Positions 1 through 64,000 of a stretch of DNA of 64,000 bases are shown here, piece by piece (positions within the stretch are counted from its first letter, which is position 1; every line of letters begins with the position of its first letter). The notes under the pieces were generated by a model, which had not been told where the DNA came from, made no database searches, and saw only the letters and a program-made list of their open reading frames with translations. The position numbers were made by a program, and so were the translations under genes. Source of the DNA: a virus (Duplodnaviria; Caudoviricetes); the IMG/VR virus record IMGVR_UViG_3300028048_000066, positions 1 to 64,000 of that record; one strand, 5' to 3'.

Positions 1-2
1 TA

Positions 3-407
3 GATGGAATGTCTGATGATGATGTGATTTATGAAGTTGTTGAAAGCAGACTTTATGATAAATCTGATGTATATGAAGTTGATGAAGAAGAATCAATTGA
101 ACAAAGAAAGGTTGTATATTCTGATAAAGTTTTAGATGATATTGATATTGATAGAATTAGAAATGACCTTATTGCGAATTCTTATGACAATATTGAAGAC
201 CCTTATGATTATCTTTGTGATGTTTGGGGAGATGACTATATAAATAAAGCAATCTCTGACAATGGTTTAATTGACTGGAATAGAGTATATTATAAAATTA
301 TAGATGAAGATGGGTTTGGTACTTGGATTTCTTCATATGATGGAAAAGAAGTATATTTAGGCAAAGATGAAAATAACAATGCCTTTTATGGTTATAGAAT
401 GAATTAA
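3..407 (+). CDS. Acidic hypothetical protein, probably 5'-truncated; paralog of the C-terminal part of 433..1560
   Basis: Frame is open to the window edge. Shares DVYE(V/I)DEEESIEQR(K/R)VVYSD and SY(D/N)G.EV.LGKDE....YGYR.N with the next ORF. Confidence 0.75.
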   Translation, partial: DGMSDDDVIYEVVESRLYDKSDVYEVDEEESIEQRKVVYSDKVLDDIDIDRIRNDLIANSYDNIEDPYDYLCDVWGDDYINKAISDNGLIDWNRVYYKIIDEDGFGTWISSYDGKEVYLGKDENNNAFYGYRMN

Positions 408-432
408 AAATAAACAAGGAGAAATTATAGAT

Positions 433-1560
433 ATGGCAAAAGAAACAAACAAAAAGAGTAGAACCGTTAATGAATCAAAAAGCAAGAAAACTGTTCTTTC
501 AAATTTACAAAAACAATTTATTATAGACCAACTAATTGAAGATGAAGAGTGGTTAAACGAAGTAAAACCAAGAATAGATGATGTTTGGTATATTACAAAT
601 GATAAGAATGACCCAATGTATGATGGTGATGGGTATTTTTCTTATGTAATTGTAATTGGTGATAATTATGTATTAGATGCTGTTACACCTGAATTTGCTA
701 AGGATATATTAAAAGTAAAAGAAAATATTAAAGAAGCAGCAGGTGATGAGGAAGGCGATGAAGATGATGGTTTTGTATTAGACACCGATGAAGAAGATAC
801 CACAGAAGTCCATTATGATGAAGATGAGTATGAAGAAGAACCAGAGGAAGAGTCAGAACCAGAAGATGAAGAAGATGATGATAGAGACATCAGAATTGTT
901 AGACTTGCAGAATATCTTGATGTTGATTATAATGATATTGAAGAAGAGTTTACACATTGTTATTCAGTAGATGGTGGAGAACAAGAGTGGTATGTACTTA
1001 CAGAAACAGAAGCATATAATGAGGCCTATGATAGTATTGAGAGTTATATTGATGATGTCGGTCCTGTAGATGCAATTGGAAGTTATATAAATGATTACAT
1101 AGATAGAGATGTAGTTATAGATTGGATAGAAGAATTAAATGAAACAAATGTAAATGATTTATACCTTGATGAATTAGTAGAAGAGTGTATAAATAGAGGT
1201 TTGGTAGAACCAGGAGATGTTTATGAGATTGATGAAGAAGAATCTATAGAGCAAAGAAGAGTTGTATATTCTGATAACATTAAAGAAGACATTGATTTAG
1301 ATGATTTAAGAGACAAACTTGTTAATGAATATAATGATGAAATTGGTGACCCTTATGAATATATGGAATTTAACTTTGGAGACGATTGGGTAAGAGATTG
1401 TAGTTTTGATGAAAATGGTTATATTGATGTTGATTCTTGGATTGATGATGTTATTAGAGGTGATGGAGTAGCATACGAATTAGCATCTTATAATGGAGAA
1501 GAAGTAGAGTTAGGAAAAGATGAAGATGGTGAAGAACTCTATGGATATAGAAGAAATTAA
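433..1560 (+). CDS. Very acidic hypothetical protein, candidate internal virion protein
   Basis: AGGAG RBS; D/E-rich; VNES and IKEA motifs; followed by a terminator. Confidence 0.8.
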   Translation: MAKETNKKSRTVNESKSKKTVLSNLQKQFIIDQLIEDEEWLNEVKPRIDDVWYITNDKNDPMYDGDGYFSYVIVIGDNYVLDAVTPEFAKDILKVKENIKEAAGDEEGDEDDGFVLDTDEEDTTEVHYDEDEYEEEPEEESEPEDEEDDDRDIRIVRLAEYLDVDYNDIEEEFTHCYSVDGGEQEWYVLTETEAYNEAYDSIESYIDDVGPVDAIGSYINDYIDRDVVIDWIEELNETNVNDLYLDELVEECINRGLVEPGDVYEIDEEESIEQRRVVYSDNIKEDIDLDDLRDKLVNEYNDEIGDPYEYMEFNFGDDWVRDCSFDENGYIDVDSWIDDVIRGDGVAYELASYNGEEVELGKDEDGEELYGYRRN

Positions 1561-1590
1561 AACAAGAGATACACACGCATAAGAACAAGA

Positions 1591-1622
1591 GAGAGAATCC
1601 TAGAAATGGGGTTCTTTTTCTT
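1591..1622 (+). terminator. Rho-independent terminator
   Basis: AGAATCCTA-GAAA-TGGGGTTCT stem-loop followed by a T tract. Confidence 0.8.
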
Positions 1623-1623
1623 A

Positions 1624-1638
1624 TGCTAAATTAAATGA
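1624..1638 (+). promoter_or_regulatory. Putative phage late promoter TGCTAAATTAAATGA
   Basis: Exact 15-mer that recurs in intergenic gaps upstream of structural-region genes. Confidence 0.8.
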
Positions 1639-1661
1639 TAAAGAAGATACTAGGAGAACAT

Positions 1662-4600
1662 ATGAATCTTTTATTTGAAGGATTTAAGGACTATTATAAG
1701 AGGTTAGAAGAGGAATCTGGTGGTTCTTCTATTATTTATACTTACCAATCACCTAAAGTATTAAAACAATTGAAAAGTGGTAAAACATATATTGCTAATT
1801 ATGATAGAGGTATGATTGGCAAAGAACCATACATAGAACTAGCAAGAGTTTTAGGATTGAATGATTGTCCTATTTTTTGTGGTCTTACTATTGATGATAC
1901 AAATAGAATGCTTGAAGCAAGTGGATTAGAAAAATATGGAAAAGAATTATTAAAACTAAAAGTTCCAAATAAATACATTCACAAGATGGCATATTATGAT
2001 TGGACTGATTACATTTATTTTTGGATTGATAAACAAGAAGAAGACTATATATCAAAGGAAGATGCAGAAAATTCATTAAGAAATTTCTCTGGTCAAGCAC
2101 CTTGTCAAGTAGTTATAGATAGAATAGAACCTTCTTGGTTAGTTGATGAATCATTAACAGAAAGCGATGATAGTAAACAAATAAAATTAAATAATAATGT
2201 ATATGTATTTGTACCTATAGAAATGCTCTCTACAATTTCAAGAGAGGGACTTAAAGATTTTGTATTTTCTAATGTTTCTAATTTATCTAGTTTAAATAGT
2301 TTATTAAGATGGTATGATAAAAATCTTTATAAATTAGGAACTAATTTTAGTGGTATTGGTTATATTGTTGATGAGAAAAAATATATTCTATTAACAATAA
2401 ATAGCAGTAATTTAGATTATTCAAAAATCAAACCATATAATAAAAGTTGGTTAGAAGAATTATATTATTATGATGGGGTAGTGTCTTTTGATAATATAAA
2501 TGTAATTGATTCTATTGCAGGTAGTTGGGGAAGTTCAAACTGGATGTTTAAAAACAAAACCAAACATTATGACAACTTTGATTTTCTAGTGAATCAAGAA
2601 GAATTAAAAGAATTAAAAACTCAAGGAGATGTTCTTGACTATTTGATAAATCTTATATTATCAGATTTAGATGCTACATCAGCATTTTGTAATTTATATT
2701 ATCGTAGAATGGGAATTGATAATAATATGTATTTGTTTAGAAGGGAATCCGATAAAGAGCAAAAAAGAATATTAAAAAATATGTTCAGCGATAATATTGT
2801 AGAAATTAAAGGAAGGAAATCACCAGAGAACAGAAAACAAGTAGTTTATTTATATAGAGGAACATCGGAAAGAACTTTTAGCAAAAACTTTGAATCATAT
2901 GCTGGAATATTCTTTAGTACAAAAAGGAGTGCAGTATCTGGTTGGGGAGAAACTAAAAAATACTTACTAAAGAGTGATGCAAAAATTTATCGTGGTGATG
3001 ATTCTTCAGATAATTTTTGTAGTGCTTATTATAATAAAGAATATCCTGAGTTACAAAAATGCTTTGGTATGTATTTTGGAGATTTAAAAATTAAAAAGAT
3101 TTCGGATTTTTCAAAACTTACTAAAGAACAAAAAGATTATTTAGAGGATAGAGTAGAACAACAAGCAGGAACTCAATTCTGTTGGTATGATGTGTGGACT
3201 TGGTGTACTCAACTTGTCGCTAGAATTGAATTAGAAAAACAAGGATATGATGGTGCTTATTGGACACTTGAAGATTTTGGAAACCCAGAGCAATATCAAA
3301 TATGGAATCTTGATGCTGTTAAGTCTTATGATGGTGTCATTGAATCTATTAGTGAAGCGAAACAATCAAAACCAGAATTAGAAGTGGTTGATTATCGTGA
3401 TTGGACAGAACACACAAAGTTAAAAGATGTTTTAGATATTTGGTCATCCTATTATTATGTAGGTAAAAAGGCACTAAAAACACTACAGTTATTTCACGGA
3501 ACAACTGATTATAATTGGAAAAAGATAAAGAAAGCGGGTGCTATAAAACCAAAGAAATCAAAAAACTTTAATGCTTCTAAAAATGGTTGTGTTTATCTTA
3601 CTTATTCTGAAGATGATGCTTATGAGTTTGTAGGCAGAGCAACAGATTTCAATACTGGTGTTGTTGTTATGGAGATAGACATTAACAAACTAGACCTTGA
3701 TAAGTTATATATAGACACAAACATAGAAGAATACACAGTATATGAAGATGAAAACGGAAAAGAATACTGGGACTTTTGGGCATTTGAATATTATGGAGAA
3801 ATACCAGAAAATGCTTGGATAAATGTTGATATTGATGAATCTCTTAATGAATCTAAACAGGACACACTAAATTTCAAAAACTGGGTAGAAGATAAAGTAA
3901 GTGAACTTGGTATGAGAGATGGTGGTAATAAAGACTCATATGTAAACTCTTGGGTTAATGGATTTGAAAAGAATAGAAGCAGATTAAAAGCACCATTTAA
4001 TGACTACTATTATTGGATTAAACAAAATAACTGGGATGAATTTACAAAAGCATTCTCTGAGATAAGTAAGAAAGATGATACCAAACAAAAAGAGAAAGAA
4101 GGTGCTAAACTCTTATATAACAAAGATGATTGGAAAGTATATGAAATTACTACATATGAAGCAAGTGCTAAATATGGTAAGAATACTAAATGGTGTATAA
4201 GTGGTTCAAAGAGATGGAATAATGGTGAAAACGGAACTAAATACTGGAATGATTATACAAAACAAGGATGCAAGTTCTATTTCTTCATTAAAAACAACAC
4301 TGAAAAATATGCTTTAGTTGTATATCCAGATGATAAAGAGTATGAGATATTTAATCAAGATGATGTACCACTTGCTTATATACCAAATGCTCCAGATGTA
4401 AAAGAGATACCAGTAAACTATAATGAAGATGTTGATAGTGAATTAAAAGAGTTCACCAATTTATTTGTGCAACATAAATTACCTAATGAAGATTTTATTA
4501 TTGAGAATGTGATTGGAAAAATAAATGGTGACTGTGATGGTTATATGTTGTATATGTATAGTCCTAAAGATGCTTACAATGAATTTAGAGAAGATGTTCC

Positions 4601-5012
4601 AGATGATTATATTGAATACTATTTTGAAAACAACCACAGTTTTGATGATTGGGATGGTGATTTTCCATATTTAGTTAATTTTGATTATATTGTAGGCGAT
4701 ATGGAAAAACTAAATAGTGCAGAGGAGTTTTGGGAACTTACAAAGTCTGGTTTAAATAAATATAACTACTTTATATTTGCAGATGATAGTTGGGATGGAA
4801 ATTTTGAAGTGCACTGTCATACAAACTTTAGTGATGCTCTAATAAATATGTGGCAATTAAACTTTTGGTGTGATGGTAATTTTAGTGAGTTCATAAAAGA
4901 GTTTGCAAAATATTGTTTGAATGAGATTAAATGGTGGATAACAAAGACAGATGAAATTGATATACAACCATATCTCAATTTAGGGTTTACAGAAGAGTTT
5001 TTAACTAAATAA
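1662..5012 (+). CDS. Modular polyprotein: DUF3841-like, multiple ADP-ribosyltransferase-like domains, PcfJ-like domain
   Basis: Start moved from 1635 to the ATG at 1662 after AGGAG. Motifs LYRGT..GIFFS, LFHGT..GCVYLT and YEASAKYGKNTKWCIS. Modules are bounded by LEEES, VDESLTES, VIESISEA and IDESLNES. Confidence 0.7.
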   Translation: MNLLFEGFKDYYKRLEEESGGSSIIYTYQSPKVLKQLKSGKTYIANYDRGMIGKEPYIELARVLGLNDCPIFCGLTIDDTNRMLEASGLEKYGKELLKLKVPNKYIHKMAYYDWTDYIYFWIDKQEEDYISKEDAENSLRNFSGQAPCQVVIDRIEPSWLVDESLTESDDSKQIKLNNNVYVFVPIEMLSTISREGLKDFVFSNVSNLSSLNSLLRWYDKNLYKLGTNFSGIGYIVDEKKYILLTINSSNLDYSKIKPYNKSWLEELYYYDGVVSFDNINVIDSIAGSWGSSNWMFKNKTKHYDNFDFLVNQEELKELKTQGDVLDYLINLILSDLDATSAFCNLYYRRMGIDNNMYLFRRESDKEQKRILKNMFSDNIVEIKGRKSPENRKQVVYLYRGTSERTFSKNFESYAGIFFSTKRSAVSGWGETKKYLLKSDAKIYRGDDSSDNFCSAYYNKEYPELQKCFGMYFGDLKIKKISDFSKLTKEQKDYLEDRVEQQAGTQFCWYDVWTWCTQLVARIELEKQGYDGAYWTLEDFGNPEQYQIWNLDAVKSYDGVIESISEAKQSKPELEVVDYRDWTEHTKLKDVLDIWSSYYYVGKKALKTLQLFHGTTDYNWKKIKKAGAIKPKKSKNFNASKNGCVYLTYSEDDAYEFVGRATDFNTGVVVMEIDINKLDLDKLYIDTNIEEYTVYEDENGKEYWDFWAFEYYGEIPENAWINVDIDESLNESKQDTLNFKNWVEDKVSELGMRDGGNKDSYVNSWVNGFEKNRSRLKAPFNDYYYWIKQNNWDEFTKAFSEISKKDDTKQKEKEGAKLLYNKDDWKVYEITTYEASAKYGKNTKWCISGSKRWNNGENGTKYWNDYTKQGCKFYFFIKNNTEKYALVVYPDDKEYEIFNQDDVPLAYIPNAPDVKEIPVNYNEDVDSELKEFTNLFVQHKLPNEDFIIENVIGKINGDCDGYMLYMYSPKDAYNEFREDVPDDYIEYYFENNHSFDDWDGDFPYLVNFDYIVGDMEKLNSAEEFWELTKSGLNKYNYFIFADDSWDGNFEVHCHTNFSDALINMWQLNFWCDGNFSEFIKEFAKYCLNEIKWWITKTDEIDIQPYLNLGFTEEFLTK

Positions 5013-5030
5013 AAAATTTTCATAAACACA

Positions 5031-5059
5031 TTTAAATTCTATTTCAATTGTTGTATAAT
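5031..5059 (+). promoter_or_regulatory. sigmaA-like -10 element (TTGTATAAT) in an AT-rich intergenic region
   Basis: TATAAT at 5054-5059; weak -35. Confidence 0.45.
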
Positions 5060-5107
5060 ATAATAGATAATAATAAATATAATACTAGATATAATATTAC
5101 TATTAAA

Positions 5108-5168
5108 ATATTTTGCTAAAGCAAAATATCGTAAACATCATTAGATGTTTACTTTATAGTATTATAAA
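5108..5168. repeat. Three tandem inverted repeats
   Basis: ATATTTTGCT/AGCAAAATAT (5108-5129), GTAAACATC/GATGTTTAC (5131-5152), TTTATA/TATAAA (5153-5168). Confidence 0.8.
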
Positions 5169-5188
5169 CATATAGATATAAAAATAGA

Positions 5189-5203
5189 TGCTAAATTAAA
5201 TGA
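5189..5203 (+). promoter_or_regulatory. Putative late promoter TGCTAAATTAAATGA
   Basis: Exact motif copy. Confidence 0.8.
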
Positions 5204-5235
5204 TAAAATATATAAATATGGAGATATAGTATACT

Positions 5236-6804
5236 ATGATACCTAGAGAAAGAAGTATTAAAGAAAGAGATATTGAAGTAAAAGATGACAATATTGATGA
5301 AATTGAAGCAACAACATATGATGAATTATCTAAAATAGAAGATGAAACAATAGAAGAAGATGAGAATGCTATTGTTGATACTATTTATAAATTATCACAT
5401 ATTAGAGATATAGATGGAGAAGACACACCATCTTATTGTTTTGTTCACGACATTACAGATACATTTGGTTTAAGTGAAGATGAAGCAGTAGGAATTGCTA
5501 AAGACAATGGTTATGTTGTTTATGAGATTTTACCAAATGGGGATGTAGATAGTGGGTTAGTTATTGCAGATAGGGATTGTTCAAAAGATTTAATTAGCAC
5601 AGACTATGAGAAATTCTTTGGTGTAGAAATTGAAATCAAACCTTATGGAGAAGAAGTTGAAGATAAGGTTGAAGTAGAAGAAACACCAGATGAAATAGAA
5701 GTTGAGAAAGAAGTTGAAGTTAAAGATGAACCAGTAGAAGAAGCATTAGATAATATTAAGAATAATGATACTTGGGAAGAATCACTTAAAGAAGATAAAG
5801 GAAGTTTTGATTTAGTAAAAGAAATCACAACAGACCCAGATGCAGAGAAATATATTGCACAAAATGGTAAGACCTGTTATAGAGTATTTGGAACATTAAA
5901 TTGGTATTTCTATAAATGTGAACAAGCAGGAATTAAACCAGTTCAAGAAGATGATTTCTTATATACAGCAAAAGGAAATGGTTATGAATTTGATTGGGTA
6001 GAAGAAGATTGCATTTTAGCATTAGATAAACCATTAAAAGAGAGCAAAAAACTTAATGAAATGCACTCAGTTCAAGATTATAAGGGTTATGAACTTGATT
6101 TTAATGAAGATTCAATTCACGATATGTTAGAATTAGGTTTATCTAACTATGTTGATAAAGATTTAATAGAGATTACAAAAGATGGTAAACACATTGCTTG
6201 GGCAAAGAGTTATTCTGATGCTAGAAAGATTGTTGATGAAAAAACAAAAGAAGATGAAGTACAAAAACCAGAAGAACATCCTATCACAGTTATTTTTAGA
6301 ACTCTAGGTAATTATAAAGTAGGAGAAATAAAGAACACATTGCGTAGTTATCAAAAAGCAGTTGGTGGGTATATAGATGCTTTTGCTTTCCCAGGAAGAG
6401 ATGATATTGATATTGTTCATAGAGAATATGGAGATAAAAAAAATGAAGCATTAGTTATTGTAGGTCTTAATAAGGATACAAACTGTTGGTGCAGTCTAAC
6501 ACAAGAACAAATTGATTATGTAATGAATTATGTAAAAAATAATGTACTAGAGTCATATGGTGATAATGTTTTACATATTGGATTGCCTGTTACAATGAAT
6601 GGTGATAAATTAAAGAAATTCAACACAAAGAGTGGTATGGATAGATATAAAAACTCAAACAATGGTTACAGATTCCAATATTATAAAGTACCAAAAGATG
6701 AGTTCAAATATGCAAAGAAAGAAACAAAAGATGATGAACAAGCATTTTTCAAACTTCAAGATAGTGGAAGAGCAGTAGAAGAAGAAAAGAAAAATAACGA
6801 ATAA
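5236..6804 (+). CDS. Acidic modular polyprotein with a DUF3846-like module
   Basis: GGAG RBS. EIKNTLRSYQKAVGGYI..ALVIVG..SLTQEQID module. VEEA, EESLKED, LKES, LNEM and VLES motifs. Confidence 0.7.
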   Translation: MIPRERSIKERDIEVKDDNIDEIEATTYDELSKIEDETIEEDENAIVDTIYKLSHIRDIDGEDTPSYCFVHDITDTFGLSEDEAVGIAKDNGYVVYEILPNGDVDSGLVIADRDCSKDLISTDYEKFFGVEIEIKPYGEEVEDKVEVEETPDEIEVEKEVEVKDEPVEEALDNIKNNDTWEESLKEDKGSFDLVKEITTDPDAEKYIAQNGKTCYRVFGTLNWYFYKCEQAGIKPVQEDDFLYTAKGNGYEFDWVEEDCILALDKPLKESKKLNEMHSVQDYKGYELDFNEDSIHDMLELGLSNYVDKDLIEITKDGKHIAWAKSYSDARKIVDEKTKEDEVQKPEEHPITVIFRTLGNYKVGEIKNTLRSYQKAVGGYIDAFAFPGRDDIDIVHREYGDKKNEALVIVGLNKDTNCWCSLTQEQIDYVMNYVKNNVLESYGDNVLHIGLPVTMNGDKLKKFNTKSGMDRYKNSNNGYRFQYYKVPKDEFKYAKKETKDDEQAFFKLQDSGRAVEEEKKNNE

Positions 6805-6887
6805 TATATAATAAACCGATAAGTGATTTAGGTAATGAAGGTAAATTATTTGTTTATTCAAAGTTACCAAAATCAATAGAGGAAAGT

Positions 6888-7283
6888 ATGAATGAAGATA
6901 TTGAAAAACACGAAACACTAAACCCTTTACTCTGGAATGAAGATAATACATTGAAACCAGAAGTAAAAGAAAAACTTATGCAAATAGCAGATGAGTTTAT
7001 TAAAGGTTTAGAAGAAGACGGTATCAAAATGGATGTGGATGATATTAAGATAGTTGGAAGCAATTGTTCTTACAACTATACAAAAGATAGTGATATTGAT
7101 TTACACATTATAGCAAAAAATATAAAAGCACCAAAAGAAGTGTATGCTCTTTTATATAGTGCTTATAGGTCATTATGGAATAAAAACTATGATATTGATT
7201 TTTACGGTATTCCAGTAGAGATATATGTAGAAACTCCTGAACTAGATACTGTAGAACCAACAACAATAGATGTAGAGGAATAA
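6888..7283 (+). CDS. Pol-beta-superfamily nucleotidyltransferase, N-terminal (catalytic) half
   Basis: GS..(x)..DIDLH motif and a downstream PVEIYVE strand; the frame is also open upstream to 6798. Confidence 0.75.
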   Translation: MNEDIEKHETLNPLLWNEDNTLKPEVKEKLMQIADEFIKGLEEDGIKMDVDDIKIVGSNCSYNYTKDSDIDLHIIAKNIKAPKEVYALLYSAYRSLWNKNYDIDFYGIPVEIYVETPELDTVEPTTIDVEE

Positions 7284-7285
7284 AT

Positions 7286-10117
7286 ATGAAATTAGAAAAG
7301 GTAAATTTAAGAGAAAACAGAATCCTAACAGAAGGCACTAAGTATGATAAACAAGCAGCAAAGATACTTTCAGATTCTGGTTTATTTGATGCAGAAACAA
7401 GCGAAAAGATAATCAATGCTTTATTTAGAGAAGACATTCACGCATTTGTTCACGCACCTAACTGGTTAGAGAAATACTTAAAAGGTATTGCTAGAATGAT
7501 AGTTGAAGAATCAAACGGTGATACAAATAAAGCAAGAGAGTTCTTAATGGAATGTCCTAGTGTATTTGATGAGTATTTAACTTGGATTAGAGAAACTAGA
7601 GATAAAATAGAAGACCAAAAGGAAAAAGAAAAACTTGATGCTGAATTTGTAAACACTATGCATTATAAAGATGTAAAAGATACATTAGAAGATATTCAAG
7701 CACAAAGAGATGAGCAATCAAGACAAGAACTTGCAAATATGAAGTTCAAACAATCAGATTATACATTAGTTCCAATTGATTCATATGAGCAAATGCACGA
7801 CACATATGGTGGTCATTGGACTGGAGATGGTTCTTCTGATAAGTATGCTGGTGGTGGCGGAACTGCTTGGTGTCATACAAACAATAAAGGTGTATATGAC
7901 AGTTGGGTAAGTGGTGGAAATAAGTTCTTTGTATTGCAACATAACGACTGGAAAGATATACCATTCAACCCAAAAACAAATAAAGAAGAAAAAGGTAAGG
8001 ATGCTTATGGTAATTCTTTAATTGCTTTAAGAATATCTCCAAAAGGAAAGATACTAAATGCAACATTAAGATGTAACCACACAGGTGTTCCAGATTTAGC
8101 AGATAACCAATATCGTACTTATTCTGATTTATCAAAATTAGCAGGATTTAATGTTGAAGATGAAATGAAAAAATATTATGACATTAAACCGTTTGATATG
8201 AAGTCATTATTCAAAATAGATGGAAATGGCGTGATGAATCGTGACTATGATTATTATAGAGAGTGGGCAGAAGAGGGCAGTGAAATTACTAAGGTTGTAA
8301 TTCCAGATGGAGTTATAGCATTAGGTGATAGTGTATTTTCTGATTTTCGTTCACTAAAAGAGGTAAAACTTCCAAGCAGTCTTAAAATAATTGGTAGTAA
8401 TGCCTTTTATAATTGTAGTAGTTTAGAGAACATAGACTTACAAGGAATTGAAGTTATTGATGAATATGCTTTTAGAGGATGTAGGCAATTAAGTGCTATT
8501 ACACTTCCAAGCACCATAACAACACTTGAAAATGGTATATTTAATAATTGTGAAAAATTAAAGAGCATAAATATTGAGTGTAGTTTGACTGAATTACCTG
8601 CAGGCATTTTCTATTACTGCTCAGGTTTAGAGTCTATACAATTACCTGAAACATTGGAACTTATTGGAAATGCAGCATTAGGTGGAACAAGCATAAAAGA
8701 GATAACAATTCCAAACGGGGTTACAATTATAGCAGATAATGCATTTGTTTCTTGTAAGAATTTAGAAAAAATAAATTTACCAGAAGGTTTAAAGAGCATT
8801 GGTCGTTCTGCATTTTCTGGTGATGTTTTATTAACTGAAATTGATATTCCTGCTGGTGTCACTACTATTGGGGCTGAAGCATTCCTGGGGAGTGGAATTA
8901 AAAAAATAAATCTTCCTGCTGGAATAAAAGAAATTCCATACTGTGCATTTAATAATAGTGCTATTAGTGAAATTGAGATTCCAAATGGTGTTGAATCAAT
9001 TGGTGAGAGGGCATTCTCCTCATCTTCTCTTATAAAAGTAACAATACCAAGTTCTGTTAAAAAAATAGAAAGTGGAGCATTCTATTATTCATCATTAGAA
9101 GGGACTCTTAAATTACCAGAAGGACTTAATGAAATTGGTGATTATGCATTTAATAGTTGTTCAAACTTAACAGAAATTGAAGTACCAAACAGTGTAAACA
9201 AACTTGTTGGTAATCCATTTGATTGGCATACTATAATAAGAACAGACAATGATTATGTGGTTGAATATTGTATAAATAGAGGCCTTACAGTTGTATCTGA
9301 AAATCAACCAAAAGGAAGACCATATGTAATTTATACAAGAGATGATTATTTAAGAAAATATGGTGATGAAGATATTTCTTTTGAAGATTTTGTAGACAAA
9401 GCATTAAAAGAAATCTATAAGAAATTAGCATTTGTACAAGTTGATAAAGACACATATAACATTGTTGGTAGAAACTTTGTAGATGCTTCTAAACTTCAAA
9501 CATTATTAAAGCATCTTACATCTGGTGATAGAGAAGATGGATATGAAGTTAGATATATTAACAATGAAAATGAATCACTAAATTCAAATGAAAAAACAGA
9601 ACAACTTCAAGAAAAGATTGTAAAGAAGGGTTCTAAATATCAAGTACAAAGTGAAAAAGGAAGAAATCTTGGAACTTATGATACAAAAGAAGAAGCAGAG
9701 AAGAGATTAAAACAAGTAGAGTACTTTAAGCATAAAGATGATATTAAAGAAGCAGTACAAGACCAACCTCTAAAGTCTAATGGAATTTATTCAGTAAAAG
9801 AAGATAAATGGATAAAAGAACCAGTACAAACAGATATTCCAGATATTGACTATGATGCTTTTGAAGAACAATTCAAGGGTTGGGAAGATAGATATTTTGA
9901 TTTAGTAGAGAATGCAGGAGTATCTAATGTAGAAAAGATAGCAGAGATTGAGAACTTAATTGAAGACTTATATAATTTAAGAAAAGAAAGTCTTGCAAAA
10001 GATGGAGAGTATGCTATAGGAAATCTAGTATTTAAAGAAGCAAGAAACTTAGGATACCTAGATGAATTAAAAGAATTAAAAAACGAGTTAAAGAGTAAAG
10101 AATTAAGTTTAGAATAA
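7286..10117 (+). CDS. Polyprotein: PcfJ-like, BspA-type leucine-rich repeats, small beta-beta-alpha module, C-terminal half of the nucleotidyltransferase
   Basis: TAWCHT motif; about 23-aa LP..L..IG..AF..C..L..I repeats (about 8280-9230); C-terminal SNGIYS..KWIKEP..RKESLAKDGEYAIGNLVFKEARNLGYL. Confidence 0.75.
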   Translation: MKLEKVNLRENRILTEGTKYDKQAAKILSDSGLFDAETSEKIINALFREDIHAFVHAPNWLEKYLKGIARMIVEESNGDTNKAREFLMECPSVFDEYLTWIRETRDKIEDQKEKEKLDAEFVNTMHYKDVKDTLEDIQAQRDEQSRQELANMKFKQSDYTLVPIDSYEQMHDTYGGHWTGDGSSDKYAGGGGTAWCHTNNKGVYDSWVSGGNKFFVLQHNDWKDIPFNPKTNKEEKGKDAYGNSLIALRISPKGKILNATLRCNHTGVPDLADNQYRTYSDLSKLAGFNVEDEMKKYYDIKPFDMKSLFKIDGNGVMNRDYDYYREWAEEGSEITKVVIPDGVIALGDSVFSDFRSLKEVKLPSSLKIIGSNAFYNCSSLENIDLQGIEVIDEYAFRGCRQLSAITLPSTITTLENGIFNNCEKLKSINIECSLTELPAGIFYYCSGLESIQLPETLELIGNAALGGTSIKEITIPNGVTIIADNAFVSCKNLEKINLPEGLKSIGRSAFSGDVLLTEIDIPAGVTTIGAEAFLGSGIKKINLPAGIKEIPYCAFNNSAISEIEIPNGVESIGERAFSSSSLIKVTIPSSVKKIESGAFYYSSLEGTLKLPEGLNEIGDYAFNSCSNLTEIEVPNSVNKLVGNPFDWHTIIRTDNDYVVEYCINRGLTVVSENQPKGRPYVIYTRDDYLRKYGDEDISFEDFVDKALKEIYKKLAFVQVDKDTYNIVGRNFVDASKLQTLLKHLTSGDREDGYEVRYINNENESLNSNEKTEQLQEKIVKKGSKYQVQSEKGRNLGTYDTKEEAEKRLKQVEYFKHKDDIKEAVQDQPLKSNGIYSVKEDKWIKEPVQTDIPDIDYDAFEEQFKGWEDRYFDLVENAGVSNVEKIAEIENLIEDLYNLRKESLAKDGEYAIGNLVFKEARNLGYLDELKELKNELKSKELSLE

Positions 10118-10118
10118 G

Positions 10119-10133
10119 TGCTAAATTAAATGA
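10119..10133 (+). promoter_or_regulatory. Putative late promoter TGCTAAATTAAATGA
   Basis: Exact motif copy. Confidence 0.8.
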
Positions 10134-10155
10134 TTAAGTAATAAGAGGTAAATAT

Positions 10156-12303
10156 ATGTCAAAAGAAGTAAAGAAAAGCAATGTAAAGGAATTACCTGGT
10201 CTTAATGGCAATGCTTATTCTGCAAGTAGATATTTATATACAAACATCAAGAAAAGACCTTTAGTAGTTGAATCAAAGAAACAAAAGAAGTTAAATGAAA
10301 AGATTACTTATGAGTTTGATGATAATGGTGGAATTATTGTTTTATCTACTGATGTAAATGCACAACAACTTTCACAAAACAAGTTAATGAATTGGATTAA
10401 GAAGAAAGTTGCAACATTAAAGAATAGAGTTAGTGCAGATAAAAACATCAAGAATGCGGTACTTAATAATGTTCCAGAAACAGGTTGGACAGTAGGTAAG
10501 TATTTAAGAGGAAGATACCACGCAGCAGATGGTAGTGATTTTGATGAAAACTCATTATCAGTTGAATTACTTGGACTACCTACAGATGTTTTAGTTAGTA
10601 TTGCAGAGGACTTATGTAATGAGTTCAAGCAAGAATCAGTTATAGTTAAAGACTACAATAAAAACAAAGTATATATTGTAAATGGTGAAAAAGAGGTAAA
10701 AGAGGAAAGTATGAACGAAGATTATTGGCAAAACACAAGTCACTCAGCAAGAGTTAGAGAGTATGAAGATGGAACAAAAGAGTTATATTCTTATGGAACA
10801 CTTATTGCAACAATCAAACCAGATGGAGATGTTGAATTAACAAGATATTGGGACTATTCCAGAACAACAGGACAACACTTAAGAGATTTCTTGAGAAAGT
10901 ATGGCATTGGAAATTATGGTGCATCTAAAGATATTTACAATGACCTTATAAGAAAGAGAAAGGTAAAGACAGATAACATTGAATTAAGAAAAGCATCAGC
11001 ACTAGACAATGCAATAGAGTGTATTAGATTTGGTGATGGTGATAAAGATGAATGTGACTGGTGTGGACTAAGTGAAAAAGACTTTGATGAAATTTGGAAA
11101 CAAGCAAAGAAAGAAGTAAGAGAATTAAATAAGAAAAAGAAAAATAATACAAATAAGAAGGAAGATAAAGAAATGAAAGAAGCAAAGTACACACAAAGAC
11201 CAGAGAAGTTAATCAAAGAGTCTAAAGATGAGTTTGATATTAAAGACTATTTAGACATTGAGTTAGAAGATGATAATTCAGGTGAAGGTGGAATTGAGTT
11301 TGAAGGTGAAACCGTAAGAGATTTTATTGGATATTGTGGTTATGATGAAGATGGAAATTTTGATGTAGAAAATGCAGATGAATATTGTAAACCAATAACA
11401 TCATTGAAGCAATTAAATAAAGAATTAAAGGACTGTGGTATTAAACCTTTGAAATCAAAGAAATCCATTAAAGAAGATTTTGAAGATGTTGAGTACGAAG
11501 AAGAAATTGAGTTTTTTGGTGGTGATGAAGGTGATTTAGATGTAGAAGACTTCATAAGTGAAAACGAAGATTGGTTATCATCTGATTATGAAGATTATTA
11601 CTATGACTGGGATGATTATAGAAAGGGATATGTTTTATATGGTATAGTTAATAAAGTTAAAGATTTGTCTGATGATGAATTACTTGATTATATTGTAGAC
11701 AACTTTGAAGAAATTACAGGTAAACCAGTAGATGTTGTATATAATGAGTATGATGAGAATGATGATGCACAACCAATATTTGACCAAGATGGAATTGATG
11801 CAACAAGTGATAAAATAAGAGATTTCTTGTCAACAATAGCAAAAAAATCAGATAGAGAAATTGATGATTTATTTTATAAGTTAGATGATATTTTGACAGA
11901 TAGATTGTCTGAATCTTGTGAAAAGAAGTCAATTAAAGAAGGTAGAGCACAAATTTATCAAGATATGGAAGATGAGTACTTTGATGCATTAGCAAAAGCA
12001 GAAAAAAGTGGAAATGTAGAATACTGCGTTTTAACAGATACAGATGAAGAATGCTTTGGTAATTTTAAAAAGGCAGTTGAATTTGCAAAGAAAAATGGTG
12101 TAGATGAAATTGAAATCAAACCTTTTACAGTCAATCTTGGATACAACTATTTCTTAGATGATTATGACACAGAAGATTACAAAGGTGTTATTGTTGATTT
12201 AGATATGAATATTATTGATTATCTTGATGAGTCTTGCAAATCAAAGAAACTTACAAAGAAAGTAGTAAGAGAGAGCAAAGCAAATAAAAACAATAAGAAA
12301 TAA
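10156..12303 (+). CDS. Acidic modular polyprotein, candidate internal virion protein
   Basis: GAGGT RBS; many [ILVM]xE[SADG] sites; modules include ..LCNEFKQESVIVKD and LYSYGTLIA..YSRTTGQH. Confidence 0.75.
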   Translation: MSKEVKKSNVKELPGLNGNAYSASRYLYTNIKKRPLVVESKKQKKLNEKITYEFDDNGGIIVLSTDVNAQQLSQNKLMNWIKKKVATLKNRVSADKNIKNAVLNNVPETGWTVGKYLRGRYHAADGSDFDENSLSVELLGLPTDVLVSIAEDLCNEFKQESVIVKDYNKNKVYIVNGEKEVKEESMNEDYWQNTSHSARVREYEDGTKELYSYGTLIATIKPDGDVELTRYWDYSRTTGQHLRDFLRKYGIGNYGASKDIYNDLIRKRKVKTDNIELRKASALDNAIECIRFGDGDKDECDWCGLSEKDFDEIWKQAKKEVRELNKKKKNNTNKKEDKEMKEAKYTQRPEKLIKESKDEFDIKDYLDIELEDDNSGEGGIEFEGETVRDFIGYCGYDEDGNFDVENADEYCKPITSLKQLNKELKDCGIKPLKSKKSIKEDFEDVEYEEEIEFFGGDEGDLDVEDFISENEDWLSSDYEDYYYDWDDYRKGYVLYGIVNKVKDLSDDELLDYIVDNFEEITGKPVDVVYNEYDENDDAQPIFDQDGIDATSDKIRDFLSTIAKKSDREIDDLFYKLDDILTDRLSESCEKKSIKEGRAQIYQDMEDEYFDALAKAEKSGNVEYCVLTDTDEECFGNFKKAVEFAKKNGVDEIEIKPFTVNLGYNYFLDDYDTEDYKGVIVDLDMNIIDYLDESCKSKKLTKKVVRESKANKNNKK

Positions 12304-12326
12304 TAGTAATAATAATGTATAAAAAT

Positions 12327-12359
12327 AAATAGAGTGTTTAGAAGTAGGCACTCTATTTT
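12327..12359 (+). terminator. Rho-independent terminator
   Basis: AAATAGAGTGTTTA-GAAG-TAGGCACTCTATTT. Confidence 0.8.
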
Positions 12360-12381
12360 AATAATTATAGAGAAATATTGT

Positions 12382-12396
12382 TGCTAAATTAAATGA
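12382..12396 (+). promoter_or_regulatory. Putative late promoter TGCTAAATTAAATGA
   Basis: Exact motif copy upstream of the neck gene. Confidence 0.8.
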
Positions 12397-12421
12397 TAGA
12401 AGAATAGCATAGGAGAAATAT

Positions 12422-13144
12422 ATGACATTACAAGAATATGTAGACTTTATAAAGTTCCAATTAACTGGCGGTGTGTTAGAATTAGAGATTTCTGATGATG
12501 CAATTGGAAATGCAGTTAAGATAGCATTAAAAGAAGTTCAAAGATATATTGACACAACAAAGTTAATTACTGTTCCTTATGCTTCTTGTATAGACCTAAA
12601 GGATTTCAAATGTAGTTCTATTGTAAAGGTTTATAGAACAGAAGGATACACAGGAGATGCAGGAACTGATGGATTTATTGAAGGCAGTGCAATAGACCCA
12701 ATGTATGTTCAGAGATGGATGGCATTCTCTGCTGGTGGTACTATGTATAACTTAAATAACTACTTATTGAATTATATGAGTTATAATACACTACTCCAAA
12801 TGAGAAATACAACCACAACTGATATGGCATTTAAAATAGATAAAACTGCTGATAAGTTATATATAAATGCTGGTTACGATTATCCAAAGAGTGTTACATT
12901 AGAGTATGTTCCTATTTATGATACTGTTGATGAAGTAACAAGTGATTATTGGATTGATATTTTAGAAAGATATTCACTTGCTATAACAAAGACTATTTTA
13001 GGAAGAATTAGAACAAGATACACACAATCTAATGCTTTATGGACACAAGATGGAGAAAGAATGTTAGAAGAAGGCAATAATGAACTTTCAGCATTAAGAG
13101 AAATATTAAGAACAAATAGTACATTGTTCTATCCAGTAGACTAA
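12422..13144 (+). CDS. Neck / head-tail adaptor (T4 gp13-like)
   Basis: N-terminal IKFQL.GGVLELEISDDAI..A...AL and C-terminal LGRIR.RY..DGERMLEEG..EL resemble gp13. Confidence 0.7.
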   Translation: MTLQEYVDFIKFQLTGGVLELEISDDAIGNAVKIALKEVQRYIDTTKLITVPYASCIDLKDFKCSSIVKVYRTEGYTGDAGTDGFIEGSAIDPMYVQRWMAFSAGGTMYNLNNYLLNYMSYNTLLQMRNTTTTDMAFKIDKTADKLYINAGYDYPKSVTLEYVPIYDTVDEVTSDYWIDILERYSLAITKTILGRIRTRYTQSNALWTQDGERMLEEGNNELSALREILRTNSTLFYPVD

Positions 13145-13161
13145 TTAAACAGGAGTTATAA

Positions 13162-14778
13162 ATGAGAAATTGTATTTATTTAACAGATGATTTATATAAG
13201 TTCAACACACTTAGTGAAGCATTAAATCACGCACACAAAAACCCAGAAGTCACAAAGATTACAGCAAGAGAAATCTATAATGTCTGTGATGAAGATTTAA
13301 GAGAAGAAGTTGTTTGGGTTAGAAATGAACTAAACGAAAAGAAAGCAAAACTACCTAATGTTATCACAGTTAAAGCAAAAGATTTATTAAGAAAGAACCT
13401 TATTTGTAATGATGACTTAGATAAAATTGAAGACAAAGATGTATTTAATAAAGTAACATCTAAAGTTGGAGATTATTTAGATAACAAGATGGGAAAGGAT
13501 GGAACTTGGAGCAGTTTTGTTATTTCAGTAGAAAGAGATAAAAACGATAAACCAGTAAACTTTGTATGTTCTGGCATTGAGTGGGAAGATGATTCTGTAG
13601 ATGAAGCATCTAAAGTCAATGAAGCATTAGCAAGTGGTAATATAGAAAAAGCAAAAGAACTACAAGATGAACAAGATGCTTTATATGATGAAGCAGATTA
13701 CTGTGATGACCACAATCAACCAGAGAGAGCAATTAGAAGTAGACACGAAGCAAACAAACTCCAAAAGAAAATTGATGAATCACAAGAATTAACAGAATCA
13801 GAAAACAATGTTAAGAATTTAATCTGGTCTAATTATTATGATGACATAGATGTAGATGCTTGGAGAGATGTTTTCGCTGATGAAATTTCTTATGATTATG
13901 ACCTTGATAATCCAGAAGAAAAAGAAGAGTATGAAGCAAGAGTAAATGATGACGATGAAGTTTTTGATTGGGCTATTGGGATGAACAATGACCAATTTGA
14001 AGAAGAAGTTTATATGTTATCTGACATTGAATATCCAAAAGGAATTTTAGTTATAGCAGATTTAGGTTTGTGGAATGGAAATGTTACTGGATATAAAGTT
14101 ATAGAATCAGGAAAACTTGAAGATTGTTTTGAATCAGAAGATGACTATGTAAGATGGTATGTAGACAATGATGATGAATTTGCATATGATGGTTCAAATC
14201 ACGATGGTTCAAATCACTATATTTATAGAGCAATAAGAGAAGATGCAGATGAAGAACTTCTTGATAAACTCTATGATACAATTTATAATGGAAAGTATAG
14301 AAGTAATAGAGGAACTGGTACAGGACAAACAATAAATAAACTTATGTTAGATGAATGTACTAGAAAGATTGGACCAGATATTTTAAGAGAATATGGTATT
14401 GAAGAAGGACTTAAAGAAGGAAAGAAAAAGAAGAAGAAAGACAAAGTAAGATTTGTTGGTAATCCAGAAAAAGAGATTGCATTCTTCAATAATGCTATGG
14501 GAAACCAAGTAGCAACAGCAGATGGTGGTGTTGGTGCAGTATCTATGGGTGAATCAATTGAATCAGATTATCAAAAGATATTAGATAAGCACAACATTGG
14601 TAAGAGTTCTTTTGTTCCTAGCACATCAAGAGAGTGGTGTGATTTAAAGATTATATCAGACACAGATACTTGGGCAGAAGATGAACCAAACTTTACACCT
14701 GAGTTTAGAAAAGATGTTAAGAGTTTTATTAGAAGAAACAAAGACTTCTTCAATAAAGTTGAAAAAGATAATAAATAA
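13162..14778 (+). CDS. Acidic modular polyprotein
   Basis: AGGAG RBS; LNEK, VDEA, VNEA, IDES/LTES, IEEG/LKEG and MGESIES motifs; IADLGLWNG..GYK..HDGSNHY module. Confidence 0.75.
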   Translation: MRNCIYLTDDLYKFNTLSEALNHAHKNPEVTKITAREIYNVCDEDLREEVVWVRNELNEKKAKLPNVITVKAKDLLRKNLICNDDLDKIEDKDVFNKVTSKVGDYLDNKMGKDGTWSSFVISVERDKNDKPVNFVCSGIEWEDDSVDEASKVNEALASGNIEKAKELQDEQDALYDEADYCDDHNQPERAIRSRHEANKLQKKIDESQELTESENNVKNLIWSNYYDDIDVDAWRDVFADEISYDYDLDNPEEKEEYEARVNDDDEVFDWAIGMNNDQFEEEVYMLSDIEYPKGILVIADLGLWNGNVTGYKVIESGKLEDCFESEDDYVRWYVDNDDEFAYDGSNHDGSNHYIYRAIREDADEELLDKLYDTIYNGKYRSNRGTGTGQTINKLMLDECTRKIGPDILREYGIEEGLKEGKKKKKKDKVRFVGNPEKEIAFFNNAMGNQVATADGGVGAVSMGESIESDYQKILDKHNIGKSSFVPSTSREWCDLKIISDTDTWAEDEPNFTPEFRKDVKSFIRRNKDFFNKVEKDNK

Positions 14779-14807
14779 GAAATAAACTATATATAGGAGA
14801 AATAAAT

Positions 14808-17210
14808 ATGAATTATATTGCAGAAGCATTCAAATCACTAGAAGATGTAGATGATAGCATTGTTGTAAGTCAACCAAAGCAAGACATCAAAGAAAGTGTA
14901 AAGAAAGTCAACAATAAGAAATCCATTAAAGAATCTTGTAAACCTATCAAAGAAGATAAAGATTTATTTGAACCAGATAAGAAATACAGTGTTTATGAAG
15001 ACCCAAAGCATTGTGTTGATATGATACACTCTATTATTGCTTATAGTAGAGATTTCAAAGATGGTGAAGATTTAGTTCAAGAGCAAGAACATAAATATAG
15101 AAACTATTTAGACAACTATATTGATGCTATGGGCAGAGATAAAGTTGTTGAGTTAGCAGATATACAAGTAAAAAGACCGCACAAAATTGAAAAGGCAGTA
15201 TATACAGACAGCGAAGGTTTATCATACAATTCTTTAACATTCTTGGATGGACACGAAGATTTATGGTTAGGTGAATCTTGTGAAAAGAAAGCAGTTAAAT
15301 CTAAAAAGTCTTTGAAAGAAGGTTATGCACCAGGATTTTATTGCTATGAAGAGGAAGAAGATTATGAATGTGAAGATGAGGGTGAACTAGAAGATTATGT
15401 AATGGGATTTGAACCATATAATCCTACCATTGAATATTGGTATGATGAGGATGAAGGCGTAGGACACATTACTTGGGAAAGTTCCTCTTATACAGACATA
15501 ACAGATGAAAAAGAGAATTCAATAGACACTGACATCACAGTTAAAGAATTATTAGATATGTGGTGGAATAGTGTAAGAATCAAAGGTGGAAAAATTAAAG
15601 GAACAGCAATACTTTATAAAGATTGTAAAGATGGTTCATATGAATTAGATAAAGACAACAATCCATATGGTGAAGCAATTTTAGATATGGTTGTTCACAC
15701 AAAAGATGAGTGGGATGATGATGGTGATGGATACCCAATCATTTATGCCACAATTGAAGGGGACAAAAAAGAATCTCATAAATCAGTTAAAGAAGAGGCA
15801 TCTTGTAAATTTGTAGTAGTTGCAAACAAGAATGATGATAGAAAAGAATTTGATAGCAAACAAGATGCTATTGCTTATGCTAAAGCACACATAAAAGATG
15901 AACCAAAGGTATTTGATTGTGATAAGAAAGAAATTTGGAACTATCAAACACCTGAATATAAGAATATAAAAGAAGGCAAGAAAGCAGTTAAAGAAGAATT
16001 AGAAATAGATTATGATAAAAATGGTTTACCTAAAGAAATATATGTAGATTATGAAGATTTAGGATTATACGAAGAAGACTACTTAATTTATAATGAAGAT
16101 GTGGACTTCGGAGAAGATGTAAGAAATAGATATGATGAAAAGGAGTTGCTTGAATCTATCAAAGAGTATTTAGATGAAAACTATAAGGATATAAAAGTTG
16201 TAAGTTTTGACTATTCACTAGAAATTAACTGCTACAACCCTAGAGTTTGTATTTGTGATATTGTTTGGGAAGATAAAAAGTCTAAAAAGGAATCTAAAGA
16301 ATCAAAAAAGTCAAAGAAGAAACTTAAAGAAAGTGAATCAATTAACCTTATGGATGATGAAGATATTAAGAAAGGTCAAGAAATCTTAAATTCTGAAAAG
16401 AAAGAAGAAACAGAGCAAATTGTTGATGTAGATGCAGATACAATTGATAAACTCAAAGATTCATATATTGGTAATGTAATTCTTCAATGCCCAATTTGTA
16501 GAACTTTAATCTATAAGAAACCAGACTTACTCAAGAAGGATGAAGAAACTGACATTTATAACAAAGATGAAGAGTGTCCTCACTGTGGTTCTGTAGATGG
16601 ATTTGATTTAGTAGGACAAGTTGCATCTCTTGATGTAGAAGCAGAAGATAAAACAATTGAAACAACAGGAACAGATGTTGAAGTTAAAAAAGACATTGAA
16701 GTTGAAAAAGAACCTGCTAAAACAGAAGAAGAAGATGAAGAAAAAGAAGAATTAAAAGATAAATATGACTTACCAGATTTACCAGATGTTGAAGGTAAAG
16801 AAGAAGAGATTAAGTTTGAGAGTTTAGATAACAGAAAGTTTGATAGACTTGTAAACAGATATGCACATAATGTTTATGAGAACTTCAAGGGATTTAAATC
16901 TACAAACGGAAAGGTAGACAATGAAAAGAATATTATAATTATTGAAGGCCTAATTTCGTTTAAGGATGGAAAAAATGTGAAGACAAGATTTGTATTCAAT
17001 AAACTCACAGAATCACGCAGAGGCGATTTAGTTAAGTTTAGAGGTATAAATGAAACATTCTCAAAAGGTAAGAATGCATTCACACTTTCTGCAAAAGTAG
17101 AAAACAAAGAAATTGTTTGTGAATCTTTAAAATATAACTACAAAGCAAAGTTAAATGAAGAGTTTGTTTTAGTTAAAGGTAAAGTAGACAATAAAGCAAA
17201 AAGAAAGTAA
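14808..17210 (+). CDS. Modular head-associated protein with many IKES-type linkers and a CxxC...CxxC zinc ribbon
   Basis: AGGAG RBS; CPIC and CPHC; Lys-rich KKSIKES linkers. Confidence 0.7.
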   Translation: MNYIAEAFKSLEDVDDSIVVSQPKQDIKESVKKVNNKKSIKESCKPIKEDKDLFEPDKKYSVYEDPKHCVDMIHSIIAYSRDFKDGEDLVQEQEHKYRNYLDNYIDAMGRDKVVELADIQVKRPHKIEKAVYTDSEGLSYNSLTFLDGHEDLWLGESCEKKAVKSKKSLKEGYAPGFYCYEEEEDYECEDEGELEDYVMGFEPYNPTIEYWYDEDEGVGHITWESSSYTDITDEKENSIDTDITVKELLDMWWNSVRIKGGKIKGTAILYKDCKDGSYELDKDNNPYGEAILDMVVHTKDEWDDDGDGYPIIYATIEGDKKESHKSVKEEASCKFVVVANKNDDRKEFDSKQDAIAYAKAHIKDEPKVFDCDKKEIWNYQTPEYKNIKEGKKAVKEELEIDYDKNGLPKEIYVDYEDLGLYEEDYLIYNEDVDFGEDVRNRYDEKELLESIKEYLDENYKDIKVVSFDYSLEINCYNPRVCICDIVWEDKKSKKESKESKKSKKKLKESESINLMDDEDIKKGQEILNSEKKEETEQIVDVDADTIDKLKDSYIGNVILQCPICRTLIYKKPDLLKKDEETDIYNKDEECPHCGSVDGFDLVGQVASLDVEAEDKTIETTGTDVEVKKDIEVEKEPAKTEEEDEEKEELKDKYDLPDLPDVEGKEEEIKFESLDNRKFDRLVNRYAHNVYENFKGFKSTNGKVDNEKNIIIIEGLISFKDGKNVKTRFVFNKLTESRRGDLVKFRGINETFSKGKNAFTLSAKVENKEIVCESLKYNYKAKLNEEFVLVKGKVDNKAKRK

Positions 17211-17239
17211 GAAGTAGATAGCGAAAGGAGTAATAAATA

Positions 17240-17746
17240 ATGGACGGTAGAGATACAGGTTTATTACTAAATCCTAATAATATAAAACTTCATAGGAATT
17301 ACTTTATAGAGATGACTAGACTACTAGGCATCAATGTAATTTATAGAGCACCTAGAGAGGATAAGCACTACAATGGATATGGTGAGTTAGACAGTTTCTA
17401 TTATGAACCTGTTGTTACGAGTTGCATCTTTGATGAACATCCAACACAATGGACAATGAAGAAACTCGGATGGAATAGTGAGTTAAGTGATTCTTTATCA
17501 GTCATTCACATTCCATATGACTTACCAAATATCCAAGTAGGTGCATTATTTATCATACCAAGTGCTGTAGACAATGCAGAAGGAAGATTATTTAGGGTTA
17601 TTAGAATGTCAACAATAAGTGTATATCCTGCTTACATTGCTTGTGAAATAGGTCCAGTGTGGGAAAACACAAACCAAGTTACAGACATTAACTATAAAGA
17701 CCAGAACTTTACAATGCTGGTAGATAATGAGGATGGAGAAGAATAA
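17240..17746 (+). CDS. Neck / head-closure protein (T4 gp14-like)
   Basis: YFIEMTRLLGINVIY pattern; lies between the adaptor and tail terminator genes. Confidence 0.55.
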   Translation: MDGRDTGLLLNPNNIKLHRNYFIEMTRLLGINVIYRAPREDKHYNGYGELDSFYYEPVVTSCIFDEHPTQWTMKKLGWNSELSDSLSVIHIPYDLPNIQVGALFIIPSAVDNAEGRLFRVIRMSTISVYPAYIACEIGPVWENTNQVTDINYKDQNFTMLVDNEDGEE

Positions 17747-17747
17747 T

Positions 17748-18770
17748 ATGTATAATGAATTAAAGTTTAGATATGCATTAAGAGAAGCAGATGGTGAACA
17801 GCCAACAGCACAACCTTCTCAACCAACTGGAGCATCTTCTGAATTAAAAGCATCAGCAAAACTATCTCAAGAAACACTCGCAAAAGTTAATGATGCAAAA
17901 GAGGGTAGACTTAATTGGCAAGAAGTTCAAGATTCTGCAAAGACAAGTGAAGAAAGAAGTGCAATATCTGAAATATTCTTACTAAATAATAAAAACATTC
18001 AACCATACTTACAATATTTACAAAACGGTATGGATATTGTAATTAGTTGGGTAAATCAACTTGGATTCAAAGAAATAAACAATCCATATTTAAAGTTTAT
18101 TCCAACATTCTTTAAGATAGGTGGAAATACATTTAATCTTACAAGAGATGATATTATTGTATGGAATGATATGTATGCTAATGAATTAGTAGATGAAGCA
18201 GATATGATGGGTACTGGAAAAGAAGGTACAGGTCACATTATATTTGATGGTGCTGATGGTGGTTTATATCGTTCTGATGCACAAGGTATGGGTTCTGCTC
18301 AAACTATGTTACAATTCATTAAGTATTATAATTATTTCGGCAATCAAGCAAATGTAGAAAAACTTAATATTCAAGCAATAATGTCAATGGAAAGCGGTCC
18401 ATACCCAAAGAAATTTCAAGAAGCAGGAATTAAGATTGATGAGAAGGGCCATTTAGACAATATACTTAGCAATTATGGTTCAAATACTTGGAAATTAGTT
18501 AGACCTATAATTATGTATAAGTATGATGGGGCATTAAACGATACAGGTGCAAGTCAATTAGAAAGCACACCAGCAAAACTGGTTGAAACATTCTATTATG
18601 TAGATAAAGCATATAAATTAGGACTTGGGACAAGTGCAACTTCAAGTCAATCAAAAGAGGCAAATGATGTTATAACTCGTTTTGAAAATGGCATTAAAAA
18701 CGGAGAGTTTACAAAAGAACAGATAGCACGAATCACACAAACAATGAAAGAAAGAGGTTTATTGAGGTAA
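17748..18770 (+). CDS. Hypothetical virion-region protein
   Basis: Likely start is the ATG at 17748 after GGAG; LREA motif near the N-terminus. Confidence 0.7.
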   Translation: MYNELKFRYALREADGEQPTAQPSQPTGASSELKASAKLSQETLAKVNDAKEGRLNWQEVQDSAKTSEERSAISEIFLLNNKNIQPYLQYLQNGMDIVISWVNQLGFKEINNPYLKFIPTFFKIGGNTFNLTRDDIIVWNDMYANELVDEADMMGTGKEGTGHIIFDGADGGLYRSDAQGMGSAQTMLQFIKYYNYFGNQANVEKLNIQAIMSMESGPYPKKFQEAGIKIDEKGHLDNILSNYGSNTWKLVRPIIMYKYDGALNDTGASQLESTPAKLVETFYYVDKAYKLGLGTSATSSQSKEANDVITRFENGIKNGEFTKEQIARITQTMKERGLLR

Positions 18771-18780
18771 TACAAGATAA

Positions 18781-19182
18781 ATGCAATTAGTAAGTAGTAT
18801 TGAGAGTGAAGAGTTTAATTACAGGATACTACCAACCCTACTATACAAGACTTTGGTAACAAAATATAATAAACTTGTAAAAAGAAAAAGAGTTGGTAAT
18901 ATGAACAACTACTTAAAAGACAATTACAACATAACCTTAGAAGATATAATAAAAAGAAGCAAAATAGTAGTAAATGACAGAGGAAATCAATTTGTTATTT
19001 CTATAGAGCAAAACGAAACAATAAATGGAATACCAATAGAAACTTTAATAAGACTAATTGATTTTGGCAATATGGATATTAAAGGACTAAATCTATTTAA
19101 TTCAACATTTAGATATGTGGAAAGTAGATTAGGAACATTCTTTAGGTATTATATGATAGGGGGTTTTAATAGTGTCAATTAA
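18781..19182 (+). CDS. Hypothetical protein (neck/tail completion region)
   Basis: GAGGT RBS; tightly packed in the operon. Confidence 0.65.
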   Translation: MQLVSSIESEEFNYRILPTLLYKTLVTKYNKLVKRKRVGNMNNYLKDNYNITLEDIIKRSKIVVNDRGNQFVISIEQNETINGIPIETLIRLIDFGNMDIKGLNLFNSTFRYVESRLGTFFRYYMIGGFNSVN

Positions 19183-19810
19183 ATTATATGATGAGGCATT
19201 AGTAGAAAAGATTAAGAAATGGGTTAAAGACCCTAATCTTGCCATATTAAAACCAGATGAGTCAACAAGACTATTACAGATGAAAGCAGATATAGGTGAT
19301 GATAAACCTATTCAATTACCTTTCATTGCAATATCAAGAGATAAAGAAATAAAGATATTAAATACACAGAAGCAACCAAAAACATTTAGTGGATATATTC
19401 TACAAGCATCAAAGAAAACAACAATGACAATAAATGTTGTTCCTATTGAATTAGCGTATCAAATAGACATCTACACAAGAAAGATGGAAGAAGCAGATGA
19501 ATTTATAAGAAACTTTGTGTTTAACTTCATCAACTTACCAAAATTAAAGATTGGTTTACCATATAACAATGTATGGGTAGAACACGAATCAAATTTATGG
19601 ATAGAGGATTCAATTGTAGATAATAGTGATATTACAGAACATTTATTTGCAGACCAATTTTATAGGTTCTCAATTAGACTTTATGTAGATGATGCTTACT
19701 TATTCAGCATACCAAGTAAAGAAACGCCAACCATTGAACTTATTGATTTGGCAGTTGAAGATAGGGAAACGAAAGATATTGTAGAAGATACAGTAATTTA
19801 CAAAAAATAG
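19172..19810 (+). CDS. Tail terminator / sheath stabiliser (T4 gp15-like)
   Basis: LPFIAISR..PIELAYQIDIYTRKMEEADE; immediately before the sheath gene. Confidence 0.65.
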   Translation: MSIKLYDEALVEKIKKWVKDPNLAILKPDESTRLLQMKADIGDDKPIQLPFIAISRDKEIKILNTQKQPKTFSGYILQASKKTTMTINVVPIELAYQIDIYTRKMEEADEFIRNFVFNFINLPKLKIGLPYNNVWVEHESNLWIEDSIVDNSDITEHLFADQFYRFSIRLYVDDAYLFSIPSKETPTIELIDLAVEDRETKDIVEDTVIYKK

Positions 19811-19822
19811 TCAATAATTCTA

Positions 19823-19837
19823 TGCTAAATTAAATGA
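19823..19837 (+). promoter_or_regulatory. Putative late promoter TGCTAAATTAAATGA
   Basis: Exact motif copy upstream of the sheath gene. Confidence 0.8.
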
Positions 19838-19889
19838 GTAAGAATTATTGTTTATAAAGAATAATAATATAGAAGGAGAAAAATAAATT

Positions 19890-21104
19890 ATGCCAAAAAT
19901 TGAAATCAAAGAAATAGACAATACTGGTATCGTTAGCGAGAGTGCTATACTTAATACAGTCTATATTCCTGGTCCATATGCGGATGGTGGCGAAGCAAAG
20001 AAACCTACTTTATTCGTAACATCAAAAGCATTATTAGACAAAAAAGATGATTATGATGCAGATTCACTTTCATTCAAATTAGCAGTACACCTATTAGAAT
20101 TAGGTATCTATGTTTTATATGAAGGAATTGCAGCAGAACCAACAGACTCTGATTGGGAAGCAATTTGGGAAAACCTTACAGATAAAACACTATATGATGT
20201 AAGATTCCTCACAACAGGTCAATATACTGCACCATCAAAGAATATGATTAAGTGTGCAGCAAAGAGAGGAGATTGTATTGCTTTATTAGACCACCCAGAA
20301 GATGAAACAACAATTAAAGAAGAAGATTTAATTGAAGATGCAGACATCACAGTTGTTAAGAAAGTAAGAAATTACTTTGAACAATATAAAGATGATGGTA
20401 TTGCAGGAACAATTGATGCGGGTTCTTATGTAAGTTGTATGACACCTTGGTTCAAGACAAAGAATGCTACATTATTAGGTGATAGTGAAGAGAAAGAAAT
20501 TGGTATTCCTGCATCTTTCGGTTACTTATTTGCTTATGCTAACTCAATCGTAACATATCCAGAGTGGTATGCAGTAGCAGGTTCATTCAGAGGAATCATC
20601 AAAGAATTAACAGATGTTTACTATGATTATTCTTCAAGTGAAATTGAAATCCTACAAGCAAGAGGAGCAGATGGTGAAGTAGACCTTGATGATTTAGGTG
20701 ATAATGAAGGTTGTGCTATTAACCCAATTGCATTAGTAAGACCATTCGGTTACATTGTATGGGGTAACAGAACATTCAGAGAAAATGATGGAACAACAGT
20801 TGCAACATCTTTCTTAAATGTTAGAAACCTTGTAAGTGCAATCAAGAAAGCATTATACAACGCAGCAAGAAAGTATACATTTGAACAAAACAGCGAAATT
20901 TTATGGATTAACTTCCAATCACAAGTTACACCTTTATTAGATAGAATGAAGAGTGGTAATGGAATTCTTGGATATAGATTCACAAAATTAAAGACAGACA
21001 AGAAGGCAAGATTGAAGGCAAGATTAACAATTGTTCCTATTGAAGCAGTTGAAGATTTCCAATTAGAAGTAGAACTTGCAGATTCTTTAGAAGTAGTAGA
21101 ATAG
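19890..21104 (+). CDS. Tail sheath protein (compact)
   Basis: WYAVAG..RG, INPI, IVWGNRT, FLNVRNL and FEQN sheath motifs. Confidence 0.92.
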   Translation: MPKIEIKEIDNTGIVSESAILNTVYIPGPYADGGEAKKPTLFVTSKALLDKKDDYDADSLSFKLAVHLLELGIYVLYEGIAAEPTDSDWEAIWENLTDKTLYDVRFLTTGQYTAPSKNMIKCAAKRGDCIALLDHPEDETTIKEEDLIEDADITVVKKVRNYFEQYKDDGIAGTIDAGSYVSCMTPWFKTKNATLLGDSEEKEIGIPASFGYLFAYANSIVTYPEWYAVAGSFRGIIKELTDVYYDYSSSEIEILQARGADGEVDLDDLGDNEGCAINPIALVRPFGYIVWGNRTFRENDGTTVATSFLNVRNLVSAIKKALYNAARKYTFEQNSEILWINFQSQVTPLLDRMKSGNGILGYRFTKLKTDKKARLKARLTIVPIEAVEDFQLEVELADSLEVVE

Positions 21105-21122
21105 TAAAGGGGGAAAGAGAAT

Positions 21123-21707
21123 ATGAGTTATGATATTGGTACTTACCATTTAGCCGACAATCCACAATTATTTGAACCAGCAAGAAGTAATAACTTTGAG
21201 TTCATTATTTCAGATATTGACTCATTATTACCAGCAGGTGTAGACCTTCCAACAGATGCAGACACATTAAAGAATTGTCAAGATGTAATTAGATTATCAG
21301 TTGTTAAATCAAGTGTTCCACACTTCACATTGGGTGAAATTGAAGTAAAGCGTGGTAACAACACAATGTACTTCGCAGGTACACCAACATTTGATGCTGG
21401 CACATTAACAGTTAATGACTACATTGGTGCAAAGACAAAGGACATTTTACTTGCTTGGCAAGCACTTGCATATGATGTTATCACAGAAAAAGTTCATCTT
21501 GCAACAAACTATAAGAAGAACTGCACATTGGTTGAATACTCACCAGATTATGACCAAGTTATTAGACAATGGGAATTAAAGGGATGTTGGATTACAAAAT
21601 TATCAGAAGGCGACTTTGACTATGAATCTAATGATAAGAGAACAGTTGATGCAACAATTCGTTATGACAAAGCAATCCCAATTCCAGTTTCAGAAGAAGA
21701 GGCATAA
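21123..21707 (+). CDS. Tail tube protein (T4 gp19-like)
   Basis: PARSNNFE, YFAG.P.F, WELKGCW and YDKA motifs; follows the sheath gene. Confidence 0.9.
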   Translation: MSYDIGTYHLADNPQLFEPARSNNFEFIISDIDSLLPAGVDLPTDADTLKNCQDVIRLSVVKSSVPHFTLGEIEVKRGNNTMYFAGTPTFDAGTLTVNDYIGAKTKDILLAWQALAYDVITEKVHLATNYKKNCTLVEYSPDYDQVIRQWELKGCWITKLSEGDFDYESNDKRTVDATIRYDKAIPIPVSEEEA

Positions 21708-21750
21708 TTGGTATAATAGAAAAGACATAGTAGTTGCTATGTGAAATAGT

Positions 21751-21790
21751 AAAGAATACTGACAAGTAATGTTGGTATTCTTTATATTTT
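21751..21790 (+). terminator. Rho-independent terminator
   Basis: AAAGAATACTGACA-AGTAA-TGTTGGTATTCTTT followed by a T-rich tract. Confidence 0.75.
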
Positions 21791-21804
21791 TATAAATTTA
21801 TAAG

Positions 21805-21819
21805 TGCTAAATTAAATGA
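21805..21819 (+). promoter_or_regulatory. Putative late promoter TGCTAAATTAAATGA
   Basis: Exact motif copy. Confidence 0.8.
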
Positions 21820-21833
21820 AAGGAGTTATGCAT

Positions 21834-22019
21834 ATGGAAATTAACATAAACGAAAAAGAAGCAACGAGTAAAAAGAAAATGATAGCACTTGAGATGCCTG
21901 AGTCTTTATACCAAAAATTAAGAAAGGAAGCATTTGAAAGAGAGTTGTCTATATCTGCAATTGTGAGATATATTGCAGAGATGTATTTTTTAGATAAAGA
22001 AGAGAAAGGAGAAAACTAA
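21834..22019 (+). CDS. Ribbon-helix-helix (CopG/Arc-like) DNA-binding protein
   Basis: MIALEMPESLYQKLRKEA..SISAIVR pattern; start placed 8 nt after AGGAG. Confidence 0.7.
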   Translation: MEININEKEATSKKKMIALEMPESLYQKLRKEAFERELSISAIVRYIAEMYFLDKEEKGEN

Positions 22020-22021
22020 AA

Positions 22022-22756
22022 ATGAGTAATACTACAATATTTGAAACCTTTACACTTCCATCTAAGGGTTTAATTTATGATGAACCCATTAGTTCAGAAG
22101 TGACATTAAGGTCAATGACAATTTCGGAAGAAATGAGAAGGTTAGCACCTAGTGAGACACCATATAAGATTATGGCAGACATCATTGAAGATTGTATGCA
22201 AGAGAAACCAAAGATTAAAGTTTATGATATGTGTCTTGGTGATTATCAATTCTTACTTCACAAATTAAGAGTAGTAACCTATGGACCAGAGTATAGAATG
22301 ACTATTACCTGTCCTAATTGTGGTGAAGTAACAGACTCTATAGCAGACCTAGATTCACTGGAAGTTTTAGAGTATGATGAAAGTTATGATGAACTATTTA
22401 ATATTACACTACCAGCAACAGGTAAGAATATTAGATTGAAGTATCAAACACCAAGAGATTTAGACGAAATTGCTAGAAAGACAAAAGAGATGAAAAGAAA
22501 GACTAAATTAAATGCAGAGTATGGATTATTATATACAACAATGTATTTAATTAAAACTGTAGATGGTAGAGTATTAACACCTGTTCAATTAGAAGATTTT
22601 GTTAAGAAACTACCTATGAAAGATGTAAAGACTATAATTAGTAGAGCAGAAGAAATAACAAAGAAGGTAGGTCTTGACACTAAGATTATTACAAAGTGTG
22701 ACCAATGTGGTTATGAAATGGTGTCCACCTTTCGCAACACAGGGGAATTTTTTTGA
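22022..22756 (+). CDS. Tail/baseplate assembly chaperone (T4 gp26-like)
   Basis: TLPSKG, RSMT..EE, LR..TYG, CPNC and CDQC; lies between tube and tape measure. Confidence 0.75.
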   Translation: MSNTTIFETFTLPSKGLIYDEPISSEVTLRSMTISEEMRRLAPSETPYKIMADIIEDCMQEKPKIKVYDMCLGDYQFLLHKLRVVTYGPEYRMTITCPNCGEVTDSIADLDSLEVLEYDESYDELFNITLPATGKNIRLKYQTPRDLDEIARKTKEMKRKTKLNAEYGLLYTTMYLIKTVDGRVLTPVQLEDFVKKLPMKDVKTIISRAEEITKKVGLDTKIITKCDQCGYEMVSTFRNTGEFF

Positions 22757-22991
22757 TAGACAATTTACTAAAGATGGTAAACCATATGCACCATTTAGAT
22801 ATAAAGAAATAGTAAAAGAATTATTTATTATATCTAGGGAAATAAATACGAGTTATACAGATTTATTAAGTATAACACCAAGAGAAAAAAACTATATGCT
22901 TGAATTTATTAGAGAAAGAGTTGAAAGAGAAAAAGAAGCAATAGAAAAAGCAAGAATGGAAAGGGAATTGAATAAAAAGACAAGGAGATAA
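22755..22991 (+). CDS. Chaperone extension (gp51/GT-like), probably reached by +1 frameshift
   Basis: No RBS-linked start; overlaps the upstream stop at AGGGGAATTTTTTTGA; SYTDLLSITPREKNYML pattern. Confidence 0.6.
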   Translation, partial: DRQFTKDGKPYAPFRYKEIVKELFIISREINTSYTDLLSITPREKNYMLEFIRERVEREKEAIEKARMERELNKKTRR

Positions 22992-22994
22992 TAA

Positions 22995-25343
22995 ATGGCA
23001 AAAGGTAAAAGAAACAGTTCTATAACCAATCCATACGAAAATTCTGCAAGACAGGAAGCAAGTAAGGGTGTATCAGCCGATACCGAAGATATTGACAAAC
23101 TATACTCTTATTTAGCACAGCAGGAAAAGGTTCTTGAGAATGTAAGGAAAGAACTCCAAAATAAACGAATTAGTGATGCACAGGAGAAAACAAAAGAACA
23201 AGCATTAAGACTTGCTAATTTTGAACTTGACCTTGCTAAGACTAATGTTAATCTTACTGAAGAACAAAGAAAGGCAATGAGAATGGAGTTTCTCAACCAA
23301 GAAGCAGATGCAGAGAGAAAACTTCAGGAAGAAACACTTGCTAAAAGATTTAAAGTTCAAAGCAACTTAGAAAATGCTAGAACTAAACTTCAAGATACTC
23401 AAAGACAAAAAGACATTCAGATGACAAATGTCAATATGAAAGTCTTACAAGCACAGAGAGATTTAGAAAAAGCAAAGAAAGATGGTAATGCTGATGAAAT
23501 AAAGAAAAAACAGCAAATACTAAAAGATGCTCAAAAAGAAAGAAAGGAAAAAGATAAAGAACTCACAAAAGAGTTACAAATACACAAACAACAAAAAGAG
23601 ATTCTCAAGGAAAAGAGAGCAGAAGACAAAGAAAAGAATCAGCAAAAATTTGTAGATGATTTATTTGGTATTGTAAGAGATGAAGAAACCGGTCTTAAAG
23701 ATATGCATAAGACCATAGGTGGCACTTTATCAGAAGATTTAAAGAAAACCTTAGCAGGTGTTGGAAAAGCAATTACAGAGTCTTTAAATCAAATCAATAC
23801 TGCCATTTCTTCCTATGCAAGTTATCAAACAGAAATAAATGCTAGATTACAAGGTGTTGGTGATTTTGGTAAGTCAGTAGAAACATTAAGCGATGTTGCT
23901 TTCTCACCACTTATTAAATCTGAAGAATTATATGCAAATTTAAGTCAATTAGTTGCAGAAGGTATTTCAAGTAATGTAGAGCAAAAAGCATTCTTACAAA
24001 CAGTTAAGAAAGGTATTGCTACTACTTTTGATGTAAACAATGCAACCTTAAAGCAAATCGTAAGAATGCAACAATTTGACTCAACTGCTGCTAGATTAGG
24101 TATGGAAGCATACTTAACTAGATTCTTAAATGAGTTTGTTCAAAATACAGAATATTTAACAACTACCTTTGACAATGTAACAGCATCATTATTACAAGCA
24201 ACTTCAACAATGGGTGGACAAGAAGCAACAGAGTTTGAATATCAAGTTCAAAAATGGTTGGGTGCTTTAACTGGTGTTGGTTTAAGTGATGCAACTGCAA
24301 ATGCTATTGCAACTGCTATTGGACAATTAGGCAGTGGTGATATTAGTGGTTTAAGTAGTTCACAAATGCAAAACTTGATGGTAATGGCAGCAAGTAGGTC
24401 TGGAAACCTTAACTATGCAGATATTCTTACTGGTGGTTTAAATTATAATACAACAAACTACTTAATGTCTTCTGTTGTATCATATTTACAAGAATTAGGT
24501 TCATATAGTAATAATGTTGTTAAGTCACAATTAGCACAAACTTTCGGTGTTTCAATGTCAGACTTAATGGCACTTACTAAGAATTTAAAAGGTTCGGATT
24601 TAGAAACACTTTTAAACACTAATATGTCTTATAGTGGTATGTATGAAGAGTTAGCATATCAAATGGGACAATTAAAAACAAGAGAAGGTATTTCAAACAT
24701 TCTTGAAAACTTATTCTCTAACTTAACTTATCAAACAGGTATGAACATTGCATCCAATCCTGCTTTATATGCAACCTGGAAAATTACAGACTTAATTCAA
24801 GGTGTAACTGGTGGTATTAACATTCCATTTATCAGTGCAATGGGTAGTGGATTTGATTTGAATACAACTGTTGAAAACTTAATGAAATTAGCAATAGTTG
24901 GTGTATCCACATTTAGTAATATTGGTGATATTATTAGTGGTGTATCAAGTGTTGGCGATGCTGCAAGTTTACTTGATAAATTAGGAATTAGTTCAACAGC
25001 AGGTTCTAATGTATTAAAGAGAGGTTCTGGATTAACAGCAAGAAGCAGTGGTATGTCTACATCTTTATCCACAATGGTAGGAAATACCGCAGGTTCTGAC
25101 TATTATGATGCATCACTTATGGCAGCAGAAGATGAAGCAAATCAAAAGATGGCAGATGTTCAAAGTGAAACCAATGACTATACAGAAAAGACCTACACAT
25201 TGTTAGAGGATAACTTTGTGGATAAGGTAACAAGTATTGATGACAATATTACAAAGATTTATGACTTCTTATCCACAGAAGCAACATATATGTCATTCAC
25301 ACCAACTATGGAAGGTATAACATCTGTTGCTTATGATATATAA
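22995..25343 (+). CDS. Tape measure protein
   Basis: Long coiled-coil N-terminus and A/G/S-rich C-terminus; follows the chaperone. Confidence 0.75.
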   Translation: MAKGKRNSSITNPYENSARQEASKGVSADTEDIDKLYSYLAQQEKVLENVRKELQNKRISDAQEKTKEQALRLANFELDLAKTNVNLTEEQRKAMRMEFLNQEADAERKLQEETLAKRFKVQSNLENARTKLQDTQRQKDIQMTNVNMKVLQAQRDLEKAKKDGNADEIKKKQQILKDAQKERKEKDKELTKELQIHKQQKEILKEKRAEDKEKNQQKFVDDLFGIVRDEETGLKDMHKTIGGTLSEDLKKTLAGVGKAITESLNQINTAISSYASYQTEINARLQGVGDFGKSVETLSDVAFSPLIKSEELYANLSQLVAEGISSNVEQKAFLQTVKKGIATTFDVNNATLKQIVRMQQFDSTAARLGMEAYLTRFLNEFVQNTEYLTTTFDNVTASLLQATSTMGGQEATEFEYQVQKWLGALTGVGLSDATANAIATAIGQLGSGDISGLSSSQMQNLMVMAASRSGNLNYADILTGGLNYNTTNYLMSSVVSYLQELGSYSNNVVKSQLAQTFGVSMSDLMALTKNLKGSDLETLLNTNMSYSGMYEELAYQMGQLKTREGISNILENLFSNLTYQTGMNIASNPALYATWKITDLIQGVTGGINIPFISAMGSGFDLNTTVENLMKLAIVGVSTFSNIGDIISGVSSVGDAASLLDKLGISSTAGSNVLKRGSGLTARSSGMSTSLSTMVGNTAGSDYYDASLMAAEDEANQKMADVQSETNDYTEKTYTLLEDNFVDKVTSIDDNITKIYDFLSTEATYMSFTPTMEGITSVAYDI

Positions 25344-25355
25344 AGGAGATAAATA

Positions 25356-26492
25356 ATGATTAAACTAAATGATGATAGTATTTATGTTGGTGAAATAAAA
25401 CAAATCTTAAAGAACTTCAACTTACCTACTATAAAGGTATATAGAAGTGATGATTTATTTGTTGAAGGAGACCACTACATTAAAGATGGGTATATCTGTT
25501 TATATAAGAATGGGGAATTTGAAAAAGAAGAACTCTATGTTTATAATAGACCATATCTAAATATAACAAAGAACTTAATTATCTATAACAACATTTATGA
25601 TTCTTATACACACAGACACTTTGGGGAGTATTTAAGATTCCAAAGAGATTATAACAATGTAGATTTAATGTCAATGTATAACTGTTGTGATGGTGTTTTT
25701 GCTAATAATATCAATATTAAAATAGGTGAAACAAAAACATTCTGTGATGATGAAGGATACAAAGTATATTGTTTCCCAGCAAAGTTTAATAGAAAGTATA
25801 CAATAGGAATAGATTGTTCTTCAAAGATAGAAGTTGTAGCAGGTTTCTATAATAACGATAAAGTCATAGATGCTTTAGATGATAGTTTTGTAAGCATTAG
25901 TGATAAGATATATAAGAGTAGTTATAATACATATGCAAGTGTAAGTATGAATAGACCTGTATTGTATGAAAACTTAACTTCAAACATTAGTGACTCTATG
26001 TATGTTTATGAAAATATACTTACATTATTTGTTAAAGTACCTATTTCAAATACATCTTCACTTGTAGTATTAGAAGGTGACTATTTAAGTAACTTCAAGA
26101 TTATATTATCATCACAAAAATTTGAAGATAGTATGTTTGCTTTTAGAGATTATGATAGAAAGAGAAGATTCTATTGTAAAGAGTTTGTAAGTAAGTTAGA
26201 ATTATTATCAAATCTTAATGCTTCATCTCAATATCTATTAGCAACAAGAATGATAGAATATGTAACAAAGAATGCAATTTGTCCATTATCAGAAAGTTAT
26301 GATGTGAGAAAGTTGCAAAAAAAGTTGGTTAAGAAAGGATTACTAGACAAAGATTATTATGGTGTATGGAGAGAAATTGATAGACTTGCTGTTTGTCAAT
26401 TTATCACAGAGAATAATCTAGTCAACACTAAATATGATATGTTATCTTATTTAGACAAAGATGCAGAACAAAAAATGGGGGATATTGAATAA
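25356..26492 (+). CDS. Hypothetical baseplate-region protein
   Basis: AAGGAG RBS; position. Confidence 0.7.
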   Translation: MIKLNDDSIYVGEIKQILKNFNLPTIKVYRSDDLFVEGDHYIKDGYICLYKNGEFEKEELYVYNRPYLNITKNLIIYNNIYDSYTHRHFGEYLRFQRDYNNVDLMSMYNCCDGVFANNINIKIGETKTFCDDEGYKVYCFPAKFNRKYTIGIDCSSKIEVVAGFYNNDKVIDALDDSFVSISDKIYKSSYNTYASVSMNRPVLYENLTSNISDSMYVYENILTLFVKVPISNTSSLVVLEGDYLSNFKIILSSQKFEDSMFAFRDYDRKRRFYCKEFVSKLELLSNLNASSQYLLATRMIEYVTKNAICPLSESYDVRKLQKKLVKKGLLDKDYYGVWREIDRLAVCQFITENNLVNTKYDMLSYLDKDAEQKMGDIE

Positions 26493-27109
26493 TGTCTAAT
26501 AACAATTATACACTAATAGAGAATTATATCTATTTATTTCATACCGATGAGTATCTAATCTTACCACAATATCCAGATACAATTAGTGATAAATTAAGTT
26601 CACAATTTAGTCAACAAAATGCATTATCAAGAACAGCACCTATTTATGCTTACAGTTATTCTGGACCAAGAGAGGTTCAAGTTCAATTGGAATTACATAG
26701 AGATATGTTAAATGAAGTAAATGCAACTGCAAGTAATATGAAATTAGACTTGGGTGAAGACTATGTTGACACATTATTAAAGAGAATACAAGCAATTGCA
26801 TTACCAAGATATGTAGCAGCATCAAAGACAGTTAAACCACCTATGGTTGCTGTAAGATTTGGTGATGATATTTTCATTAAAGGTATTGTTAATGGTGGTA
26901 TATCAATTCAATATAAGAAACCAATCCTTGACAACAATAAGTATGCTTTTGCAACAATTAACTTTAATGTATATGAAACTACACCATATGATGCAGATAC
27001 AGTACAAGAGTTAGGAAGTTTTAGAGGCATCACAAAAGAATTTAAAGATAGAAGTGGATTATATAAACAATATAATGCTCAACAAATTATACCAGGAAGC
27101 AATGGTTAA
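26492..27109 (+). CDS. Baseplate tube-initiator-like protein
   Basis: RTAPIYAYSYSGPR, A...P.Y..PP.V..RFG motifs typical of tube initiators. Confidence 0.6.
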   Translation: MSNNNYTLIENYIYLFHTDEYLILPQYPDTISDKLSSQFSQQNALSRTAPIYAYSYSGPREVQVQLELHRDMLNEVNATASNMKLDLGEDYVDTLLKRIQAIALPRYVAASKTVKPPMVAVRFGDDIFIKGIVNGGISIQYKKPILDNNKYAFATINFNVYETTPYDADTVQELGSFRGITKEFKDRSGLYKQYNAQQIIPGSNG

Positions 27110-27121
27110 TAGGAGATAATT

Positions 27122-27442
27122 ATGGATGTATTAAAAGATAGAGAAACTAAATCATATGAGTATATATCTAGGTATTCATCTTTCCCATATTATTATAATA
27201 CACAAGATGATAAATATATCTATGGATTAGCATCACAATTAAGTGAGAACTCAACATTTGTAGCACACAAAGTGGTTCAAGATGACACACTAGATAAATT
27301 AGCAAATTACTATTATGGTAGACCAGATTTATACTGGATTATTGCTGACTTTAACAGAATCCAAGACCCATTTATTTCTTTATTTGGAAATTATGATATA
27401 GTTAAAGTCCCATCATTATCAAGCATTAGTTTTAGAGGATAA
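27122..27442 (+). CDS. LysM-like baseplate protein (gp53/P2 gpX-like)
   Basis: HKVVQDDTLDKLANYYYG..LYWIIADFN.I.DP. Confidence 0.8.
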   Translation: MDVLKDRETKSYEYISRYSSFPYYYNTQDDKYIYGLASQLSENSTFVAHKVVQDDTLDKLANYYYGRPDLYWIIADFNRIQDPFISLFGNYDIVKVPSLSSISFRG

Positions 27443-27444
27443 TA

Positions 27445-28758
27445 ATGAATATAAATTTGATTTCACAAAGTACATATGTTTCTACACCATTCATATCAGT
27501 TATGATTGGTAATTATAAGTTTGGTATTATTGAAAAGTCAACTGGAATAACAGTTGAAGGAAACAATGTGTACAAAGATACTAGAGTAACTTATCCAAAT
27601 TATTTAAAGAGTTTAGAAATAACTAAAATAAATGGACAAGTGAATAAATATACATTAAAACTAGAATACACAGTTACAGATAGAAGTGACCCTAACTTCT
27701 TTGAGAAAGTATTTTCAAGTGTTAGTGATTCTCGTAAAATTGTATTTAGTTATGGTGACTATTCTGCACCTACATATATGTATAAAGATGAAGAAGCAAT
27801 TATATTAAATATTAAATCAGACTTTGATATTGCATCTTCAAAGATTATATATACAGTAAATGCAGTAAGTACAGGAATATTATCTAATGTAGGCACATAT
27901 TCTTTTGATGGTATGGAAGATAAACCAAGCAATATTATTAGAGATTTATTGTGGGGTGAATCAAGTGCTGCATATGGACTCTTAGAGATATTCCCAGGTA
28001 TGAGAGATAGAAAGAGAGTAGAAGACCTAGGACTTTTACCAAACAACGATGTAGTAAAACACATTGAAGCAAAGACAAACATCACAATATTTAACTACTT
28101 ATCATACTTAATTGATATGATGGCAAGTTCTAATACAGATGAGTTCAGTAAGGATAATTTGTATGTATTAGTTGTTTGTGATGATACAAGTGGAATATTA
28201 GATGGAACATACTTCAAAATAAATCAATGTGACAGAAGAGTAGAGCATAGTGAAGCATATGAACTAGATATTGGTTTCCCTTCACAAAATGCTGTAATTG
28301 ACTTCCATATAGATAATGATGAAAGTTATGCAATCTACTATAAATATCAACAACAATTAAATGATGAGCAATATGTACAAAGAATATCACCAAGCGGAGA
28401 AATTATAGAAGACTATGCACCAATCATTAGTAGTGGAACACCAGAACACGAAACTCACGAAAGTCAAAAGTCTTGGTGGGCAAAGGTTACAGAATACCCA
28501 ATTAAGGCATCTATAACCATTAGAGGTTTATTAAGACCAGCAATATTGATGAGTTATGTAAGATTAAATGTATTCTTCTTTGGTAGAAAGCACATTAGTT
28601 CTGGTTTATATATTGTAACAAAAGAACAAGATAGTATTAGTGAAGCAGGATTTAAAACAACATTAAATCTAATAAGAATTGCTGCTGATGATGAATTCAC
28701 AAGCACGGGTGATTTATCTTCAAATAAAGTTGCAAACGCATACTTAGGTATAAGATAG
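27445..28758 (+). CDS. Baseplate hub protein (gp27/P2 gpD-like)
   Basis: ASITIRG..SGLYIV....DSIS..GFKTTLNL C-terminal pattern; position. Confidence 0.65.
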   Translation: MNINLISQSTYVSTPFISVMIGNYKFGIIEKSTGITVEGNNVYKDTRVTYPNYLKSLEITKINGQVNKYTLKLEYTVTDRSDPNFFEKVFSSVSDSRKIVFSYGDYSAPTYMYKDEEAIILNIKSDFDIASSKIIYTVNAVSTGILSNVGTYSFDGMEDKPSNIIRDLLWGESSAAYGLLEIFPGMRDRKRVEDLGLLPNNDVVKHIEAKTNITIFNYLSYLIDMMASSNTDEFSKDNLYVLVVCDDTSGILDGTYFKINQCDRRVEHSEAYELDIGFPSQNAVIDFHIDNDESYAIYYKYQQQLNDEQYVQRISPSGEIIEDYAPIISSGTPEHETHESQKSWWAKVTEYPIKASITIRGLLRPAILMSYVRLNVFFFGRKHISSGLYIVTKEQDSISEAGFKTTLNLIRIAADDEFTSTGDLSSNKVANAYLGIR

Positions 28759-28768
28759 GAGAAATGAT

Positions 28769-30085
28769 ATGATTACAACAGGAAGAATAACTGAAAAATT
28801 AAGTAATTCAGTATATAAGGTTTATTTACCTATCTTTCAAAATGCTGGGTGTCAGTCCAGTAAACTAAATACATCTATATATACTGCAAATTGTTGTGTA
28901 GATTCATTTACATATAAACCATTTGAAGTTAATGATTTAGTTTATGTTGGATTTATAAATAATAGAATATCCCAACCTGTTATTTTAGGTAAGATATTAA
29001 AAGATGATGTTACAAAACCAGCAGGATATGTATATGCAGATTCAATGAAGGTTGAGAATGCTGTGGTCTTGCCATTAAATACATCTATTGTATCAAGTGA
29101 TGGTAAAGAGCAACATTTATTCTCATTGAAGTTTTTGGAACAACAATTAAATGAACTACAAACACTTTCAGATAAAATTGATTACCTAAATCAAGAAGGT
29201 GATGATGACTATGAAGAACTTAAAGAAAGAATTGAAGAAGTCTATAACACACTCAATAAAGGTATAACATCAATAACAACAGCAGATAGTGGTAAATTAG
29301 TAAAAATTGATAGTAATGGTAATTTCTTGCCAACAGAAGATAAAGGACTTTTAGAATTAACATCTAATGATAATGGAAAAATTTTATCGGTTAATAGTAA
29401 TGGAGATATATCACCAGTAGCAAATAAAGGGTTATTTGATTTATCTTCTAGTGATAGTGATAAATTAGTAAAAATAGATTCTAGCGGTAATTTAGTATCT
29501 ACACCGAATAAGGGATTAACATCCTTATCTTCAACAGATGAAGGAAAATTAGTTATTATAGATAGTAATGGTGATTTATCAGTAACTCCTAATAAAGGAC
29601 TAGTAAATATAACAACTTCAGACAATGGTAAAATATTATCAGTAGACAGTAATGGAAATATAGAGCCAGTACTTCCAACAAATGTATATGAATTATATCA
29701 ACACAATCTATATATAAAACATACTTCTGGTAAACTATATTTTTCAATTATTACTAGAGATGAAAATGAAATATCATTAAATGATGCACAATATAACTTA
29801 TCATATCTAATTGGGTATTTAAAAGATTCTGGTATAATAAACAATAAGCATTCAATTAAAGCATCTGGTAATTTTAGTATTTATATTCAAGATATAGATT
29901 ATGATGAAAACTCATCAATTATTGGAGTATATGTAAATACAACAGATAATATATTAAATTTAGTTGTAGGAGAATTTAATGCCGTATCAAGTAATGCTAT
30001 AAATATAGATATGGACTCTTCAGATAAATCATTACCAAATAATACAATACAAGAATTAGAAGACACTGTGATTAGAATACTATAA
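28769..30085 (+). CDS. Baseplate spike-like protein (gpV/gp5 OB-fold N-terminus) with five 28-aa repeats and a C-terminal domain
   Basis: YKVYLP..DLVYVGF..PVILGK; repeats at 29255-29674. Confidence 0.65.
   Translation: MITTGRITEKLSNSVYKVYLPIFQNAGCQSSKLNTSIYTANCCVDSFTYKPFEVNDLVYVGFINNRISQPVILGKILKDDVTKPAGYVYADSMKVENAVVLPLNTSIVSSDGKEQHLFSLKFLEQQLNELQTLSDKIDYLNQEGDDDYEELKERIEEVYNTLNKGITSITTADSGKLVKIDSNGNFLPTEDKGLLELTSNDNGKILSVNSNGDISPVANKGLFDLSSSDSDKLVKIDSSGNLVSTPNKGLTSLSSTDEGKLVIIDSNGDLSVTPNKGLVNITTSDNGKILSVDSNGNIEPVLPTNVYELYQHNLYIKHTSGKLYFSIITRDENEISLNDAQYNLSYLIGYLKDSGIINNKHSIKASGNFSIYIQDIDYDENSSIIGVYVNTTDNILNLVVGEFNAVSSNAINIDMDSSDKSLPNNTIQELEDTVIRIL
29255..29674 (+). repeat. Five 84-bp (28-aa) intragenic repeats NKGL..L.S.D.GK.V.IDSNG.L.P
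   Basis: Visible in the translation. Confidence 0.85.
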
Positions 30086-30096
30086 GGAGATTAAAT

Positions 30097-30693
30097 ATGT
30101 ATATAAATGTATATAATAATATGAGAGGTGGGGCTTATGACATCAATGATAAAAGAATTCCACCCATAAATACTCAAACTGATATTGATAAAATAATGGC
30201 AGTAGATAATAATGGTAATTTATCTCCTGTATCTAATAAAGGATTATTTGATTTATCTTCTAGTGATGCAGGAAAATATGTAGTTATAGACAGTAACGGT
30301 AATATAACTGCTTCTACTCAAATACAATCAGAATTATATACACATTATATTACAATGATTCAAGAAGCAGGTTCTGCATTAGCACCAATTCATAATGTAG
30401 TTATATTCAATATTACAACATTATTAGCAACACCTTTTAATGCAGTAAGTATCGTTGATTATATAAATAGCCAATATTTCCTTGGACCGTCAGATGGAAA
30501 CACTGGTATATTAGCAAATGGAACATTTAAAGTAGGTGGTAACCACCATTATGTAGCACAAGTTAGAAAAGGTAGTACAGATGGAACAATAAATATAGTA
30601 ACTGTTTCATCATCAGGTGGTACAAACACTCCAACAGCATTCGCGGCATCTGATGTAACAAGTATGACTGATTTTGTAGTTAGAATATTCTAA
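30097..30693 (+). CDS. Paralog of the spike C-terminal region (repeats plus ELYxH domain)
   Basis: NKGLFDLSSSD is shared; ELYTH versus ELYQH; ends DFVVRIF versus DTVIRIL. Confidence 0.75.
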   Translation: MYINVYNNMRGGAYDINDKRIPPINTQTDIDKIMAVDNNGNLSPVSNKGLFDLSSSDAGKYVVIDSNGNITASTQIQSELYTHYITMIQEAGSALAPIHNVVIFNITTLLATPFNAVSIVDYINSQYFLGPSDGNTGILANGTFKVGGNHHYVAQVRKGSTDGTINIVTVSSSGGTNTPTAFAASDVTSMTDFVVRIF

Positions 30694-30698
30694 TTAAA

Positions 30699-30713
30699 TG
30701 CTAAATTAAATGA
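30699..30713 (+). promoter_or_regulatory. Putative late promoter TGCTAAATTAAATGA
   Basis: Exact motif copy. Confidence 0.8.
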
Positions 30714-30734
30714 TAGAGTTAAGGAGAAAATAAG

Positions 30735-31103
30735 ATGAATAGTATAGGATTTCCAAAAATGTTTAATGCTAATTCAACAATAGTTAAGACAGGAATAGAA
30801 GCAACTAAGACTTGTTTGCATTTATTGTTGAGTTCAGAACAAGGTCTTTTTGGTGACCCAGAGTTTGGTGTGAAGTTAAAGAGATATACTTTTGACCAAA
30901 ATAACTACATTTTAAGAGATATAATTATAGATGAATTATATTCAAAGATAACAATATTTTGTCCTCAATTGTTTTTAGAAAGAAAGGACATTAAGATAAC
31001 ACAAGATGGTAGTAGACTTTATGTAAATATTAAAGCAATAAACAGAGAAGATTTTACTACTAACACTTACGACTTAGAATTATTAAATTACGAGGAAAGA
31101 TAA
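30735..31103 (+). CDS. Baseplate wedge / sheath initiator (gp25/gpW-like)
   Basis: LLL.S..G..DPEFG..LKRY.F motif. Confidence 0.8.
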   Translation: MNSIGFPKMFNANSTIVKTGIEATKTCLHLLLSSEQGLFGDPEFGVKLKRYTFDQNNYILRDIIIDELYSKITIFCPQLFLERKDIKITQDGSRLYVNIKAINREDFTTNTYDLELLNYEER

Positions 31104-34100
31104 TGATTACAGAGAACGATTTACAGATTTCAAACAAATCATATATTAACAAAGACTTCCCAGTTATTTACCAAGAAATAATGGACTTAGCAAAGAAGTT
31201 ATCTTATAAGTTTGACCCAGAAACATCAAACGAGTCAGACCCATTTGTTATTATATTAAAGTTATTGGCATTTATAGGCGATAAGATGAACTACAACATT
31301 GATAAGAATGTTCTTGAAAGATTTATGCCAAGTGCAACACAAGAGTCCTCTATGAGAGATTTATGCTCTATGTTAGGATACAATGTAAAGTATTATATTG
31401 CACCAACAACAAGTGTAACTTTCAAATATACAGGAAATGAATTAGATGGAAGAAGTTTTGTTTTACCAAAGTTAGAAACAATTCTTACAGACGATGCTAA
31501 CGAAGTGTCTTTTGTAACAACAAGAGATGTAAGTATTTATGCAAAAAACGAAGTAACAAATAGTGTTCCTGTAATTCAGGGTGTAGTAAAAACATTAACC
31601 ACACTAAGTGGTGAAGTTGTAAGATTAGAAAACCTTGATGATAACCTCAGAGTTTACTTCCCAGAAAAGATGGTAGCACAAAACGGTATATTCATTGAGG
31701 GCGGCACAATTTCACTTGAAGATGAGTGGACTTATGTTGATAACTTAAATGTTACCCCACCAAAGTCTTATGTATATACTTTTGGTTATGATTCAACAAA
31801 GAGATTACCATACTTACAATTCCCAGATGATATTGCATCTTTAATTGGAAGTGGTTTAACAATCAAGTATGTATTAACAAGTGGTGTTGATGGAAACATT
31901 AAAGCAAAGACATTAACAAAGATTAGTTCACCTACATCTATTACAACAACCGACCAAAATGCTACAATCACATTAGTATCATCCGATGAAAATAATATTG
32001 TAGTTAAAAATATCAACTCATCTATAAATGGTATGAACCCAGAATCAATAGATGCTGCATATTCTAACTTCAAGAAGACCATTGGAACATTTGATACATT
32101 GATTACTTGCAGAGATTATATGAATTATATTTACAAACTTTTGGATGATGATGATATTTATCCATTAGTAAGTAATATTCTTGTAGGTGACAGAAGGGTT
32201 GATTATAACTATTCTAATAATATTGTAACCTATAATCAATATGGTCAATCGGTAGTAAATGCTATTTTAGTTGAAAGTGATGAACCAATTATAAGTGCAT
32301 TTGATTTAGTTTTATATGCAATGAACCCAATTAAGATATTTGATACATCTTCTTATGAAAACTCATTCAGAAGACTATTTGATACAACCAGAATTGAAGG
32401 TAAATTAGAGGAATCAAAGTGTGTATCACATAACTATAAAGAATTAGAATCAACAGATGTTTTTACATTTAAGAATTACTATAAACTTAATGCAAAGATT
32501 TCAACAACATATAAAGTAAATGCTATTGAGAGAGCAGATATTCTTAACAACATCAATACAGCACTTGTAAAGAACTTCAATGCCAGAGAAGTAGATTTTG
32601 GTTATGAGATTCCTTATGAAACATTGTTAAGTGTTATGGAAAATGCAGATGTAAGAATTAAATTAGTTTCATTAGCAGAACCTGAATTAGAAACAAAGAT
32701 TATGTATGCAGACAATTCAGAAGAATCATTATTTGCAGTTGACACACACGGAAATCGTAGCAACTATATTAAATTACTTGCAAAGAATGTTCTTGCTGGT
32801 AAGGTAGAATTGTTTGACTATAATGAATTATTTGATTATGACTTTGGTCAAGAGAAGTTAGTTGGTTCTGGTGATGAGATGCTCTATAAAGGTGTAGAAA
32901 AGGTTACATCAGAAGTTACAATCAATCCAACACACGATGGATATACCTTAAAACAAAACGAAGTAGCACAATTCATTATGCCTTCACTTATTACAGACAT
33001 AACCTATCCATATGGAATTGGTTTATACTTACAACTAAACAGCGATAAATTAAATGCTGGTGAAGAATATAAATTACAAAGTGGAGAATATTGTGTGTTT
33101 ATCTACACAGATACAAATGGAAACCAAGTAGTAAATATCTATGAAAATGGTGATATTGTAAGAGCAAATGTAGATATTTATACAACAGAATATAAGAGAG
33201 ATACACTTTATTACACACCAAAAGAGGTTACAATTTATGATGTAGTTATCAGAAACAGACTTCAAAGTTTAGGGATTGCAGATGAACACGGTGTGGTTCA
33301 AGAGTTTATACTTGCAACACAAGAAACAGTAGAACATAGAGAACTAAATCAAGAAAAGATTGACTATCAAACATATATGTATTGGATGCTTAACAATGCA
33401 GACAATGAGTTAGTGTTTGATGAAGATGGTGAATATATGCTTGAAGAAGGTGAATATTTATTTAGAACAGATGCATCTTTCAGTGATTTAATTTCTTATG
33501 GTTCTGGTACAGTTATTAAATATGTTACACCAGAAGATAGTGATAGTTCTGATGATTCAGATGAAGACGAAGACTTATGGAAATGTGATAAAGTAAGTTT
33601 AGAGGAAATCAATGAGAATGGTTTACTTGGATTACAAGACAAGTTTAAGTATTTTGATTGTAATGACTCTACATATTTCTTAATGAGGGAACAAACAATT
33701 TACACAGCAATTGAAGGAGATAAATTAACATCTAATGATGATACATTAGCATTAGGAAACGACTTCATTAGTGTAGAAGGAAAAGAAGTCGCAATCAATG
33801 GAGAAAAGATTCCATCAGTAAGTATTGATGAAGGATATGTAAAAGGTAGAAGTAGACTAGATATTGCTGCTGGTCCAACAATACCACAAGTTCTTCAAGA
33901 AAATCAAACAATGACATTTAAGTGCTTAGATGCAAATGATGATGATATAGATGTTGTTCTTACACAAGGTGCTTCATTCCACTTAAGTACAATTAAACAA
34001 CTTGGTGGTGGGGTAGATGTTGATTTAAGAACTATAAACTATTTAGTAAGTGAAGATGATGCAAATAGATACATTCTCAATGATTTATATTGTTATAACT

Positions 34101-34717
34101 TAAATACAAACTATAGTATTAACAGAACATCCTCTAACTATTCTACAGTTGTTTTAGGTGCGGGGGAAGATATAGAATTGAAAATCCCAGCAATAACATA
34201 TAAAGATTCAATAGTTATGGTATATAGTGGTGGTGCAGATGTAAAAATCACTCCAATATTAAGATTAGGTCAAGTTTACTATACATTTAATAACTATTAC
34301 ACAGATGCTTCATTTACAGATGACAAGTTAAATGAAGGTATAAATATTGTTGATATTTATGATGTAAATCATTTTAAGATAAAGAATGAATCAGCAAACG
34401 ATGTTGCAATTATTATAAGCAAACCAAGAATCATCAACAAAGTACACAGTGGTGGTTCAGTAACATTGGGATATAACAAAGCATTCAAATTATCTAGTGA
34501 TGAAGAAGAAGCATTAAGAGAAGAGATTAAAGCAAATGACTCAACAAGCATCTTCTACTATACAAACTATGTAGAGAATGTTAAGGCAATTGAAACAGAT
34601 GATTTCACAGACCCAAGTATTTTCTATGATTACAATAATATAGCAAATAAGTGGACAATAGCAGAGATTGATTTCTCAAACAGCAGTATTGACATTATAA
34701 GGAGTTCAAGAGTATAA
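31103..34717 (+). CDS. Baseplate wedge protein (gp6/gpJ-like)
   Basis: Y..KDF, ESDP..ILK.LA..GD, ATQ..S..L..MLGY, Y..TSG..GN, LIT.RDY. Confidence 0.8.
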   Translation: MITENDLQISNKSYINKDFPVIYQEIMDLAKKLSYKFDPETSNESDPFVIILKLLAFIGDKMNYNIDKNVLERFMPSATQESSMRDLCSMLGYNVKYYIAPTTSVTFKYTGNELDGRSFVLPKLETILTDDANEVSFVTTRDVSIYAKNEVTNSVPVIQGVVKTLTTLSGEVVRLENLDDNLRVYFPEKMVAQNGIFIEGGTISLEDEWTYVDNLNVTPPKSYVYTFGYDSTKRLPYLQFPDDIASLIGSGLTIKYVLTSGVDGNIKAKTLTKISSPTSITTTDQNATITLVSSDENNIVVKNINSSINGMNPESIDAAYSNFKKTIGTFDTLITCRDYMNYIYKLLDDDDIYPLVSNILVGDRRVDYNYSNNIVTYNQYGQSVVNAILVESDEPIISAFDLVLYAMNPIKIFDTSSYENSFRRLFDTTRIEGKLEESKCVSHNYKELESTDVFTFKNYYKLNAKISTTYKVNAIERADILNNINTALVKNFNAREVDFGYEIPYETLLSVMENADVRIKLVSLAEPELETKIMYADNSEESLFAVDTHGNRSNYIKLLAKNVLAGKVELFDYNELFDYDFGQEKLVGSGDEMLYKGVEKVTSEVTINPTHDGYTLKQNEVAQFIMPSLITDITYPYGIGLYLQLNSDKLNAGEEYKLQSGEYCVFIYTDTNGNQVVNIYENGDIVRANVDIYTTEYKRDTLYYTPKEVTIYDVVIRNRLQSLGIADEHGVVQEFILATQETVEHRELNQEKIDYQTYMYWMLNNADNELVFDEDGEYMLEEGEYLFRTDASFSDLISYGSGTVIKYVTPEDSDSSDDSDEDEDLWKCDKVSLEEINENGLLGLQDKFKYFDCNDSTYFLMREQTIYTAIEGDKLTSNDDTLALGNDFISVEGKEVAINGEKIPSVSIDEGYVKGRSRLDIAAGPTIPQVLQENQTMTFKCLDANDDDIDVVLTQGASFHLSTIKQLGGGVDVDLRTINYLVSEDDANRYILNDLYCYNLNTNYSINRTSSNYSTVVLGAGEDIELKIPAITYKDSIVMVYSGGADVKITPILRLGQVYYTFNNYYTDASFTDDKLNEGINIVDIYDVNHFKIKNESANDVAIIISKPRIINKVHSGGSVTLGYNKAFKLSSDEEEALREEIKANDSTSIFYYTNYVENVKAIETDDFTDPSIFYDYNNIANKWTIAEIDFSNSSIDIIRSSRV

Positions 34718-35361
34718 TGAGAGTTGAAAATTTAGTTCCAATAGTATACTATAAGGAATCAAGAGATTTCTCATATATCGGAAGATTGTTGGAGATTGCA
34801 TTTAACTATTTAAAAACAAATGTTGATTTAGTAGGTACAAGTGTAAATGTCCTTTCTTCTGGTAATCTCATCAACCTTTTAGTGTCATCTTTGGGATTTG
34901 AGTCTAAACACGAGTATACAAATGAGGACTTAATTAAGTTGTGTAGTTCTTTTGTATATCTTGTAAGAAATAAAGGTTCAATTAAAGCAATAGAAGATAC
35001 AATCAATATTCTATTAAGGTCACAAAATATTACTTATGATGTAGACCTAGATTTTGATGCAGAAGACAGACAATCAATCATAATTGAGATTCCTGAGGAA
35101 TTAGAAGATACAGTCTTATTAGATGATGTATTTGATTATATCTTACCTACTGGAATTTTATACAAATATGTGAGAGTATCAAAGACAAAACCACACTATA
35201 CATCTATGTTTGATACACAAGAAGTTGTTTCTATTGAAAGAGCAAACAATATAGAACTTGGACAAATTAGTGGTAATAATAATAGTGATGATAGTGTATA
35301 TCCAGATAGAAGTATGACATATACATCTACAACAGCAGAACAAGAAGAGATAGATGACTAA
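34717..35361 (+). CDS. Baseplate wedge protein (gp7/P2 gpI-like)
   Basis: LVP..Y, LGF, R.KGS..AIE and YILPTG motifs. Confidence 0.65.
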   Translation: MRVENLVPIVYYKESRDFSYIGRLLEIAFNYLKTNVDLVGTSVNVLSSGNLINLLVSSLGFESKHEYTNEDLIKLCSSFVYLVRNKGSIKAIEDTINILLRSQNITYDVDLDFDAEDRQSIIIEIPEELEDTVLLDDVFDYILPTGILYKYVRVSKTKPHYTSMFDTQEVVSIERANNIELGQISGNNNSDDSVYPDRSMTYTSTTAEQEEIDD

Positions 35362-35384
35362 TCAGGGGAATAAGGAGATATAAT

Positions 35385-35906
35385 ATGGCAAACGAAGTGA
35401 ATTCAATTAACTATATTGGAAATGTTACAATAAAGTATGTAACAAAGTCTGGAAGACCAGTTAAAAGCATTTACAGACACAATAAAGGTTGCAGACCATT
35501 ATTTAACTTTATAACAAGTTGTATGATGGGTAAATATAATGAGAACAATAGACCAGTATACTTAATGGTGTACAAAAAGGGTGAGGAAGTTACAAGTGAA
35601 AATCTTGGAACACCAGTACTCCCTAACTTACAATACATACTTAACACAGAAAGTAGTTATGATAGTGAAAATGATGCTGGTATTGTAAAGTATAAGTTTA
35701 TGTTCCCAGGAAGTGTGCTAACAAATGATGGAGATGTAATTGCACTATTTAATTATAATAATGCAAACACATATAAAATTGAAGGTGCAAATGTTCCTTC
35801 TAATTATGTTGAATTAACTGGTGCAGACATCATCAACCAAAGCGATGTAATAAATCAAAATGTAATAGTAATATGGGAATTACAATTCTCAAACAAAGCA
35901 GAATAA
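35385..35906 (+). CDS. Baseplate/fibre attachment protein
   Basis: Y.GNVTI..HN.G and C-terminal IWELQF; position. Confidence 0.55.
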   Translation: MANEVNSINYIGNVTIKYVTKSGRPVKSIYRHNKGCRPLFNFITSCMMGKYNENNRPVYLMVYKKGEEVTSENLGTPVLPNLQYILNTESSYDSENDAGIVKYKFMFPGSVLTNDGDVIALFNYNNANTYKIEGANVPSNYVELTGADIINQSDVINQNVIVIWELQFSNKAE

Positions 35907-35926
35907 TAAACAGGAGAAAATAGATT

Positions 35927-37516
35927 ATGGCAAAATATTATGTAAAAAGTGCAGACATTAAAGCATATCCTACAGCATTTAGAGATATAGAAAATTCTGG
36001 GGATACACAATCATACTTAAATACAGAGTTCAATGTAACGAATTTGAAGTTTTTAAGTGCTATCAAAGAGAACCAAACATTCTCATATGAAGATGGGGAT
36101 TATTTAATTCTATCTCTTCACGGTTATCTCTTTAAACTTTTAAAGTCAGATGTACCACAAGGCAGAAACTTATATGCATATATTTGTGTACAAGAGAAAG
36201 ATGTGCCAACAACTGGAACATCAATTTACAACAACTACATTCTAGTTGCAGACTCTGGTGGTGGATATTCAACAACACTTGATAATGAAGGATTAAATCA
36301 AGAGTATTATTTCTATGCTTTGGTATTCACAGATGATAGCATTGATACATTATTATCTTCTTCAACTCCTGGAACAAGATATTATGGATTAAAAGTCAGA
36401 GGAGATGATACAAACATAGTCTGTCAACCTCTAAAACTCTCTACAAGCGAGATTAGAAACGAAAGTGATAAATCTATTGATGAAGAGTTACCAATCAACC
36501 AAGAGTTTAATACTTACGAATTAAATGTTGGAGAAGGTGGTATTAACTGTTCTTCAAACATTACATCAAACACAATAAACACACATCAAATAGAGGTTGA
36601 AGGTCCTTTATTCTGTAGTGCTTTAGCAGCAGGTGAGCATAATGGAGAACTTAATATTGTATGTAAAACTATAAATAACACAGACAATATCACTTCAAAC
36701 ACAATTAAAGTTAATAATAAAATCACTGTAAAGAATGAGTATGATTTAGGTAAAGTAGATGCAAACATCGTTAATGCAAGTGTTTCTGTTGAAGCACCAA
36801 GCATTAAAGCAACACAACAATTCACTGGAAATTTATTAGGAAATGTTGTTGGTAATGTTACAGGCAACTTAAATGGTAATGCAACAACAGCATCTAAACT
36901 TTATGCACCAGTAACAATAAATAGCACACCATTTGATGGTTCAAGTGATATTATTGAAACAGATAAATGGGGTAAAGCAAGAAGTATTACAATTAAGGAT
37001 AATTCTGGAACAAATAGTTTTGTAACTTCTGGTGTTGATGGTGGAAGTGCAATCACATTAAAATTACCAGCAACAATTAACGCAGACATAGTTGGTAATG
37101 TAACTGGTAATATTATTGGTAATGTAACTGGTTCTGCATCAAAGGCACTATCATATACAACATCACAGATAAGTGCTGATAATGATACAACTAAAACTTA
37201 TATAATTGGTAAGCAAACAACCAGTGAGAATACAGAAACAAAATATAATGCTAATGTTTATTTCAAAGGCAGTGCACTTTATTGTGGTTCTTTAAATAGC
37301 GGAAATAATACATATACATTACCATCAGAAACTGGTACACTAGCATTAAAAGAAGATATTAACAATGGAAAATTAACAGTAAAAACAATCATTGGTAGTG
37401 ACACACCAACTTCAACTGAGTTTGAAGCAAACCAAAGTGAAAACACAACTGTTGATATTAAGATACCAAAAATAACCTGTGATGGAACAACATTAACAAT
37501 AGTAGTTCCAGTCTAA
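35927..37516 (+). CDS. Tail fibre protein
   Basis: GNxx tetrapeptide repeats (GNLLGNVVGNVTGNLNGNA), GNATTASKL, LPSETGTLAL. Confidence 0.75.
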   Translation: MAKYYVKSADIKAYPTAFRDIENSGDTQSYLNTEFNVTNLKFLSAIKENQTFSYEDGDYLILSLHGYLFKLLKSDVPQGRNLYAYICVQEKDVPTTGTSIYNNYILVADSGGGYSTTLDNEGLNQEYYFYALVFTDDSIDTLLSSSTPGTRYYGLKVRGDDTNIVCQPLKLSTSEIRNESDKSIDEELPINQEFNTYELNVGEGGINCSSNITSNTINTHQIEVEGPLFCSALAAGEHNGELNIVCKTINNTDNITSNTIKVNNKITVKNEYDLGKVDANIVNASVSVEAPSIKATQQFTGNLLGNVVGNVTGNLNGNATTASKLYAPVTINSTPFDGSSDIIETDKWGKARSITIKDNSGTNSFVTSGVDGGSAITLKLPATINADIVGNVTGNIIGNVTGSASKALSYTTSQISADNDTTKTYIIGKQTTSENTETKYNANVYFKGSALYCGSLNSGNNTYTLPSETGTLALKEDINNGKLTVKTIIGSDTPTSTEFEANQSENTTVDIKIPKITCDGTTLTIVVPV

Positions 37517-37534
37517 TACACCTAAGAGGTAATT

Positions 37535-38716
37535 ATGAGTGTAAACGAAATTAAATTTAATGGTGAAACTATAGGTATCACTCAAGTTGATTATAAGATG
37601 GGCGATAGTGTAATGCACCCTAAGATAATAAAATATCAAGTGGGTGATGATGATGTGAATGCAAAAGTGGTTTGGAGAGAACCATATAATTTAAACATTA
37701 TCAAAGACGATAGTATAACAAGTATTAAATATAAAATTGATGGTGGTACTCCTGTTGAAACACTTACAAGTACAGATGTAATTATTGGATATGGTCAAAA
37801 ATATTCATATATTGTTACTTATGATGCCAACATTTATTCAAACATCTTAAAGGAAAATAGACCAGCAGAAACTTGGGAAGAAGCAAAAGAATATGAGATG
37901 ACAGAAAATGTAACAATCAACCCTAAAGTAGTTCCATATAAGACACTTACAATAAATTCAGAACCAAGTGGAAGTGCAAATAAATCAAGTGCAAAAGTTA
38001 CAAGAACATCACATATAAGTAATTATGATATTGCAGATGGTGAACTATCAAGTGGTGCTAAGGTTTATAAAGGTGATTCAATTAAAGTAGAAATATCCAT
38101 TGGAAGTGATTTATATGGAGAATATAAACTTGTAAATAATGATACTAAAGTAGAAGTAGGTTCTGATTTACAAGACTGTACAACATATTATGCTACAAAG
38201 GGTACACCAACAACTTGGAAAGCAACTAACGATTCTACAAAATCATCTGGACTAATTATAAGTAAAACAGCAACAGTTAAACTTAATGATGAGTTATTTA
38301 ACAACATCACTGTTTCAAGAAAGTCTAGTGCAACAACATATAGGACAGTATATTGGGGTGAAGGCAATGAACCACAAACAGGTTGGACTAGAGATGGTGA
38401 TGGTGAAATAAATGTATTAAATGGTGTTGAGAGTGCTGTAAATTATATACCTTTAACCAATATAAAAGTAAACGGATTTGTATATTATGGTAGTGCAGTT
38501 CAAGGCAATTCACATCAATTAGGGGGTAGTCCTTTAACTGTAGAAGGATTAAGTACTGGCGACTTTACAATCCCATATGGTGGATATAAGTGGACATTCT
38601 CTATATCACAAAAATCAAGTGGAAGTTCTACATTAGTATTAAGAAGAATACCACCAAAACCAAAGGGAGAGTATAAATCAATAGCAAAACTAACTGTTTA
38701 TCAGTATCCACAATAA
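37535..38716 (+). CDS. Tail fibre / receptor-binding-like protein
   Basis: T/S-rich, beta-rich; last gene of the structural block. Confidence 0.55.
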   Translation: MSVNEIKFNGETIGITQVDYKMGDSVMHPKIIKYQVGDDDVNAKVVWREPYNLNIIKDDSITSIKYKIDGGTPVETLTSTDVIIGYGQKYSYIVTYDANIYSNILKENRPAETWEEAKEYEMTENVTINPKVVPYKTLTINSEPSGSANKSSAKVTRTSHISNYDIADGELSSGAKVYKGDSIKVEISIGSDLYGEYKLVNNDTKVEVGSDLQDCTTYYATKGTPTTWKATNDSTKSSGLIISKTATVKLNDELFNNITVSRKSSATTYRTVYWGEGNEPQTGWTRDGDGEINVLNGVESAVNYIPLTNIKVNGFVYYGSAVQGNSHQLGGSPLTVEGLSTGDFTIPYGGYKWTFSISQKSSGSSTLVLRRIPPKPKGEYKSIAKLTVYQYPQ

Positions 38717-38734
38717 AAAGTTTGTTGAAATATA

Positions 38735-38763
38735 TTAAGATTTTTGAAAAAATGTTGTATAAT
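38735..38763 (+). promoter_or_regulatory. sigmaA-like promoter at the start of the replication module
   Basis: TTAAGA-17-TATAAT (38758-38763). Confidence 0.55.
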
Positions 38764-38791
38764 ATATGTAGACAAAAATATGTAGACAAAA
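38764..38791. repeat. 14-bp tandem direct repeat ATATGTAGACAAAA x2
   Basis: Exact duplication immediately after the -10 element. Confidence 0.85.
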
Positions 38792-38812
38792 ATAAAACAA
38801 AGGAAAGGAATA

Positions 38813-39136
38813 ATGAATAGGTTTTATACAATCAAATGTCCAAAGTGTGGATGTGAATATCTACCAGAGGAAATATTTATACCAAATGCATTTTTTGGTA
38901 AACCAAAGAATATAGTTAAAGATGATAACGGAAAAATATTCAGTTTTGAAGGAGATTCTCTAACTACAAGTGAAGAGTATATTTGTGACAAGTGTGGATG
39001 TACTTTTACAATAGACTGCAAAATTGTGTTTGACACAAAAGTAAATGTAAAGCACGATTTTAGCGAGGATTACTCTACACCAATTTACAAAGATAGAATC
39101 ATATTAGATGAAGTAAATAATAACAAGTTATGGTAA
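38813..39136 (+). CDS. Zinc-ribbon protein
   Basis: CPKC and CDKC. Confidence 0.75.
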   Translation: MNRFYTIKCPKCGCEYLPEEIFIPNAFFGKPKNIVKDDNGKIFSFEGDSLTTSEEYICDKCGCTFTIDCKIVFDTKVNVKHDFSEDYSTPIYKDRIILDEVNNNKLW

Positions 39137-39137
39137 T

Positions 39138-40817
39138 ATGATAAAGATTGATGAAAGGAAGCACGACAGGTTGGGTGGTGTTAATTCATTATTTTTATCA
39201 TTTTCACCACAACCAGAAATCATAAGCATTATCAAATCGTGTAATGCTTATTATTATAATAATAAAAATTTTGAGTGGGAACTTCCTGTAAATAGTTTAG
39301 CATTCCTTTTAGACAACTTAACTTATTATGATGATATTGAACTTATACTGGATAATAGTGCTGTGACCTCGTGTAATGCCACACAGGCGATGATAACTAT
39401 TCCTAAGACAAAGTTATTCAAACATCAGCAAGAAGCAGTACAGTACGGATTAGAGGGTCACAACAAGTGGTTACTATTAGATGCACCAGGTCTAGGTAAG
39501 AGTTTATCTATGATTACTTTAGCAGAAGAACTCAAAGTACAGAGAGGAATTGAACATTGCTTAGTCATATGTGGTATCAATTCACTTAAAGGTAATTGGG
39601 AAAAAGAAATTAGTAAATATTCTCAGTATAACTCTGTAATTATCGGAAAGAGAGTAAACTCAAAAGGTAATGTGGTTTATGACACAATACCACAAAGAGC
39701 ATTACAGTTAAAGAATAAGATAGATGAGTTCTTTGTAATCTTAAATGTAGAGAGTTTAAGAGATGACAAGATTATAGATGCTATTAACAAATCTGAAAAC
39801 AAGTTTGATATGATAGTGTTAGATGAAGCACACTGTTGTAAAGGAACAAAAGCACAACAATCTAAGAATCTATTAAAACTTGATGCACCATATATGATTG
39901 CTATGACTGGTTCTTTGTTGATGAATAATCCAGTAGATTGTTATGTTCCACTTGCTTGGATAGGTGCAGAAAGAAAGAATAATGTAACAATGTTCAAGAA
40001 TACCTATTGTATCTTTGATGACTTGACAAAAGGTAGAATAGTTGGGTATAAGAATATGACATTGCTTAAAAATGAAATAGAAAATTGGTCTTTAAGAAGA
40101 ACAAAAGATTTACTTGACCTACCACCAAAGAACATAATTGAAGAATATGTTGAAATGGATGATAGTCATAGAAAGTTTTATGAAAATGTAAAACAGGGTG
40201 TAAAGGAAGAGTGTGATAAGATAGAGTTAAAACCTAATAATGTTTTATCACTTGTAACACGATTAAGACAGGCAACCAGTTGTCCTAGTGTGTTGACATC
40301 TTCAAAGATTTATAGCACAAAAGTAGAGAGGGCAAAGAGTCTAGTAGAGGAAATAGTATCACAGGGGGATAAAGTAGTTATATTCTCAACATTTAAAGAA
40401 CCAATCAATGAATTGTATGAAGAACTAAAAGAATACAACCCTCTAATTGGAACTGGTGATATTAAAGACTCCATTGTAAATGACAGTGTAACAAAATTCC
40501 AGAGTGATGATAAGTATAAAGTCTTCTTGGCAACATCACAGAAACTTGGAACAGGTCAAACACTAACAGCAGCATCTTATATGATTTTTATAGATGACCC
40601 TTGGACCGCTGCTTTAGTAGGACAGTGCGAAGACAGAATACATAGAATAGGAAGCACAGAACCAGTTTTCATTTATCATTTGATTTGTAAAGACACAATT
40701 GATGAGAGTATTAGGAAGATTGTAACACGAAAAGGACAGGTAGCAGACTATATTATTGATGATAAATTACCAGAAAATTTATGTGCAGAGTTGAGAGAAA
40801 TGTTGCATAATTTATAG
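39138..40817 (+). CDS. SNF2-family helicase/ATPase
   Basis: DAPGLGKS, DEAH, MTGS, GTGQTLTAA and QCEDRIHRIG. Confidence 0.92.
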   Translation: MIKIDERKHDRLGGVNSLFLSFSPQPEIISIIKSCNAYYYNNKNFEWELPVNSLAFLLDNLTYYDDIELILDNSAVTSCNATQAMITIPKTKLFKHQQEAVQYGLEGHNKWLLLDAPGLGKSLSMITLAEELKVQRGIEHCLVICGINSLKGNWEKEISKYSQYNSVIIGKRVNSKGNVVYDTIPQRALQLKNKIDEFFVILNVESLRDDKIIDAINKSENKFDMIVLDEAHCCKGTKAQQSKNLLKLDAPYMIAMTGSLLMNNPVDCYVPLAWIGAERKNNVTMFKNTYCIFDDLTKGRIVGYKNMTLLKNEIENWSLRRTKDLLDLPPKNIIEEYVEMDDSHRKFYENVKQGVKEECDKIELKPNNVLSLVTRLRQATSCPSVLTSSKIYSTKVERAKSLVEEIVSQGDKVVIFSTFKEPINELYEELKEYNPLIGTGDIKDSIVNDSVTKFQSDDKYKVFLATSQKLGTGQTLTAASYMIFIDDPWTAALVGQCEDRIHRIGSTEPVFIYHLICKDTIDESIRKIVTRKGQVADYIIDDKLPENLCAELREMLHNL

Positions 40818-40830
40818 TCAATTTTTGGAG

Positions 40831-40845
40831 TGCTAAATTAAGTAA
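40831..40845 (+). promoter_or_regulatory. Variant late-promoter motif TGCTAAATTAAGTAA
   Basis: First 11 nt identical to the late motif; intergenic before the glutaredoxin gene. Confidence 0.55.
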
Positions 40846-40866
40846 AAATAGAAGGAGAGAAAGGTT

Positions 40867-41082
40867 ATGAGTAATGTTATTTTTTATCATACAGAAACTT
40901 GTCCTCAATGCAGAATGGTTGGACTATTATTAGATAAATATAAGATAGAACACGAGTCTTGCACTGATGTAGACGAGATGAAAAGTAAGGGAATAACTCA
41001 CACTCCAGCAATTGAAGTAGACGGAACTATACTTCAAGGTAAAGAGATGATGAATTGGGTAAATTCTTTTAAGACTTTATAA
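40867..41082 (+). CDS. Glutaredoxin / NrdH-like redoxin
   Basis: CPQC and TP..EVDG; next to nrdD. Confidence 0.8.
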   Translation: MSNVIFYHTETCPQCRMVGLLLDKYKIEHESCTDVDEMKSKGITHTPAIEVDGTILQGKEMMNWVNSFKTL

Positions 41083-41118
41083 AAACAAATTTATTAAAAA
41101 TGAAAGGAGAAATTTAAT

Positions 41119-41418
41119 ATGGCAACTTGTATTTGGCAACCAAAGTTTTCAACACAAGAAGTTTTAATAGCAACGAATAAGGTTAGGGAAGGTAAGAACT
41201 ATGTGTTTTTCGCAGGGGATAGAAACCACCCAGACCTTTATTCATATGATGGAAGTAAAGTAAAAACTCAATGTAAAATAACGAGTAATGGTAAGATTTA
41301 TTGCTATTGTATTCCTTTAAGTTGGTTGGAAAATGAGGGAGATTTACCAGATGACCTAAAAGAAATTAAGGAAAGGGAATATCAAAATTACAAGAAGAGG
41401 TTTAGTAAAAAAAGTTAA
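41119..41418 (+). CDS. Hypothetical protein
   Basis: AAGGAG RBS. Confidence 0.7.
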   Translation: MATCIWQPKFSTQEVLIATNKVREGKNYVFFAGDRNHPDLYSYDGSKVKTQCKITSNGKIYCYCIPLSWLENEGDLPDDLKEIKEREYQNYKKRFSKKS

Positions 41419-41420
41419 TT

Positions 41421-43340
41421 ATGGATTCAAGAACACTAGAAAAGAAATTAAAGTTTATAGATAATTATTGTGACACAAACAAGAACCCAGCAACACTTTC
41501 ACAAGTTGATGCAAATGCTAATGTAACTTCAAGAAATATTGCAACAATGTCAACAGAATTATCTAAACCAGACTTTATTGATATTAACAGAGCAATAACA
41601 AAAAAGTATTTATTAGCAAAATATGGTCAAGAATTGTGTGACCAGTTTGACAATGACTTAAAGAACCACATTATTTATAGTCACGATGAGACATCAATTA
41701 TGCCATATTGTGTGGCAATTACTTTATACCCATTCTTATTAGATGGATTAAAGAAGTTAGGTGGCACATCTGGTCCACCAAAACACGCAAGTAGTTTCAT
41801 TGGAGGATTATGCAATTTAATTTTCTTAATTGCTGGTCAATTCGCTGGAGCAGTAGCAGTCCCTGAATTTTTACCATATTTAGACCACTTTTTAAGAAAT
41901 GATTATGGTGATAATTATGTAGACCATTTAGATGAACCAGTATGGCATATTGGGAATAATAATTTCACATTAAGACATAATATTGAAGACTTATTTCAAG
42001 AATTTGTTTACTGTATTAATCAACCAGCAGCAGCGAGAGGTTATCAATCACCATTTATGAATATTGCATATTTTGATGAAGGGTATTTTAATTCTATTTT
42101 TAAAGATTTTATCTTCCCTGATGGAGATGAACCTAATTTAGAAACTACGAAACAACTTCAAAAGATGTATATGAAGTGGTTTAACAAAGAGAGAACAAAA
42201 GATGCTATTACATTCCCAGTTGAAACAATGAATTTATTATGGGATAAAGATACTCATAAATATGTTGATGAAGATATGGCAGATTTCACAGCAGAAATGT
42301 GGGCAGAAGGACATTCATTCTTTATGTATAATTCCGATTCAGCAGACGCTTTATCGTCTTGCTGTAGACTAAAGAATGCTATTGATGAAAATGTATTCTC
42401 ATATACACTTGGTGCAGGTGGTGTAGAAACAGGTTCAAAGAAAGTTATCACACTTAACATTAACAGAATTGTTCAAAATTGGTTTAATGAAGAAGTAAAC
42501 TTGAAATATAAGAGAAATAGAAAAACACTTGCAGAGTATATCACTATAATTGTAGATAGAGTGCATAAATATCTTGAAGCGTGGAATGACCACCTTTGGG
42601 CAATGTATGATGCAGGTTTATTAACAGTTTATTCAGCAGGATTTATTCACCTAGATAAACAATATCTAACTATTGGGTTTAATGGGTTTATAGAAGGTGC
42701 AGAGTTCCTTAAAACAATAGATGAATACATACCAAAAGAATATAGAGGTATGGAAATAAGACCAGATAATGAAGCATACAAACAATATGCAAAAGATATT
42801 TTAGGAACAATTAAAGCAAGAAATTTAGAGCATAGAACACAACATTTGAAGTTCAACACAGAACAAGTTCCAGCAGAAAATGCAGGTGCAAAACTTTATA
42901 ATTGGGACAAGAAAGCAGGTTATGTAGTTCCAGAAGGAAGAAACTTATATAATTCATATTTCTACCCAGTTGAAGATGAGAGTTATGACCCTATTACAAA
43001 GATGTATTTACAAGGAACAAACTTCATAGGAAACCTTGATGGTGGAAGTGCTTACCATTGTAATTTAGATAGTTATTTAAGTAAAGAGCAATATAGAAAG
43101 TTGATGGATATTGCAATAGAGTCTGGATGTTCATATTTCACATTTAACATTCCAAATACAATTTGTAATGATTGTGGAAACATTGACAAGAGATATTTGA
43201 AAGAATGTCCAGTATGTGGGTCTAATAATTTAGATTATGCTACTAGAATAATAGGTTATTTGAAACGAATTAGTAATTTTAGTGAGGTTAGACAAATAGA
43301 AGCATCAAAGAGATATTACGGAAATTTATTAGATGATTAA
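41421..43340 (+). CDS. nrdD: Anaerobic (class III) ribonucleotide reductase, no ATP cone
   Basis: HDE..PYC, SSCCRL, EQVPAE, CxxC..CxxC and the RIIGY glycyl-radical motif. Confidence 0.95.
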   Translation: MDSRTLEKKLKFIDNYCDTNKNPATLSQVDANANVTSRNIATMSTELSKPDFIDINRAITKKYLLAKYGQELCDQFDNDLKNHIIYSHDETSIMPYCVAITLYPFLLDGLKKLGGTSGPPKHASSFIGGLCNLIFLIAGQFAGAVAVPEFLPYLDHFLRNDYGDNYVDHLDEPVWHIGNNNFTLRHNIEDLFQEFVYCINQPAAARGYQSPFMNIAYFDEGYFNSIFKDFIFPDGDEPNLETTKQLQKMYMKWFNKERTKDAITFPVETMNLLWDKDTHKYVDEDMADFTAEMWAEGHSFFMYNSDSADALSSCCRLKNAIDENVFSYTLGAGGVETGSKKVITLNINRIVQNWFNEEVNLKYKRNRKTLAEYITIIVDRVHKYLEAWNDHLWAMYDAGLLTVYSAGFIHLDKQYLTIGFNGFIEGAEFLKTIDEYIPKEYRGMEIRPDNEAYKQYAKDILGTIKARNLEHRTQHLKFNTEQVPAENAGAKLYNWDKKAGYVVPEGRNLYNSYFYPVEDESYDPITKMYLQGTNFIGNLDGGSAYHCNLDSYLSKEQYRKLMDIAIESGCSYFTFNIPNTICNDCGNIDKRYLKECPVCGSNNLDYATRIIGYLKRISNFSEVRQIEASKRYYGNLLDD

Positions 43341-43797
43341 ATATTACGATAAAGCGATAGTGATGCAAGAGATACCAGATGAAATATCTCTTGCATTAAA
43401 TATAACTAATTGTCCTCATAGGTGTCATAATTGTCACTCGCCTTATTTAAGAGAAGATATTGGGACAAAATTGACACTTGAGGAATTAGATAAATTATTA
43501 ACAGACAAGATTAACAAGAATGTTACTTGTATTTTATTTATGGGTGGAGATGCTTCACATAAAGATATAATACATTTGACAAACTTTATTCATAACAATT
43601 ATAATTTTAAGGTTGCTATGTATAGTGGTGATGATATAGTTGATTATGAATTGTTGTCTTGTCTTGATTATTACAAATATGGTTCATACCAAGAAGACAA
43701 AGGACCACTAAATAGTCCAACAACAAATCAGGTGTTATTAAAGATTGAGAAAGGAGAAATAAAAGATATTACAAAAAAATTTCAATTATTTTCATAA
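43333..43797 (+). CDS. nrdG: Anaerobic RNR activating radical-SAM protein
   Basis: EIPDEISL, CPHRCHNCHS, MGGD, TTNQ. Confidence 0.93.
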   Translation: MIKYYDKAIVMQEIPDEISLALNITNCPHRCHNCHSPYLREDIGTKLTLEELDKLLTDKINKNVTCILFMGGDASHKDIIHLTNFIHNNYNFKVAMYSGDDIVDYELLSCLDYYKYGSYQEDKGPLNSPTTNQVLLKIEKGEIKDITKKFQLFS

Positions 43798-43803
43798 ATT
43801 TAG

Positions 43804-43832
43804 TTGACAAATCATAAAAAAACCAGTATAAT
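43804..43832 (+). promoter_or_regulatory. Consensus sigmaA promoter
   Basis: TTGACA-17-TATAAT. Confidence 0.9.
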
Positions 43833-43861
43833 ATTATTAAAGTCAATAGAAAGGAGAATTT

Positions 43862-44428
43862 ATGAAGAATTTAATTATTCAGTTAATTGGTGATTTAGTC
43901 ACTTCAATTTGGTGTATGTGGTCTAATTATAGATTTAGAAACACCGAAAGATTTAGCAAAGAATTACAAGATGATGATAAGGTATCTACTTACAAAGATA
44001 TTCAAGAGTTAATCATTAGATTGTATAGTTGTTTTATTTGGACAGCAGATGACATCACACAGTTAGGTGATGCTATTACTCCACCACCACAAAACTATAA
44101 AACATATTTAACAAAACCATTGAAAGATGACTGTGATGGTTTTCACTCACTTGTATATCATTGTTTATATAACAGTGGTATTGAGTGTTATTTACTTACT
44201 GCAAATGAAATTGGTGGTGGTCATTGTGTATTAACATTTAATCTTAATGATTTGTGGTATGTAATTGATTATAATAAGATTTATGGTGGTTTCCACGACT
44301 TAAAGAGTACTGTTTATGATTATAATAAGCACTATACACAGGTATACAAGTGTAAAGAACCTATCTATAATGGATTTGTAAAGTATAATTATGATAGTGG
44401 AAAGTTTGTTAGAGTAGATTTAATTTGA
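43862..44428 (+). CDS. Transglutaminase-like cysteine peptidase
   Basis: DDCDGF..GHCVL..WYVID Cys-His-Asp triad pattern. Confidence 0.7.
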   Translation: MKNLIIQLIGDLVTSIWCMWSNYRFRNTERFSKELQDDDKVSTYKDIQELIIRLYSCFIWTADDITQLGDAITPPPQNYKTYLTKPLKDDCDGFHSLVYHCLYNSGIECYLLTANEIGGGHCVLTFNLNDLWYVIDYNKIYGGFHDLKSTVYDYNKHYTQVYKCKEPIYNGFVKYNYDSGKFVRVDLI

Positions 44429-44429
44429 G

Positions 44430-45320
44430 GTGTTTATGACATATAATGATTTTTGTAATGATTATTTAAAACCACTTAACAGATATGCAAATATGATTCC
44501 TAATTGGACTTTTATGACAAAGACACAATTAGCAAATGGATATAGTGATGCAGAATCTAAAAATGATACAGAGGGTATGGCACAATATTTTTCTGCTATT
44601 GTATGTAAGTATTGGGGATTTATTCCATATTTTTGTAGTGCAAATAAAACACTCGCTTTTGATACTTGCTATAATTGGATTGTTGATGGTATTATGAAAG
44701 GCCTTAGATACAAGAGGTGGCAAGACCCAGAATCCGATTTAAGTAAAGAACCAGACGGTGCTAAGAAAGTATTTGATAGATGTATTTGGAGTGTTATGAA
44801 TCAATACTATGTAAACTTAAATAGAGTTAATAATAAAATTATTTCAAAGTCACTTTCACTTGATGCTTTAATAGAGATGAGAGATGTTCCTGAAGATGTT
44901 TTAACTTTATCAAAAGCAAGTTTATATGAAGAAGTGGATGAGTACGATAAACTAGAAAATGAATCTATCGTTGATGATATAATAAATACATACATCAGTA
45001 AGAAGGAAATATTTAAAGCAATGATTGTTGATACTATTTGTTATCAAAATGCTTTCATCAATGAGAATACAAAAGAAGAAACATTCTCTAAAAATTTAGT
45101 TGTAAGAAATATCAACAGTATAAAAAAAGAAGATTATTATATTAACTATTTTTGCTCTAAATATAAATTAAATAAGAATGAAACAAAAGAATCTGTATTA
45201 AGTAGATTAACAGACAGACACTATAATGTAGTTTGTAACTGGTTAAATAAACTTATTGACAGAACACTAGAAGAATTAAAAAGTAATAAAGGTTTAATGG
45301 AGAGTTGTTATGTTGGTTGA
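44430..45320 (+). CDS. Putative phage sigma factor
   Basis: Region-2-like GIMKGL..FDRCI.SVM..YY followed by SLSLD; helical. Confidence 0.45.
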   Translation: MFMTYNDFCNDYLKPLNRYANMIPNWTFMTKTQLANGYSDAESKNDTEGMAQYFSAIVCKYWGFIPYFCSANKTLAFDTCYNWIVDGIMKGLRYKRWQDPESDLSKEPDGAKKVFDRCIWSVMNQYYVNLNRVNNKIISKSLSLDALIEMRDVPEDVLTLSKASLYEEVDEYDKLENESIVDDIINTYISKKEIFKAMIVDTICYQNAFINENTKEETFSKNLVVRNINSIKKEDYYINYFCSKYKLNKNETKESVLSRLTDRHYNVVCNWLNKLIDRTLEELKSNKGLMESCYVG

Positions 45321-46065
45321 TATTATGGATATGAGTGATTATATAACATTTAATATAAGTCTAGCAAAGATATTTGGACTTAATGCTTCTGTCTATTGTA
45401 GTGAGTTAATTACCATATATAAGAAAGCAGTAAAGAAGAATAAGTTGGTTGATGATGGATTCTTCAAGTTAGATAGAAAATATGTAACAGACAGAACCAC
45501 ACTTACAGTTGAACAACAACTTGCGGTAGACCATTCCTGGATGCTTTGTGGTATTATGAAGAAACACCCAGAGAATCCTGATATTATTAAACTTGATATT
45601 GATTTAATAGTTAGCATTATTACAAGTGAAGACACTAACAAGTTAAGTAAATTATCAAAAGACTTTAAGGTAAGGTCAAAAGATGAAGAAAAACAATTAA
45701 AGAAGAATTTGGTTGTTAAGAGTTTACAAGATAGTATTGAATGTAAGAACTATGAATTACTCACAGCATTAAGGGGTTGGGTTGCATCAATTTATTCAAA
45801 ACCAAATACATATTTATCTAAAGCAATGATTAAAGACTTTCAGAAGACCTTAGATGACTTCGCAAAGGGAGATTTGGATTTGGCATTAAGAATAGTTGAA
45901 ATTGCTTCTACACAATGTTACAAGCAGTGTCAGTGGGCAATTGACCTCTATTTGAAGGATGAAAAACAGAGAAAAGCAAAACAGGAATATGCACAATCAA
46001 GAATAAGAGTTACTACTCAAAAAGTGGCAACAAATGATACAATTAAAAAAGATGTAAAATTTTAA
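45310..46065 (+). CDS. Putative replication initiator / wHTH protein
   Basis: FNISLAKIFGLNASVY..EL N-terminus typical of phage initiators; near the DnaC-like gene. Confidence 0.5.
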   Translation: MLVDIMDMSDYITFNISLAKIFGLNASVYCSELITIYKKAVKKNKLVDDGFFKLDRKYVTDRTTLTVEQQLAVDHSWMLCGIMKKHPENPDIIKLDIDLIVSIITSEDTNKLSKLSKDFKVRSKDEEKQLKKNLVVKSLQDSIECKNYELLTALRGWVASIYSKPNTYLSKAMIKDFQKTLDDFAKGDLDLALRIVEIASTQCYKQCQWAIDLYLKDEKQRKAKQEYAQSRIRVTTQKVATNDTIKKDVKF

Positions 46066-46074
46066 TAAAAGTTC

Positions 46075-46103
46075 TTGACTTTTGTTTTTGAAAGTAGTAT
46101 AAT
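46075..46103 (+). promoter_or_regulatory. Strong sigmaA (early) promoter
   Basis: TTGACT-17-TATAAT; near-identical to 58657-58685. Confidence 0.85.
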
Positions 46104-46130
46104 AATAGTATCAATGAATGAGGTGTACTT

Positions 46131-46415
46131 ATGACAAGAACATTTAAAAGAGGATATGTAGAAAAAGGTTGGTTTAACTCAATTACTAATAAATGGGTTG
46201 ATGATGAATATGCAGCAACAGTATCCAAAATTAAACAAAACGATGATTTATATTATTGGGAAGACGAGGATGAAGATGAAATTGATGGTGTTGGTGGATT
46301 TGCTACAGAAGAAGAAGCAATTGAATGGATGGTAAGTGAACACCACATCAAAGAATTGTATAATGATGATGGTTTAGTTTGGACTAAATTGAATTACACA
46401 CCAAGTGATGATTAA
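46131..46415 (+). CDS. Hypothetical early protein
   Basis: GAGGTG RBS. Confidence 0.7.
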   Translation: MTRTFKRGYVEKGWFNSITNKWVDDEYAATVSKIKQNDDLYYWEDEDEDEIDGVGGFATEEEAIEWMVSEHHIKELYNDDGLVWTKLNYTPSDD

Positions 46416-46428
46416 GGAGAATCTGTTT

Positions 46429-46617
46429 ATGAAGATGGATGAAATTTTACAAGAAATCTGGGGATTAGCACATTCACAAGGATTCTATGGAAGATTGTAT
46501 GAAGCAATTATGGAATTAAAAGAAGAAGACCAAGAAGGTTATGAAGAATATAAAAATACATTAGAAGAACAAAACTTCAAAGATGTATTAGATATGGTAT
46601 TATATTTTGAAGCATAA
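46429..46617 (+). CDS. Hypothetical protein
   Basis: AAGGAG RBS; LAHSQGFYGRL. Confidence 0.7.
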   Translation: MKMDEILQEIWGLAHSQGFYGRLYEAIMELKEEDQEGYEEYKNTLEEQNFKDVLDMVLYFEA

Positions 46618-46627
46618 GGAGATTTAT

Positions 46628-47113
46628 ATGGAAACAAAATTATTTCATAAAGATGTATATATCCCAGAAGAGTGTTCATTAACCATAAAGCAAATGCAAG
46701 AACAATTCTTTGGTTATAAATTATCAAAGCATTTACAAGACCACATCAAAGATAATGAAACAACCTTTGATAGAAAACACAATTACACAAAAGAAGAAGT
46801 ATTAAGTAAACTTGATACAATTAAAGGCAACCCAAGAGAGGTCTTTGAGGTTGAGATGAGCAGGGATAAAAAAGCATTTAGAACAAAGGACTGGGTTTTA
46901 ACAAAGTTCTGTATTAGAATACCTTTTAATGATAATGATGATATGTGTGTGGCAATTAGACCAGACTATAGTGGTTCTGATGCCTTTTATAGATGGGGTT
47001 TTCTTATTGTGACAATTTGGATTAACTCAAACAGTGACTCACATACAACATTAGATGTTACAAAGTATTGCAGTGAAGAAGATTGGGAGAAAGCAAATGG
47101 AGAACAAAAATAA
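46628..47113 (+). CDS. Hypothetical protein, possible RNase-like fold
   Basis: AAGGAG RBS; SKH..H and IVTIW.N..D.H.TLD. Confidence 0.65.
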   Translation: METKLFHKDVYIPEECSLTIKQMQEQFFGYKLSKHLQDHIKDNETTFDRKHNYTKEEVLSKLDTIKGNPREVFEVEMSRDKKAFRTKDWVLTKFCIRIPFNDNDDMCVAIRPDYSGSDAFYRWGFLIVTIWINSNSDSHTTLDVTKYCSEEDWEKANGEQK

Positions 47114-47783
47114 TTGCTTTTTATTTAATGAGTGCAATCATAGAGATTGCAATAAAGATTTTTGTATGAGATTATACAAGTTGAATTACTTGTATGGTCT
47201 TGCACTATTATCACAACAGCAAAGAAAGCATATTTCTTTAGTTATTGATGATGATGAAACAGACAAAGAAGAGTTTCAAAATCTAAAATCAATTGAAAGT
47301 AATATTCTACGATTCGTAGAGAATGGAGAGAACTTATATCTACATTCAAGAATATGTGGTTGTGGAAAGACAAGTTGGGCATTGAGAATGATTCAAGCAT
47401 ACTTTAATAAAATCTGGCAAAAGAGTGGATTGGTGTGTAGAGCATTGTTTATAAATGTACCTAGATTTCTAATTGAATTAAAAGATAATATTTCAACTAA
47501 GAGTGGGTATATTACATATATAAAGGAAAATGTGTTAAATGCAGATTTGGTTGTTTGGGATGAGATAGGTAGTAAAGGTTTAACACAATATGAACACGAA
47601 AACATTTTGAATCTGCTTAATGCTAGATTAGATATGGGTAAAGCAAATATTTATACATCCAATTTATCAAATGAAGAACTTCACGATAGTGTTGGAGATA
47701 GATTATATAGTAGAATTGTAAACAATAGTATAGATATTCAATTAAATGGGGCAGATAAGAGGGGGATTAAGAATGAATTATAA
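47097..47783 (+). CDS. DnaC/IstB-like helicase loader ATPase
   Basis: CGCGKTS Walker A, LVVWDEIG Walker B, IYTSNL, DRLYSRI; N-terminal Cys cluster. Confidence 0.85.
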   Translation: MENKNNCFLFNECNHRDCNKDFCMRLYKLNYLYGLALLSQQQRKHISLVIDDDETDKEEFQNLKSIESNILRFVENGENLYLHSRICGCGKTSWALRMIQAYFNKIWQKSGLVCRALFINVPRFLIELKDNISTKSGYITYIKENVLNADLVVWDEIGSKGLTQYEHENILNLLNARLDMGKANIYTSNLSNEELHDSVGDRLYSRIVNNSIDIQLNGADKRGIKNEL

Positions 47784-48474
47784 TGTATATGAAATTTCAC
47801 CACATTATGCAATAGAGTATTTAAAGAAGAATCACCCAAAACACTCTTGTTGCTCTAATATATTTGTATGTTATGGACTATTTAAAGAAGAAGAGGGTGG
47901 ACTATTTGGAACTCAAGATAAACTTATTGGTGTAGTTGCATACAGAAAACCTTGGAATAAAGGTGTAGGTAAAAGAATATTTGAAAAAGAATATGCTAAT
48001 GGTGTTTTAGAGATACATAGATTATATGTAGAAACTAATGACCCTACAGATGAAATTGTATTGCTTGGACAATCTACAAGACAGTTAAGAGAAAAATATA
48101 AAAACATCTATGCCATTGTTGACTATGCAAAAGGGTATGATAGAATGGTCGTGTACACATTTACGGGTTTCTATGTTAGTGAAGACCACGACAGGTCAAT
48201 TAGACATATTAAGTTTTTGTATAGAACAGAAGAAGAAAAACAAGCACTATTATCTAAATGTAAAGTAGAAGCAATATTAAAGTATGAGGGCTACTTAAAA
48301 GAAACACAGAAGGAAACAGACATTGATTCATTTTTAATTAAATTGGGTCGCATTTGGCATAAAAATAAAAAGTTAAGGTTTGGTCAGTTAATAATGAATG
48401 TGTTTGATAAGCAAGACATCTATAATAAAAAAGATGAAAGTTTTTTAAACGAATTGATTGACTTTTATGAATAG
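47773..48474 (+). CDS. Mom-like GNAT-fold protein (degenerate) fused to a small C-terminal domain
   Basis: YL.KNH, YGLF, LIGV.AY..P, VLEIHRL, IVDYA; C-terminal W.K...LRFGQLI.N. Confidence 0.5.
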   Translation: MNYNVYEISPHYAIEYLKKNHPKHSCCSNIFVCYGLFKEEEGGLFGTQDKLIGVVAYRKPWNKGVGKRIFEKEYANGVLEIHRLYVETNDPTDEIVLLGQSTRQLREKYKNIYAIVDYAKGYDRMVVYTFTGFYVSEDHDRSIRHIKFLYRTEEEKQALLSKCKVEAILKYEGYLKETQKETDIDSFLIKLGRIWHKNKKLRFGQLIMNVFDKQDIYNKKDESFLNELIDFYE

Positions 48475-48486
48475 AAGTTGTATAAT
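48458..48486 (+). promoter_or_regulatory. sigmaA promoter
   Basis: TTGACT-17-TATAAT. Confidence 0.8.
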
Positions 48487-48504
48487 ATATAGAAAGGAGT
48501 TGAA

Positions 48505-49779
48505 ATGATACAATTACAGTTTCTTAATTATTTACTAGAAAAACAAGATTCATCATTGATTGTGTTAAACAATCTAAATGATGGGTTCTTTTCTGATTAT
48601 AAAAGTGAATTCAATTTTATTAAAAACCACTTAGACCAGTATGGAAATATTTGTGATTTATCAACATTCTTAAATGTATTCCCAGATTTTGAGGTAATTA
48701 AAGTAAATGAGAGTGAAGCGTATTTAATTAAAGCACTCTATGATGACTATAATACAAGAAATATTGCAAGTGTTTTCAATAAGATTAGAACATCTCTTAT
48801 GAGTGGTGATGTTGATAAAGCAATGCAAGACCTTAAGAATGCACAAGAGAATATGGTAGCAGGAGTTTCTATGACTTGTGTAGATATTGCTAAAGATACA
48901 AGTAGATACAATGACTATGTGGAGAGAACACAAGACTTTGGCAAATACTATATCTCAACAGGTTTTAAGGAATTAGATAAAGTTGTAGGTGGGTTTGATA
49001 GAGAAGAAGAATTAGCAACCATTGTAGCAAGAACAAATTATGGTAAATCTTGGATTCTATTAAAGTGTGCATTAGCATCTGCTCAACAAGGACTTAATGT
49101 TGGTATCTATTCTGGTGAAATGTCAGAGAGAAAGGTTGGATATAGAATTGATACTTTACTAGGACATATTAACAATGGTGCTATTATTCACGGTAATGTA
49201 TCTTATCAAAATGAATATAAGAAGTATATAGATGAATTACCACATATGCTTAAAGGCAGTATTAAGGTATTAACACCAAAAATGATTAGTGGTCCAGCAA
49301 CAGTAAACTCATTACAAGTGTTTATTGAGAAAGAGAAGTTAGACATCTTATTTGTAGACCAACTCTCACTATTAGAAGACCAAAGAAAAGGTAAGACACC
49401 TGTAGAAAAAGCATCTAATATTTCAAAAGACTTAAAGAATTTACAAGTAATGAAAAGAATACCTATCATTAGTGTATCACAACAAAACAGAACAAAAGCA
49501 GATGATGGTGTAGATACAACACAAATTGCTCAAAGTGATAGAATTGGTCAAGATAGTACAATGATTCTATTCTTGGAAAAGAAAGATGACATAATGAAGA
49601 TTACATTAGTCAAATCAAGAGATAGTGAAAATGGTAAAGTATTAACATATTGTGTTGACCTTAATCTTGGAAACTTTGTATATATTCCAGATGAGAATGA
49701 TGCAAATGGTGGAGAGGTTGAAGAGGATTATGAAACAAGATACACAGAAAAAGTAGAAGGAGAGGATGTTGATTTCTAA
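48505..49779 (+). CDS. dnaB: Replicative DNA helicase
   Basis: STGF.ELD, ARTNYGKS, SGEM, VDQL, SQQNR, IGQDS. Confidence 0.92.
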   Translation: MIQLQFLNYLLEKQDSSLIVLNNLNDGFFSDYKSEFNFIKNHLDQYGNICDLSTFLNVFPDFEVIKVNESEAYLIKALYDDYNTRNIASVFNKIRTSLMSGDVDKAMQDLKNAQENMVAGVSMTCVDIAKDTSRYNDYVERTQDFGKYYISTGFKELDKVVGGFDREEELATIVARTNYGKSWILLKCALASAQQGLNVGIYSGEMSERKVGYRIDTLLGHINNGAIIHGNVSYQNEYKKYIDELPHMLKGSIKVLTPKMISGPATVNSLQVFIEKEKLDILFVDQLSLLEDQRKGKTPVEKASNISKDLKNLQVMKRIPIISVSQQNRTKADDGVDTTQIAQSDRIGQDSTMILFLEKKDDIMKITLVKSRDSENGKVLTYCVDLNLGNFVYIPDENDANGGEVEEDYETRYTEKVEGEDVDF

Positions 49780-50702
49780 TGATTTTAGTAGATGGTAAAG
49801 TATTTAAAGTAGACATTGAATCTATACTAGAAAGAATACAACAAGAACTCACTAATGGTAAGTTAAGAACCTTCAAGAGAAAAACTTCAGGCATTAGTGT
49901 TCCTTGTCCAGTTCATAGTGATGGTATGGAGAAGCATCCATCCTGCTATATCAATGATGATGGCATTTGGCATTGCTTTGCTTGTGGTTCAAGAGGGGGA
50001 ATAGATTCATTTGTAGCACATTGTTTTGAGATTGACCTTAAAGATGCTAGAAAGTGGTTGTATGATAGGTTTGAATTTAATGATAGTGATAAAGAAATTG
50101 ACCTACAACCAATAGTTATAAACAAAAAGAACGAAGTTAAGGTATTAGATGAGAGTATACTTGACACATATCAATCATTTCATCCATATATGACAAAAAG
50201 AAAGTTAAGTCAAGAGATATGTGAGAAGTTTAGTGTTAAATATGACAGCAAATCCGAATCACTTGTCTTTCCAGTATGGGATGAAAAAGGTAAACTTGTA
50301 TTACTAACTAGAAGAAGTGTCAAAAACAAGACATTTATGATAGATGCAAATGTAGAGAAACCTGTATATCTGTTGAATTTCATAGAAAAGGAAAACATAA
50401 AGGATGTAATAGTATGTGAGAGTCAAATAAATGCTTTATACTGCTGGACTTTGGGTTATCCTGCAATAGCACTATTTGGAACTGGTTCAGAACATCAATA
50501 CAAAGTGTTAAATAACTGTGGAATAAGACATTACACACTTGCATTTGATGGTGATGATGCTGGAAATAAGGGTAGAGAGAGGTTTTTGCATAAAATCAGA
50601 GATGATGTATTTGTAGACTGTGTAACTCTACCAAAAGGTATGGATTTAAACGATTTAGACAAAAATGAAATAAAATTTTTGCTCAATCATAGTGTATTTT
50701 GA
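49779..50702 (+). CDS. dnaG: DNA primase
   Basis: CPVH..HCFAC zinc finger; TOPRIM CES and FDGDDAG. Confidence 0.9.
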   Translation: MILVDGKVFKVDIESILERIQQELTNGKLRTFKRKTSGISVPCPVHSDGMEKHPSCYINDDGIWHCFACGSRGGIDSFVAHCFEIDLKDARKWLYDRFEFNDSDKEIDLQPIVINKKNEVKVLDESILDTYQSFHPYMTKRKLSQEICEKFSVKYDSKSESLVFPVWDEKGKLVLLTRRSVKNKTFMIDANVEKPVYLLNFIEKENIKDVIVCESQINALYCWTLGYPAIALFGTGSEHQYKVLNNCGIRHYTLAFDGDDAGNKGRERFLHKIRDDVFVDCVTLPKGMDLNDLDKNEIKFLLNHSVF

Positions 50703-50720
50703 GAAAAATTATTGTATAAT
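50692..50720 (+). promoter_or_regulatory. sigmaA-like promoter
   Basis: TTGTATAAT; GTGTAT at the -35 position. Confidence 0.55.
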
Positions 50721-50752
50721 ATAAGTGAAATAAAAAGAAAGGAGAAAAAAGT

Positions 50753-51499
50753 ATGGCAACATTTAATTTTGAAGCGTACAAACAACAAGAAAAAGAAAGA
50801 AGCAACAAGTCAAGTTCTCAAAAAGAGTTTAAGAAAGTTGGGTATCTTAATACTTTAAAAGATGATGGAGATGAAGTTATTGTAAGATTTGCTTATGATT
50901 CACCTTCACAATTTGACACAGTTACAGTTCATAGAGAACAAATTGGTAATAGATATAGTTATGTATCTTGTTTAAGAGATGCTTATGCACCACTTACAGA
51001 TTGTCCTTTATGTGCTAGAGGTGATGCTGTTACAACAAGATTCTTTGTAAAGGTAATTGCATATGAATTAGATGAAAATGGTAATGTAGTTGCAAGTGGT
51101 AAAGTATGGGATAGACCAATTTCATTTGCATACAAACTTGCTGATTTCTGTAAAGAGTATCCAGACTTATCTGATTATATCTTCAAGATTAAGAGAAGGG
51201 GTGAAAAGGGTTCAATGAAAACAGAATATGACATTATTCCTACAAACCCAAATATTTACAAACAAGACATTTATGTAAAGGATTTCTCTTGCTTTGATAA
51301 CTTTGATTTATCACACCACTCTTACTATGACAAGAGTTTTGATGAGGTAGAAAACTTTGTAAGCACTGGAAACTTTGAATCTAAAGAAGAAGCAAAGGTA
51401 CAATATCAACAACCAGTAGCACAACCACAAGTTGTCAGAGAAGTACCAAAAGAAAGACCACAAATTGACCCAACAGATAGACCAAGAAGAACTTACTAA
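50753..51499 (+). CDS. Single-stranded DNA-binding protein (gp32-like)
   Basis: LKDDG..VRF, CPLC, KIKR.GEKG..TEY; lies between primase and polymerase. Confidence 0.75.
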   Translation: MATFNFEAYKQQEKERSNKSSSQKEFKKVGYLNTLKDDGDEVIVRFAYDSPSQFDTVTVHREQIGNRYSYVSCLRDAYAPLTDCPLCARGDAVTTRFFVKVIAYELDENGNVVASGKVWDRPISFAYKLADFCKEYPDLSDYIFKIKRRGEKGSMKTEYDIIPTNPNIYKQDIYVKDFSCFDNFDLSHHSYYDKSFDEVENFVSTGNFESKEEAKVQYQQPVAQPQVVREVPKERPQIDPTDRPRRTY

Positions 51500-51502
51500 T
51501 AT

Positions 51503-53956
51503 ATGGATATATTTGATTTACTTGGAATAGAATCAGAAAACGATAAAGAGAAAACATCCAAGATTGTTAAGAAAATAAAAGAACCTAAAGAACTTGCTGG
51601 GAATAAAGCAATTACCAGTAAGAAACTTTCTAAAAAAGAGAAAGTAGAATTGATTAAGCAAAATGTAATCAATATTTTAGGTAAACACTTGGATGATTCT
51701 TTTGTGGTTAAAACCAAAGAAGAGTTTGTTGACTATGTTGATACTTCCATTGAGAATAATCTAATAGTAATAGACACAGAAACAAATAACAGTCTTGACC
51801 CATTAACCTGCAAGATAATGGGTTTATGTCTTTATACTCCAGGCAAGAATCAATGTTATGTCCCAGTAAACCACAGAGATGTTGATACTGATTTAAGGTT
51901 AGAGTGGCAACTCACAGAAAATGACTTAAATGAACAATTACAAAGATTAGTTGATAATAATGTAAAGATAATCTACCACAATGCGAAATTTGACTATCAA
52001 GTTCTTAAATGTACTTGTGGTGTAGAGTTACCAATATATTGGGATACAATGATTGGTGCTAGGTTGTTGAATGAGAATGAAAGTGCTGGATTAAAAGAGC
52101 AATATGTACTTCATATAGATAGTGAACAAGAAAAATATTCAATTGAGAAACTATTTGAAAAGGAAGAGTATGCAATCTTTGCCCCAGAACTATTCTCACT
52201 TTATGCCTCTACAGATGCTCTAATGACATACAAGTTATATGAGTATCAAGTTAATTTATTTAATCAAGAAGAGAATAAAGGTGTTTACAAGTTGTTTAGG
52301 GATGTTGAGATGCCTTGTATAAAAGTGGTTGCTGAGATGGAACTTACAGGCATTGCTATTGATTTAGAGTATTGTGAGAGACTATCTAATAAGTATCATA
52401 ATCAATTAGATGAGTTAAATGAACAAATCAATAAAGAACTTGATGGATTAAAGGACAAGATAAACAAATGGAAACTTACACCAGAAGCAAACGAAAAGAA
52501 AATAAGTGGTGATAAGGTTTCTAAGTCAAAGGCAGAACAATTAGAAGACCCAATCAATCTTGGAAGTCCAACTCAATTAGCAATACTTCTTTATGATGTA
52601 TTAAAGATAGAACCTGTTGATAAGTTAAAACCAAGAGGAACAGGAAAGGAAGAATTAACAAAGATTTATGATAAGACAGGATTAGAATTGTGTAATCTTT
52701 TGTTAGAGCATAAGAAACTATCCAAACTCATTGAAGCATTCTTGGATACATTACCAAAGAAAGTAAATGAGAAGACAGGAAGAATCCATTGTACTTTTAG
52801 ACAAATAGGTGCAGATACAGGTAGATTTAGTTGTACAGAACCAAACCTTCAACAAATTCCATCAAAGAACAATGAAATTAGATTGATGTTCAAGGCACAA
52901 GATGGTTATGTTTTAGTTGGAAGTGACTTCTCTCAGCAAGAACCAAGACTATTATCAAACTATTCAAGAGATGATAATATGGTTAAAGCATACCAAGAAG
53001 GCAAGGACTTATACTCAATGATTGCTTCAAAGGTATATCACAATAAGTATGAAGATAATTTGGAACACTTTGAAGATGGTAGCATCAATGAAGATGGCAA
53101 GAAGAGAAGGTCTAGTGTTAAGAGTTTACTACTTGGAATTATGTATGGAATGGGAACTGCATCAATTGCAAAGAATATTAAAGGAACATATCAAGAAGCA
53201 AAAGACATCTTGGATGGTTTTTATACAGAGTTTCCAAAAGTTAAGAAGTGGATTGATAAGACAGAAGAAGATGGAAAGAAGGTCGGATATGTAGAAGATT
53301 GGTATGGAAGGAGAAGAAGATTACCAAACTTATTACTACAACCATATGTAATTCAATATAAGGATTCATCCAAAAATTCAACCTCATTTAACCCATTCTT
53401 ATATTGTAAAGATTTAGAGTTAGAAGATACAAAGATAAAGAAATATCGTAAACTTTGTGAGAACATTAAGACACCGAAGGATTATGATGAAATTAAACAA
53501 AAGGCAGATAGAGATGGAATTTCAATACATTCAAATACCACTTTGATTGCAGAAGCAGAAAGACAATGTGTTAATGCTAGAATACAAGGCGGTGCTGCAA
53601 CAATGACAAAAGTGGCAATGATTAAGTTGTATAATGATAAGGAATTAAATGACTTAGGATTTAAGATGCTTATAGGTGTTCACGATGAATTGATTGGAGA
53701 ATGCCCTAAAGAGAATGCAGATAAAGTAGCAGATAGGTTGACTTATATTATGATGACTTGTATTGAAGATTATTGTATTGTACCATTCAAGTGCGATGCT
53801 GAAATATCTGAACATTGGTATGAAGATGTTTACAGCAGTTCAATTAGAAAAGAGTACAGTAAATTAAAAGATAAATGTGATAACCCATTTGCTGAATTGT
53901 GTAAAAATCACAAAGAATCTAGTGAAAATTTCTTAGAAAGAGTGATAAATGAGTAA
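51503..53956 (+). CDS. polA: Family A DNA polymerase with 3'-5' exonuclease
   Basis: DTET, HNAKFD, TGRFS..PNLQQIP, DFSQQEPR, R...K...LG..YG, IQG.AA, VHDE. Confidence 0.95.
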   Translation: MDIFDLLGIESENDKEKTSKIVKKIKEPKELAGNKAITSKKLSKKEKVELIKQNVINILGKHLDDSFVVKTKEEFVDYVDTSIENNLIVIDTETNNSLDPLTCKIMGLCLYTPGKNQCYVPVNHRDVDTDLRLEWQLTENDLNEQLQRLVDNNVKIIYHNAKFDYQVLKCTCGVELPIYWDTMIGARLLNENESAGLKEQYVLHIDSEQEKYSIEKLFEKEEYAIFAPELFSLYASTDALMTYKLYEYQVNLFNQEENKGVYKLFRDVEMPCIKVVAEMELTGIAIDLEYCERLSNKYHNQLDELNEQINKELDGLKDKINKWKLTPEANEKKISGDKVSKSKAEQLEDPINLGSPTQLAILLYDVLKIEPVDKLKPRGTGKEELTKIYDKTGLELCNLLLEHKKLSKLIEAFLDTLPKKVNEKTGRIHCTFRQIGADTGRFSCTEPNLQQIPSKNNEIRLMFKAQDGYVLVGSDFSQQEPRLLSNYSRDDNMVKAYQEGKDLYSMIASKVYHNKYEDNLEHFEDGSINEDGKKRRSSVKSLLLGIMYGMGTASIAKNIKGTYQEAKDILDGFYTEFPKVKKWIDKTEEDGKKVGYVEDWYGRRRRLPNLLLQPYVIQYKDSSKNSTSFNPFLYCKDLELEDTKIKKYRKLCENIKTPKDYDEIKQKADRDGISIHSNTTLIAEAERQCVNARIQGGAATMTKVAMIKLYNDKELNDLGFKMLIGVHDELIGECPKENADKVADRLTYIMMTCIEDYCIVPFKCDAEISEHWYEDVYSSSIRKEYSKLKDKCDNPFAELCKNHKESSENFLERVINE

Positions 53957-53970
53957 AAATGTGGTATAAT
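53942..53970 (+). promoter_or_regulatory. Extended -10 sigmaA promoter
   Basis: TGTGGTATAAT. Confidence 0.7.
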
Positions 53971-54001
53971 ATTATATAGGAAAATAGAAAGGAGAACATA
54001 A

Positions 54002-55093
54002 ATGATATTAAAAGCAAAAGATTTTAAGAATGCCTGTAAGAGCATTTTAGATGCATTAGACACAACACTTAAAATAGAGATTAGTGAAAAACTTGAGTTG
54101 TTGTGTGGTGATAACAAGTTAGTATTAAATGTTACTAATGGAGATTACTTTGTAAGTGTGATTCTTGATGTAGAAGATGATGAAGAGTTCAAGGCAACCA
54201 TTGATGCAAAGAAGTTCTTATCGCTTATTTCAAAGATTACAACAAATGAATTAGAATTAGGTGTTGAAGGCAACGCACTTATAGTTAAAGCAAATGGTAC
54301 ATATAAGTTACCTATGAGTTGTTCTGATGGAAAACTCATTGGATTAAAACCGATTGTAATCAATAATATTACATCTGAGTTTAATATTGACAGTGACATC
54401 TTATTAAGTATATTTAACTATAACTCAAAGATGATGGATACAAAAGGTGCTTCATTAGATTCAAAGAAGAGAATGTGTTATATTGATGAACAAGGTGCGA
54501 TTACTTTCAATGTTGGTGCTTGTGTAAACAACTTCACATTAGAACAACCGGTGAAAATCTTAATCACTAACAAAGTTGTAAAGTTATTCAAACTATTCAA
54601 AGACAACTCAAGCGTACAGTTTAGTATTGGATTTGATGAAGTTAATGGTGAGGTTAAGTCAAAGGTTAAGTTTGATTCTGGTAATATTTGTATCACATCA
54701 ATTTTACCAAGTGATAATTTAAAGGCAGGTATTCCTGTTAAGGCAATTAGAAACCTTGTTGAAAACATTTATGCATACTCAATCAATATGGATAGAGTAG
54801 AACTATCACAAGCAATTGACAGACTATTATTACTTGCAGAAGACAAGAAAGATTATAAGTTTAATTTTGAATGTGATAAGTTAATAATCTCTGATTTGGA
54901 TTCTAACAGCAGTGAAGTAATATCTTATACAAATACTTCAATTGATACTCCATATGCTGCTACACTTGATTTAGAGGTCTTAAAAGCAACTTTAGATGGT
55001 TGTCAAGAACAATATCTTACAATGTATTTTGGTGATGGCAGAGCAGTTATAGTGTCACGAGGCAATGTAAAGAATATTATTCCAGAGGACTAA
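54002..55093 (+). CDS. dnaN: Sliding clamp (DNA Pol III beta-like)
   Basis: 363 aa with a three-domain beta-clamp pattern (LVLNVTN, IDAKKF..LI.K, EL.QAIDRL); clamp-loader genes nearby. Confidence 0.75.
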   Translation: MILKAKDFKNACKSILDALDTTLKIEISEKLELLCGDNKLVLNVTNGDYFVSVILDVEDDEEFKATIDAKKFLSLISKITTNELELGVEGNALIVKANGTYKLPMSCSDGKLIGLKPIVINNITSEFNIDSDILLSIFNYNSKMMDTKGASLDSKKRMCYIDEQGAITFNVGACVNNFTLEQPVKILITNKVVKLFKLFKDNSSVQFSIGFDEVNGEVKSKVKFDSGNICITSILPSDNLKAGIPVKAIRNLVENIYAYSINMDRVELSQAIDRLLLLAEDKKDYKFNFECDKLIISDLDSNSSEVISYTNTSIDTPYAATLDLEVLKATLDGCQEQYLTMYFGDGRAVIVSRGNVKNIIPED

Positions 55094-55094
55094 T

Positions 55095-55565
55095 ATGGCA
55101 GACAATAAAGGTAAAAAGTGGGAAGAAAAATTTAGGGAAGACTTTTTAAGGTCTATCCCTAATTCCACTATTGACAGACTATATGACACAACAAATGGGT
55201 ATTATGGTATAAAAAACATTTGTGATTTTATAGGTTATTCATACCCAAACATATACTATTTGGAGTGTAAAGAACACAAAGGTGCATCTTTTCCATTTGC
55301 TAACCTAACTCAATATGAAGACCTAGTTGAGAAGGTTGGAATTAAAGGTGTCAGAGTAGGTGTAGTCTTGTGGTTAAGTGAGAAAGATTTGGTTATGTAT
55401 GTTCCAATATCAACCATTACAAAGATTATGGAAAGTGGTGTGAAATCTGTCGGAATTAAGCAAATCAAAGATGGTTATAACATTAAGATTATACCAGCAA
55501 TAAAAAAGAGAGTATATATGGAGTGTGATTTCAGTTGTTTATTAGAACTGGAAGAAGGAGAATAA
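55095..55565 (+). CDS. recU: Holliday junction resolvase (RecU-like)
   Basis: N.GK.WE, CDFIG, LECK, FPF.NL.Q. Confidence 0.75.
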   Translation: MADNKGKKWEEKFREDFLRSIPNSTIDRLYDTTNGYYGIKNICDFIGYSYPNIYYLECKEHKGASFPFANLTQYEDLVEKVGIKGVRVGVVLWLSEKDLVMYVPISTITKIMESGVKSVGIKQIKDGYNIKIIPAIKKRVYMECDFSCLLELEEGE

Positions 55566-56144
55566 ATGAAAACTTTTTTAGAAAATGTTGATGAAATAAC
55601 ATTAAATCGTATTGTAAAAGATACAGAAGATAATGCTGAGTGTTTTAAGATAATGTATGAAGACCAAGTAAAAAAGTATAGTGAGGGTCTTGATAATTTG
55701 ATGAAAGACATTTATTTTGACTGTGTTCAAGTAGATAATCCATCAATGAGCATAATTCAAAAGTATTATCTTGAACTAACTAATATGATTTACTTTATGA
55801 TAGAGAAGATGGAGAAGTTAGGTATCTATTCGGACTTATCTTCAAGTGCAAGTAAGGAAGCATACTCAAATTCTTATCTTGCATATAGTGATGACAAAGA
55901 TGAGAAAGGTAAGACAAGATTAACAGTTGCAGAACTACAAGCAAAAGCAAGTAATGATGCACAATATCCAGAAGTTGTAAATGCAATATATGATAGAGCA
56001 TATAAGACATTGAAAGGCAAAGTTTCATCTGCACAAGATATGGCAGACACATTGAAGAGAATTTTATACACAATGACAACAGAAATGAGTTTATCTATGT
56101 CAAGTGCTAATTATCAAAACGAGTATTTTAAAGGAGATAGATAA
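55566..56144 (+). CDS. Recombination mediator-like coiled-coil protein (UvsY-like)
   Basis: Helical, TVAEL..A pattern; directly before recA. Confidence 0.45.
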   Translation: MKTFLENVDEITLNRIVKDTEDNAECFKIMYEDQVKKYSEGLDNLMKDIYFDCVQVDNPSMSIIQKYYLELTNMIYFMIEKMEKLGIYSDLSSSASKEAYSNSYLAYSDDKDEKGKTRLTVAELQAKASNDAQYPEVVNAIYDRAYKTLKGKVSSAQDMADTLKRILYTMTTEMSLSMSSANYQNEYFKGDR

Positions 56145-57316
56145 TGGGATTAAGTGATGTATTGAAGAAAATACAAAAAGATTATGGCGATTCAGTAGTT
56201 AAGTTTGGAGTAGATGAACTATCAGCAGATGGTATATTATCTTTAGGTAGTCCATCTTTTGACTATTGTGTTTATGGTGGTGTTCCAGAAGGTAGAATAG
56301 TTGAGTTTAGTGGTCCAGAAGGTAGTGGTAAAACCACATCTGCTTTTAGGGTTGCTGCATCTTATCAAAGAAAAGAGATTGAAAGAAATCCAGATAATCC
56401 AAGAGCAATTATCCTTTTAGACAACGAAGGAACAGCCGACCCTATTTGGGCAAAGACATTAGGTTATGATATGAGTGAAAAAGCAAAAGTTCAAACTGTT
56501 ATTATCAGACCAGAAGCACAAAGTGCAGAACAAATCTTTGATATGGCAATAGATATGTTAAAGACAGGTGAAGTTGGTTTGCTTATCTTTGACAGTATTG
56601 CAACATTAGTTCCACAACAAATCATTGATGAATCACAAGAGAAAAAACAAATGGGTGGTATTTCAAATTCATTAACAAGATTTGCAAATACTGCTGTAGG
56701 TCTTTTAAGAAAGTATAAAGCAACACTTATTGGAATTAACCAAGTAAGAGAAAATCTTAGTGGTTATGGTGATTTTTTACAAACACCTGGTGGTCGTGCT
56801 TGGAAGCATCAATGCTCTATGAGGTTGATGTTCAAGAGAGGTGATTTCTTTGATGAGGAAGGAAATAAACTCACAACAAAAGCAGAAAGTCCAGCAGGAC
56901 ATACTATTGAAGTTGCAGTATTAAAGACAAAGGTTTGCAGATGGGATAGAAAGGTTGGCACAATGTCTTTGAACTATACAAAGGGTGTAGACATTGTTGC
57001 AGACACAGTTTTAGTTGCTATCCATCTTGGTTTGATTGACAATTCAGTCCAAGGATTCTTCAAACTTCTTGACCCTGATACTAAAGAGGTCTTAATTGGT
57101 GATGATGGTAAAGAAATTAAGATTCGTGGTAAAAAGAATATCTCAACATACTTCAATGACCATCCAGATGTATTTAAGAGATTATACAACAAAGTATATG
57201 AGTTATTAGAGCAAAGAGAAAGTTCAAACTTTGATACATTTGCTAGACTTGTATATGGTGATGAAGAAGATATGAGAGAGAAGTTTAATCTTACAGATAA
57301 AGACTTTGAAGACTAA
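56144..57316 (+). CDS. recA: RecA recombinase
   Basis: GGVPEGRIVE.SGPEGSGKTT, DSIATL, INQVR, TPGGRAWKH. Confidence 0.95.
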   Translation: MGLSDVLKKIQKDYGDSVVKFGVDELSADGILSLGSPSFDYCVYGGVPEGRIVEFSGPEGSGKTTSAFRVAASYQRKEIERNPDNPRAIILLDNEGTADPIWAKTLGYDMSEKAKVQTVIIRPEAQSAEQIFDMAIDMLKTGEVGLLIFDSIATLVPQQIIDESQEKKQMGGISNSLTRFANTAVGLLRKYKATLIGINQVRENLSGYGDFLQTPGGRAWKHQCSMRLMFKRGDFFDEEGNKLTTKAESPAGHTIEVAVLKTKVCRWDRKVGTMSLNYTKGVDIVADTVLVAIHLGLIDNSVQGFFKLLDPDTKEVLIGDDGKEIKIRGKKNISTYFNDHPDVFKRLYNKVYELLEQRESSNFDTFARLVYGDEEDMREKFNLTDKDFED

Positions 57317-57456
57317 TGATTATACTATTAAGTAATGCAGCACAAGTATATGAAACAGTTAAACTCAACAATAGTGCATTCCTTTCAATAGCAATATTTT
57401 TAGGATTAGCATTTATTGTTGGTTTAATTATAACAATATTTAGGAGTGGGAAATGA
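57316..57456 (+). CDS. Small membrane protein (46 aa, not in the ORF track)
   Basis: MIILLSNAAQVYETVKLNNSAFLSIAIFLGLAFIVGLIITIFRSGK; start overlaps the recA stop and stop overlaps the next start. Confidence 0.7.
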   Translation: MIILLSNAAQVYETVKLNNSAFLSIAIFLGLAFIVGLIITIFRSGK

Positions 57457-57662
57457 AACAATATAGTAGTTTAACATTTAATAACATAGCAGAGTTTTTA
57501 CCTTTCATAGAAGTTGTTTGGAATGGTAAGGTTGTTTATAGAGATGGAAGCACTAAGGAACTAGATGAATTTTATTATGAATATGGTGATAGAATAGTTT
57601 ATGAGATAAGTATGAGAGTTGTTGATGTTCATCATCTTATAATATATGTAACTGGAGAATAA
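57453..57662 (+). CDS. Hypothetical protein
   Basis: AGGAG RBS. Confidence 0.7.
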   Translation: MKQYSSLTFNNIAEFLPFIEVVWNGKVVYRDGSTKELDEFYYEYGDRIVYEISMRVVDVHHLIIYVTGE

Positions 57663-57664
57663 GT

Positions 57665-58276
57665 ATGGATAAAGAATTCAAGAGAAAAATAGGAAGAGTA
57701 AAGATAAAAAACTTCTTTAAGTATACATTAGCAAAACCATTTATATGTTTATTTAATGTTTTTTATTTTATGCGTTATCCTTTCTTACAACCAAGAAATG
57801 TGTGGACAGGGAAGAAATATTGGGATTTCAATGAATTCTGTTGTTTGCCAAGAGGTTGGAAAAAAGCATTTGGAAGACAATTAAGAAATGATTTAAGAAA
57901 AGCATTGATTAAGGATGGAATATTAAAGACTTTTTACTTTACTCAGATTAAAGAAAAATATGGTGAATTATGCTTATATAATAATGGTACAGGTGAAGCA
58001 ACAGAATATGTAATTAGACACTATGAAGAATTATCCAAGTGTTATTGTATCAAATGTGGTAAACCAGTAAGGTATATGACAACAGGATGGATTATGTATC
58101 TTTGTGAAGATTGTTTTGATGAGGTTAGTAATAAAGATAGAGATAACTATGAAGAATATAAACTTTCTCATAGATTAACAAAAGATGATATATCACATTG
58201 GGTTAGAAATGAAAATGGAGTATCAACTCAATTAGATTATGGTGTAGATTTTGAAGAATTGTGGGGATTAAAATAA
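57665..58276 (+). CDS. Hypothetical zinc-finger protein (QIKEKYG.L family)
   Basis: P.GW, QIKEKYGEL, CIKCG..LCEDC. Confidence 0.7.
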   Translation: MDKEFKRKIGRVKIKNFFKYTLAKPFICLFNVFYFMRYPFLQPRNVWTGKKYWDFNEFCCLPRGWKKAFGRQLRNDLRKALIKDGILKTFYFTQIKEKYGELCLYNNGTGEATEYVIRHYEELSKCYCIKCGKPVRYMTTGWIMYLCEDCFDEVSNKDRDNYEEYKLSHRLTKDDISHWVRNENGVSTQLDYGVDFEELWGLK

Positions 58277-58611
58277 TGGAAAGCACAAGATATTATAGTG
58301 ATAGACAAGAAAAACAAGTGTGTAAAGATTTAGGTGCAAGACAACAACCGTCATCAGGAAGTGGAAAGTTTAGAAAAGGTGATGTTCTTGTAGAAGGGTG
58401 TTGTTTAGTAGAGTGTAAGACTTGTGAAGCACCAAAGGAGTCATTTTCTATCAAAAAATCTTGGATAGCAAAGAATAAAGAAGAATGTTTGACTCAAAGA
58501 GTATCAAATGGTGTTATAGCATTCAACTTTGGACCAGACCAAGAGAATTATTATGTAATAGACACAAAATTGATGAAGTTTTTACTAGAAAAATTGCAAG
58601 AAGAAGACTAA
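58276..58611 (+). CDS. PD-(D/E)XK nuclease / Holliday-junction-resolvase-like protein
   Basis: QEK.V..SGSG..KGDV..VECK. Confidence 0.7.
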   Translation: MESTRYYSDRQEKQVCKDLGARQQPSSGSGKFRKGDVLVEGCCLVECKTCEAPKESFSIKKSWIAKNKEECLTQRVSNGVIAFNFGPDQENYYVIDTKLMKFLLEKLQEED

Positions 58612-58616
58612 AAAAC

Positions 58617-58646
58617 AAAGACCAAGAAAAAATCTTGGTTTTTTTG
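58617..58646 (+). terminator. Rho-independent terminator
   Basis: ACCAAGA-AAAAA-TCTTGGT followed by a T tract. Confidence 0.85.
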
Positions 58647-58656
58647 TATTTTTTAC

Positions 58657-58685
58657 TTGACTTTTGTCTTTGAAAGTCGTATAAT
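58657..58685 (+). promoter_or_regulatory. Strong sigmaA (early) promoter
   Basis: TTGACT-17-TATAAT; 27/29 identical to 46075-46103. Confidence 0.85.
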
Positions 58686-58715
58686 GTAGTCAGATAAAAC
58701 ATTTAGAGGTGAAAT

Positions 58716-59738
58716 ATGACATCACAAGAACTTAAAACAAAATTGGATGCAGCAAATGAGAAAGTAGAGAAGAGAAAGAACACAATTATCAAGATTTGTA
58801 ATAAACTTGGTATTGATGTTGATAAATTTTTCAATGGTTATTACGAAGTTTCAAGTAATTTCACAAACTATTTTCCATCAAGAGAAAGTAAAGAATATGT
58901 TACTTCAATCGCAAACTATAAAGAAACTCACGATGAGTATGGTCGTTGGAATGCAGATACAGCAACAGAAAAGTTCAATGACAATCTTTCTCAACTCATT
59001 GATAATCTTCCAAAGTTGTTTGAGGTTGAACAAGTTGCAAAGAATTGGCAAGAGAAATATGACATCCAAAAGAACAAAGAGAATGCACCAAAGATTGAAG
59101 TAATTTGGGAATTCTTGAACAATTGGGAAATCAAAGCAAGAGAATGGTACAAAGAAAATGCACAATATCTCGTAGACCAAATGAATGAGTTCCATACAAT
59201 TGCTAATGACTATCTTATTGAAATTGGTTATGACATCTCTAAATATTATAATCAAGAAGAAAGAAAAGAAATTGTAAATCAATTTAATGATTACTTCTAT
59301 GAAGAATATAGAATCTATCCAAGATATAGATGGAGTGAGGTAGATGAACAAGATTGGATTAGAAAGACAAACATTGACAACTTCACAAAAGAATTGTCAA
59401 GCGTAAGATTCAATCAAAGAGATAACTATTCTTATGACCAAGTATTTGGACACTCTGCACACAAAGGTGAGTTCTATCTTTACAAATTTGATGAAGAGAA
59501 ATTAAATAAGGTTTTGGCACAAGAAAAGTTAGCAAAGTATTATGACCTTTGTAATAGAATTAGTGCAGTTGTTGGTGAAATTCAAGATGCAAGTAATTTG
59601 AGTATTGGAAGACAACACGGCGAAATCAATGGTATTGTTGTTGGTTCAAAAGGAATGGCAAGAGTTGAAACAATTAGTGCAGGCGGATACAACATTCAAT
59701 GCTTCCATTATAGAGTTCTTGTTCATAAAGTAAAATAG
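58716..59738 (+). CDS. Hypothetical early protein (C-terminal AGGYNIQCFHYR motif)
   Basis: GAGGTG RBS; has its own promoter. Confidence 0.8.
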   Translation: MTSQELKTKLDAANEKVEKRKNTIIKICNKLGIDVDKFFNGYYEVSSNFTNYFPSRESKEYVTSIANYKETHDEYGRWNADTATEKFNDNLSQLIDNLPKLFEVEQVAKNWQEKYDIQKNKENAPKIEVIWEFLNNWEIKAREWYKENAQYLVDQMNEFHTIANDYLIEIGYDISKYYNQEERKEIVNQFNDYFYEEYRIYPRYRWSEVDEQDWIRKTNIDNFTKELSSVRFNQRDNYSYDQVFGHSAHKGEFYLYKFDEEKLNKVLAQEKLAKYYDLCNRISAVVGEIQDASNLSIGRQHGEINGIVVGSKGMARVETISAGGYNIQCFHYRVLVHKVK

Positions 59739-59741
59739 TTG

Positions 59742-59810
59742 TTGACAAAGCAATTAAAAAGTAGTATAATATAGACAAGCAGTGAAAAACTAAAAAAATT
59801 GTGGTATAAT
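59742..59810 (+). promoter_or_regulatory. Two tandem sigmaA promoters
   Basis: TTGACA-17-TATAAT (59742-59770) and TGTGGTATAAT (59800-59810). Confidence 0.8.
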
Positions 59811-59824
59811 ATATAGAGGTAAAT

Positions 59825-60184
59825 ATGAACAAAGAAAATATTAAGAAGTATTTTGAATTACAAGCACAAGCAGATGCTATCAAAGAAGAGATGGCACAAC
59901 TCAAAGAATCTATCGTAAATGATATGGATTCAGAAGGTGTTTCTACATATGAAGTAGATGGCATCAAAGCACAAATTGTCTCAAAAGATACATTCAAGTG
60001 TGATGATGAACTTGGTATGATTACTTATTTGAAGAATAATGGATTTGATAAGTTTGTTGTTGAAAAGATTGATACAACATCCTTAAACAAAGAACTCAAA
60101 AAAGGTCTTTCATTAAGCGAATCATTAAGTGGAATGTATACAAAGACAACAGCACCTTCATTGACAATTAAGAAGGTACTATAA
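59825..60184 (+). CDS. Hypothetical coiled-coil protein
   Basis: GAGGT RBS. Confidence 0.75.
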   Translation: MNKENIKKYFELQAQADAIKEEMAQLKESIVNDMDSEGVSTYEVDGIKAQIVSKDTFKCDDELGMITYLKNNGFDKFVVEKIDTTSLNKELKKGLSLSESLSGMYTKTTAPSLTIKKVL

Positions 60185-60194
60185 GGAGATTTAT

Positions 60195-60884
60195 ATGTTA
60201 CAAGAAGAAGAGATTCAATTTTACAGAGAGAAATTCATTGACATCTTAAACAGCATTGAGATTGAGTTTGACAAAGAGGGTCTTATTGCATATTTAGATG
60301 AAAAGGGATTCTTTACTGCACCTGCAACAGCAACACACTCATATGCTTATGATGGTGGTTTATGTCAACATTCAATAGATGTATATGAATCACTTTCTAC
60401 ATTGTGTTTATTGGATGCAGATGGCGACTTAGACCCTAACTCAATTAAGATTGTTGGTTTGTTCCACGACCTTTATAAGATGAACTACTATGAGAAGTAT
60501 ACACAAAACAAGAAAGTATACTTTGAACAGGGCACAAAAAGAGATAATTTAGGTAAGTTTGATTGGATAGCAAGTGAGGCATTTAAAGTTAAGGATGCAG
60601 CAGATAGAATAGTTTATGGTGATGGTGCATTCACTTCATATATGCTTTTGAGTAAATTCATTCCACTTACAGATTATGAATCAGTTGCAATAGTAAACCA
60701 TAATTGTGGTATGGATAATGGATACTCAAACAAGGATTTGGGTAGCATTCTATCCTCAAATAAACTTGCTATTTATCTCCATTGTGCTGATATGATTTGT
60801 ACATATAACAAACCTTTACAAGAGTATAGAACTGAATGTGTAGAGGAAGAAGATGAACAAGATAGTGGAACAACAACTGAATAA
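60195..60884 (+). CDS. HD-domain phosphohydrolase
   Basis: FFTAPA..H..GGL.QHS, FHDLYK, H..M, LHCAD. Confidence 0.85.
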   Translation: MLQEEEIQFYREKFIDILNSIEIEFDKEGLIAYLDEKGFFTAPATATHSYAYDGGLCQHSIDVYESLSTLCLLDADGDLDPNSIKIVGLFHDLYKMNYYEKYTQNKKVYFEQGTKRDNLGKFDWIASEAFKVKDAADRIVYGDGAFTSYMLLSKFIPLTDYESVAIVNHNCGMDNGYSNKDLGSILSSNKLAIYLHCADMICTYNKPLQEYRTECVEEEDEQDSGTTTE

Positions 60885-61218
60885 TGTTAAGATAGCAGAC
60901 CTCACAAACTATAATCCAGACACCAATACATATTACATACCTAGATATAACGAAACAAAGTTAGAAGTAGATTCTTGTTATATTATTTGTTTAGATGATG
61001 TTCTACTCAAGTATGATGAGGATTCTACTTTAATATCTAACTGGAACAGAGGAACATACCCAAAGTCAAAGTATATGAAAGTAGATATTAGCAAAAAGGT
61101 AGGAGATATGGTGTTGGTTAATGGGTTAGGTTATGACTATAATACAAAACAAGATACAAATGTTTTGTGGAATGGTTGGTTACCTATCAAGAAAATAAAA
61201 GTAATGGAGAAATTATAA
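60853..61218 (+). CDS. Hypothetical protein
   Basis: GAGG RBS; tightly packed in the operon. Confidence 0.7.
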   Translation: MNKIVEQQLNNVKIADLTNYNPDTNTYYIPRYNETKLEVDSCYIICLDDVLLKYDEDSTLISNWNRGTYPKSKYMKVDISKKVGDMVLVNGLGYDYNTKQDTNVLWNGWLPIKKIKVMEKL

Positions 61219-62228
61219 TGTCACTAGCAACAAAATACAGACCACAGAGATTTGAAGATGTTATAGGACAGGGTTCAACTATAAAGATATTGAAAAGACA
61301 ACTTGAACTTGGACAGTTCAAGAATTGCTATTTATTTACAGGTCCTTCTGGAACTGGTAAAACAACATTGGCAAGAATATTTGCTTATGAGATAAACAAT
61401 GGTTATGGAGAACCTATTGAAATTGATGGTGCATCTAATAATGGTGTAGATAATGTTAGAGCAATTATAGACAGTGCAAAGTATAGAAGTTTAGATGGTA
61501 AATATAAAATCTTTATCATTGATGAAGCACATATGATTACTATACAAGGATGGAATGCTTTTTTGAAGTGTTTAGAAGAACCACCTGTATATACTATTTT
61601 CATATTTTGTACAACAGACCCACAGAAGATTCCAGCAACTATTGCAAATCGTGTTATGAGATTCAATCTTAATAGAATTGGTGCAGATGATATATGTGCT
61701 AGACTTCGTGAAATCTGTTCTAACGAAAGTTATACTAATTTTGAAGAAAGTTGCGATTATATTGCTAAAATCGCTTGTGGTGGAGCAAGAGATGCGATAG
61801 CACTATTAGAAAAGTGTGCTGACTATTCAAACGACTTATCAATAGGCAATGTGTTAGATGCTATTGGTAATTTTTCACAGGAGATATATTTTGACTTAAC
61901 TAATGCTGTGTTAGATAAGGATGAAGGATTAGTAATAAAGATTGTAGAGTATTGCTACAATCAGGGGAATGATTTGAAGTTGTTTGTTAATCAGTATGTA
62001 GACTTTATGCTTGACTTAACAAAGTATTCAATATTCCAAGATGCAAATATGACAAAAGTTCCAAAGTACTTATTAACTGATTTAACAGGAACAACAGCAA
62101 AAGCAACAACAGAAACACTGAATGTGTTGTGTGACAGAGTGTTAGAATTATCAAATAAACTTAAAGTTGATACAATGCCAAAGACAACAATTGAAGTAGA
62201 GTTAATAAATGTATTAAGAAGTTTATGA
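61218..62228 (+). CDS. dnaX: Clamp loader ATPase, DNA Pol III gamma-like
   Basis: LATKYRP..F.DV.GQ, GPSGTGKTT, IIDEAHM, FLKCLEEPP, G.ARDA. Confidence 0.92.
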   Translation: MSLATKYRPQRFEDVIGQGSTIKILKRQLELGQFKNCYLFTGPSGTGKTTLARIFAYEINNGYGEPIEIDGASNNGVDNVRAIIDSAKYRSLDGKYKIFIIDEAHMITIQGWNAFLKCLEEPPVYTIFIFCTTDPQKIPATIANRVMRFNLNRIGADDICARLREICSNESYTNFEESCDYIAKIACGGARDAIALLEKCADYSNDLSIGNVLDAIGNFSQEIYFDLTNAVLDKDEGLVIKIVEYCYNQGNDLKLFVNQYVDFMLDLTKYSIFQDANMTKVPKYLLTDLTGTTAKATTETLNVLCDRVLELSNKLKVDTMPKTTIEVELINVLRSL

Positions 62229-63025
62229 TAGGACAAGAAAGAATACTAAACAAACTAAAATCATTTACATTACAAACATTACCACATACAATTCTTTTTG
62301 TAGGAAAAAGAGGGTGTGGTAAACATACTATTGTAAAAGAACTTGCTTCTAACTTTGGTATAGATGTTGTAGATATTAGTGAAGATATAAACAACGACTT
62401 TCTAGTGGAAATCTATATGAGGTCGTTGCAGGTTTTCTATTTGATTGATATTGATAAGATTACAGAGAGAAATCAGAACACTTTATTGAAGATTTTAGAA
62501 GAACCACCTACAAGTGCTTATATGGTATTGATTAGTTCAAGCAAGAAGTTGTTATTAGACACGGTTTTGAATAGGTGTATGATATATGAGTTTGAGGATT
62601 ATACCAAAGAGCAACTAAAAGAGTTTGTAAGAGAAGATGTATATGGAGATAAAGCATTAGAGGTATGTACTACTCCAGGACAACTTCTAACATTAAACTA
62701 TAAGACATTAGATGATATTGAAGAGTCTATAAACAAGTTGTTAGAAAAACTCAATGTTGTATTATTACCTAGTTTACTCAATTTAGTTGATAGAGTAAAT
62801 TTTGGAGATGAATACGATAAGTATGATTTAGATGTGTTCTTAACTGTGCTTGAAAAGAGGATATATAGGTTAATTTTAGAGCAGAACAAGACAATAAACT
62901 ACTTTAAGATTTACAACATATTGTGCAAATACAAAACCCTATTTGAAGATAGTAGACTTAAAAAGAATCTATTGTTTGAGAATATGTTAATAGAAATGTG
63001 GCAGGAGTCACGAAAGGAGAAATAA
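62225..63025 (+). CDS. holB: Clamp loader delta-prime-like subunit
   Basis: MIGQ, GKRGCGK, QNTLLKILEEPP, TVLNRC. Confidence 0.8.
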   Translation: MIGQERILNKLKSFTLQTLPHTILFVGKRGCGKHTIVKELASNFGIDVVDISEDINNDFLVEIYMRSLQVFYLIDIDKITERNQNTLLKILEEPPTSAYMVLISSSKKLLLDTVLNRCMIYEFEDYTKEQLKEFVREDVYGDKALEVCTTPGQLLTLNYKTLDDIEESINKLLEKLNVVLLPSLLNLVDRVNFGDEYDKYDLDVFLTVLEKRIYRLILEQNKTINYFKIYNILCKYKTLFEDSRLKKNLLFENMLIEMWQESRKEK

Positions 63026-63026
63026 A

Positions 63027-63308
63027 ATGAAAGACAAGACACAACTATTCAAGAAAATTACAGAGTCAATGGCAAATCTATATGCACAGAAAAACACTGC
63101 ATATGGGGATAGTTTTGGAATAAGTGTGGAAAAGTATGGATTGATTTCAGCATTAACAAGAATTAGTGATAAATTTAACAGACTTGAAAACCTAATCTTA
63201 CATCCAGATGTAGACCAAGATGATGAGAGAGTTACAGATACATTATTAGATTTGGCATCTTATGCCATTATGACTTATATTGAAATCACTACAAAGGATG
63301 AAAAATAA
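63027..63308 (+). CDS. DUF1599 / nucleotide-modification-associated (MazG-like fold) protein
   Basis: KN..YGDSF, RISDK..RL, DTLLDLASYAIM. Confidence 0.75.
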   Translation: MKDKTQLFKKITESMANLYAQKNTAYGDSFGISVEKYGLISALTRISDKFNRLENLILHPDVDQDDERVTDTLLDLASYAIMTYIEITTKDEK

Positions 63309-63319
63309 AAACATATAGT

Positions 63320-64000
63320 ATGAAACTAAAAGACCTTAAATCATCTATAGAGAACAAAACCTATAAAGAGCACTTCCTAATATTAAAGTGGGAAGATGTT
63401 TCCTTTATTCCTTTTCAGTATGTAAATGCAATAGCACAGGGTTTTGATGGTATTGTGTATGCAGACACATTGGAAGATTGTAAAAAGGAAAGGGACATCT
63501 TTGAGATTGAAGATGCTAACTTATATGTTTACAATGTGCTTGAACTAACAGGAGAGATAGAACCTTCTGATTTGAAGACAACTGTAATCATCTGTAAGAC
63601 ATTTGGAAAGGGTTTTAATAAGGAAAAACTGGGCAGTTTTATTGTAGAAGTACCTAAACTTGAAAACTGGCAGATTTTGTCATATATGAAGTTTAAGTGT
63701 CCAAAAGTTAGAGAAGAAAAGTTGATTTGGTTACAAGAGATTGCTAACAATGACATCTATAGAATTGATAATGAATTATCAAAGATTTCAATGTTTGATG
63801 ACCAAGATTCTATGTTTGACTGTATTCTAAATGACAATGGATATGGTGACTTATCATCTTTTAATATTTACAACCTTTCTAACAACATAAGTAAGAATAA
63901 TGTAAATGAAGTTAGAAAGATTTTACTTGAAATTGATAATATAGATGTAGAACCGTATGGACTTGTAACAAATTTAATTAGGGAATTTAAGAACATTTTA
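63320..64000 (+). CDS. holA: Clamp loader delta-like subunit, 3'-truncated (not in the ORF track)
   Basis: MKLKDLKSSIENK..; ..IANNDIYRIDNELSKI..; follows dnaX and holB; open to the window end. Confidence 0.6.
   Translation, partial: MKLKDLKSSIENKTYKEHFLILKWEDVSFIPFQYVNAIAQGFDGIVYADTLEDCKKERDIFEIEDANLYVYNVLELTGEIEPSDLKTTVIICKTFGKGFNKEKLGSFIVEVPKLENWQILSYMKFKCPKVREEKLIWLQEIANNDIYRIDNELSKISMFDDQDSMFDCILNDNGYGDLSSFNIYNLSNNISKNNVNEVRKILLEIDNIDVEPYGLVTNLIREFKNIL

Follow-up and report, generated by a model that had tools for sequence, protein, structure and literature searches.

Gene content and genomic setting of the locus

The stretch analyzed here (64,000 nucleotides, hereafter the window) is the start of the circular 148-kb genome of an uncultured phage, available as a metagenomic contig (IMG/VR record IMGVR_UViG_3300028048_000066). 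Its first 20 kb gave no megablast match to deposited phages, and alternative genetic codes were not needed because all ORFs were intact under code 11. The head is of the T4 type, with a Peptidase_S77 protease, a Gp23-type capsid protein and a gp20-type portal. The ORFs studied, which we refer to as an array and, for the candidate chains, as polyproteins 1 to 6, are located between the capsid gene, just upstream of the window beyond the contig junction, and the tail sheath gene. Ordinary enzymes, Stealth_CR2 and a family-2 glycosyltransferase, are encoded in the same island. The features are given below, where an arrow marks a predicted cut, xES stands for [ILVM]xES, and counts are observed versus expected.

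433..1560, + strand: acidic protein, excluded from the system
1625..1634, + strand: late promoter-like motif GCTAAATTAA, immediately upstream of polyprotein 1
1662..5012, + strand: polyprotein 1 (xES 5 versus 1.2); doubled sites VDESLTES (2142-2165), VIESISEA (3336-3359) and IDESLNES (3831-3854); modules include 3465-3830 (found in relatives as a separate 123-aa protein) and 3855-5009
5190-5199, 10120-10129, 12383-12392 and 19824-19833: further copies of GCTAAATTAA
5236..6804, + strand: polyprotein 2 ([ILVM]xE[SADG] 8 versus 3.5); sites EESLKED (5776-5799), LKES (6034-6045) and VLES (6544-6555); DUF3846 module at 6283-6531 (Pfam DUF3846, E 1.2e-7)
6888..7283, + strand: N-terminal (catalytic) half of a nucleotidyltransferase of a 245-aa family; starts MNE↓D
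7286..10117, + strand: polyprotein 3; LTE↓G (7325-7336) in the N-terminal region, BspA-type LRRs, IKE↓A (9743-9754), and the nucleotidyltransferase C-terminal half at 9776-10114 (BLAST to residues 127-231 of the full-length enzyme)
10156..12303, + strand: polyprotein 4 (xES 5 versus 0.9); leader region with VVE↓S (10264-10275); SAM-lyase-like module within 10156-10698; junctions MNED (10711-10722), MKEA..IKES (11173-11223), IKED (11467-11478), LSESCEKKSIKEG (11905-11943) and LDES..VRES (12223-12276)
12422..13144, + strand: head-tail adaptor (neck) gene, phrog_211 adaptor Ad2 (E 7.7e-10); context, not cargo
13162..14778, + strand: polyprotein 5 (xES 4 versus 0.6); central module 13801-14418, a widespread standalone family of ~181 aa, flanked by IDESQELTES (13771-13800) and IEEGLKEG (14398-14421)
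14808..17210, + strand: polyprotein 6, a clade-conserved head-module protein carrying inserted putative cargo; leader MNYIAE↓A (14808-14828); Lys-rich IKES/IKES/IKED (14886-14957); module A (14955-15290); LGESCEKK..LKEG (15267-15323); module B (15321-15764); LKE↓S (16323-16334); conserved core 16332-17207 with a zinc ribbon, an acidic linker and a C-terminal beta domain

Polyprotein 1 likely starts at Met10 of ORF 1635, which gives the leader MNLLFE↓G; the same leader was found in an LRR protein at genome position 142858. The original prediction placed most of these ORFs behind a late motif, and GCTAAATTAA indeed occurs 23 times on the forward strand of the genome and 0 times on the reverse. 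It precedes ORFs 1635, 5236, 10156, and 12422 as well as the portal, protease and sheath genes, so that the polyprotein ORFs have it in common with structural genes. The neck gene said to lie amid the array is there too (12422..13144); it is kept in 14 related loci and has no motif excess. ORF 433-1560 is paralogous to the preceding gene, ORF 147634, which spans the contig junction, ends at window base 407 and has a sigma70-type promoter (TTGACA-N17-TATAAT) upstream. No late motif was found between these two genes, and from its sequence context ORF 433-1560 appears to belong to an early-promoter unit outside the polyprotein system.

A cut-site-like motif is enriched in the array

All nine motif strings quoted in the original prediction were found in the ORFs to which they had been assigned. 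Motif counts were compared with shuffles within 15-aa windows, a null that preserves local Glu, Lys, and Ser content. The excess claimed for the array persisted after this correction: xES was present 25 times versus 6.6 +/- 2.6 expected, [ILVM]xE[SADG] 64 times versus 31.0 +/- 5.4, about half of these hits being attributable to chance, and ES[LI]xE 6 times versus 0.5. The reversed motif SEx[ILVM], of identical composition, was not enriched in the array (5 versus 6.5) or anywhere else, and no enrichment was seen for shifted variants or with Asp, Gln, or Lys replacing the cut-site Glu. The motif was also sparser elsewhere, as had been noted by eye: the eight array ORFs had an xES density of 4.9 per 1000 aa and the remaining 160 proteins of the genome one of 1.1 (42 versus 41.9 expected, no excess). 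Nor was there an excess in proteins of the tail, baseplate and fibres, many of which belong to late-motif units, and the Stealth_CR2 protein and the family-2 glycosyltransferase held 1 and 0 copies of the four-residue motif.

The signal was carried by ORFs 1635, 5236, 10156, 13162, and 14808 (per-ORF z 2.1 to 5.1 for xES). ORF 433-1560 showed no excess (4 versus 4.2 and 1 versus 0.6), and ORF 7286 gave a weak signal (7 versus 5.4) and was enriched for [ILVM]xE only (31 versus 20.9). Applied to T4 as a positive control, the same test picked out gp22 (10 versus 2.9, 1 reversed) and also gp21; sheath and tube were not picked out.

The head protease and capsid protein carry the same motif

The protease gene, correctly predicted to lie outside the window, was located at genome 139766-141355, ~8.7 kb upstream of window base 1 via the circular junction. 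It encodes a Peptidase_S77 (T4 gp21-type) protease fused to a scaffold. Residues 30-169 matched Pfam PF03420 (Peptidase_S77; 50.6 bits versus a cut-off of 27), and the ORF matched the phrog_207 head maturation protease (E 2.7e-34) and the T4 gp21 structure PDB 5jbl (E 1.5e-5). In the latter alignment the GELGHP and GVSSRG blocks, which we take to hold the catalytic His and Ser, pair with GELNAP and GVASRG of the crystal chain, presumably a mutant.

The scaffold tail of this protein contained 8 xES versus 1.2 expected, and the protease-scaffold and capsid proteins together 10 versus 1.7, an enrichment equal to that of the array. Pooled over relatives, whose counts are not independent since they are phylogenetically related, there were 232 xES versus 44.5 expected in 37 protease-scaffold proteins (44 reversed) and 38 versus 7.4 in the ORF 14808 family (2 reversed). 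The flanking capsid gene, proposed as a place to look for the motif, has an L-N-E↓A propeptide site kept in 40 of 40 aligned relatives; this invariant [LIM]xE↓[AS]F site, at residues 46-48, corresponds to LTE↓A at 63-65 of T4 gp23. Motif marking of the scaffold tail and capsid propeptide extends over 37-47 relatives.

Sites lie between modules and in leaders

The six homology boundaries backed by at least four subjects were 2, 10, 1, 0, 6, and 1 aa from a site, where the null median was ~33. With all 21 boundaries included, sites lay at a median distance of 15 versus 33 (p 0.017); the additional singleton boundaries come from truncated metagenomic proteins and are noisy, so the clean result is that of the six. 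The motif was concentrated between modules rather than throughout them. The predicted placement at domain boundaries was borne out for the six supported ones. Some sites are within beta-strands: at least three hits fell in predicted strands, at conserved sites of the 14808 C-terminal domain, where they may be structural rather than cut sites. A site was present in the first 20 residues of 10 of 14 head or polyprotein ORFs versus 9 of 114 others.

Polyprotein 1 has a homology boundary at residue 734, 2 aa from the nearest site, and AlphaFold confidence rises from 50 to 86 just past IDESLNES, in a model that had a shallow alignment, a mean confidence of 51 and only its C-terminal module confident. 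Only 7 proteins came back when short homologues of ORF 1635 were sought by a word-based method. In polyprotein 2, VLES sits 5 aa past the DUF3846 module, which has a paralogue in ORF 95629. ORF 6888 corresponds to residues 5-119 of full-length nucleotidyltransferase relatives, and the LRRs of polyprotein 3 matched Pfam LRR_5 (E 1.8e-84); the DUF3846, LRR, and nucleotidyltransferase labels were thereby confirmed. For ORF 1635 we could not reproduce the ART-like and PcfJ-like labels, with Pfam E values of 0.02-0.24 and nothing from Foldseek: with modules searched separately and E values up to 1 admitted, Pfam yielded nothing beyond non-significant hits to DUF3841 (0.024) and Tpt1 (0.24), and Foldseek against PDB found no significant match for either structure model (ORF 1635 and the 14808 core). 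Four of the ORFs had no match in PHROGs.

In polyprotein 4, a near-identical relative exchanges cassettes precisely at IKE↓S. Module 1 of this chain ends at residue ~178 in 102 homologues. By itself it reached SAM lyase at E 0.0046, under the Pfam cut-off; 25 of 40 homologues matched the SAM lyase family PF23780 (best E 2.6e-6), and the family profile matched PDB Svi3-3 at E 0.012. The SAM-lyase-like label is only distantly supported by these family matches. The small module at 11221-11475 matched the 65-aa family phrog_30135. For the central module of polyprotein 5, 56 standalone homologues align from their own residue ~5 to the end, and its two boundaries are 1 and 0 aa from a site.

Relatives of polyprotein 6 (364-580 aa) begin MNY[LI]xE↓AFK..LxE↓[SD], the MNY[LI]xE↓AFK leader being present in 8 of 8 aligned family members, and match residues 1-6 and then residue 503 onward. 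ORF 14808 has the family start MNYIAE↓AFK, an apparent cargo insert of ~480 aa, and LKE↓S at the return of homology. Modules A and B have standalone homologues, and the same module ends carry LTE↓G, LKE↓S, and IKE↓S in other contigs; the end of module B here has SVKEE and no canonical site. The junction is disordered in the AlphaFold model, which covers the colinear core only. Two full-length alignments of ORF 14808 to relatives were discarded, as the relatives' domains fell on the wrong modules.

Unrelated domains, with separate standalone homologues, are combined in one chain and encoded next to virion genes. Pfam and PHROGs scans of all chains found no embedded peptidase domain, and Pfam found none of the polyvalent signature domains (ART-PolyVal, MPTase, SNF2, ParB) in the window ORFs. 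ART-PolyVal (E 4.8e-21), the sole significant ART, and GNAT are carried by a sister ORF outside the window, at genome 125623-131736.

Candidate capsid cargo polyproteins and alternative explanations

We infer, and consider fairly probable, that in this phage, whose head is of the T4 type, the late ORFs encode polyproteins destined as cargo for the capsid, which would be packaged, cut in trans by the head protease and injected. The observed basis is the motif statistics, the position of boundaries, conservation, the protease family and the late-promoter context. Each chain would open with a short leader ending in a site, like the propeptides that target Alt and the internal proteins of T4 to the capsid; in T4, gp21 removes the propeptides after they have directed proteins to the core (PMC9026906). 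After the leader would follow unrelated modules joined by [ILVM]-x-E↓[SADG] sites, which frequently take the doubled form E-S-L-x-E or lie in Lys-rich linkers. The chains would be incorporated into the prohead core, where the Peptidase_S77 (gp21-type) protease, fused to its motif-rich scaffold, would cleave after Glu and release separate small proteins (SAM-lyase-like, DUF3846, LRR, the two nucleotidyltransferase halves and many without a recognized fold). These would remain in the head and probably enter the host along with the DNA. Cargo seems to be gained by two routes, in-frame fusion of once-separate genes and cassette exchange at linkers.

The joints could also be read as scars and hotspots of fusion or cassette recombination, or as generic flexible linkers, in intact multidomain polyvalent proteins that are uncut there, whether packaged or not. 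Short linker DNA is indeed common to different ORFs (KKSIKE, ESCEKK), 10698-10722 in ORF 10156 reproduces the ribosome-binding site and start codon of ORF 6888 at 92%, and a relative 95.5% identical to polyprotein 4 departs exactly at IKE↓S and rejoins for the last 30 residues. From the shared linker DNA and the relic ribosome-binding site and ATG, part of the pattern could be inherited scars. As a full alternative we regard this as unlikely, since it leaves unexplained the 5-fold enrichment of the same oriented motif in the scaffold tails of 37 relatives, the invariant capsid propeptide site, the non-enrichment of the reversed motif and of the Asp- or Gln-for-Glu variants, and the identical signature in T4 gp22. 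The two ideas are compatible, a cuttable linker being a safe place to recombine.

A role for the large ORFs as auxiliary proteins of the core or scaffold, degraded to peptides that leave the head with nothing functional delivered, seems to us very unlikely. T4 gp22, gp67, and gp68 are fragmented and for the most part leave the head (PMC9026906), the array ORFs are acidic and locally Lys/Glu-rich, and the 14808 family is a conserved part of the head-neck module. However, for the modules, which are folded domains, standalone homologues exist beyond the T4-type phages (the 181-aa family, LRR, DUF3846, nucleotidyltransferase and the SAM-lyase-like family with its hundreds of representatives), the sites cluster between them, and the island is hypervariable among relatives, unlike essential scaffolds. 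Late cytoplasmic multidomain enzymes that are never packaged, with a motif excess arising as a by-product of composition or secondary structure, would fit the ordinary enzymes next door and the motif copies in beta-strands. The near absence of the four-residue motif from those same neighbours and the lack of excess in tail, baseplate and fibre proteins speak against it, and the local shuffles and reversed-motif control take out composition effects; we find this explanation highly improbable.

Comparison with known systems and implications

The capsid cargo reading resembles the T4 IPI-III/Alt system (PMC9026906) in its Peptidase_S77 protease, Gp23-type capsid protein and gp20-type portal, in the cut rule (hydrophobic residue, any residue, Glu), predicted here from sequence, in short leaders ending in a site (3-10 residues here; 7 in T4 Alt, 10 in IPIII), and in accessory, hypervariable cargo genes beside a scaffold full of sites. 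Unlike in T4, the protease is fused to the scaffold, and where T4 cargo consists of single-function proteins with trimmed ends, a chain here has up to about six unrelated modules with sites between them. No sequence homology was found between these ORFs and T4 internal proteins or Alt.

Polyvalent proteins (Iyer, Burroughs, Anand, de Souza, and Aravind, 2017; PMC5512222) are likewise long chains of unrelated conflict-type domains beside virion genes, for which entry into the host together with the DNA and processing into units have been proposed, and the sister ORF of this genome has ART-PolyVal and GNAT domains. However, their processing was proposed to occur via embedded zincin (MPTase) or C-terminal assemblin-like peptidase domains, whereas the chains here lack both an embedded peptidase and the signature Pfam domains and have at their joints the predicted site of a distinct head protease that would work in trans. 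Ejection and inner-body proteins of phiKZ, 201phi2-1, and SPN3US (gp175/gp245; PMC10052503, PMC9026906) share a gp21-related protease, many head-internal substrates, cuts after Glu, several sites per propeptide and a preference for Ser directly after the cut, as in SPN3US gp245 (PMC10052503). Those proteases, though, need Ala, Ser, or Gly two residues before Glu, where the residue here is hydrophobic, and the documented cuts take off propeptides and do not separate functional modules; no homology to the ORFs here was found. The arrangement is best read as T4-style capsid cargo combined with the polyvalent-protein idea, the head protease acting in trans.

It is possible, though doubtful, that the head protease of this clade is a general cargo loader, such that any in-frame fusion behind a leader or cuttable linker would be packed and then freed. 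The 14808 family would be a natural carrier, with cargo between two cut sites, and the extreme case would be the nucleotidyltransferase split by ~820 aa of cargo and reconstituted after cutting at IKE↓A.

If the chains are cut as predicted, one head protease and a four-residue joint would suffice to load many host-takeover or anti-defence proteins into the capsid, and such proteins would be swappable like cassettes. This would join two ideas kept apart in the literature, that of polyvalent proteins and that of capsid targeting plus gp21 processing in T4. A sequence rule for injected proteins in uncultured phages would follow as well, namely recurrence at domain joints of the motif that a phage has in its own scaffold, and so would a natural design for putting foreign proteins in phage heads.

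Genome Organization and Expression Context

The contig of 148,163 bp has a G+C content of 30% and a terminal overlap of 127 bp, and is circular or terminally redundant; its IMG/VR virus record carries a completeness estimate of complete. The + strand carries 133 of the contig's 155 ORFs with a length of 100 aa or more. The window covers the contig's initial 64 kb; given the circular map, the genes immediately upstream of window base 1 are relevant to the array. A Peptidase_S77 protease gene and a Gp23-family capsid gene were found just before that base, in agreement with the original prediction that the protease gene lay outside the window.

Features of the window and of the genes upstream of its first base
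Upstream of base 1, in order: terminase, portal, protease-scaffold, major capsid protein
Upstream of base 1: portal, T4 gp20-type (PF07230)
Upstream of base 1: protease-scaffold, genome 139766-141355, 529 aa; residues 1-170 are a Peptidase_S77 domain (T4 gp21-type), the rest a long helical scaffold-like tail
Upstream of base 1: major capsid protein, Gp23 family (PF07068)
1625, 5190, 10120, 12383, 19824, 21806, 30700 and 40832, + strand: late motif GCTAAATTAA
6888-7283: N-terminal part of a nucleotidyltransferase, a separate 131-aa ORF, residues 5-119 of a 245-aa family
9776-10114: C-terminal part of the nucleotidyltransferase, last 113 aa of ORF 7286, residues 127-231 of the 245-aa family
From 19890: tail sheath, tube and hub

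Structural matches were to T4 gp21 (5jbl, E 1.5e-5) for the protease and to T4 gp23 structures for the capsid protein. The phage is a myovirus with a T4-type head, and its nearest deposited capsid proteins, approximately 33% identical, are those of Bacillus phages SP-15 and vB_BceM-HSE3 and Listeria phage LIS04. With the capsid gene upstream and the tail genes starting at 19890, the putative cargo array is placed between the two. A Stealth_CR2 protein and a family-2 glycosyltransferase (genome 144208-145948) are encoded between the capsid gene and the array, across the circular junction; the four-residue motif [ILVM]xE[SADG] occurs once in the first and not at all in the second, so they can be used as internal negative controls. 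Outside the window, self-BLAST revealed five genes (genome 107588-111132 and 134313-134819) with a common conserved N-terminal segment of about 18-40 aa and divergent bodies. Two related loci (L025 and L028) have a portal gene divided between two separate ORFs, perhaps because of an intron, recoding or faulty assembly.

The motif GCTAAATTAA, whose usual form is TGCTAAATTAAATGA, occurs 23 times in the whole genome, always on the + strand and never on the reverse. Structural genes, among them those for portal, protease and sheath, are preceded by it, as are ORFs 1635, 5236, 10156 and 12422 (ORFs are named by their window start), and it is probably the late promoter. ORFs 6888 and 7286 would belong to the unit that begins with ORF 5236, and ORFs 13162 and 14808 to the one that begins with ORF 12422. 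In place of GCTAAATTAA, genes that look early have TTGACA-N17-TATAAT promoters; one of them lies before the paralogue of ORF 433 that is its immediate upstream neighbour.

Motif Enrichment and the Head Protease

All motif strings quoted in the original prediction were located in the sequence. We counted the motif in every protein against two types of shuffle, one over the whole protein, which corrects for overall composition, and a stricter one within 15-residue windows, which also corrects for local richness in Glu, Lys and Ser. Under the stricter control, the eight array ORFs contained 25 copies of [ILVM]-x-E-S (xES) for 6.6 +/- 2.6 expected, while the remaining 160 proteins had 42 for 41.9 expected, and the claimed excess over other proteins thus withstood correction for composition. 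Enrichment was also seen in the protease-scaffold and capsid proteins (10 observed, 1.7 expected) and in three similar large ORFs elsewhere, 95629, 125623 and 131726 (17 observed, 5.2 expected). The reversed motif, of identical composition, was not enriched in any of these protein sets, nor were shifted variants or those with Asp, Gln or Lys replacing Glu. The extended form ES[LI]xE was observed 6 times for 0.5 expected. About half of the four-residue matches are expected by chance, the excess in ORF 7286 was weak, and ORF 433-1560, initially counted as an array member, had none. These data confirmed the observation of a motif-jointed array.

Three results point to the motif as a protease site. 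In a set of 52 related IMG/VR loci, with capsid identities of 42-70%, the protease-scaffold homologues had 232 xES for 44.5 expected and 44 reversed motifs. A check of the capsid propeptide for the same motif had been suggested, and [LIM]-x-E followed by [AS]-F was present at residues 46-48 in 40 of 40 aligned relatives, with a second site, [ILVY]-[SA]-[ED], at residues 13-15. The site at 46-48 roughly coincides with the end of the T4 gp23 propeptide: the mature gp23 chain aligns from query residue ~39-49, and the T4 sequence at 63-65 is LTE↓A (the arrow marks the predicted cut after Glu). The identical test on T4 flagged gp22 (10 for 2.9 expected, 1 reversed) and gp21 (6 for 1.1), and did not flag sheath or tube.

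In the relatives (L005-L056), the four-residue motif was, if anything, depleted in terminase (18 for 42 expected) and portal (46 for 60), which might reflect avoidance of protease sites. Owing to the common descent of the relatives, counts pooled over them, these included, are not phylogenetically independent.

Module Identities and Position of the Sites

Several of the module labels first assigned by eye were retained: DUF3846 was confirmed, the LRR proved to be of the BspA type, and the nucleotidyltransferase was recovered as an enzyme split across two ORFs. Its C-terminal part stands directly behind IKE↓A, with ~820 aa of LRR and other unrelated sequence in front. The SAM-lyase-like label received distant support only. 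For ORF 1635, neither the ART-like and PcfJ-like labels nor a DUF3841-like label was supported at significant levels; ART-PolyVal and GNAT were significant in a 2037-aa sister ORF outside the window. No embedded peptidase domain was found in any chain.

Module edges were taken from homology, without reference to the motif.

Module edges and adjoining sites
ORF 13162: residues 214-419 correspond to a standalone family of ~181 aa with 56 members; IDESQELTES and IEEGLKEG lie on either side, with predicted cuts after E206/E212 and E415/E419
ORF 1635: 732 is the last residue matched by a 123-aa protein that stands alone in relatives, and the next block starts at 737, both adjoining IDESLNES (733-740)
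ORF 10156: the end of module 1 falls at residue ~178 in 102 homologues, and MNE↓D comes 10 residues later
ORF 10156: a 65-aa PHROG family occupies the stretch between IKE↓S and IKE↓D
ORF 131726 (outside the window): LSES/LDEA is where a 276-aa protein of relatives begins

The six boundaries with at least four supporting subjects were 2, 10, 1, 0, 6 and 1 residues from the nearest site, for a random median of ~33; one module junction had no canonical site. The AlphaFold model of ORF 1635 was confident for the last module only, and confidence climbed from 50 to 86 directly after IDESLNES. The proposal that motifs fall at domain boundaries held for these six edges, but not for three [ILVM]xE[SAG] sites of ORF 14808 (window 16938-17120, residues 711-771), which are conserved in the family and lie in predicted beta-strands of its C-terminal domain. 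These may be structural, or exposed only upon unfolding.

A site within the first 20 residues was found in 10 of 14 head or polyprotein ORFs vs 9 of 114 others. Since the late motif overlaps its first ATG, ORF 1635 probably starts at Met10; from there it reads MNLLFE↓GFKDYYKR, near-identical to the start of the LRR protein adjoining the capsid gene. The most telling case of a leader with inserted modules is ORF 14808. After an MNY[LI]xE↓AFK..LxE↓[SD] start, its relatives (364-580 aa, always located after the adaptor gene) have a zinc ribbon and an acidic stretch, then a variable middle, and a conserved domain at the C-terminus. ORF 14808 has the leader MNYIAE↓AFK, then ~480 residues of extra modules, then LKE↓S exactly where homology resumes. 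Standalone homologues are known for two of these extra modules; the same module ends are marked by LTE↓G, LKE↓S and IKE↓S in homologues from other contigs. The family totals 38 xES for 7.4 expected, with 2 reversed.

Origin of the Chains and Comparison With Known Systems

The linkers could also be read as scars of fusion and recombination. Different ORFs have linker DNA in common, and window 10698-10722, at the end of module 1 of ORF 10156, is a 92% copy of 6875-6899, the ribosome-binding site and ATG-AAT-GAA-GAT start of ORF 6888. Read in frame as EES-MNED, this copy has the look of a scar left by gene fusion, or of an internal start. Both observations suggest that the chains were built by fusion and recombination, and both feed the scar explanation, the chief rival to cleavage. 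Such an origin also fits cleavage of the chains by the head protease, because a cuttable joint tolerates fusion. Over residues 1-357, ORF 10156 shares 95.5% identity with a database protein (P0057), which diverges exactly at the IKE↓S junction; beyond the break it has entirely different modules behind its own IKE↓S, and it is near-identical again over the last 30 residues. The stretch of ORF 10156 concerned is window 11212-12222 (residues 353-689), a case of cassette exchange with the linkers as its limits.

In T4, short propeptides serve to target the internal proteins and Alt, gp21 does the trimming, and Asp in the cut position prevents processing (PMC9026906). Relatives of gp21 that act on head proteins of phiKZ-type phages and SPN3US cut at [A/S/G]-x-E and favour a following Ser (PMC10052503), whereas the predicted sites described here are [ILVM]-x-E, likewise with Ser frequent after the Glu. 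For polyvalent proteins, injection and processing by embedded peptidases have been proposed (PMC5512222); in contrast, no such domain was found in the present chains. Our full-text literature search found no description of a separate head protease cutting between domains of polyvalent proteins. The interpretation of the chains as polyprotein cargo is partly supported, with cleavage, packaging and injection all predicted from sequence.

Follow-up and report, generated by a model that had tools for sequence, protein, structure and literature searches.

A predicted phage protein that joins several modules known elsewhere as separate proteins raises the question of which folds have been brought together and what the phage would use them for on a single chain. 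The protein considered here is encoded in a window of 64,000 nt (positions 1 to 64,000 of IMG/VR record IMGVR_UViG_3300028048_000066, a virus of the Caudoviricetes) by an open reading frame (ORF) of the plus strand that runs from an ATG at 1662 to a stop at 5012 and specifies 1,116 aa. The reading preferred here, to which we give a probability of about 0.6, is that a T4-like myovirus expresses this polyprotein late, as cargo of its head, and that the protein is a variant of the phage "polyvalent proteins". The suggestion that the ORF strings together several folds of the ADP-ribosyltransferase (ART) superfamily is supported by homology and predicted structures, the interpretation as a whole in part; the three ART-like folds belong to three different families.

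The frame stays open on the plus strand over 1635..5012, and residues are numbered from this longer translation (P0001), in which the ATG is aa 10; the ATG at 1662 is taken as the start because AGGAG lies 7 nt upstream, and a public gene call gives an identical start for the same 1,116-aa protein (P0002). Borders were derived independently from mosaic homology and from pLDDT troughs in AlphaFold models (Table 1; B and C together cover aa 178-567), and the four modules of the original prediction (1719-2138, 2166-3335, 3360-3830 and 3855-5012) agree with them almost to the residue. Its start codon and all the strings it quoted are present in the ORF translation, and the similar hydrophobic C-terminal strand it described is qualitatively true, every folded module of the AlphaFold models closing with a beta-strand.

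Table 1. Features of the ORF and its upstream region (residues in P0001 numbering; ↓ marks a putative cut).
Feature	Position	Strand	Residues	Basis or remark
Promoter-like 13-mer TGCTAAATTAAAT	1624..1636	+		exact repeats; 38 nt upstream of start codon
N-terminal leader MNLLFEGFKDYYKRLEEE, ends L-E-E-E↓S	1662..1715	+	10-27	SD-supported start
Module A, DUF3841-related, ART-like fold	1716..2150	+	28-172	homology and predicted structure
Junction 1, VDES-LTES doublet	2142..2165	+	170-177	within pLDDT<50 segment 173-189
Module B, orphan region	2166..2819	+	178-395	homology search and model pLDDT
Module C, ART-PolyVal-like, Arg for His	2820..3335	+	396-567	profile comparison, predicted structure
Junction 2, VIES-ISEA doublet	3336..3359	+	568-575	within pLDDT<50 segment 568-586 (model 188-206)
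Module D, H-Y-E ART domain, nearest the Tpt1/KptA NAD lobe	3360..3830	+	576-732	profiles, predicted structure
Junction 3, IDES-LNES doublet	3831..3854	+	733-740	E module begins S740-K-Q-D
Module E, E1 and E2	3855..5012	+	741-1125 (E1 ~741-930; E2 931-1125)	homology

By homology, five modules lie on the 1,116-aa chain and at least four of them recur independently, in shuffled order, in other proteins. Modules A, C and D are each known elsewhere as stand-alone proteins of 100-200 aa and are therefore regarded as autonomous domains. They belong to three lineages (DUF3841-related for A; ART-PolyVal-like, though with an Arg at the His position, for C; like the NAD lobe of Tpt1/KptA, with H-Y-E, for D), each with polar residues that are near-invariant in the conservation counts. 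Three to four tandem ART folds had been proposed; such a fold is supported for A, C and D, most clearly for D, but not for module B.

Judged from its model, module D is a clear ART fold, the strongest of the three. It superposes in VIA on KptA (9ld3_A; Z 11.4, rmsd 2.3 A, 93 aa, 24% identity), the next ~45 rows also belong to the ART superfamily, and Tpt1 is found both by Foldseek (E 6e-4) and by comparison of the D profile with the PDB (8tfz, E 4e-4). The H, Y and E positions of strands 1, 2 and 5 are occupied by H621, Y654 and E718, accompanied by T623 and an invariant D694-x-N696, and counts among the 30 relatives show H621 in 28/28, Y654 in 29/30 and E718 in 19/27, with Q or D in six others. 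Pfam matches within this family are to PTS_2-RNA (8/16), PARP (3) and also DUF3990, ART-PolyVal, DUF952 and Arr. The likeness to Tpt1/KptA (PF01885; PDB 9ld3, 8tfz, 7yw2) comprises the LYHGT and VHLS/VYLT motifs and the superposition on the NAD-binding C-terminal lobe (chain residues 86-180), whereas the N-terminal RNA-binding lobe is missing from D, just ~40 residues lying between the junction and the aligned part; against PF01885, D scores 11.9 bits, below the Pfam cut-off of 26. A full two-lobe Tpt1/KptA was considered for D and rejected, the NAD lobe alone being aligned. In Tpt1, three residues of the Arg-His-Arg-Arg tetrad sit in the N-terminal lobe, and D cannot hold them because that lobe is absent. 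D also differs by its conserved Glu/Gln and its invariant D-x-N, neither of which is, to our knowledge, a feature of Tpt1.

Profile comparisons indicate that module C is sister to ART-PolyVal, having Arg where that family has its strand-1 His. The C profile aligns by hhalign with ART-PolyVal at 96.5% (E 9e-10, 139 columns) when a bridging sequence, P0079, is included, and at 87% over the N-terminal 34 columns when it is left out, the link then being confined to the N-terminal third; an expanded ART-PolyVal HMM matches aa 404-566 (E 7e-5). The Pfam family PF18760 (H-Y-D; cut-off 31.2 bits) touches 2/13 members of the C family (best E 8e-4), and gave no match for P0001 at E<=1 or for module C alone at E<=10. 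In the column of the ART-PolyVal His the C family has Arg in 26/27 sequences and His in one, and the Asp of GYDG is kept in 31/32. Conserved positions across the 32 relatives are Y407-R408-G409, F426, Y538-D539-G540, E546-D547 and Q553-Y554-Q555, and a helical insert (aa 458-535) interrupts the module, which is modelled at pLDDT 85-97. Among the PDB matches listed, the only informative one for C is AcrIF11 (6kyf; Foldseek E 1.9e-3, probability 1.0, TMt 0.50; VIA Z 5.6, 111 aa), D accounting for the rest, and the BFVD matches of the module include a "PolyVal ADP-ribosyltransferase". The ART reading proposed for C is supported by profile similarity to ART-PolyVal, with a weak structural match (Z 5.6). 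AcrIF11, a phage/plasmid ART that ADP-ribosylates Csy1, shares with C a small ART core with a variable helical insert, and its essential loop acidic pair D115/E116 corresponds to the invariant E546/D547; however, the match is weak (13% identity), AcrIF11 has a strand-1 His where C has Arg, and no relationship between the two was detected at the sequence level. A canonical R-S-E ART (of the Alt/ModA/ModB or cholera-toxin type), defined by a strand-1 Arg, a strand-2 Ser-Thr-Ser and Glu-x-Glu before strand 5, was rejected for C: R408 is present, but the strand-2 Ser of "GIFFST" is unconserved (A/S/G in 12/8/8 of 32) and E546-D547 stands where such an enzyme would have E-x-E.

Module A had been read as DUF3841-like, and 17/29 of its stand-alone relatives do match PF12952 (best E 2.8e-6), the module itself remaining at 14.7-15.2 bits (E 0.017-0.025) against a gathering cut-off of 27 bits. 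Since the relatives match and its own score is sub-threshold, A is described as DUF3841-related and not as a formal member. Its model (pLDDT >90 over aa 30-170) matches CC0527 (Z 6.7), BC2332 (6.5), TreX (6.0), DarT (5.9, 133 aa) and KptA (5.7) in VIA, where ~35 of the best 50 rows are ART-superfamily chains spanning aa 28-177, with a top Z of only 6.7; in Foldseek, pertussis S1, cholera toxin and Tpt1 come first at E~0.02 (best 0.018). Conserved residues are T36, Q38, F81, Y120-Y121, W123, D125 and Q158, and the H/Y/E positions are taken by T36/F81/Q158, with neither the strand-1 His/Arg nor the catalytic Glu; Gln replaces this Glu in 48/53 members, and five have Glu there. Because these canonical residues are missing, A would bind an NAD/ADP-ribose-type ligand or use a different chemistry. 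It is conceivable, if somewhat doubtful, that at least one ART-like fold, A especially, is non-catalytic and that only D, and perhaps C, are enzymes, in which case A may be a ligand-binding module or decoy that sequesters, for example, NAD+, ADP-ribose or a defence signal. The substitutions just described and the modest fold matches of A are in line with this idea, which is also compatible with a head-cargo polyprotein, but T36, Q38, D125 and Q158 are near-invariant over the 59 diverse sequences of the family, as at an active or binding site, and the five members with Glu at the Q158 position also speak against it.

For the two other modules the original prediction is not supported. For the Tpt1/ART-like part placed in 2166-~2560, within B, a search of 1.84 billion representatives returned as homologs only two near-identical proteins, P0002 and P0003; model pLDDT is 27-50 over aa 173-316, and local similarity between B and D is non-significant (score 30 vs a shuffle mean of 33). 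Residues 320-390 (pLDDT 60-80) are helical and partly common with the segment by which C-type modules are extended upstream, and these helices gave only generic helical structural matches (Z<=5.3). Module E, which makes up 35% of the protein, had been called PcfJ-like, and PF14284 finds nothing genome-wide at E<=10, nor in 29 E-family members or 13 large E-bearing relatives, the E profile reaching 0.1% in hhalign against pCF10 PcfJ. No match to E was found in Pfam, the PDB or named PHROGs. It has at least 60 relatives and frequently stands first among the domains of polyvalent or BspA-LRR proteins, and two further copies of E1 (SPxNDxYYWIK ... WKVYEITTYEASxKYGxxTKWCISG ... FYFFI) occur in the same genome.

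The segments between the modules suggest how the chain might be used. The three junction doublets (Table 1) sit in linkers predicted to be disordered (pLDDT<50). No other [ILVM]xE[SADG] doublet occurs in the whole protein, and shuffled sequences contain a mean of 0.017, three being reached in 0/20,000 shuffles, a comparison to be read with the shortness of [ILVM]xE, the E/K-rich proteome and junction windows partly set after seeing the sequence. The protease-like sites said to separate the four modules are therefore non-random at three of four junctions, and the B/C junction has a lone weaker IVE↓I site. In the relatives, the motif lies at most 30 aa upstream of 57/90 internal domain starts vs 21% of random positions (p 1e-17), and in P0003 a 138-aa module has been inserted precisely at junction 3, flanked by LNE↓SKQ and LIE↓SKQ. 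The genome encodes a prohead protease of the T4 gp21 type (PF03420, 53 bits, E 1.9e-15) and a capsid protein of the gp23 type (PF07068 (Gp23), 108 bits, E 2.7e-32). The scaffold-like tail of the protease holds 12 motif sites, VIES and LNES among them (2.3 per 100 aa vs a genome median of 0.48), and residues 46-49 of the capsid protein read LNE↓A. The junction motif thus probably matches the cutting motif of the phage's own head protease, which would make the junctions putative cleavage sites, and because the linkers match it, the chain is probably packed, cut and injected.

An intact multi-domain polyvalent protein, packaged and injected or otherwise active without processing, whose acidic h-x-E-S stretches are flexible linkers tolerant of shuffling, appears unlikely. 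N4 vRNAP, ArdC and TraC1 do travel intact (PMC5512222) and a good site is missing between B and C, but the doublets are found at junctions alone, and the same tetrapeptides fill the scaffold-like tail of the protease and mark the capsid propeptide. Moreover, E1 begins in relatives nearly always directly after h-x-E, in the form ...E↓[SA]-K-x-D, both internally and behind the short leader of stand-alone genes, and the same modules are also encoded singly, in small genes whose leaders look cleavable.

The surroundings of the ORF bear on whether its product would reach the head. The 13-mer TGCTAAATTAAAT occurs in seven exact copies in the window and 17 genome-wide, all on the plus strand and 23-80 nt upstream of starts, and the genes that it precedes include the prohead protease/scaffold, the head-tail adaptor, the tail sheath and other polyvalent ORFs. 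The ORF thus has a promoter-like element in common with head, neck and tail genes. Behind it, the leader MNLLFEGFKDYYKRLEEE is a candidate capsid-targeting propeptide; it is predicted to be a helix, at a lower pLDDT than domain A behind it, and the gene directly after the major capsid gene opens with a near-identical leader, MKNILFEGFKNYYKKLEEG. Related leaders are present in P0003 and P0121, and within this genome no such leader was found outside the ORF and the post-capsid gene. The leader of the ORF has no sequence resemblance to the T4 capsid-targeting sequence (CTS), whereas a stand-alone homolog of D, P0119, begins with MKTYKEYINE, compared with MKTYQEFIAE for the T4 CTS (PMC8442874). 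The genome is complete (148 kb), and the ORF lies 1.6 kb from one of its ends. Counted across the terminal repeat, it stands between head genes (139-144 kb) and neck/tail genes, and the protease and capsid genes are ~10 kb upstream.

T4 ModA and ModB are ART enzymes that are active without being packaged. A similar role late in infection, ModA/ModB-like rather than Alt-like, in which the protein may modify host or phage macromolecules or counter NAD-based abortive-infection defences, seems distinctly improbable here. That precedent favours it, as does the distance of 1.6 kb from the genome end, and packaging of the protein is something that we only infer; conversely, the gene sits between head and neck/tail genes and has their 13-mer, its leader is common with the gene adjoining the capsid gene, and relatives have T4-CTS-like leaders.

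For a head-cargo polyprotein the course of events would be as follows. The leader would dock the chain in the prohead core, as the T4 capsid-targeting sequence does, and the prohead protease would cut after Glu at the junctions, leaving A, B+C, D and E as some four separate pieces. These would remain in the head and enter the host with the DNA, as do T4 Alt and the internal proteins. C and D would then ADP-ribosylate host protein or nucleic acid with NAD+ at the very start of infection, alongside the ligand binding or different chemistry of A.

Several elements of this scheme have precedents. Polyvalent proteins carrying 1-12 ART copies have already been described (Iyer, Burroughs, Anand, de Souza, Aravind 2017, PMC5512222), so that the multi-ART polyvalent concept is published and not new. 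The ORF resembles them as a large phage protein with chained unrelated effector domains (at least two of effector type in one polypeptide) encoded beside head genes, and ART is their commonest catalytic domain (PMC5512222); the phage type is encoded with portal/terminase-type head genes and likely packaged, and the ORF has the head-gene neighbourhood and the common promoter-like element, its packaging being a prediction. Pfam-confirmed PF18760 copies (1-4) occur in direct relatives of the ORF and in a second, 2,037-aa ORF of the genome. In contrast, no domain of the chain exceeds the PF18760 threshold, an in-cis peptidase is absent, the three ART-like folds come from three other lineages, and the joints bear the motif of a separately encoded protease. 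In T4, a CTS targets Alt and the internal proteins, which gp21 cuts after Glu and which are injected (PMC5694885, PMC3012670). The gp21- and gp23-family genes, the predicted late expression, the N-terminal leader, the cut-after-Glu motifs and the predicted ART chemistry, as in Alt, are all reminiscent of Alt and IPI-III, although no similarity to Alt itself was seen in fold or sequence, and the T4 proteins are single effectors that lose only an N-terminal propeptide, whereas several effectors would come here from one chain. Giant phages of the phiKZ/SPN3US type have a gp21-related prohead protease that processes many head-internal proteins, cutting behind the Glu of short x-E motifs and in some cases more than once in a protein (PMC5694885). 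Their motif is A/S/G-x-E, compared with [ILVM]-x-E here, and descriptions of these substrates do not present them as strings of independent enzymes freed as separate effectors.

If the head-cargo polyprotein is correct, one late gene brings three different domains that use or bind NAD into the host as the DNA enters, the T4 Alt/internal-protein model widens from cargo proteins made singly to multi-enzyme chains that a protease releases, and the swapping of effector cassettes at fixed joints is explained. A bolder and rather unlikely extension would be a plug-and-play cargo system in which the leader and h-x-E↓S-K joints load and free any module, with DUF3841-type domains as a catalytic T/F/Q branch of ARTs with non-canonical NAD/ADP-ribose chemistry and E1 as a shared head-core docking domain. 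The locus offers handles on three uncharacterised families, the DUF3841-related one, the Arg variant of ART-PolyVal and the lobe-only Tpt1-like ART, in a phage that has about eight ART-type domains overall around its head genes.

Phage polyvalent proteins with 1-12 ADP-ribosyltransferase (ART) copies have already been published (PMC5512222). What is specific to the polyvalent-type gene studied here is that three different non-canonical ART lineages lie on one chain, together with model-based, fold-level evidence that a DUF3841-related family may be ART-like, an apparent Arg variant of ART-PolyVal, and internal controls for a putative protease motif and a shared leader. The record is a complete virus of 148,163 bp with direct terminal repeats, and the window covers its initial 64 kb; the G+C content is about 30% and every gene lies on the + strand. 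Its genes include those for a tail sheath, a head-tail adaptor, a DNA polymerase, DnaB, a primase, UvsX and NrdD, and near the right end of the genome a T4 gp21-family prohead protease (PF03420, E 1.9e-15) and a gp23-family capsid protein (PF07068, E 2.7e-32). The open frame runs from 1635 to 5012; an AGGAG 7 nt upstream supports ATG 1662 as the start, giving 1,116 aa, and the public gene call P0002 uses the same start (residue numbers below refer to the translation from 1635, P0001; the real protein is obtained by subtracting 9). The whole protein gave no match by phmmer against PDB sequences, Pfam and PHROG direct scans of the protein and of each module returned nothing significant, and tblastn against 50,697 phage records gave a sole weak match, in Salicola phage SCTP-2, covering part of module E. 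BLAST against 19 large mosaic relatives, combined with an exhaustive HMMER search of aa 1-736 against 1.84 billion representatives, divides the chain into five pieces: A (about 24-171), B (176-395), C (about 396-566), D (about 590-730) and E (737-1125). The module borders proposed in the original prediction agree almost to the residue with these homology borders and with the pLDDT troughs of the models. Modules A, C and D are each found also as independent proteins of 100-200 aa, and other giant proteins carry the same modules in different orders.

Module D is, judged from its family profile and predicted structure, an H-Y-E ART fold. Members of the family match Tpt1/KptA (8 of 16), PARP (three), DUF3990, ART-PolyVal, DUF952 and Arr, and the family profile searched against PDB sequences recovers the Tpt1 NAD lobe (E 4e-4) in an alignment that includes LYHGT and VHLS/VYLT. 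In the AlphaFold model of aa 381-736 (mean pLDDT 80), the VIA structural comparison places D on KptA 9ld3_A with Z 11.4 and an rmsd of 2.3 Å over 93 residues (24% identity), followed by about 45 more ART-superfamily chains; the Foldseek results are concordant. H621, T623, Y654 and D694-x-N696 are essentially invariant in the family, and at position E718, 19 of 27 members have Glu and six have Gln or Asp. Module D is not a Tpt1 orthologue, because it has the NAD lobe alone and falls far short of the Pfam cut-off score.

Direct Pfam scans of module C were silent, and the ART-PolyVal model was touched by 2 of 13 family members. A profile built from the Pfam-confirmed ART-PolyVal domains of relatives is colinear with the entire C profile (YRG/YHG, GxFFa/xxFt, a helical insert, GYDG/GYDG and QIWN..IK/f..nQIK); the comparison reaches 96.5% (E 9e-10) with a segment of the bridging sequence P0079 in both profiles and 87%, over the first 34 columns, without it. 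An expanded ART-PolyVal HMM matches aa 404-566 (E 7e-5), a narrow six-sequence HMM gave no match in P0001, and the C profile found nothing meaningful among PDB sequences. The C model (pLDDT 85-97) resembles AcrIF11 (6kyf; Foldseek E 1.9e-3, TMt 0.50; VIA Z 5.6, 111 residues), the remaining matches listed for the joint C+D model being filled by D. AcrIF11 has been proven by experiment to be an ART; its helical insert is variable, and a pair of acidic residues is essential. Matches in the viral structure library include several proteins labelled 'PolyVal ADP-ribosyltransferase'. The ART-PolyVal His position is occupied by Arg in 26 of 27 C members and by His in one, and Y538-D539-G540, E546-D547 and Q553-Y554-Q555 are invariant. 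Going by the family alignment, in which the Ser of 'GIFFST' varies, module C does not qualify as a canonical R-S-E enzyme. A match of C to the cyanophage A4 pre-ejectosome (Z 5.5, rmsd 6.7 Å) was set aside as uninformative, the partner being a large, helical ejection protein in which no ART has been described.

Module A had been called DUF3841-like, and this holds at the family level: 17 of 29 relatives match PF12952 (best E 2.8e-6), with P0001 itself at only 15 bits. DUF3841 is mentioned in no paper of the literature searched, and the A profile found nothing meaningful among PDB sequences. The model is confident (pLDDT above 90 over aa 30-170), and about 35 of its top 50 VIA rows are ART-fold chains spanning the whole domain, namely CC0527/DUF952 (Z 6.7), BC2332 (6.5), TreX (6.0), TreTu (5.9), DarT (5.9, 133 residues) and KptA (5.7), then PltA, LT, pertussis S1 and RES; the best Foldseek rows are pertussis and cholera toxins and Tpt1 (E about 0.02). 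The predicted fold of module A is probably ART-like, a grading that falls short of proof because the Z values are middling. At the positions equivalent to H/Y/E it carries T36 (with Q38), F81 and Q158 (Glu in five members), all near-invariant, so canonical transferase chemistry is doubtful.

Two other assignments found no support. Module B, proposed to hold a Tpt1/ART-like part, belongs to no family and bears no significant similarity to D; it is matched by two near-identical proteins only (HMMER, 1.84 billion representatives), and its model has pLDDT 27-50 apart from helices at 320-390. Module B as a degenerate copy of D was likewise rejected as unsupported (hhalign 9%, HMM E 2.1 over about 20 residues, pairwise score below the shuffle mean). 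The PcfJ-like call for module E failed every test run. The E family has no Pfam, PDB-sequence or named-PHROG relative, all its PHROG matches being of unknown function. Module E is common, has a strongly conserved core and in many cases opens a polyvalent or BspA-LRR protein. Neither B nor E found a usable match in the ESM Atlas.

Three of the module junctions carry a recurring motif, [ILVM]xE[SADG], with a putative cut after Glu. Its doublets occur in the protein only as VDESLTES, VIESISEA and IDESLNES, at the A/B, C/D and D/E junctions, in linkers with pLDDT below 50; three doublets were reached in 0 of 20,000 shuffles. In the relatives, a site lies at most 30 residues upstream of 57 of 90 internal domain starts, compared with 21% of random positions (p 1e-17), and E1 domains, both internal ones and those with a short leader in front, begin directly after h-x-E, as E|[SA]-K-x-D. 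The module inserted in the 82%-identical homolog P0003 (see table) is present in no fewer than nine further proteins, among them P0004 (twice), P0064, P0059, P0024, P0021, P0032 and P0009. The prohead protease ORF itself contains 12 such sites, including VIES, LNES and a VIES-LKEA doublet, a density of 2.3 per 100 aa compared with a genome median of 0.48, and LNE|A occurs at residues 46-49 of the capsid protein.

The leader of the ORF, MNLLFEGFKDYYKRLEEE, is matched in the genome solely by that of the gene directly after the capsid gene (MKNILFEGFKNYYKKLEEG). The N-terminus of P0119, a 145-aa stand-alone D-family protein, is MKTYKEYINE, identical at 7 of 10 positions to the capsid-targeting sequence (CTS) of T4 internal proteins, MKTYQEFIAE (PMC8442874). 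The 13-mer TGCTAAATTAAAT precedes the ORF by 38 nt; exact copies number 17 in the genome, on the + strand only, each 23-80 nt upstream of a start codon, and the genes that they precede include those for the protease, adaptor and sheath. This element is a candidate for a late promoter of structural and cargo genes. Upstream of the 13-mer, after the gene at 433-1560, an inverted repeat of hairpin type with a T-run behind it (1585-1615) looks like an intrinsic terminator. The T4 precedent consists of Alt and the internal proteins, which are targeted by their CTS, undergo gp21 trimming behind a Glu residue and are injected (PMC5694885, PMC3012670). Taken together, the doublets, the sites in the relatives, protease and capsid protein, the leader, the 13-mer and the T4 precedent speak most for reading the ORF product as a putative packaged cargo polyprotein with protease joints.

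Features of the ORF, its homolog and the viral genome (G000, whole genome)
Feature	Location	Strand	Description
Prohead protease ORF	G000 139766-141352, outside window		529 aa; gp21-type domain (139766 to about 140300) and long K/E-rich, coiled-coil-like scaffold tail
Gene just after capsid gene	G000 142858-144180, outside window		leader MKNILFEGFKNYYKKLEEG, then E1-like domain (E 3e-18)
Second polyvalent ORF	G000 125623-131733, outside window		2,037 aa; 3 or 4 bona fide ART-PolyVal copies (E down to 1.5e-21)
667-aa ORF	G000 131717-133717, outside window		second C-type (Arg-variant ART-PolyVal-like) domain, aa 207-364, E 1e-26
13-mer TGCTAAATTAAAT	window 1624, 5189, 10119, 12382, 19823, 21805, 30699	+	10 more elsewhere in genome
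Inserted module of P0003	P0003 aa 726-875		138 aa, exactly at D/E junction, flanked by LNE|SKQ and LIE|SKQ

The second polyvalent ORF also has an E1 module (E 1e-44), and a copy of the 13-mer precedes this ORF. Over all ORFs, the ART-type domains around the head genes of the phage total about eight. Large neighbouring ORFs of the window (5236-6804, 7286-10117 and 10156-12303) have the look of cargo chains too; among them are one with a DUF3846 match (E 1.2e-7), a 943-aa BspA-type LRR protein (LRR_5, E 1.8e-84) and one of 715 aa with weak SAM-lyase and methyltransferase-PHROG matches. When the C+D model was searched against BFVD, Bacillus phage G was found to have at least seven small paralogs with predicted structures like C or D (gp610, gp336, gp568, gp233, gp532, gp53 and gp251), and proteins similar to these paralogs were found in PBS1, SP-15 and Vibrio phage nt-1.

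Follow-up and report, generated by a model that had tools for sequence, protein, structure and literature searches.

Near-identical DNA recurs at the linkers between unrelated modules of several polyproteins in a rumen phage, raising the question of whether linkers that may be cut by a head protease also serve as sites at which modules are exchanged in frame. The DNA analysed (the window) is a 64,000-nt stretch of a 148-kb phage (IMGVR_UViG_3300028048_000066:1-64000), and it was compared with a closer relative, L006 (82-94% nucleotide identity), and a farther one, L005 (71-83% DNA identity). The window's proteins are recorded also on a 148,177-bp contig and the L006 arrangement occurs on contigs of four samples; both arrangements are real. 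A megablast search of the GenBank phage collection with positions 5000-17300 returned no match, and a metagenome scan with the adaptor protein returned only distant relatives (52-67% amino acid identity), which are too distant for DNA junction work.

Cassette genes and their linkers

The cassette genes are late, virion-region polyproteins that flank a gp13-like adaptor. Their layout is as follows (↓, predicted cut).

5236..6804, + strand: polyprotein gene, 522 aa; leader MIPRERSIKE, N module, acidic region, DUF3846-containing C-terminal part after PLKE↓S
6805..6887, + strand: non-coding remnant of a deleted upstream module, in frame within a 396-aa ORF in L006
6888..7283, + strand: N-terminal half of a nucleotidyltransferase-like module (phrog_36119 positions 19-131)
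7286..10117, + strand: 943-aa gene; N module, BspA-type LRR, phrog_3684-like module, nucleotidyltransferase C-terminal half
10156..12303, + strand: cassette polyprotein 1, 715 aa, cassettes joined by linkers
10156-10191, + strand: its leader
10192-10704, + strand: SAM-lyase-like cassette
up to 11220, + strand: DUF8033 module (name from precomputed hits)
11221-11457, + strand: cassette M1
11476-11643, + strand: "acid" mini-cassette
about 11644-11910, + strand: cassette X
11941-12228, + strand: cassette T
12229-12273, + strand: terminal linker, then a basic tail
12422..13144, + strand: T4 gp13-like head-tail adaptor, conserved and collinear, between two cassette genes
13162..14778, + strand: 538-aa gene with few linkers, collinear with L006 (89% amino acid identity)
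14808..17210, + strand: cassette polyprotein 2, 800 aa; leader, cassettes, conserved C-terminal domain
14808-14894, + strand: its leader
14955-15272, + strand: cassette A
15321-15764, + strand: cassette B
15795-15965, + strand: cassette C
15996-16274, + strand: cassette Y
16332-17207, + strand: conserved C-terminal domain

Several unrelated domains share a polypeptide (DUF3846, LRR_5, DUF8033, nucleotidyltransferase halves and phrog modules). Among the ten proteins of positions 1635-18770, Pfam and PHROG scans gave no integrase match, and Pfam gave no match to a peptidase family (E <= 0.01).

The linker [LIV]xE↓SC.KK..[ILV]KE↓ borders cassettes M1, acid-X, T, A, B, C, and Y, and its form suggests two sites of the T4 head-protease type (cut after Glu) around a short Lys-rich spacer. 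N-terminal leaders are short and end in (L/I/V)-x-E, and the internal sites have the same form. Within the cassette genes of all three phages, the motif [KR]x[ILVM][KR]E is about 15- to 40-fold more frequent than in composition shuffles. The genome also encodes a Peptidase_S77 protease of the T4 gp21 type (PF03420, 53.2 bits, above the cut-off; genome positions 139787-140278). Proteolytic cutting at the linkers is predicted from these motifs.

Repeated DNA at the linkers

The repeats and the linkers that carry them are listed below.

6878..6899, + strand: pair 1, copy 1, AGAGGAAAGT ATG AAT GAA GAT
10701..10722, + strand: pair 1, copy 2, an in-frame VK-EESMNED junction with SD and ATG
11458..11475, + strand: pair 2, copy 1, KKSIKE linker end (AAG AAA TCC ATT AAA GAA) between M1 and the acid cassette
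11905..11940, + strand: double-site linker LSE↓SCEKKSIKE↓, containing pair 3, copy 1 (11910-11927)
14916..14954, + strand: KKSIKE (pair 2, copy 2, 14916-14933) followed by SCKPIKE, read as an empty slot
15273..15320, + strand: linker ESCEKKAVKSKKSLKE, with most of pair 3, copy 2 (15272-15289, whose first base belongs to the codon before the linker) and all of pair 4, copy 1
15966..15995, + strand: linker IKEGKKAVKE, containing pair 4, copy 2 (15978-15992)
16275..16331, + strand: Lys-rich linker KKSKKESKESKKSKKKLKE; L006 homology restarts at GAATCT, ~16290

All four repeat pairs of the original prediction are present, each with its copies in the same codon phase: pair 1 matches at 21 of 22 bases, pairs 2 (11458-11475 and 14916-14933) and 3 at 18 of 18, and pair 4 (15285-15299 and 15978-15992) at 15 of 15. 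A further 19-mer, absent from that list, is repeated at 5626 and 12106. The flanking modules had been called unrelated, and BLASTP detects no similarity among them. The accompanying claim that the repeats encode cleavage linkers applies to three pairs, which specify [LIV]xE↓SC(E/K)KK…K(S/P)[ILV]KE↓, but for pair 1 a ribosome-binding site followed by a start codon is the better interpretation. Positions 6878..6899 hold the ribosome-binding site and real start codon of a 131-aa gene, the L005 orthologue of the gene at 10156 starts at the equivalent of the 10701-10722 junction, and the SD+ATG of this pair is a typical one. Pair 1 is a real or fossil gene start, working at one place and forming an in-frame fusion seam at the other.

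The chance expectation was obtained from synonymous shuffles of the coding DNA of 5236-17210 that preserved every protein, with or without neighbouring bases. Exact repeats of at least 18 nt number 3, against 0.17-0.24 expected, a count reached by none of 200-300 shuffles, whereas the 5 repeats of at least 15 nt, against 2.3-2.8 expected (P = 0.06-0.15), are by themselves within chance. Four of the 22 shared peptides of at least 5 aa have fully identical codons (0.68 expected), and both KKSIKE copies of pair 2 use TCC, which makes up 3% of Ser codons; many other KKSIKE copies differ at 1-3 codons. L006 has one 23-mer (0.26 repeats of at least 18 nt expected), situated directly upstream of both L006-specific cassettes, and the per-pair probability for its seven codons alone is ~0.007. 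L005 has no repeat of at least 18 nt. The modest excess in DNA identity lies in the 18-mers and the 19-mer, which exceed codon bias, and extends neither to the 15-mers nor to L005.

Linkers as a class behave differently from these few pairs. Linker-type shared peptides have 65% codon identity, against 53% expected, and Ser codons after Glu at linkers follow genome usage, on which ground a DNA-level constraint on linkers in general was rejected. In a longest-common-substring comparison of all linker windows, the shared run is typically ~8 nt, and linker pairs within a genome resemble each other no more closely than do non-orthologous pairs taken from different genomes, so a claim of concerted evolution within the genome was dropped. 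By eye, two orthologous linker sites appeared homogenised. Collinear flanking repeat pairs occur in 9% of shuffles, a comparison that is uninformative because the null preserves the peptides and hence collinearity. IMG/VR scans with two exact 18-mers returned 11 and 3 matches, all in unrelated contexts and phages; these are chance matches, so that in this collection the strings do not represent a portable element of wide distribution.

Cassette turnover and breakpoints in relatives

The window and L006 align in long collinear blocks that are broken only in the cassette region. Rather than the fixed module order or breakpoints elsewhere that had been named as counterevidence, L006 and L005 display cassette insertion, replacement, and movement between genes. 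A 94% identical copy of cassette X (window 11652-11916, gene 10156) resides in the other cassette gene of L006, in the slot of cassette Y, such that the linker at 15966..15995 is followed by Y in the window and by X in L006; Y is also located in the L005 orthologue of gene 10156. After KKSIKE at 14916, L006 has an extra 122-aa cassette where the window has just SCKPIKE, and this site is read as an empty slot for that reason. The 538-aa gene has grown to 1232 aa in L005. About six events lie within 5 kb, at a divergence of roughly 8-10% in DNA; the adjoining tail genes (6.7 kb) have none.

By our base-level reading, 10 of the 12 breakpoints between the window and L006 fall at linker edges, and in an automatic test 20 of 69 HSP ends lie within 8 aa of a linker (8.5 expected, P < 0.0005). 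Junctions end after ...TTAAAGAA (IKE/VKE) and restart at GAATCT (E-S). The right edge of cassette X, at 11916, is inside the linker at 11905..11940, and in the 522-aa gene homology to L006 restarts directly after LKE (aa 267-269). Breakpoints adjoin several of the listed repeats, at 14935, 11916, 15995, and ~15250-15290.

Two rearrangements are off linkers. The window lacks L006 1582-2274, a 693-nt deletion upstream of 6888. The nucleotidyltransferase, whose C-terminal half is aa 831-943 of the 943-aa gene and whose halves are contiguous in two further genomes (L004 and L010), is interrupted by an insertion of roughly 830 aa. Elsewhere, the acid cassette and the B' cassette of L006 lie between ESLKE-type linkers in other phages, indicating that transfer does not need matching linker DNA. 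Linker anatomy and the turnover of cassettes at linker edges in the relatives together support cassette shuffling at linkers, as read from these genomes.

Possible routes of exchange

The reading that we favour, and to which we give an even chance, is that three of the pairs are linker DNA, that the cassettes between linkers turn over, and that the joins likely form through short linker identity plus selection. Under this model, new joins would arise on the rare occasions when recombination or template switching takes place between short stretches of linker DNA that are identical in part, the shared runs being mostly 6-12 nt (GAATCT, ATTAAAGAA, AAGAAA) and occasionally 15-23 nt. Selection would retain joins that are in frame and still cleavable, and ordinary homologous recombination through longer conserved flanks would spread cassettes among co-infecting relatives. 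The small number of linker pairs with identical DNA probably record recent recombination or template-switch events. Micro-homology as the cause of the swaps is plausible but unproven: the turnover at linkers and the above-bias identity of a few pairs accord with that part of the original prediction, but the DNA of linkers in general does not appear to be conserved. Its fuller form, in which linkers double as in-frame recombination sites and the phage machinery swaps effector domains between slots and genes without an integrase, we regard as tentative. That machinery had been said to comprise RecA and a UvsY-like protein; the first is a real homologue, but the Pfam UvsY model found nothing.

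56144..57316, + strand: RecA/UvsX-type recombinase gene (PF00154, 113.8 bits)

Pfam models for UvsY, RecT, ERF, and Rad52 have no credible match in the genome, and no annealing protein was found. Runs of 6-18 nt are shorter than RecA/UvsX-type exchange uses efficiently.

Breakpoints at linkers are equally predicted if selection acts solely as a filter, with random illegitimate or long-flank joins surviving when in frame at flexible, cleavable linkers, and with identical linker DNA carried along by descent rather than serving as a recombination substrate. This explanation, which we consider possible though somewhat doubtful, is favoured by the genome-like codon use of linkers, the lack of repeat excess in L005 and of homogenisation within genomes, the presence of the same cassettes between different linker types in other phages, the off-linker rearrangements, and the X/Y replacement, which is flanked by long orthologous stretches of 87-93% identity. 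It accounts less well for breakpoints that resolve to the first or last bases of a linker instead of merely nearby, for repeats of at least 18 nt above a protein-preserving null, and for the block 11458-11927, which bears at both ends 18-mers identical to the linkers around cassette A in the other gene.

The DNA would be uninformative if a Lys/Glu/Ile-rich motif in a 30% GC genome simply left few codon choices, and the chance-level 15-mers, the codon differences among KKSIKE copies, and the 18-mers in unrelated IMG/VR contigs are all compatible with such a coincidence. The three long repeats, the shared TCC, and the L006 23-mer make it improbable. Still further from the evidence is an expression constraint, in which linkers with internal ribosome-binding sites or starts, or other RNA signals for separate translation of modules, keep their DNA alike. 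Pair 1 would fit, having a canonical SD+ATG that serves as a real start both at 6888 and at the corresponding junction of L005, but it alone contains an ATG; the KKSIKE, ESCEKK, and KKAVKE strings have neither start codon nor SD, and the genome has just 5 in-frame internal GAGG-N4-7-ATG sites, rendering this explanation very unlikely.

We found no published description of linker-bounded shuffling of polyprotein cassettes, and its closest published analogues are the PeSL and gp38-motif shuffling of T4-type phages. In the former, promoter/stem-loop cassettes mediate modular shuffling through their motifs (Arbiol et al. 2010, PMC2839356; Comeau et al. 2014, PMC4122927): close relatives differ by insertion, deletion, or replacement of small modules whose ends coincide with a short repeated element, and, in likeness to the present system, the exchange is ascribed to recombination functions of the phage itself, no integrase being involved. 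PeSLs, however, are regulatory elements of tens of bases that lie between genes and are conserved at the DNA level, with recombination products (mini-circles) detected, whereas the linkers lie within ORFs, are frame-bound and conserved mainly as peptide, and are known from sequences alone. T-even tail-fibre adhesins, according to Trojet et al. 2011 (PMC3157838, citing Tetart et al. 1996, 1998), undergo in-frame shuffling at gp37 motifs and at gp38 glycine-rich motifs, and likewise have variable coding segments between short conserved motifs; those motifs are structural parts of one folded domain and the variable parts are loops, whereas here the motifs are protease-site-like inter-domain linkers and entire domains, unrelated to one another, are what is swapped.

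T4 IPI-III and Alt provide a parallel in processing, with diverse cargo behind a conserved capsid-targeting sequence that is removed by the gp21 protease (PMC3012670, PMC5694885). The present phage shares a gp21-type protease gene, short leaders ending in [ILV]-x-E (MSKEVKKSNVKE, MIPRERSIKE), and diverse cargo behind a conserved short peptide, but T4 cargo comes as separate small genes with one leader each, whereas here a single ORF strings many cargo modules together and has double sites within it, and their packaging and cutting are predicted from sequence. The polyvalent proteins of phages and conjugative elements (Iyer et al. 2017, PMC5512222) also combine, in a single late or virion-associated chain, numerous small domains that are unrelated to one another, with rapid change of architecture and proposed processing into units. 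That processing is assigned to an embedded metallopeptidase (MPTase), unlike anything found in the ten proteins searched here, and the word "linker" is absent from the main text of that paper, which thus contains no discussion there of a recurrent linker or of breakpoint mapping.

Were the linkers to serve for cutting as well as for exchange, a single short element would account both for the packing of many small effectors into one gene by large phages and for the rapid change of that set. If they double as recombination sites, the repertoire of head cargo could turn over at a much higher rate than other parts of the genome, making the arrangement effectively a cassette system whose units are protein domains. 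Cutting at linkers offers a rule for bounding unknown effector domains in metagenomic phages, and the locus provides a testable model of domain-level mosaicism that carries Botstein-type modular exchange from the gene down to the protein domain. Even if selection alone places the breakpoints, it would remain a clean, nucleotide-resolved case of domain shuffling in phage polyproteins.

Cassette turnover among close relatives

The source record is complete (148,163 bp, with direct terminal repeats); the window is its first 64 kb, has a GC content of 30%, and carries nearly all of its genes on the + strand. The repeated strings lie in a run of late genes surrounding a T4 gp13-like head-tail adaptor (12422-13144).

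Genes referred to in the text
5236-6804, 522 aa, DUF3846
6888-7283, 131 aa
7286-10117, 943 aa, BspA-type LRR
10156-12303, 715 aa, cassettes M1, acid, X, and T
13162-14778, 538 aa
14808-17210, 800 aa, cassettes A, B, C, and Y

Protein searches recovered two close lineages, L006 (82-94% identical in DNA), a 21-kb contig whose arrangement is the same in four samples, and L005 (71-83% identical), part of a 143-kb scaffold; L003, L004, and L010 are more distant relatives. By blastn, the window and L006 are collinear at 89-93% identity over 6788-11208, 12220-14935, and 16290-23000. At 11209-12219 L006 has a different sequence. In the gene at 14808, L006 carries an additional 122-aa cassette right after the KKSIKE linker, a place that in the window contains just SCKPIKE. 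B' stands in for cassette B in L006, and the slot of cassette Y (15996-16274) is occupied there by a cassette X that is 94% identical to 11652-11916 of the window, in the other gene. One cassette has switched genes between phages less than 10% apart in DNA. Cassette Y is located in the L005 orthologue of the gene at 10156; cassette T, terminal in the window, has an internal position in L005; and for many L005 and L006 cassettes no counterpart was found in the window. These insertions, replacements, and transfers indicate that module order is not fixed.

The 56-aa acidic mini-cassette (11476-11643; EIEFFxGDEGDLD…YRKGYVLY) is also present in other uncultured phages, whose polyproteins (P0061-P0064) carry it flanked by ESLKE linkers, and the B' cassette of L006 is found between ESLKE linkers in P0062, indicating that cassettes circulate between two linker types.

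Breakpoints between the window and L006, read base by base
11207, identity ends after ...CCAGAGAAG, immediately 5' of [ILV]KE codons
~12217, identity restarts at TAT YTN GAT GAR TCN TGY (YLDESC)
14935, identity ends after AAGAAATCCATTAAAGAATC; it restarts at ATCAAAGAA
15995, identity ends after GCAG/TTAAAGAA
16290, identity restarts at GAATCT
11916, right edge of cassette X, GAATCT

In our base-level reading, 10 of the 12 breakpoints lie at linker edges. One apparent exception, the left edge of cassette X at 11652, falls at the terminus of the acidic mini-cassette and, since that unit is known from other phages, represents a cassette boundary without a linker; the other is a 693-nt deletion upstream of 6888. 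In a cruder automatic test, 20 of 69 BLASTP HSP ends fell no more than 8 aa from a linker, where 8.5 were expected (P < 0.0005). Of the eight repeat copies in the original list, five (11910, 14916, 15272, 15285, and 15978) adjoin breakpoints between the window and L006, and the copy at 10701 coincides with an L005 gene start. Cassette shuffling at linkers, as the original prediction proposed, is well supported.

The C-terminal 290 aa of the gene at 14808 (16332-17207; a CPIC…CPHC Zn ribbon and a conserved end domain) are the sole portion common to about 50 homologues of very different lengths, and behave as a conserved anchor to which variable N-terminal cassettes are attached. A nucleotidyltransferase-like module (phrog_36119) is split, with its N half in the 131-aa gene and its C half (9776-10117) forming the final 113 aa of the 943-aa gene; the ~830 aa separating them have their own ribosome-binding site and an ATG that overlaps the stop. 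L004 and L010 have the module unsplit. The insertion point lies within the domain, away from linkers. Elsewhere, a 132-aa gene (9-407) is paralogous to the C terminus of the next, 375-aa gene (433-1560; 45% aa identity), and within them a 147-nt DNA segment is repeated with 73% identity; a perfect tandem 15-nt duplication at 14188-14217 (GATGGTTCAAATCAC twice, DGSNHDGSNH) is shared with L006.

Linker peptides and repeated DNA

All eight repeated strings were confirmed at the positions given for them, in one codon phase within every pair, and BLASTP gives no similarity between their flanking modules. Judged with neighboring residues, three of the pairs (11458/14916, 11910/15272, and 15285/15978) fall in one linker family, every member of which has two (L/I/V)-x-E sites with a lysine-rich spacer between them.

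Linker family members (^, predicted cut)
LSE^SCEKKSIKE^
LGE^SCEKKAVKSKKSLKE^
LDE^SCKSKKLTKKVVRE^
IKE^SCKPIKE^

Within cassette genes, all three phages show the motif [KR]x[ILVM][KR]E at ~15- to 40-fold its frequency in composition-shuffled sequence. The genome encodes a Peptidase_S77 (T4 gp21-type) protease at 139787-140278, and proteases of the gp21 lineage cut after Glu (PMC5694885). Genes begin with short leaders bearing the same terminal motif (MSKEVKKSNVKE, MIPRERSIKE), which resemble T4 capsid-targeting sequences (PMC3012670, PMC5694885). Cleavage at linkers and packaging of the products are predicted.

The remaining pair (6878/10701), proposed as another cleavage-site linker, is better read as a gene start turned fusion seam. 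Its AGAGGAAAGT-ATG is a typical gene start region: AGGA, GGAG, or GAGG occurs at -17 to -5 in 132 of 170 genes, and in-frame internal GAGG-N4-7-ATG at only five sites in the whole genome. Position 6888 is a real start, and the preceding 83 nt (6805-6887) are a remnant of coding sequence, in frame and intact in L006, whose gene has 231 extra upstream codons; the window is 693 nt shorter there. At 10711, an in-frame seam joins a SAM-lyase-like cassette to a DUF8033 module, and the L005 orthologue starts at the equivalent seam preceded by a promoter-like motif and a ribosome-binding site of its own. Copies of this motif, (G)TGCTAAATTAAATGA, lie 15-40 nt ahead of gene starts and, in two genes (1635 and 21816), overlap the start codon; it looks like a late-promoter-type element.

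Sites of (G)TGCTAAATTAAATGA
Window: 1622-1645, 5183-5210, 10113-10140, 12376-12403, 19821-19844, 21800-21819, 30693-30720
L005: 2917-2940, conserved upstream of the L005 orthologue

Listing exact repeats in 5236-17210 adds two: an intergenic 16-mer (10119/12382), which is a portion of the promoter-like motif, and a 19-mer (5626-5644/12106-12124), the longest in the region, encoding EIEIKP with six of six codons identical. The 19-mer sits inside two otherwise dissimilar modules, away from linkers. Nulls were synonymous codon shuffles keeping the proteins, the same keeping neighboring bases as well, and codon permutation inside each gene. Three repeats of at least 18 nt were observed against 0.17-0.24 expected under the protein-preserving nulls and 0.06 under codon permutation, and no shuffle attained three; repeats of at least 15 nt (5 versus 2.3-2.8; P = 0.06-0.15) are unremarkable alone. 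Four of 22 shared peptides of at least 5 aa have fully identical codons (0.68 expected), and the serine in each KKSIKE copy is encoded by TCC, which makes up 3% of the genome's Ser codons. Codon bias alone is therefore insufficient for the two linker 18-mers.

The excess of DNA identity is modest and uneven across phages, with one 23-mer in L006 and no repeat of at least 17 nt in L005. Over linker-type peptides of all three, 105 of 162 codons are identical (85.6 expected), 3 pairs are fully codon-identical (0.77 expected), and Ser codon choice follows genome usage, so linker DNA as a class is not fixed at its silent positions.

A possible role of linker DNA in exchange

That linker DNA itself drives module swapping is plausible but unproven. 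Long identical runs above expectation and the rare TCC common to both KKSIKE copies argue for it, as do the junctions: the block at 11458-11927 (KKSIKE, acid, X, ESCEKK) has at either end an 18-mer identical to one of the two linkers around cassette A of the second polyprotein gene, the L006 23-mer lies immediately upstream of both of that phage's lineage-specific cassettes, and junctions fall on common hexamers, e.g., GAATCT. However, random recombinants followed by selection would equally leave breakpoints at flexible, cleavable linkers; moreover, linker DNA is not generally conserved, L005 lacks the excess, other phages have the same cassettes bounded by ESLKE-type linkers, and the ~830-aa insert lies inside the nucleotidyltransferase domain instead of at a linker.

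On this evidence, we put at about even the chance that homology-assisted joining at linker DNA operates, selection then acting on the products. Selection only, with linker pieces hitchhiking with cassettes, is a less probable account, and purely coincidental DNA identity is improbable. For RecA-type exchange, shared stretches of 6-18 nt are short, and they would better fit micro-homology joining or template switching. A RecA/UvsX-type recombinase is present as claimed, but the UvsY-like protein is not borne out, models of UvsY, RecT, ERF, and Rad52 having no match in the phage.

Comparison with known systems

Full-text literature searches found no published description of linker-bounded domain shuffling of this kind. 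The nearest worked parallels are the PeSL-mediated shuffling seen when phi1 is compared with RB49 (PMC2839356, PMC4122927) and the exchange that takes place at internal conserved motifs of adhesin genes in T-even phages (PMC3157838). As for the encoded products, they are similar to polyvalent proteins (PMC5512222) and to the T4 internal proteins that carry capsid-targeting sequences (PMC3012670). Conceptually, this is Botstein-type modular exchange via conserved junctions, but here the junction is a protease-type interdomain linker within an open reading frame, and the exchanged units are whole unrelated domains.

Follow-up and report, generated by a model that had tools for sequence, protein, structure and literature searches.

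The polyvalent proteins of phages and conjugative elements have been described as large multidomain proteins that are encoded beside virion genes, are predicted to be packaged and injected, and undergo rampant domain shuffling, with ART-PolyVal, Fic, SprT-like, DUF3846, and Pol-β nucleotidyltransferase (NTase) domains among their modules (Iyer et al. 2017; PMC5512222). In the part of that account considered here, the Pol-β NTases are a minimal version restricted to polyvalent proteins of conjugative elements, processing is proposed to occur via embedded metallopeptidases, and nested insertions, domains split across genes, and segmentation at L/I-x-E motifs receive no mention; the words "split" and "inserted into" are absent from its text. 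We analyzed positions 1 to 64,000 (the window) of IMG/VR record IMGVR_UViG_3300028048_000066, which comes from a virus of the Caudoviricetes. As in the polyvalent proteins of that account, to the extent considered here, several unrelated effector-type domains share a polypeptide and the genes lie by virion genes.

Among T4-like phages, Aeromonas phage Aeh1 supplies an example of "genes in pieces," nrdA-a/nrdA-b (PMC3045599), and split inteins have been reported in "fractured genes" (PMC2677866). The window likewise holds a conserved phage enzyme gene that is interrupted by inserted DNA and of which both fragments are kept. In the Aeh1 and fractured-gene cases the fragments reassemble noncovalently into a working enzyme, whereas here we infer such reassembly. 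Further, what interrupts those genes is either a selfish homing endonuclease gene, which has an ORF to itself, or a split intein, which religates the chain. In the window, effector-like cargo is translated as one protein with the downstream fragment, and the phage NTase is broken repeatedly, at two loops, within polyproteins that carry protease-type sites. The T4 prohead protease gp21 cuts after L/I-X-E, Glu-Ala bonds included, the T4 capsid-targeting sequence (CTS) is 10 residues long, and in T4 it is the terminal propeptides of single-domain cargo that are trimmed (PMC9026906). The phage shares with the T4 system of internal proteins and Alt a T4-type gp13 neck gene, a T4-type prohead protease, L/I-x-E motifs at module borders, and an L8/E10 layout in a 10-residue N-terminus; unlike in T4, these motifs would dissect multimodule polyproteins and cut inside an enzyme fold.

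Several other NTases combine a Pol-β core with a helical C-terminal part, either as two genes (HI0073/HI0074 and MNT/HEPN pairs) or as one chain (KNTase, ANT(4'), and AAD(9)), and the phage enzyme resembles them in this respect, with fold matches that are weak and scores that all lie below the family cutoffs. In the two-gene pairs the split falls at the domain border and the N-terminal protein is a complete minimal NTase, whereas the phage cut is predicted to lie inside the minimal fold, before β4/β5. Maturation by excision of an internal spacer, yielding a noncovalent two-chain assembly, is familiar from penicillin G acylase, caspases, and the insulin C-peptide. The phage "spacer" would differ from these in consisting of whole functional modules of up to 820 aa, and where fission has occurred each chain has a gene of its own. 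In the literature that we searched, we found no earlier account of phage polyproteins with an NTase that is split or nested.

One NTase family carried on two polypeptides

The locus consists of two ORFs, one encoding the N-terminal part of the NTase (N-half) and the other, ORF2 (7286-10117; plus strand; 943 aa), carrying the remainder (C-half) at its end (Table 1). Both were correctly delimited by an earlier sequence-only reading, and the strings that it pointed to (GS, DID, and PVEIYVE in the first; SNGIYS, KWIKEP, and LRKESLAKDGEYAIGNLVFKEARNLGYL in the second) are all present in the translations. In profile searches the N-half matched positions 19-131 of the 247 positions of phrog_36119 (E = 1e-19) and ORF2 residues 826-942 matched positions 135-247 (E = 3e-13), the two jointly spanning the whole profile. 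By tblastn, Synechococcus T4-like phages, Lak megaphages, Caulobacter phage Cr30, and others have the halves side by side and in frame, and one contiguous ORF, a Pol-β-type NTase of ~235 aa, carries both parts in ~70 of 80 IMG/VR loci. Searched separately, the two halves thus hit successive portions of the same single-chain family, as had been proposed. When viral contigs were scanned for exact peptides of each half singly, no close relatives came up.

Table 1. Features of the split NTase locus (window coordinates; the slash marks the candidate cut)
Feature	Coordinates	Strand	Evidence
N-half ORF leader	6805..6887	+	95% nucleotide identity to L005 2579-2711
NTase N-half gene, 131 aa	6888..7283	+	phrog_36119 match, invariant residues, dN/dS
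Fission junction GAGGAA-TAA-AT-ATG	7275..7288	+	Sequence; same junction in L005
Candidate targeting propeptide MKLEKVNLRE, ORF2 N-terminus	7286..7315	+	T4 IPIII CTS length and L8/E10 layout
Cargo, ORF2 residues 1-822	7286..9751	+	PF13306, phrog_3684 matches
Candidate gp21-type site I-K-E/A	9743..9754	+	Kept in all three orthologues
NTase C-half	9752..10117	+	phrog_36119 match, invariant residues, dN/dS, predicted interface

The N-half keeps the family-invariant L11, D52, G57, S68, D69, D71, H73, V110, and E111, and the C-half keeps S16, W22, R79, N93, K97, R100, and L120. The Pol-β motifs G57-S58, D69-x-D71, and V110-E111 are invariant in 40 sequences, that of the window included. The family falls under every curated Pfam and NCBIfam NTase cutoff (NTP_transf_2, 18.6 to 18.9 bits against 21; Polbeta, 18.3 to 19.2 against 26.9; MntA, 15.7 against 60); its assignment to the Pol-β superfamily is made from motifs and modeled fold, not from a curated model.

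The N-half runs through α1, β1 (G-S), β2 (D-x-D), α3, and β3 (V-E, in VEIYVE) to a 16-aa acidic tail and a TAA stop. In the C-half, a β4/β5 hairpin (SNGIYSV, KWIKEP) that is predicted to complete the catalytic sheet precedes a bundle of four helices bearing invariant R, N, K, and R. In an AF2 model of an intact relative (pLDDT 91.4), in which the Pol-β motif strands are placed as expected, the break maps to loop 118-126 (H1), between E109-117 and E127-129, and thus separates β3, which carries the third catalytic carboxylate, from the hairpin. The model places the break within the catalytic fold, at the β3/β4 loop, and not at a domain border. The minimal NTase 2rff aligned with model residues 5-135, hairpin included (Z = 6.8; rmsd, 4.1; 102 residues aligned), and 1ylq gave a Z of 6.1, with Foldseek E values of at least 0.0027, figures that support the claim of a common arrangement only. 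Searches of the PDB by sequence and by fold gave weak matches, the helical C-terminal part matching generic bundles alone and pointing to no functional family.

At the junction a Shine-Dalgarno sequence lies within the 3' end of the first gene, whose stop codon is followed after 2 nt by the start of ORF2 in a different frame; translational coupling of the two genes is likely. A scan of 6600-7500 for sigma-70 promoters and terminators gave nothing beyond shuffled expectation, with no terminator between the genes. The complete 148-kb genome yields two half-matches and no intact NTase copy. Four assemblies made independently (L005-L008) have this very junction, which is therefore not an assembly artifact, and a diverged version occurs in L004. 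A GAGGAA also stands just 5' of the N-half ATG. The segment of L005 that matches the leader upstream of it is internal to a 396-aa gene, and on the strength of this match we take the leader (YNKPISDLGNEGKLFVYSKLPKSIEES in the N-half frame) to be what remains of a polyprotein linker after an upstream cargo module of ~235 aa was lost or swapped. The window lacks a ~700-bp cassette found in L005, and its 522-aa ORF is the orthologue of a separate 625-aa gene there. The idea that this 522-aa ORF and the N-half are a single gene disrupted by a 1-nt frameshift is therefore not supported; moreover, the frame-0 stop is just 2 codons from the ORF stop, and a slippery site is lacking.

Conservation and recurrence of the break

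The fission is conserved in L005, with an identical junction, and in L004, where a TAA and a 15-nt spacer with GAGAGGA separate the ORFs, at dS values of up to 0.8-0.9. The N-half forms the C-terminal domain of a 396- or 595-aa protein in these two relatives, which speaks against the 131-aa protein being the ancestral unit. The N-half of two diverged relatives stops at the same point, TTIDVE. Purifying selection acts on both halves, with dN/dS of 0.06-0.11 in the N-half and 0.10-0.23 in the C-half; the corresponding values are 0.05-0.18 for gp13, 0.18-0.27 for the N-terminal part of ORF2, and 0.55-0.63 for its leucine-rich repeat (LRR) cargo.

Nor is the break a one-off, H1 and a second loop, H2, being hotspots for in-frame insertions and gene fission. 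Nine proteins carry in-frame insertions at H1 and one more carries insertions at both loops, the H1 inserts of single-chain relatives measuring 67-263 aa, and 23 insertions were found at H2. Insertions at the very point of the break are in keeping with the suggestion that the cargo entered a loop of the enzyme. Among N-half representatives, 47 of 150 end no more than 20 aa past the N-half; fission was confirmed on DNA at L089, L090, L091, L094/95, and L093, both parts lie in adjacent genes at every fission locus examined, and three-piece splits occur among related phages. Parsimony requires at least 26 changes between the broken and unbroken states on the N-half tree, a figure that comes from a FastTree tree of a 117-aa domain and is not a firm count of independent events.

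Immediately downstream of these genes is the gp13 neck gene, and relatives join the NTase with Fic, PemK, SprT-like, ART-PolyVal, and Gp49 domains. On the basis of these architectures, the NTase is a standard module of large polyvalent proteins in this T4-like phage group. Its presence in cyanophages, Lak megaphages, and gut phages, as judged from sequence matches, would define phrog_36119 as a widespread phage NTase family.

Cargo and candidate cleavage sites

ORF2 joins several unrelated modules to the C-half and is in frame with it throughout the sequence between the two fragments: an N-terminal region of ~310 aa without a known family, a BspA-type LRR_5 solenoid (residues ~330-700; PF13306, E = 2e-84), and a small phrog_3684-like module (residues 760-825; E = 3e-8). 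The PcfJ-like label once proposed for the N-terminal region found no support, as no Pfam match was obtained there even at E ≤ 10. Nor did ORF2 match any intein or Hint family in Pfam or any homing endonuclease family (GIY-YIG, HNH, LAGLIDADG, and the like). The N-half tail reads TPELDTVEPTTIDVEE and the C-half is preceded by DDIKEAVQDQPLK, with intein blocks absent; the lack of a Cys/Ser/Thr-HN junction, the different frames, and the intervening stop codon agree with the earlier view that the split involves no intein.

IKE occupies ORF2 residues 820-822, so that 9752 is the first codon past it, and the IKE/A site stands 8 residues before SNGIYS. At that exact offset, 36 of 168 sequences have [LIM]xE where 3.6 would be expected, and by class the motif is present in 25 of 28 fission forms, 9 of 9 with in-frame inserts, 20 of 21 with long linkers, and 1 of 96 with short linkers. 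Comparable motifs mark the outer borders of the NTase (160/183 at the N-border versus 3.9 expected; 59/103 at the C-border versus 2.2 expected), making [LI]xE position-locked at three borders, while stand-alone homologues mostly lack the border motifs (present in 9/37 and 2/37). The join motifs, IKE/A included, match the specificity of T4 gp21, and the genome encodes a gp21-type protease (PF03420; E = 2e-15, above the cutoff; genome positions 139787-140278). The site named in the sequence-only reading thereby gains both a position-locked, enriched motif and a protease of the fitting type. The [LI]xE motif is short, and these proteins are rich in Glu, Lys, and Ile. The conserved EA[RK]xQSALK stretch could be a structural element instead of a cleavage site.

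The ORF2 N-terminus reads MKLEKVRLKE and MKLEQVKLLE in two orthologues, and MKLEKVNLRE is a candidate capsid-targeting propeptide by its resemblance to the T4 sequence. Across all fetched proteins, N-terminal [LI]xE is only ~2.5-fold enriched at positions 4-15, which is suggestive. Taken with the protease motifs and the gene position, these features suggest that ORF2 is probably cleaved and packaged into the prohead and that the window proteins might be delivered to the host. The NTase would then probably be delivered with the DNA, which makes phrog_36119 a candidate early host-takeover or counterdefense enzyme.

Reassembly of the halves and alternative readings

The reading that we favor, and consider probable though well short of certain, is that a conserved Pol-β NTase gene underwent fission, that its halves reassociate, and that a protease-cut, packaged context tolerates the break. 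The N-half would bring the G-S, D-x-D, and E motifs and the C-half the sheet-completing hairpin and a helical bundle bearing invariant basic residues, the two products associating by strand complementation into one working enzyme. The proteins would be packaged into the prohead and cut at L/I-x-E by the gp21-type protease, one cut falling at IKE/A, 8 residues ahead of the C-half. With or without a split gene, the mature enzyme would be a noncovalent complex of two chains, so that insertions or stop/start junctions at H1 and H2 would cost nothing. Processing would likewise make chain connectivity irrelevant, which would explain the free shuffling of these gene arrays, and the conserved halves may double as recombination anchors for cargo swapping. 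In the window the N-half has an ORF to itself and no CTS-like N-terminus, so that this reading leaves its route into the capsid unexplained.

Prediction of a complex of the two fragments, proposed in the earlier reading, returned 0.68 against 0.01 for the best control; among solved complexes 58 of 80 attained that mark, as did 2 of 110 mismatched pairs. The proviso is that the alignments consist of colinear homologues and that halves of one fold tend to pass such tests. Contact agreement was at least 61% and partner pLDDT at least 79, and C-half residues 11-31 are predicted to pack against N-half residues 52-58 and 20-34. Together with purifying selection on both halves, this model supports the reassembly that had been conjectured.

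If the fragments do rebuild a working enzyme, they would constitute a natural split-protein system with dozens of independently evolved break and insertion variants at two loops, and a ready data set on where the Pol-β fold can be broken or can house a nested domain. Head maturation as known from T4 would also be extended, in that a CTS and L/I-x-E trimming would dissect multieffector polyproteins. More tentatively, and with more doubt than confidence on our part, the NTase fold might be a general chassis for effector diversification across a large group of T4-like gut phages, two of whose surface loops take up whole cargo modules or gene breaks, from which the protease excises the cargo at position-locked L/I-x-E sites, and which is rebuilt in the capsid from two or three fragments, not necessarily of the same gene, with pairing perhaps tethering and copackaging otherwise untargeted proteins such as the CTS-less N-half.

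In a stronger form of the original proposal, the halves would stay unassembled or inactive until the protease frees the C-half from its 820-aa cargo, with NTase activity appearing only in the mature head or after injection. The conserved IKE/A immediately ahead of the C-half and the gp21-type protease in the genome are what such a mechanism would use, and zymogen-like control would be sensible for an injected effector. We nevertheless regard it as unlikely, since ten single-chain relatives keep inserts at H1, suggesting that cargo on a surface loop does not keep the enzyme from folding, and the predicted interface, in which the hairpin packs on β1/α1, includes no cargo-adjacent residues.

Alternatively, the halves may no longer cooperate, the N-half acting alone as a minimal NTase or the C-half being kept as a structural, docking, or packaging module, with the NTase segments persisting mainly as homologous recombination anchors for cargo cassettes. 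The region is indeed mosaic: the window and L005 share 96-98% nucleotide identity in the N-half but 80-85% in the C-half, and the upstream cassette has been lost. The halves thus differ in recent history between the two, which counts against the favored reading. The repeated changes of the broken state on the N-half tree and the existence of minimal NTases of ~100 aa (2rff, MNT) also speak for this alternative. However, the N-half lacks β4/β5, which are part of the minimal fold, and all invariant residues persist in both halves, the C-half R, N, K, and R included, at dN/dS ≤ 0.23. Their adjacency at each fission locus points the same way, and a recombination role is compatible with function. 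We therefore think it improbable that cooperation has been lost.

That frameshifting, readthrough, or sequencing error conceals a single polypeptide with a nested insertion is scarcely credible, even though many relatives are single chains with insertions and the L004 ORFs share one frame with one TAA between them, for the ORFs of the window and L005 lie in different frames, a TGA at 7238 closes the ORF2 frame upstream, the 40-nt interval between 7241 and 7283 holds no slippery heptamer, the same junction recurs across independent assemblies, each junction has a strong Shine-Dalgarno sequence and an ATG of its own, and the frame relation varies between relatives, which leaves no conserved recoding signal. 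What look like breaks in L009, L011-L014, L019, and L062/63 are in-frame TGA codons at conserved Trp positions in code-4 phages and are not fissions.

The nucleotidyltransferase fold and its division between two genes

The sequence-only reading proposed that a nucleotidyltransferase (NTase) is divided between consecutive genes, and homology searches bear this out. The 131-aa product matches positions 19 to 131 of the 247 positions of the NTase family phrog_36119 (E = 1e-19; PHROGs), and residues 826 to 942 of the 943-aa ORF2 product match positions 135 to 247 (E = 3e-13), so that the halves, searched separately, hit consecutive parts of one family. Tblastn against 50,697 phage records recovered both halves side by side within a single gene and reading frame in T4-like phages of Synechococcus, every Lak megaphage, Caulobacter phage Cr30, and others, and they are contiguous in one ORF in about 70 of the 80 IMG/VR loci picked up with the N-half alignment. 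Together, these results place the two-gene NTase far beyond chance.

The record, of which the window makes up the first 64 kb, is a complete genome of 148,163 bp with direct terminal repeats, with no further phrog_36119 copy elsewhere in it. ORF2's frame is shut by a TGA at 7238, and the remaining 40 nt to the end of the N-half ORF hold no slippery heptamer. Four independent assemblies of related loci (L005 to L008) have a junction identical to the window's. In another relative, L004, the first gene likewise stops at TTIDVE, but the spacer is a different one of 15 nt with its own Shine-Dalgarno sequence, and both ORFs are in the same frame. The split arrangement is thus shared by the closest relatives, and since the frame relation varies among them, no recoding mechanism yielding one product from two ORFs is plausible. 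As the earlier reading also held, no intein is involved; homing endonucleases are absent as well.

Both relatives encode the N-half as the C-terminal domain of a longer product (396 or 595 aa). That the 131-aa ORF stands alone in the window is due to the absence of about 700 bp, corresponding to the 235-aa N-terminal module of the 396-aa gene of L005; the old linker (...YNKPISDLGNEGKLFVYSKLPKSIEES) persists as the untranslated 5' leader. This arrangement is a cassette loss or swap and contradicts an origin by a 1-nt frameshift.

Both halves are maintained. Across the window, L005, and L004 (dS up to 0.8-0.9), dN/dS is 0.06-0.11 for the N-half and 0.10-0.23 for the C-half, compared to 0.05-0.18 for the gp13 neck protein and 0.55-0.63 for the LRR cargo. 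All family-invariant residues are kept in the window, namely, G-S, D-x-D, H, and V-E in the N-half and S, W, R, N, K, R, and L in the C-half.

Positions of the split NTase genes, the elements of the structural model, and the associated motifs
Feature	Position	Detail
NTase N-half gene	window 6888-7283	131 aa; ORF and phrog_36119 match
ORF2, C-half at its end	window 7286-10117	943 aa; ORF and phrog_36119 match
Fission junction	between ORFs 6888-7283 and 7286-10117	GAGGAA-TAA-AT-ATG
Leader region compared	window 6788-6887 vs. L005 1884-2711	~700-bp cassette missing in window
Helix	model 23-42	
Strand	model 48-55	ends in G-S
Strand	model 69-76	bears D-x-D
Helix	model 86-101	
Strand	model 109-117	VEIYVE
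Loop H1	after strand 109-117, ahead of hairpin	
Hairpin	model strands 127-129 and 134-137	GIYS, WIxxP
Four helices	C-terminal to hairpin	short loop H2 follows first helix
N-terminal border, [LIM]xE	four residues ahead of conserved His	160/183 observed, 3.9 expected
C-terminal border, ELSL-E-x-L-x-E		59/103 observed, 2.2 expected
H1 linker, [LIM]xE	exactly 8 residues ahead of SNGIYS	36/168 observed, 3.6 expected
H1 linker, [LIM]xE with A/G/S at P1'	same offset	27/168 observed, 0.73 expected

When a contiguous relative was modeled with AlphaFold2 (pLDDT 91.4), the model aligned over residues 5 to 135, hairpin included, with the solved minimal NTase 2rff (Z 6.8, rmsd 4.1, 102 residues aligned), which places the cut inside the catalytic fold rather than at a domain border and sets it apart from the MNT/HEPN and HI0073/HI0074 pairs. 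Whether by sequence or by fold, named NTase families are matched only weakly and below their curated cutoffs; the probable placement in the Pol-β superfamily rests on motifs and topology. Complex prediction on the window's two fragments scored 0.68 (best control, 0.01), a mark that 58 of 80 solved complexes attain, as do 2 of 110 mismatched pairs, with at least 61% of contacts in agreement between runs and a partner pLDDT of at least 79. The predicted interface, formed by the C-half hairpin (residues 11-31) on β1 and α1 of the N-half (52-58 and 20-34), is one of strand complementation. This supports fragment binding, short of showing it, because halves of one fold aligned with contiguous homologs are expected to pass.

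Recurrent insertion and fission among relatives

Searched exhaustively with HMMER, the N-half returned 3,137 matches, and a C-half search found more than 200 proteins of 518 to 1,650 aa carrying it at 50-85% identity, with highly varied companion domains (Fic, PemK, SprT-like, ART-PolyVal, Gp49, and LRR_5). Among 253 fetched proteins, the domain is contiguous in 127, bears an in-frame insertion at H1 (67-242 aa) in 8, at H2 (up to 354 aa) in 23, and at both H1 (263 aa) and H2 in 1; 47 have only the N-half, with the protein ending within 25 aa, and 40 only the C-half. Genomic context confirmed true fissions with differing cargo, with both NTase parts found at every locus checked. At L094/95, a 678-aa gene stops at VELYVETE, and the next (655 aa) has 317 aa of cargo ahead of the C-half; L091 has a Fic/Doc-like module there and a Zn ribbon within H2; in L089 and L090, the domain extends over three consecutive genes, with breaks at both H1 and H2; L093, a low-coverage contig, has a simple fission. 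On the N-half domain tree, the broken versus contiguous state changes at least 26 times (a rough figure, the alignment being short), whereas label shuffling gives 50 on average. The broken state has clearly arisen or moved many times.

Apparent breaks in ~230-kb phages were rejected as fissions, being in-frame TGA codons at a conserved Trp under code 4. TGA encodes Trp in L009, L011-L014, and L019 (IMG/VR contigs of about 220-237 kb) and also in L062/63, L090, and L093; the codons hit the NTase Trp residues in DKW-IKEP and EW-EDRY, and total long-ORF length rises 1.4- to 2.1-fold under code 4.

Between the window and L005, nucleotide identity is 96-98% in the N-half versus 80-85% in the C-half, a mosaicism that supports cassette exchange. 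A 265-bp segment, 94% identical (window 11652-11916; L005 11627-11891), lies in nonmatching genes, a 715-aa ORF in the former and an 835-aa ORF in the latter, which suggests that modules shuffle among the polyprotein genes. An H2 insert of ~100 aa recurs in P0009, P0028, P0039, P0043, P0046, P0057, P0075, P0096, P0177, and L091 gene B, with a YxGP[LI]YRF motif and a Zn-ribbon-like C..CG..LND.GECPLCDLGDESVL[DE]E ending; P0043 has 356 aa between its two C-half pieces and a Fic domain (PF02661) on record.

Candidate processing motifs and the prohead protease

Among the products of the genome is a prohead protease of the T4 gp21 type (PF03420, E = 2e-15, over the cutoff), and a T4 gp13-type neck gene directly follows the NTase/polyvalent genes. 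T4 gp21 cuts after the Glu of L/I-X-E, Glu-Ala bonds included, and the targeting signal of T4 internal proteins is an N-terminal stretch of 10 residues, with its processing dependent on residues 8 and 10 (PMC9026906). In polyvalent proteins, position-locked motifs bracket the NTase domain (see the table); stand-alone homologs have the border motifs in just 9/37 and 2/37, indicating that the fold does not require them. A [LIMV]xE 7 to 15 residues ahead of SNGIYS occurs in 25/28 fission forms, 9/9 in-frame insertion forms, and 20/21 long-linker contiguous forms but 1/96 short-linker forms. Similar motifs flank the H2 insertions. The window's IKE|A is kept in all three orthologs, as is the start of ORF2, MKLEKVNLRE, with L8 and E10.

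The best reading is that the polyvalent proteins are packaged in the head and that the prohead protease divides them into modules; we infer each of these steps, as well as binding and catalysis. The mature NTase would then be a noncovalent multichain assembly whether or not its gene is split, and for that reason insertions at H1 and H2 and stop/start junctions would be nearly neutral and build up via cassette exchange. The earlier proposal of loop insertion and reassembly is favored in part by the H1 insertions in relatives and the complex prediction; its further suggestion, that activity arises only after maturation, drew no specific support and is less likely, as single-chain relatives hold cargo in place.

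Polyvalent proteins were described by Iyer et al. in 2017 (PMC5512222). In passages of that work, the minimal Pol-β NTase is given for conjugative elements only and metallopeptidase processing is proposed; nothing on nested or split domains or L/I-x-E segmentation was found in them. A literature search found no prior description of a split or nested NTase in phage polyproteins. The closest precedents for split, functional phage enzymes, the T4-like "genes in pieces" (Aeh1 nrdA; PMC3045599) and "fractured genes" with split inteins (PMC2677866), carry homing endonucleases or inteins, unlike the window's split. The recurrent and unusually well marked split-NTase pattern is akin to known cases of gene fission, domain nesting, and the processing of cargo in T4.

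The PF03420 domain (G000:C1:139787-140278, outside the window) lies inside a 542-aa open frame that far exceeds the 198-position profile, which suggests a possible fusion of the protease to a further domain. Upstream of the neck gene, four large ORFs at 1635-12303 (1,125, 522, 943, and 715 aa) carry [LIV]xE within residues 6 to 12 (ILGE, SIKE, NLRE, and NVKE), fitting the layout of T4 capsid-targeting sequences; the 131-aa ORF has no such N terminus. In the 715-aa ORF (10156-12303), residues 103-198 weakly match SAM-lyase PF23780 (E = 0.009) and phrog_2226 (E = 6e-5), annotated as a SAM-dependent methyltransferase, and residues 197-262 match phrog_4264 (E = 5e-11).
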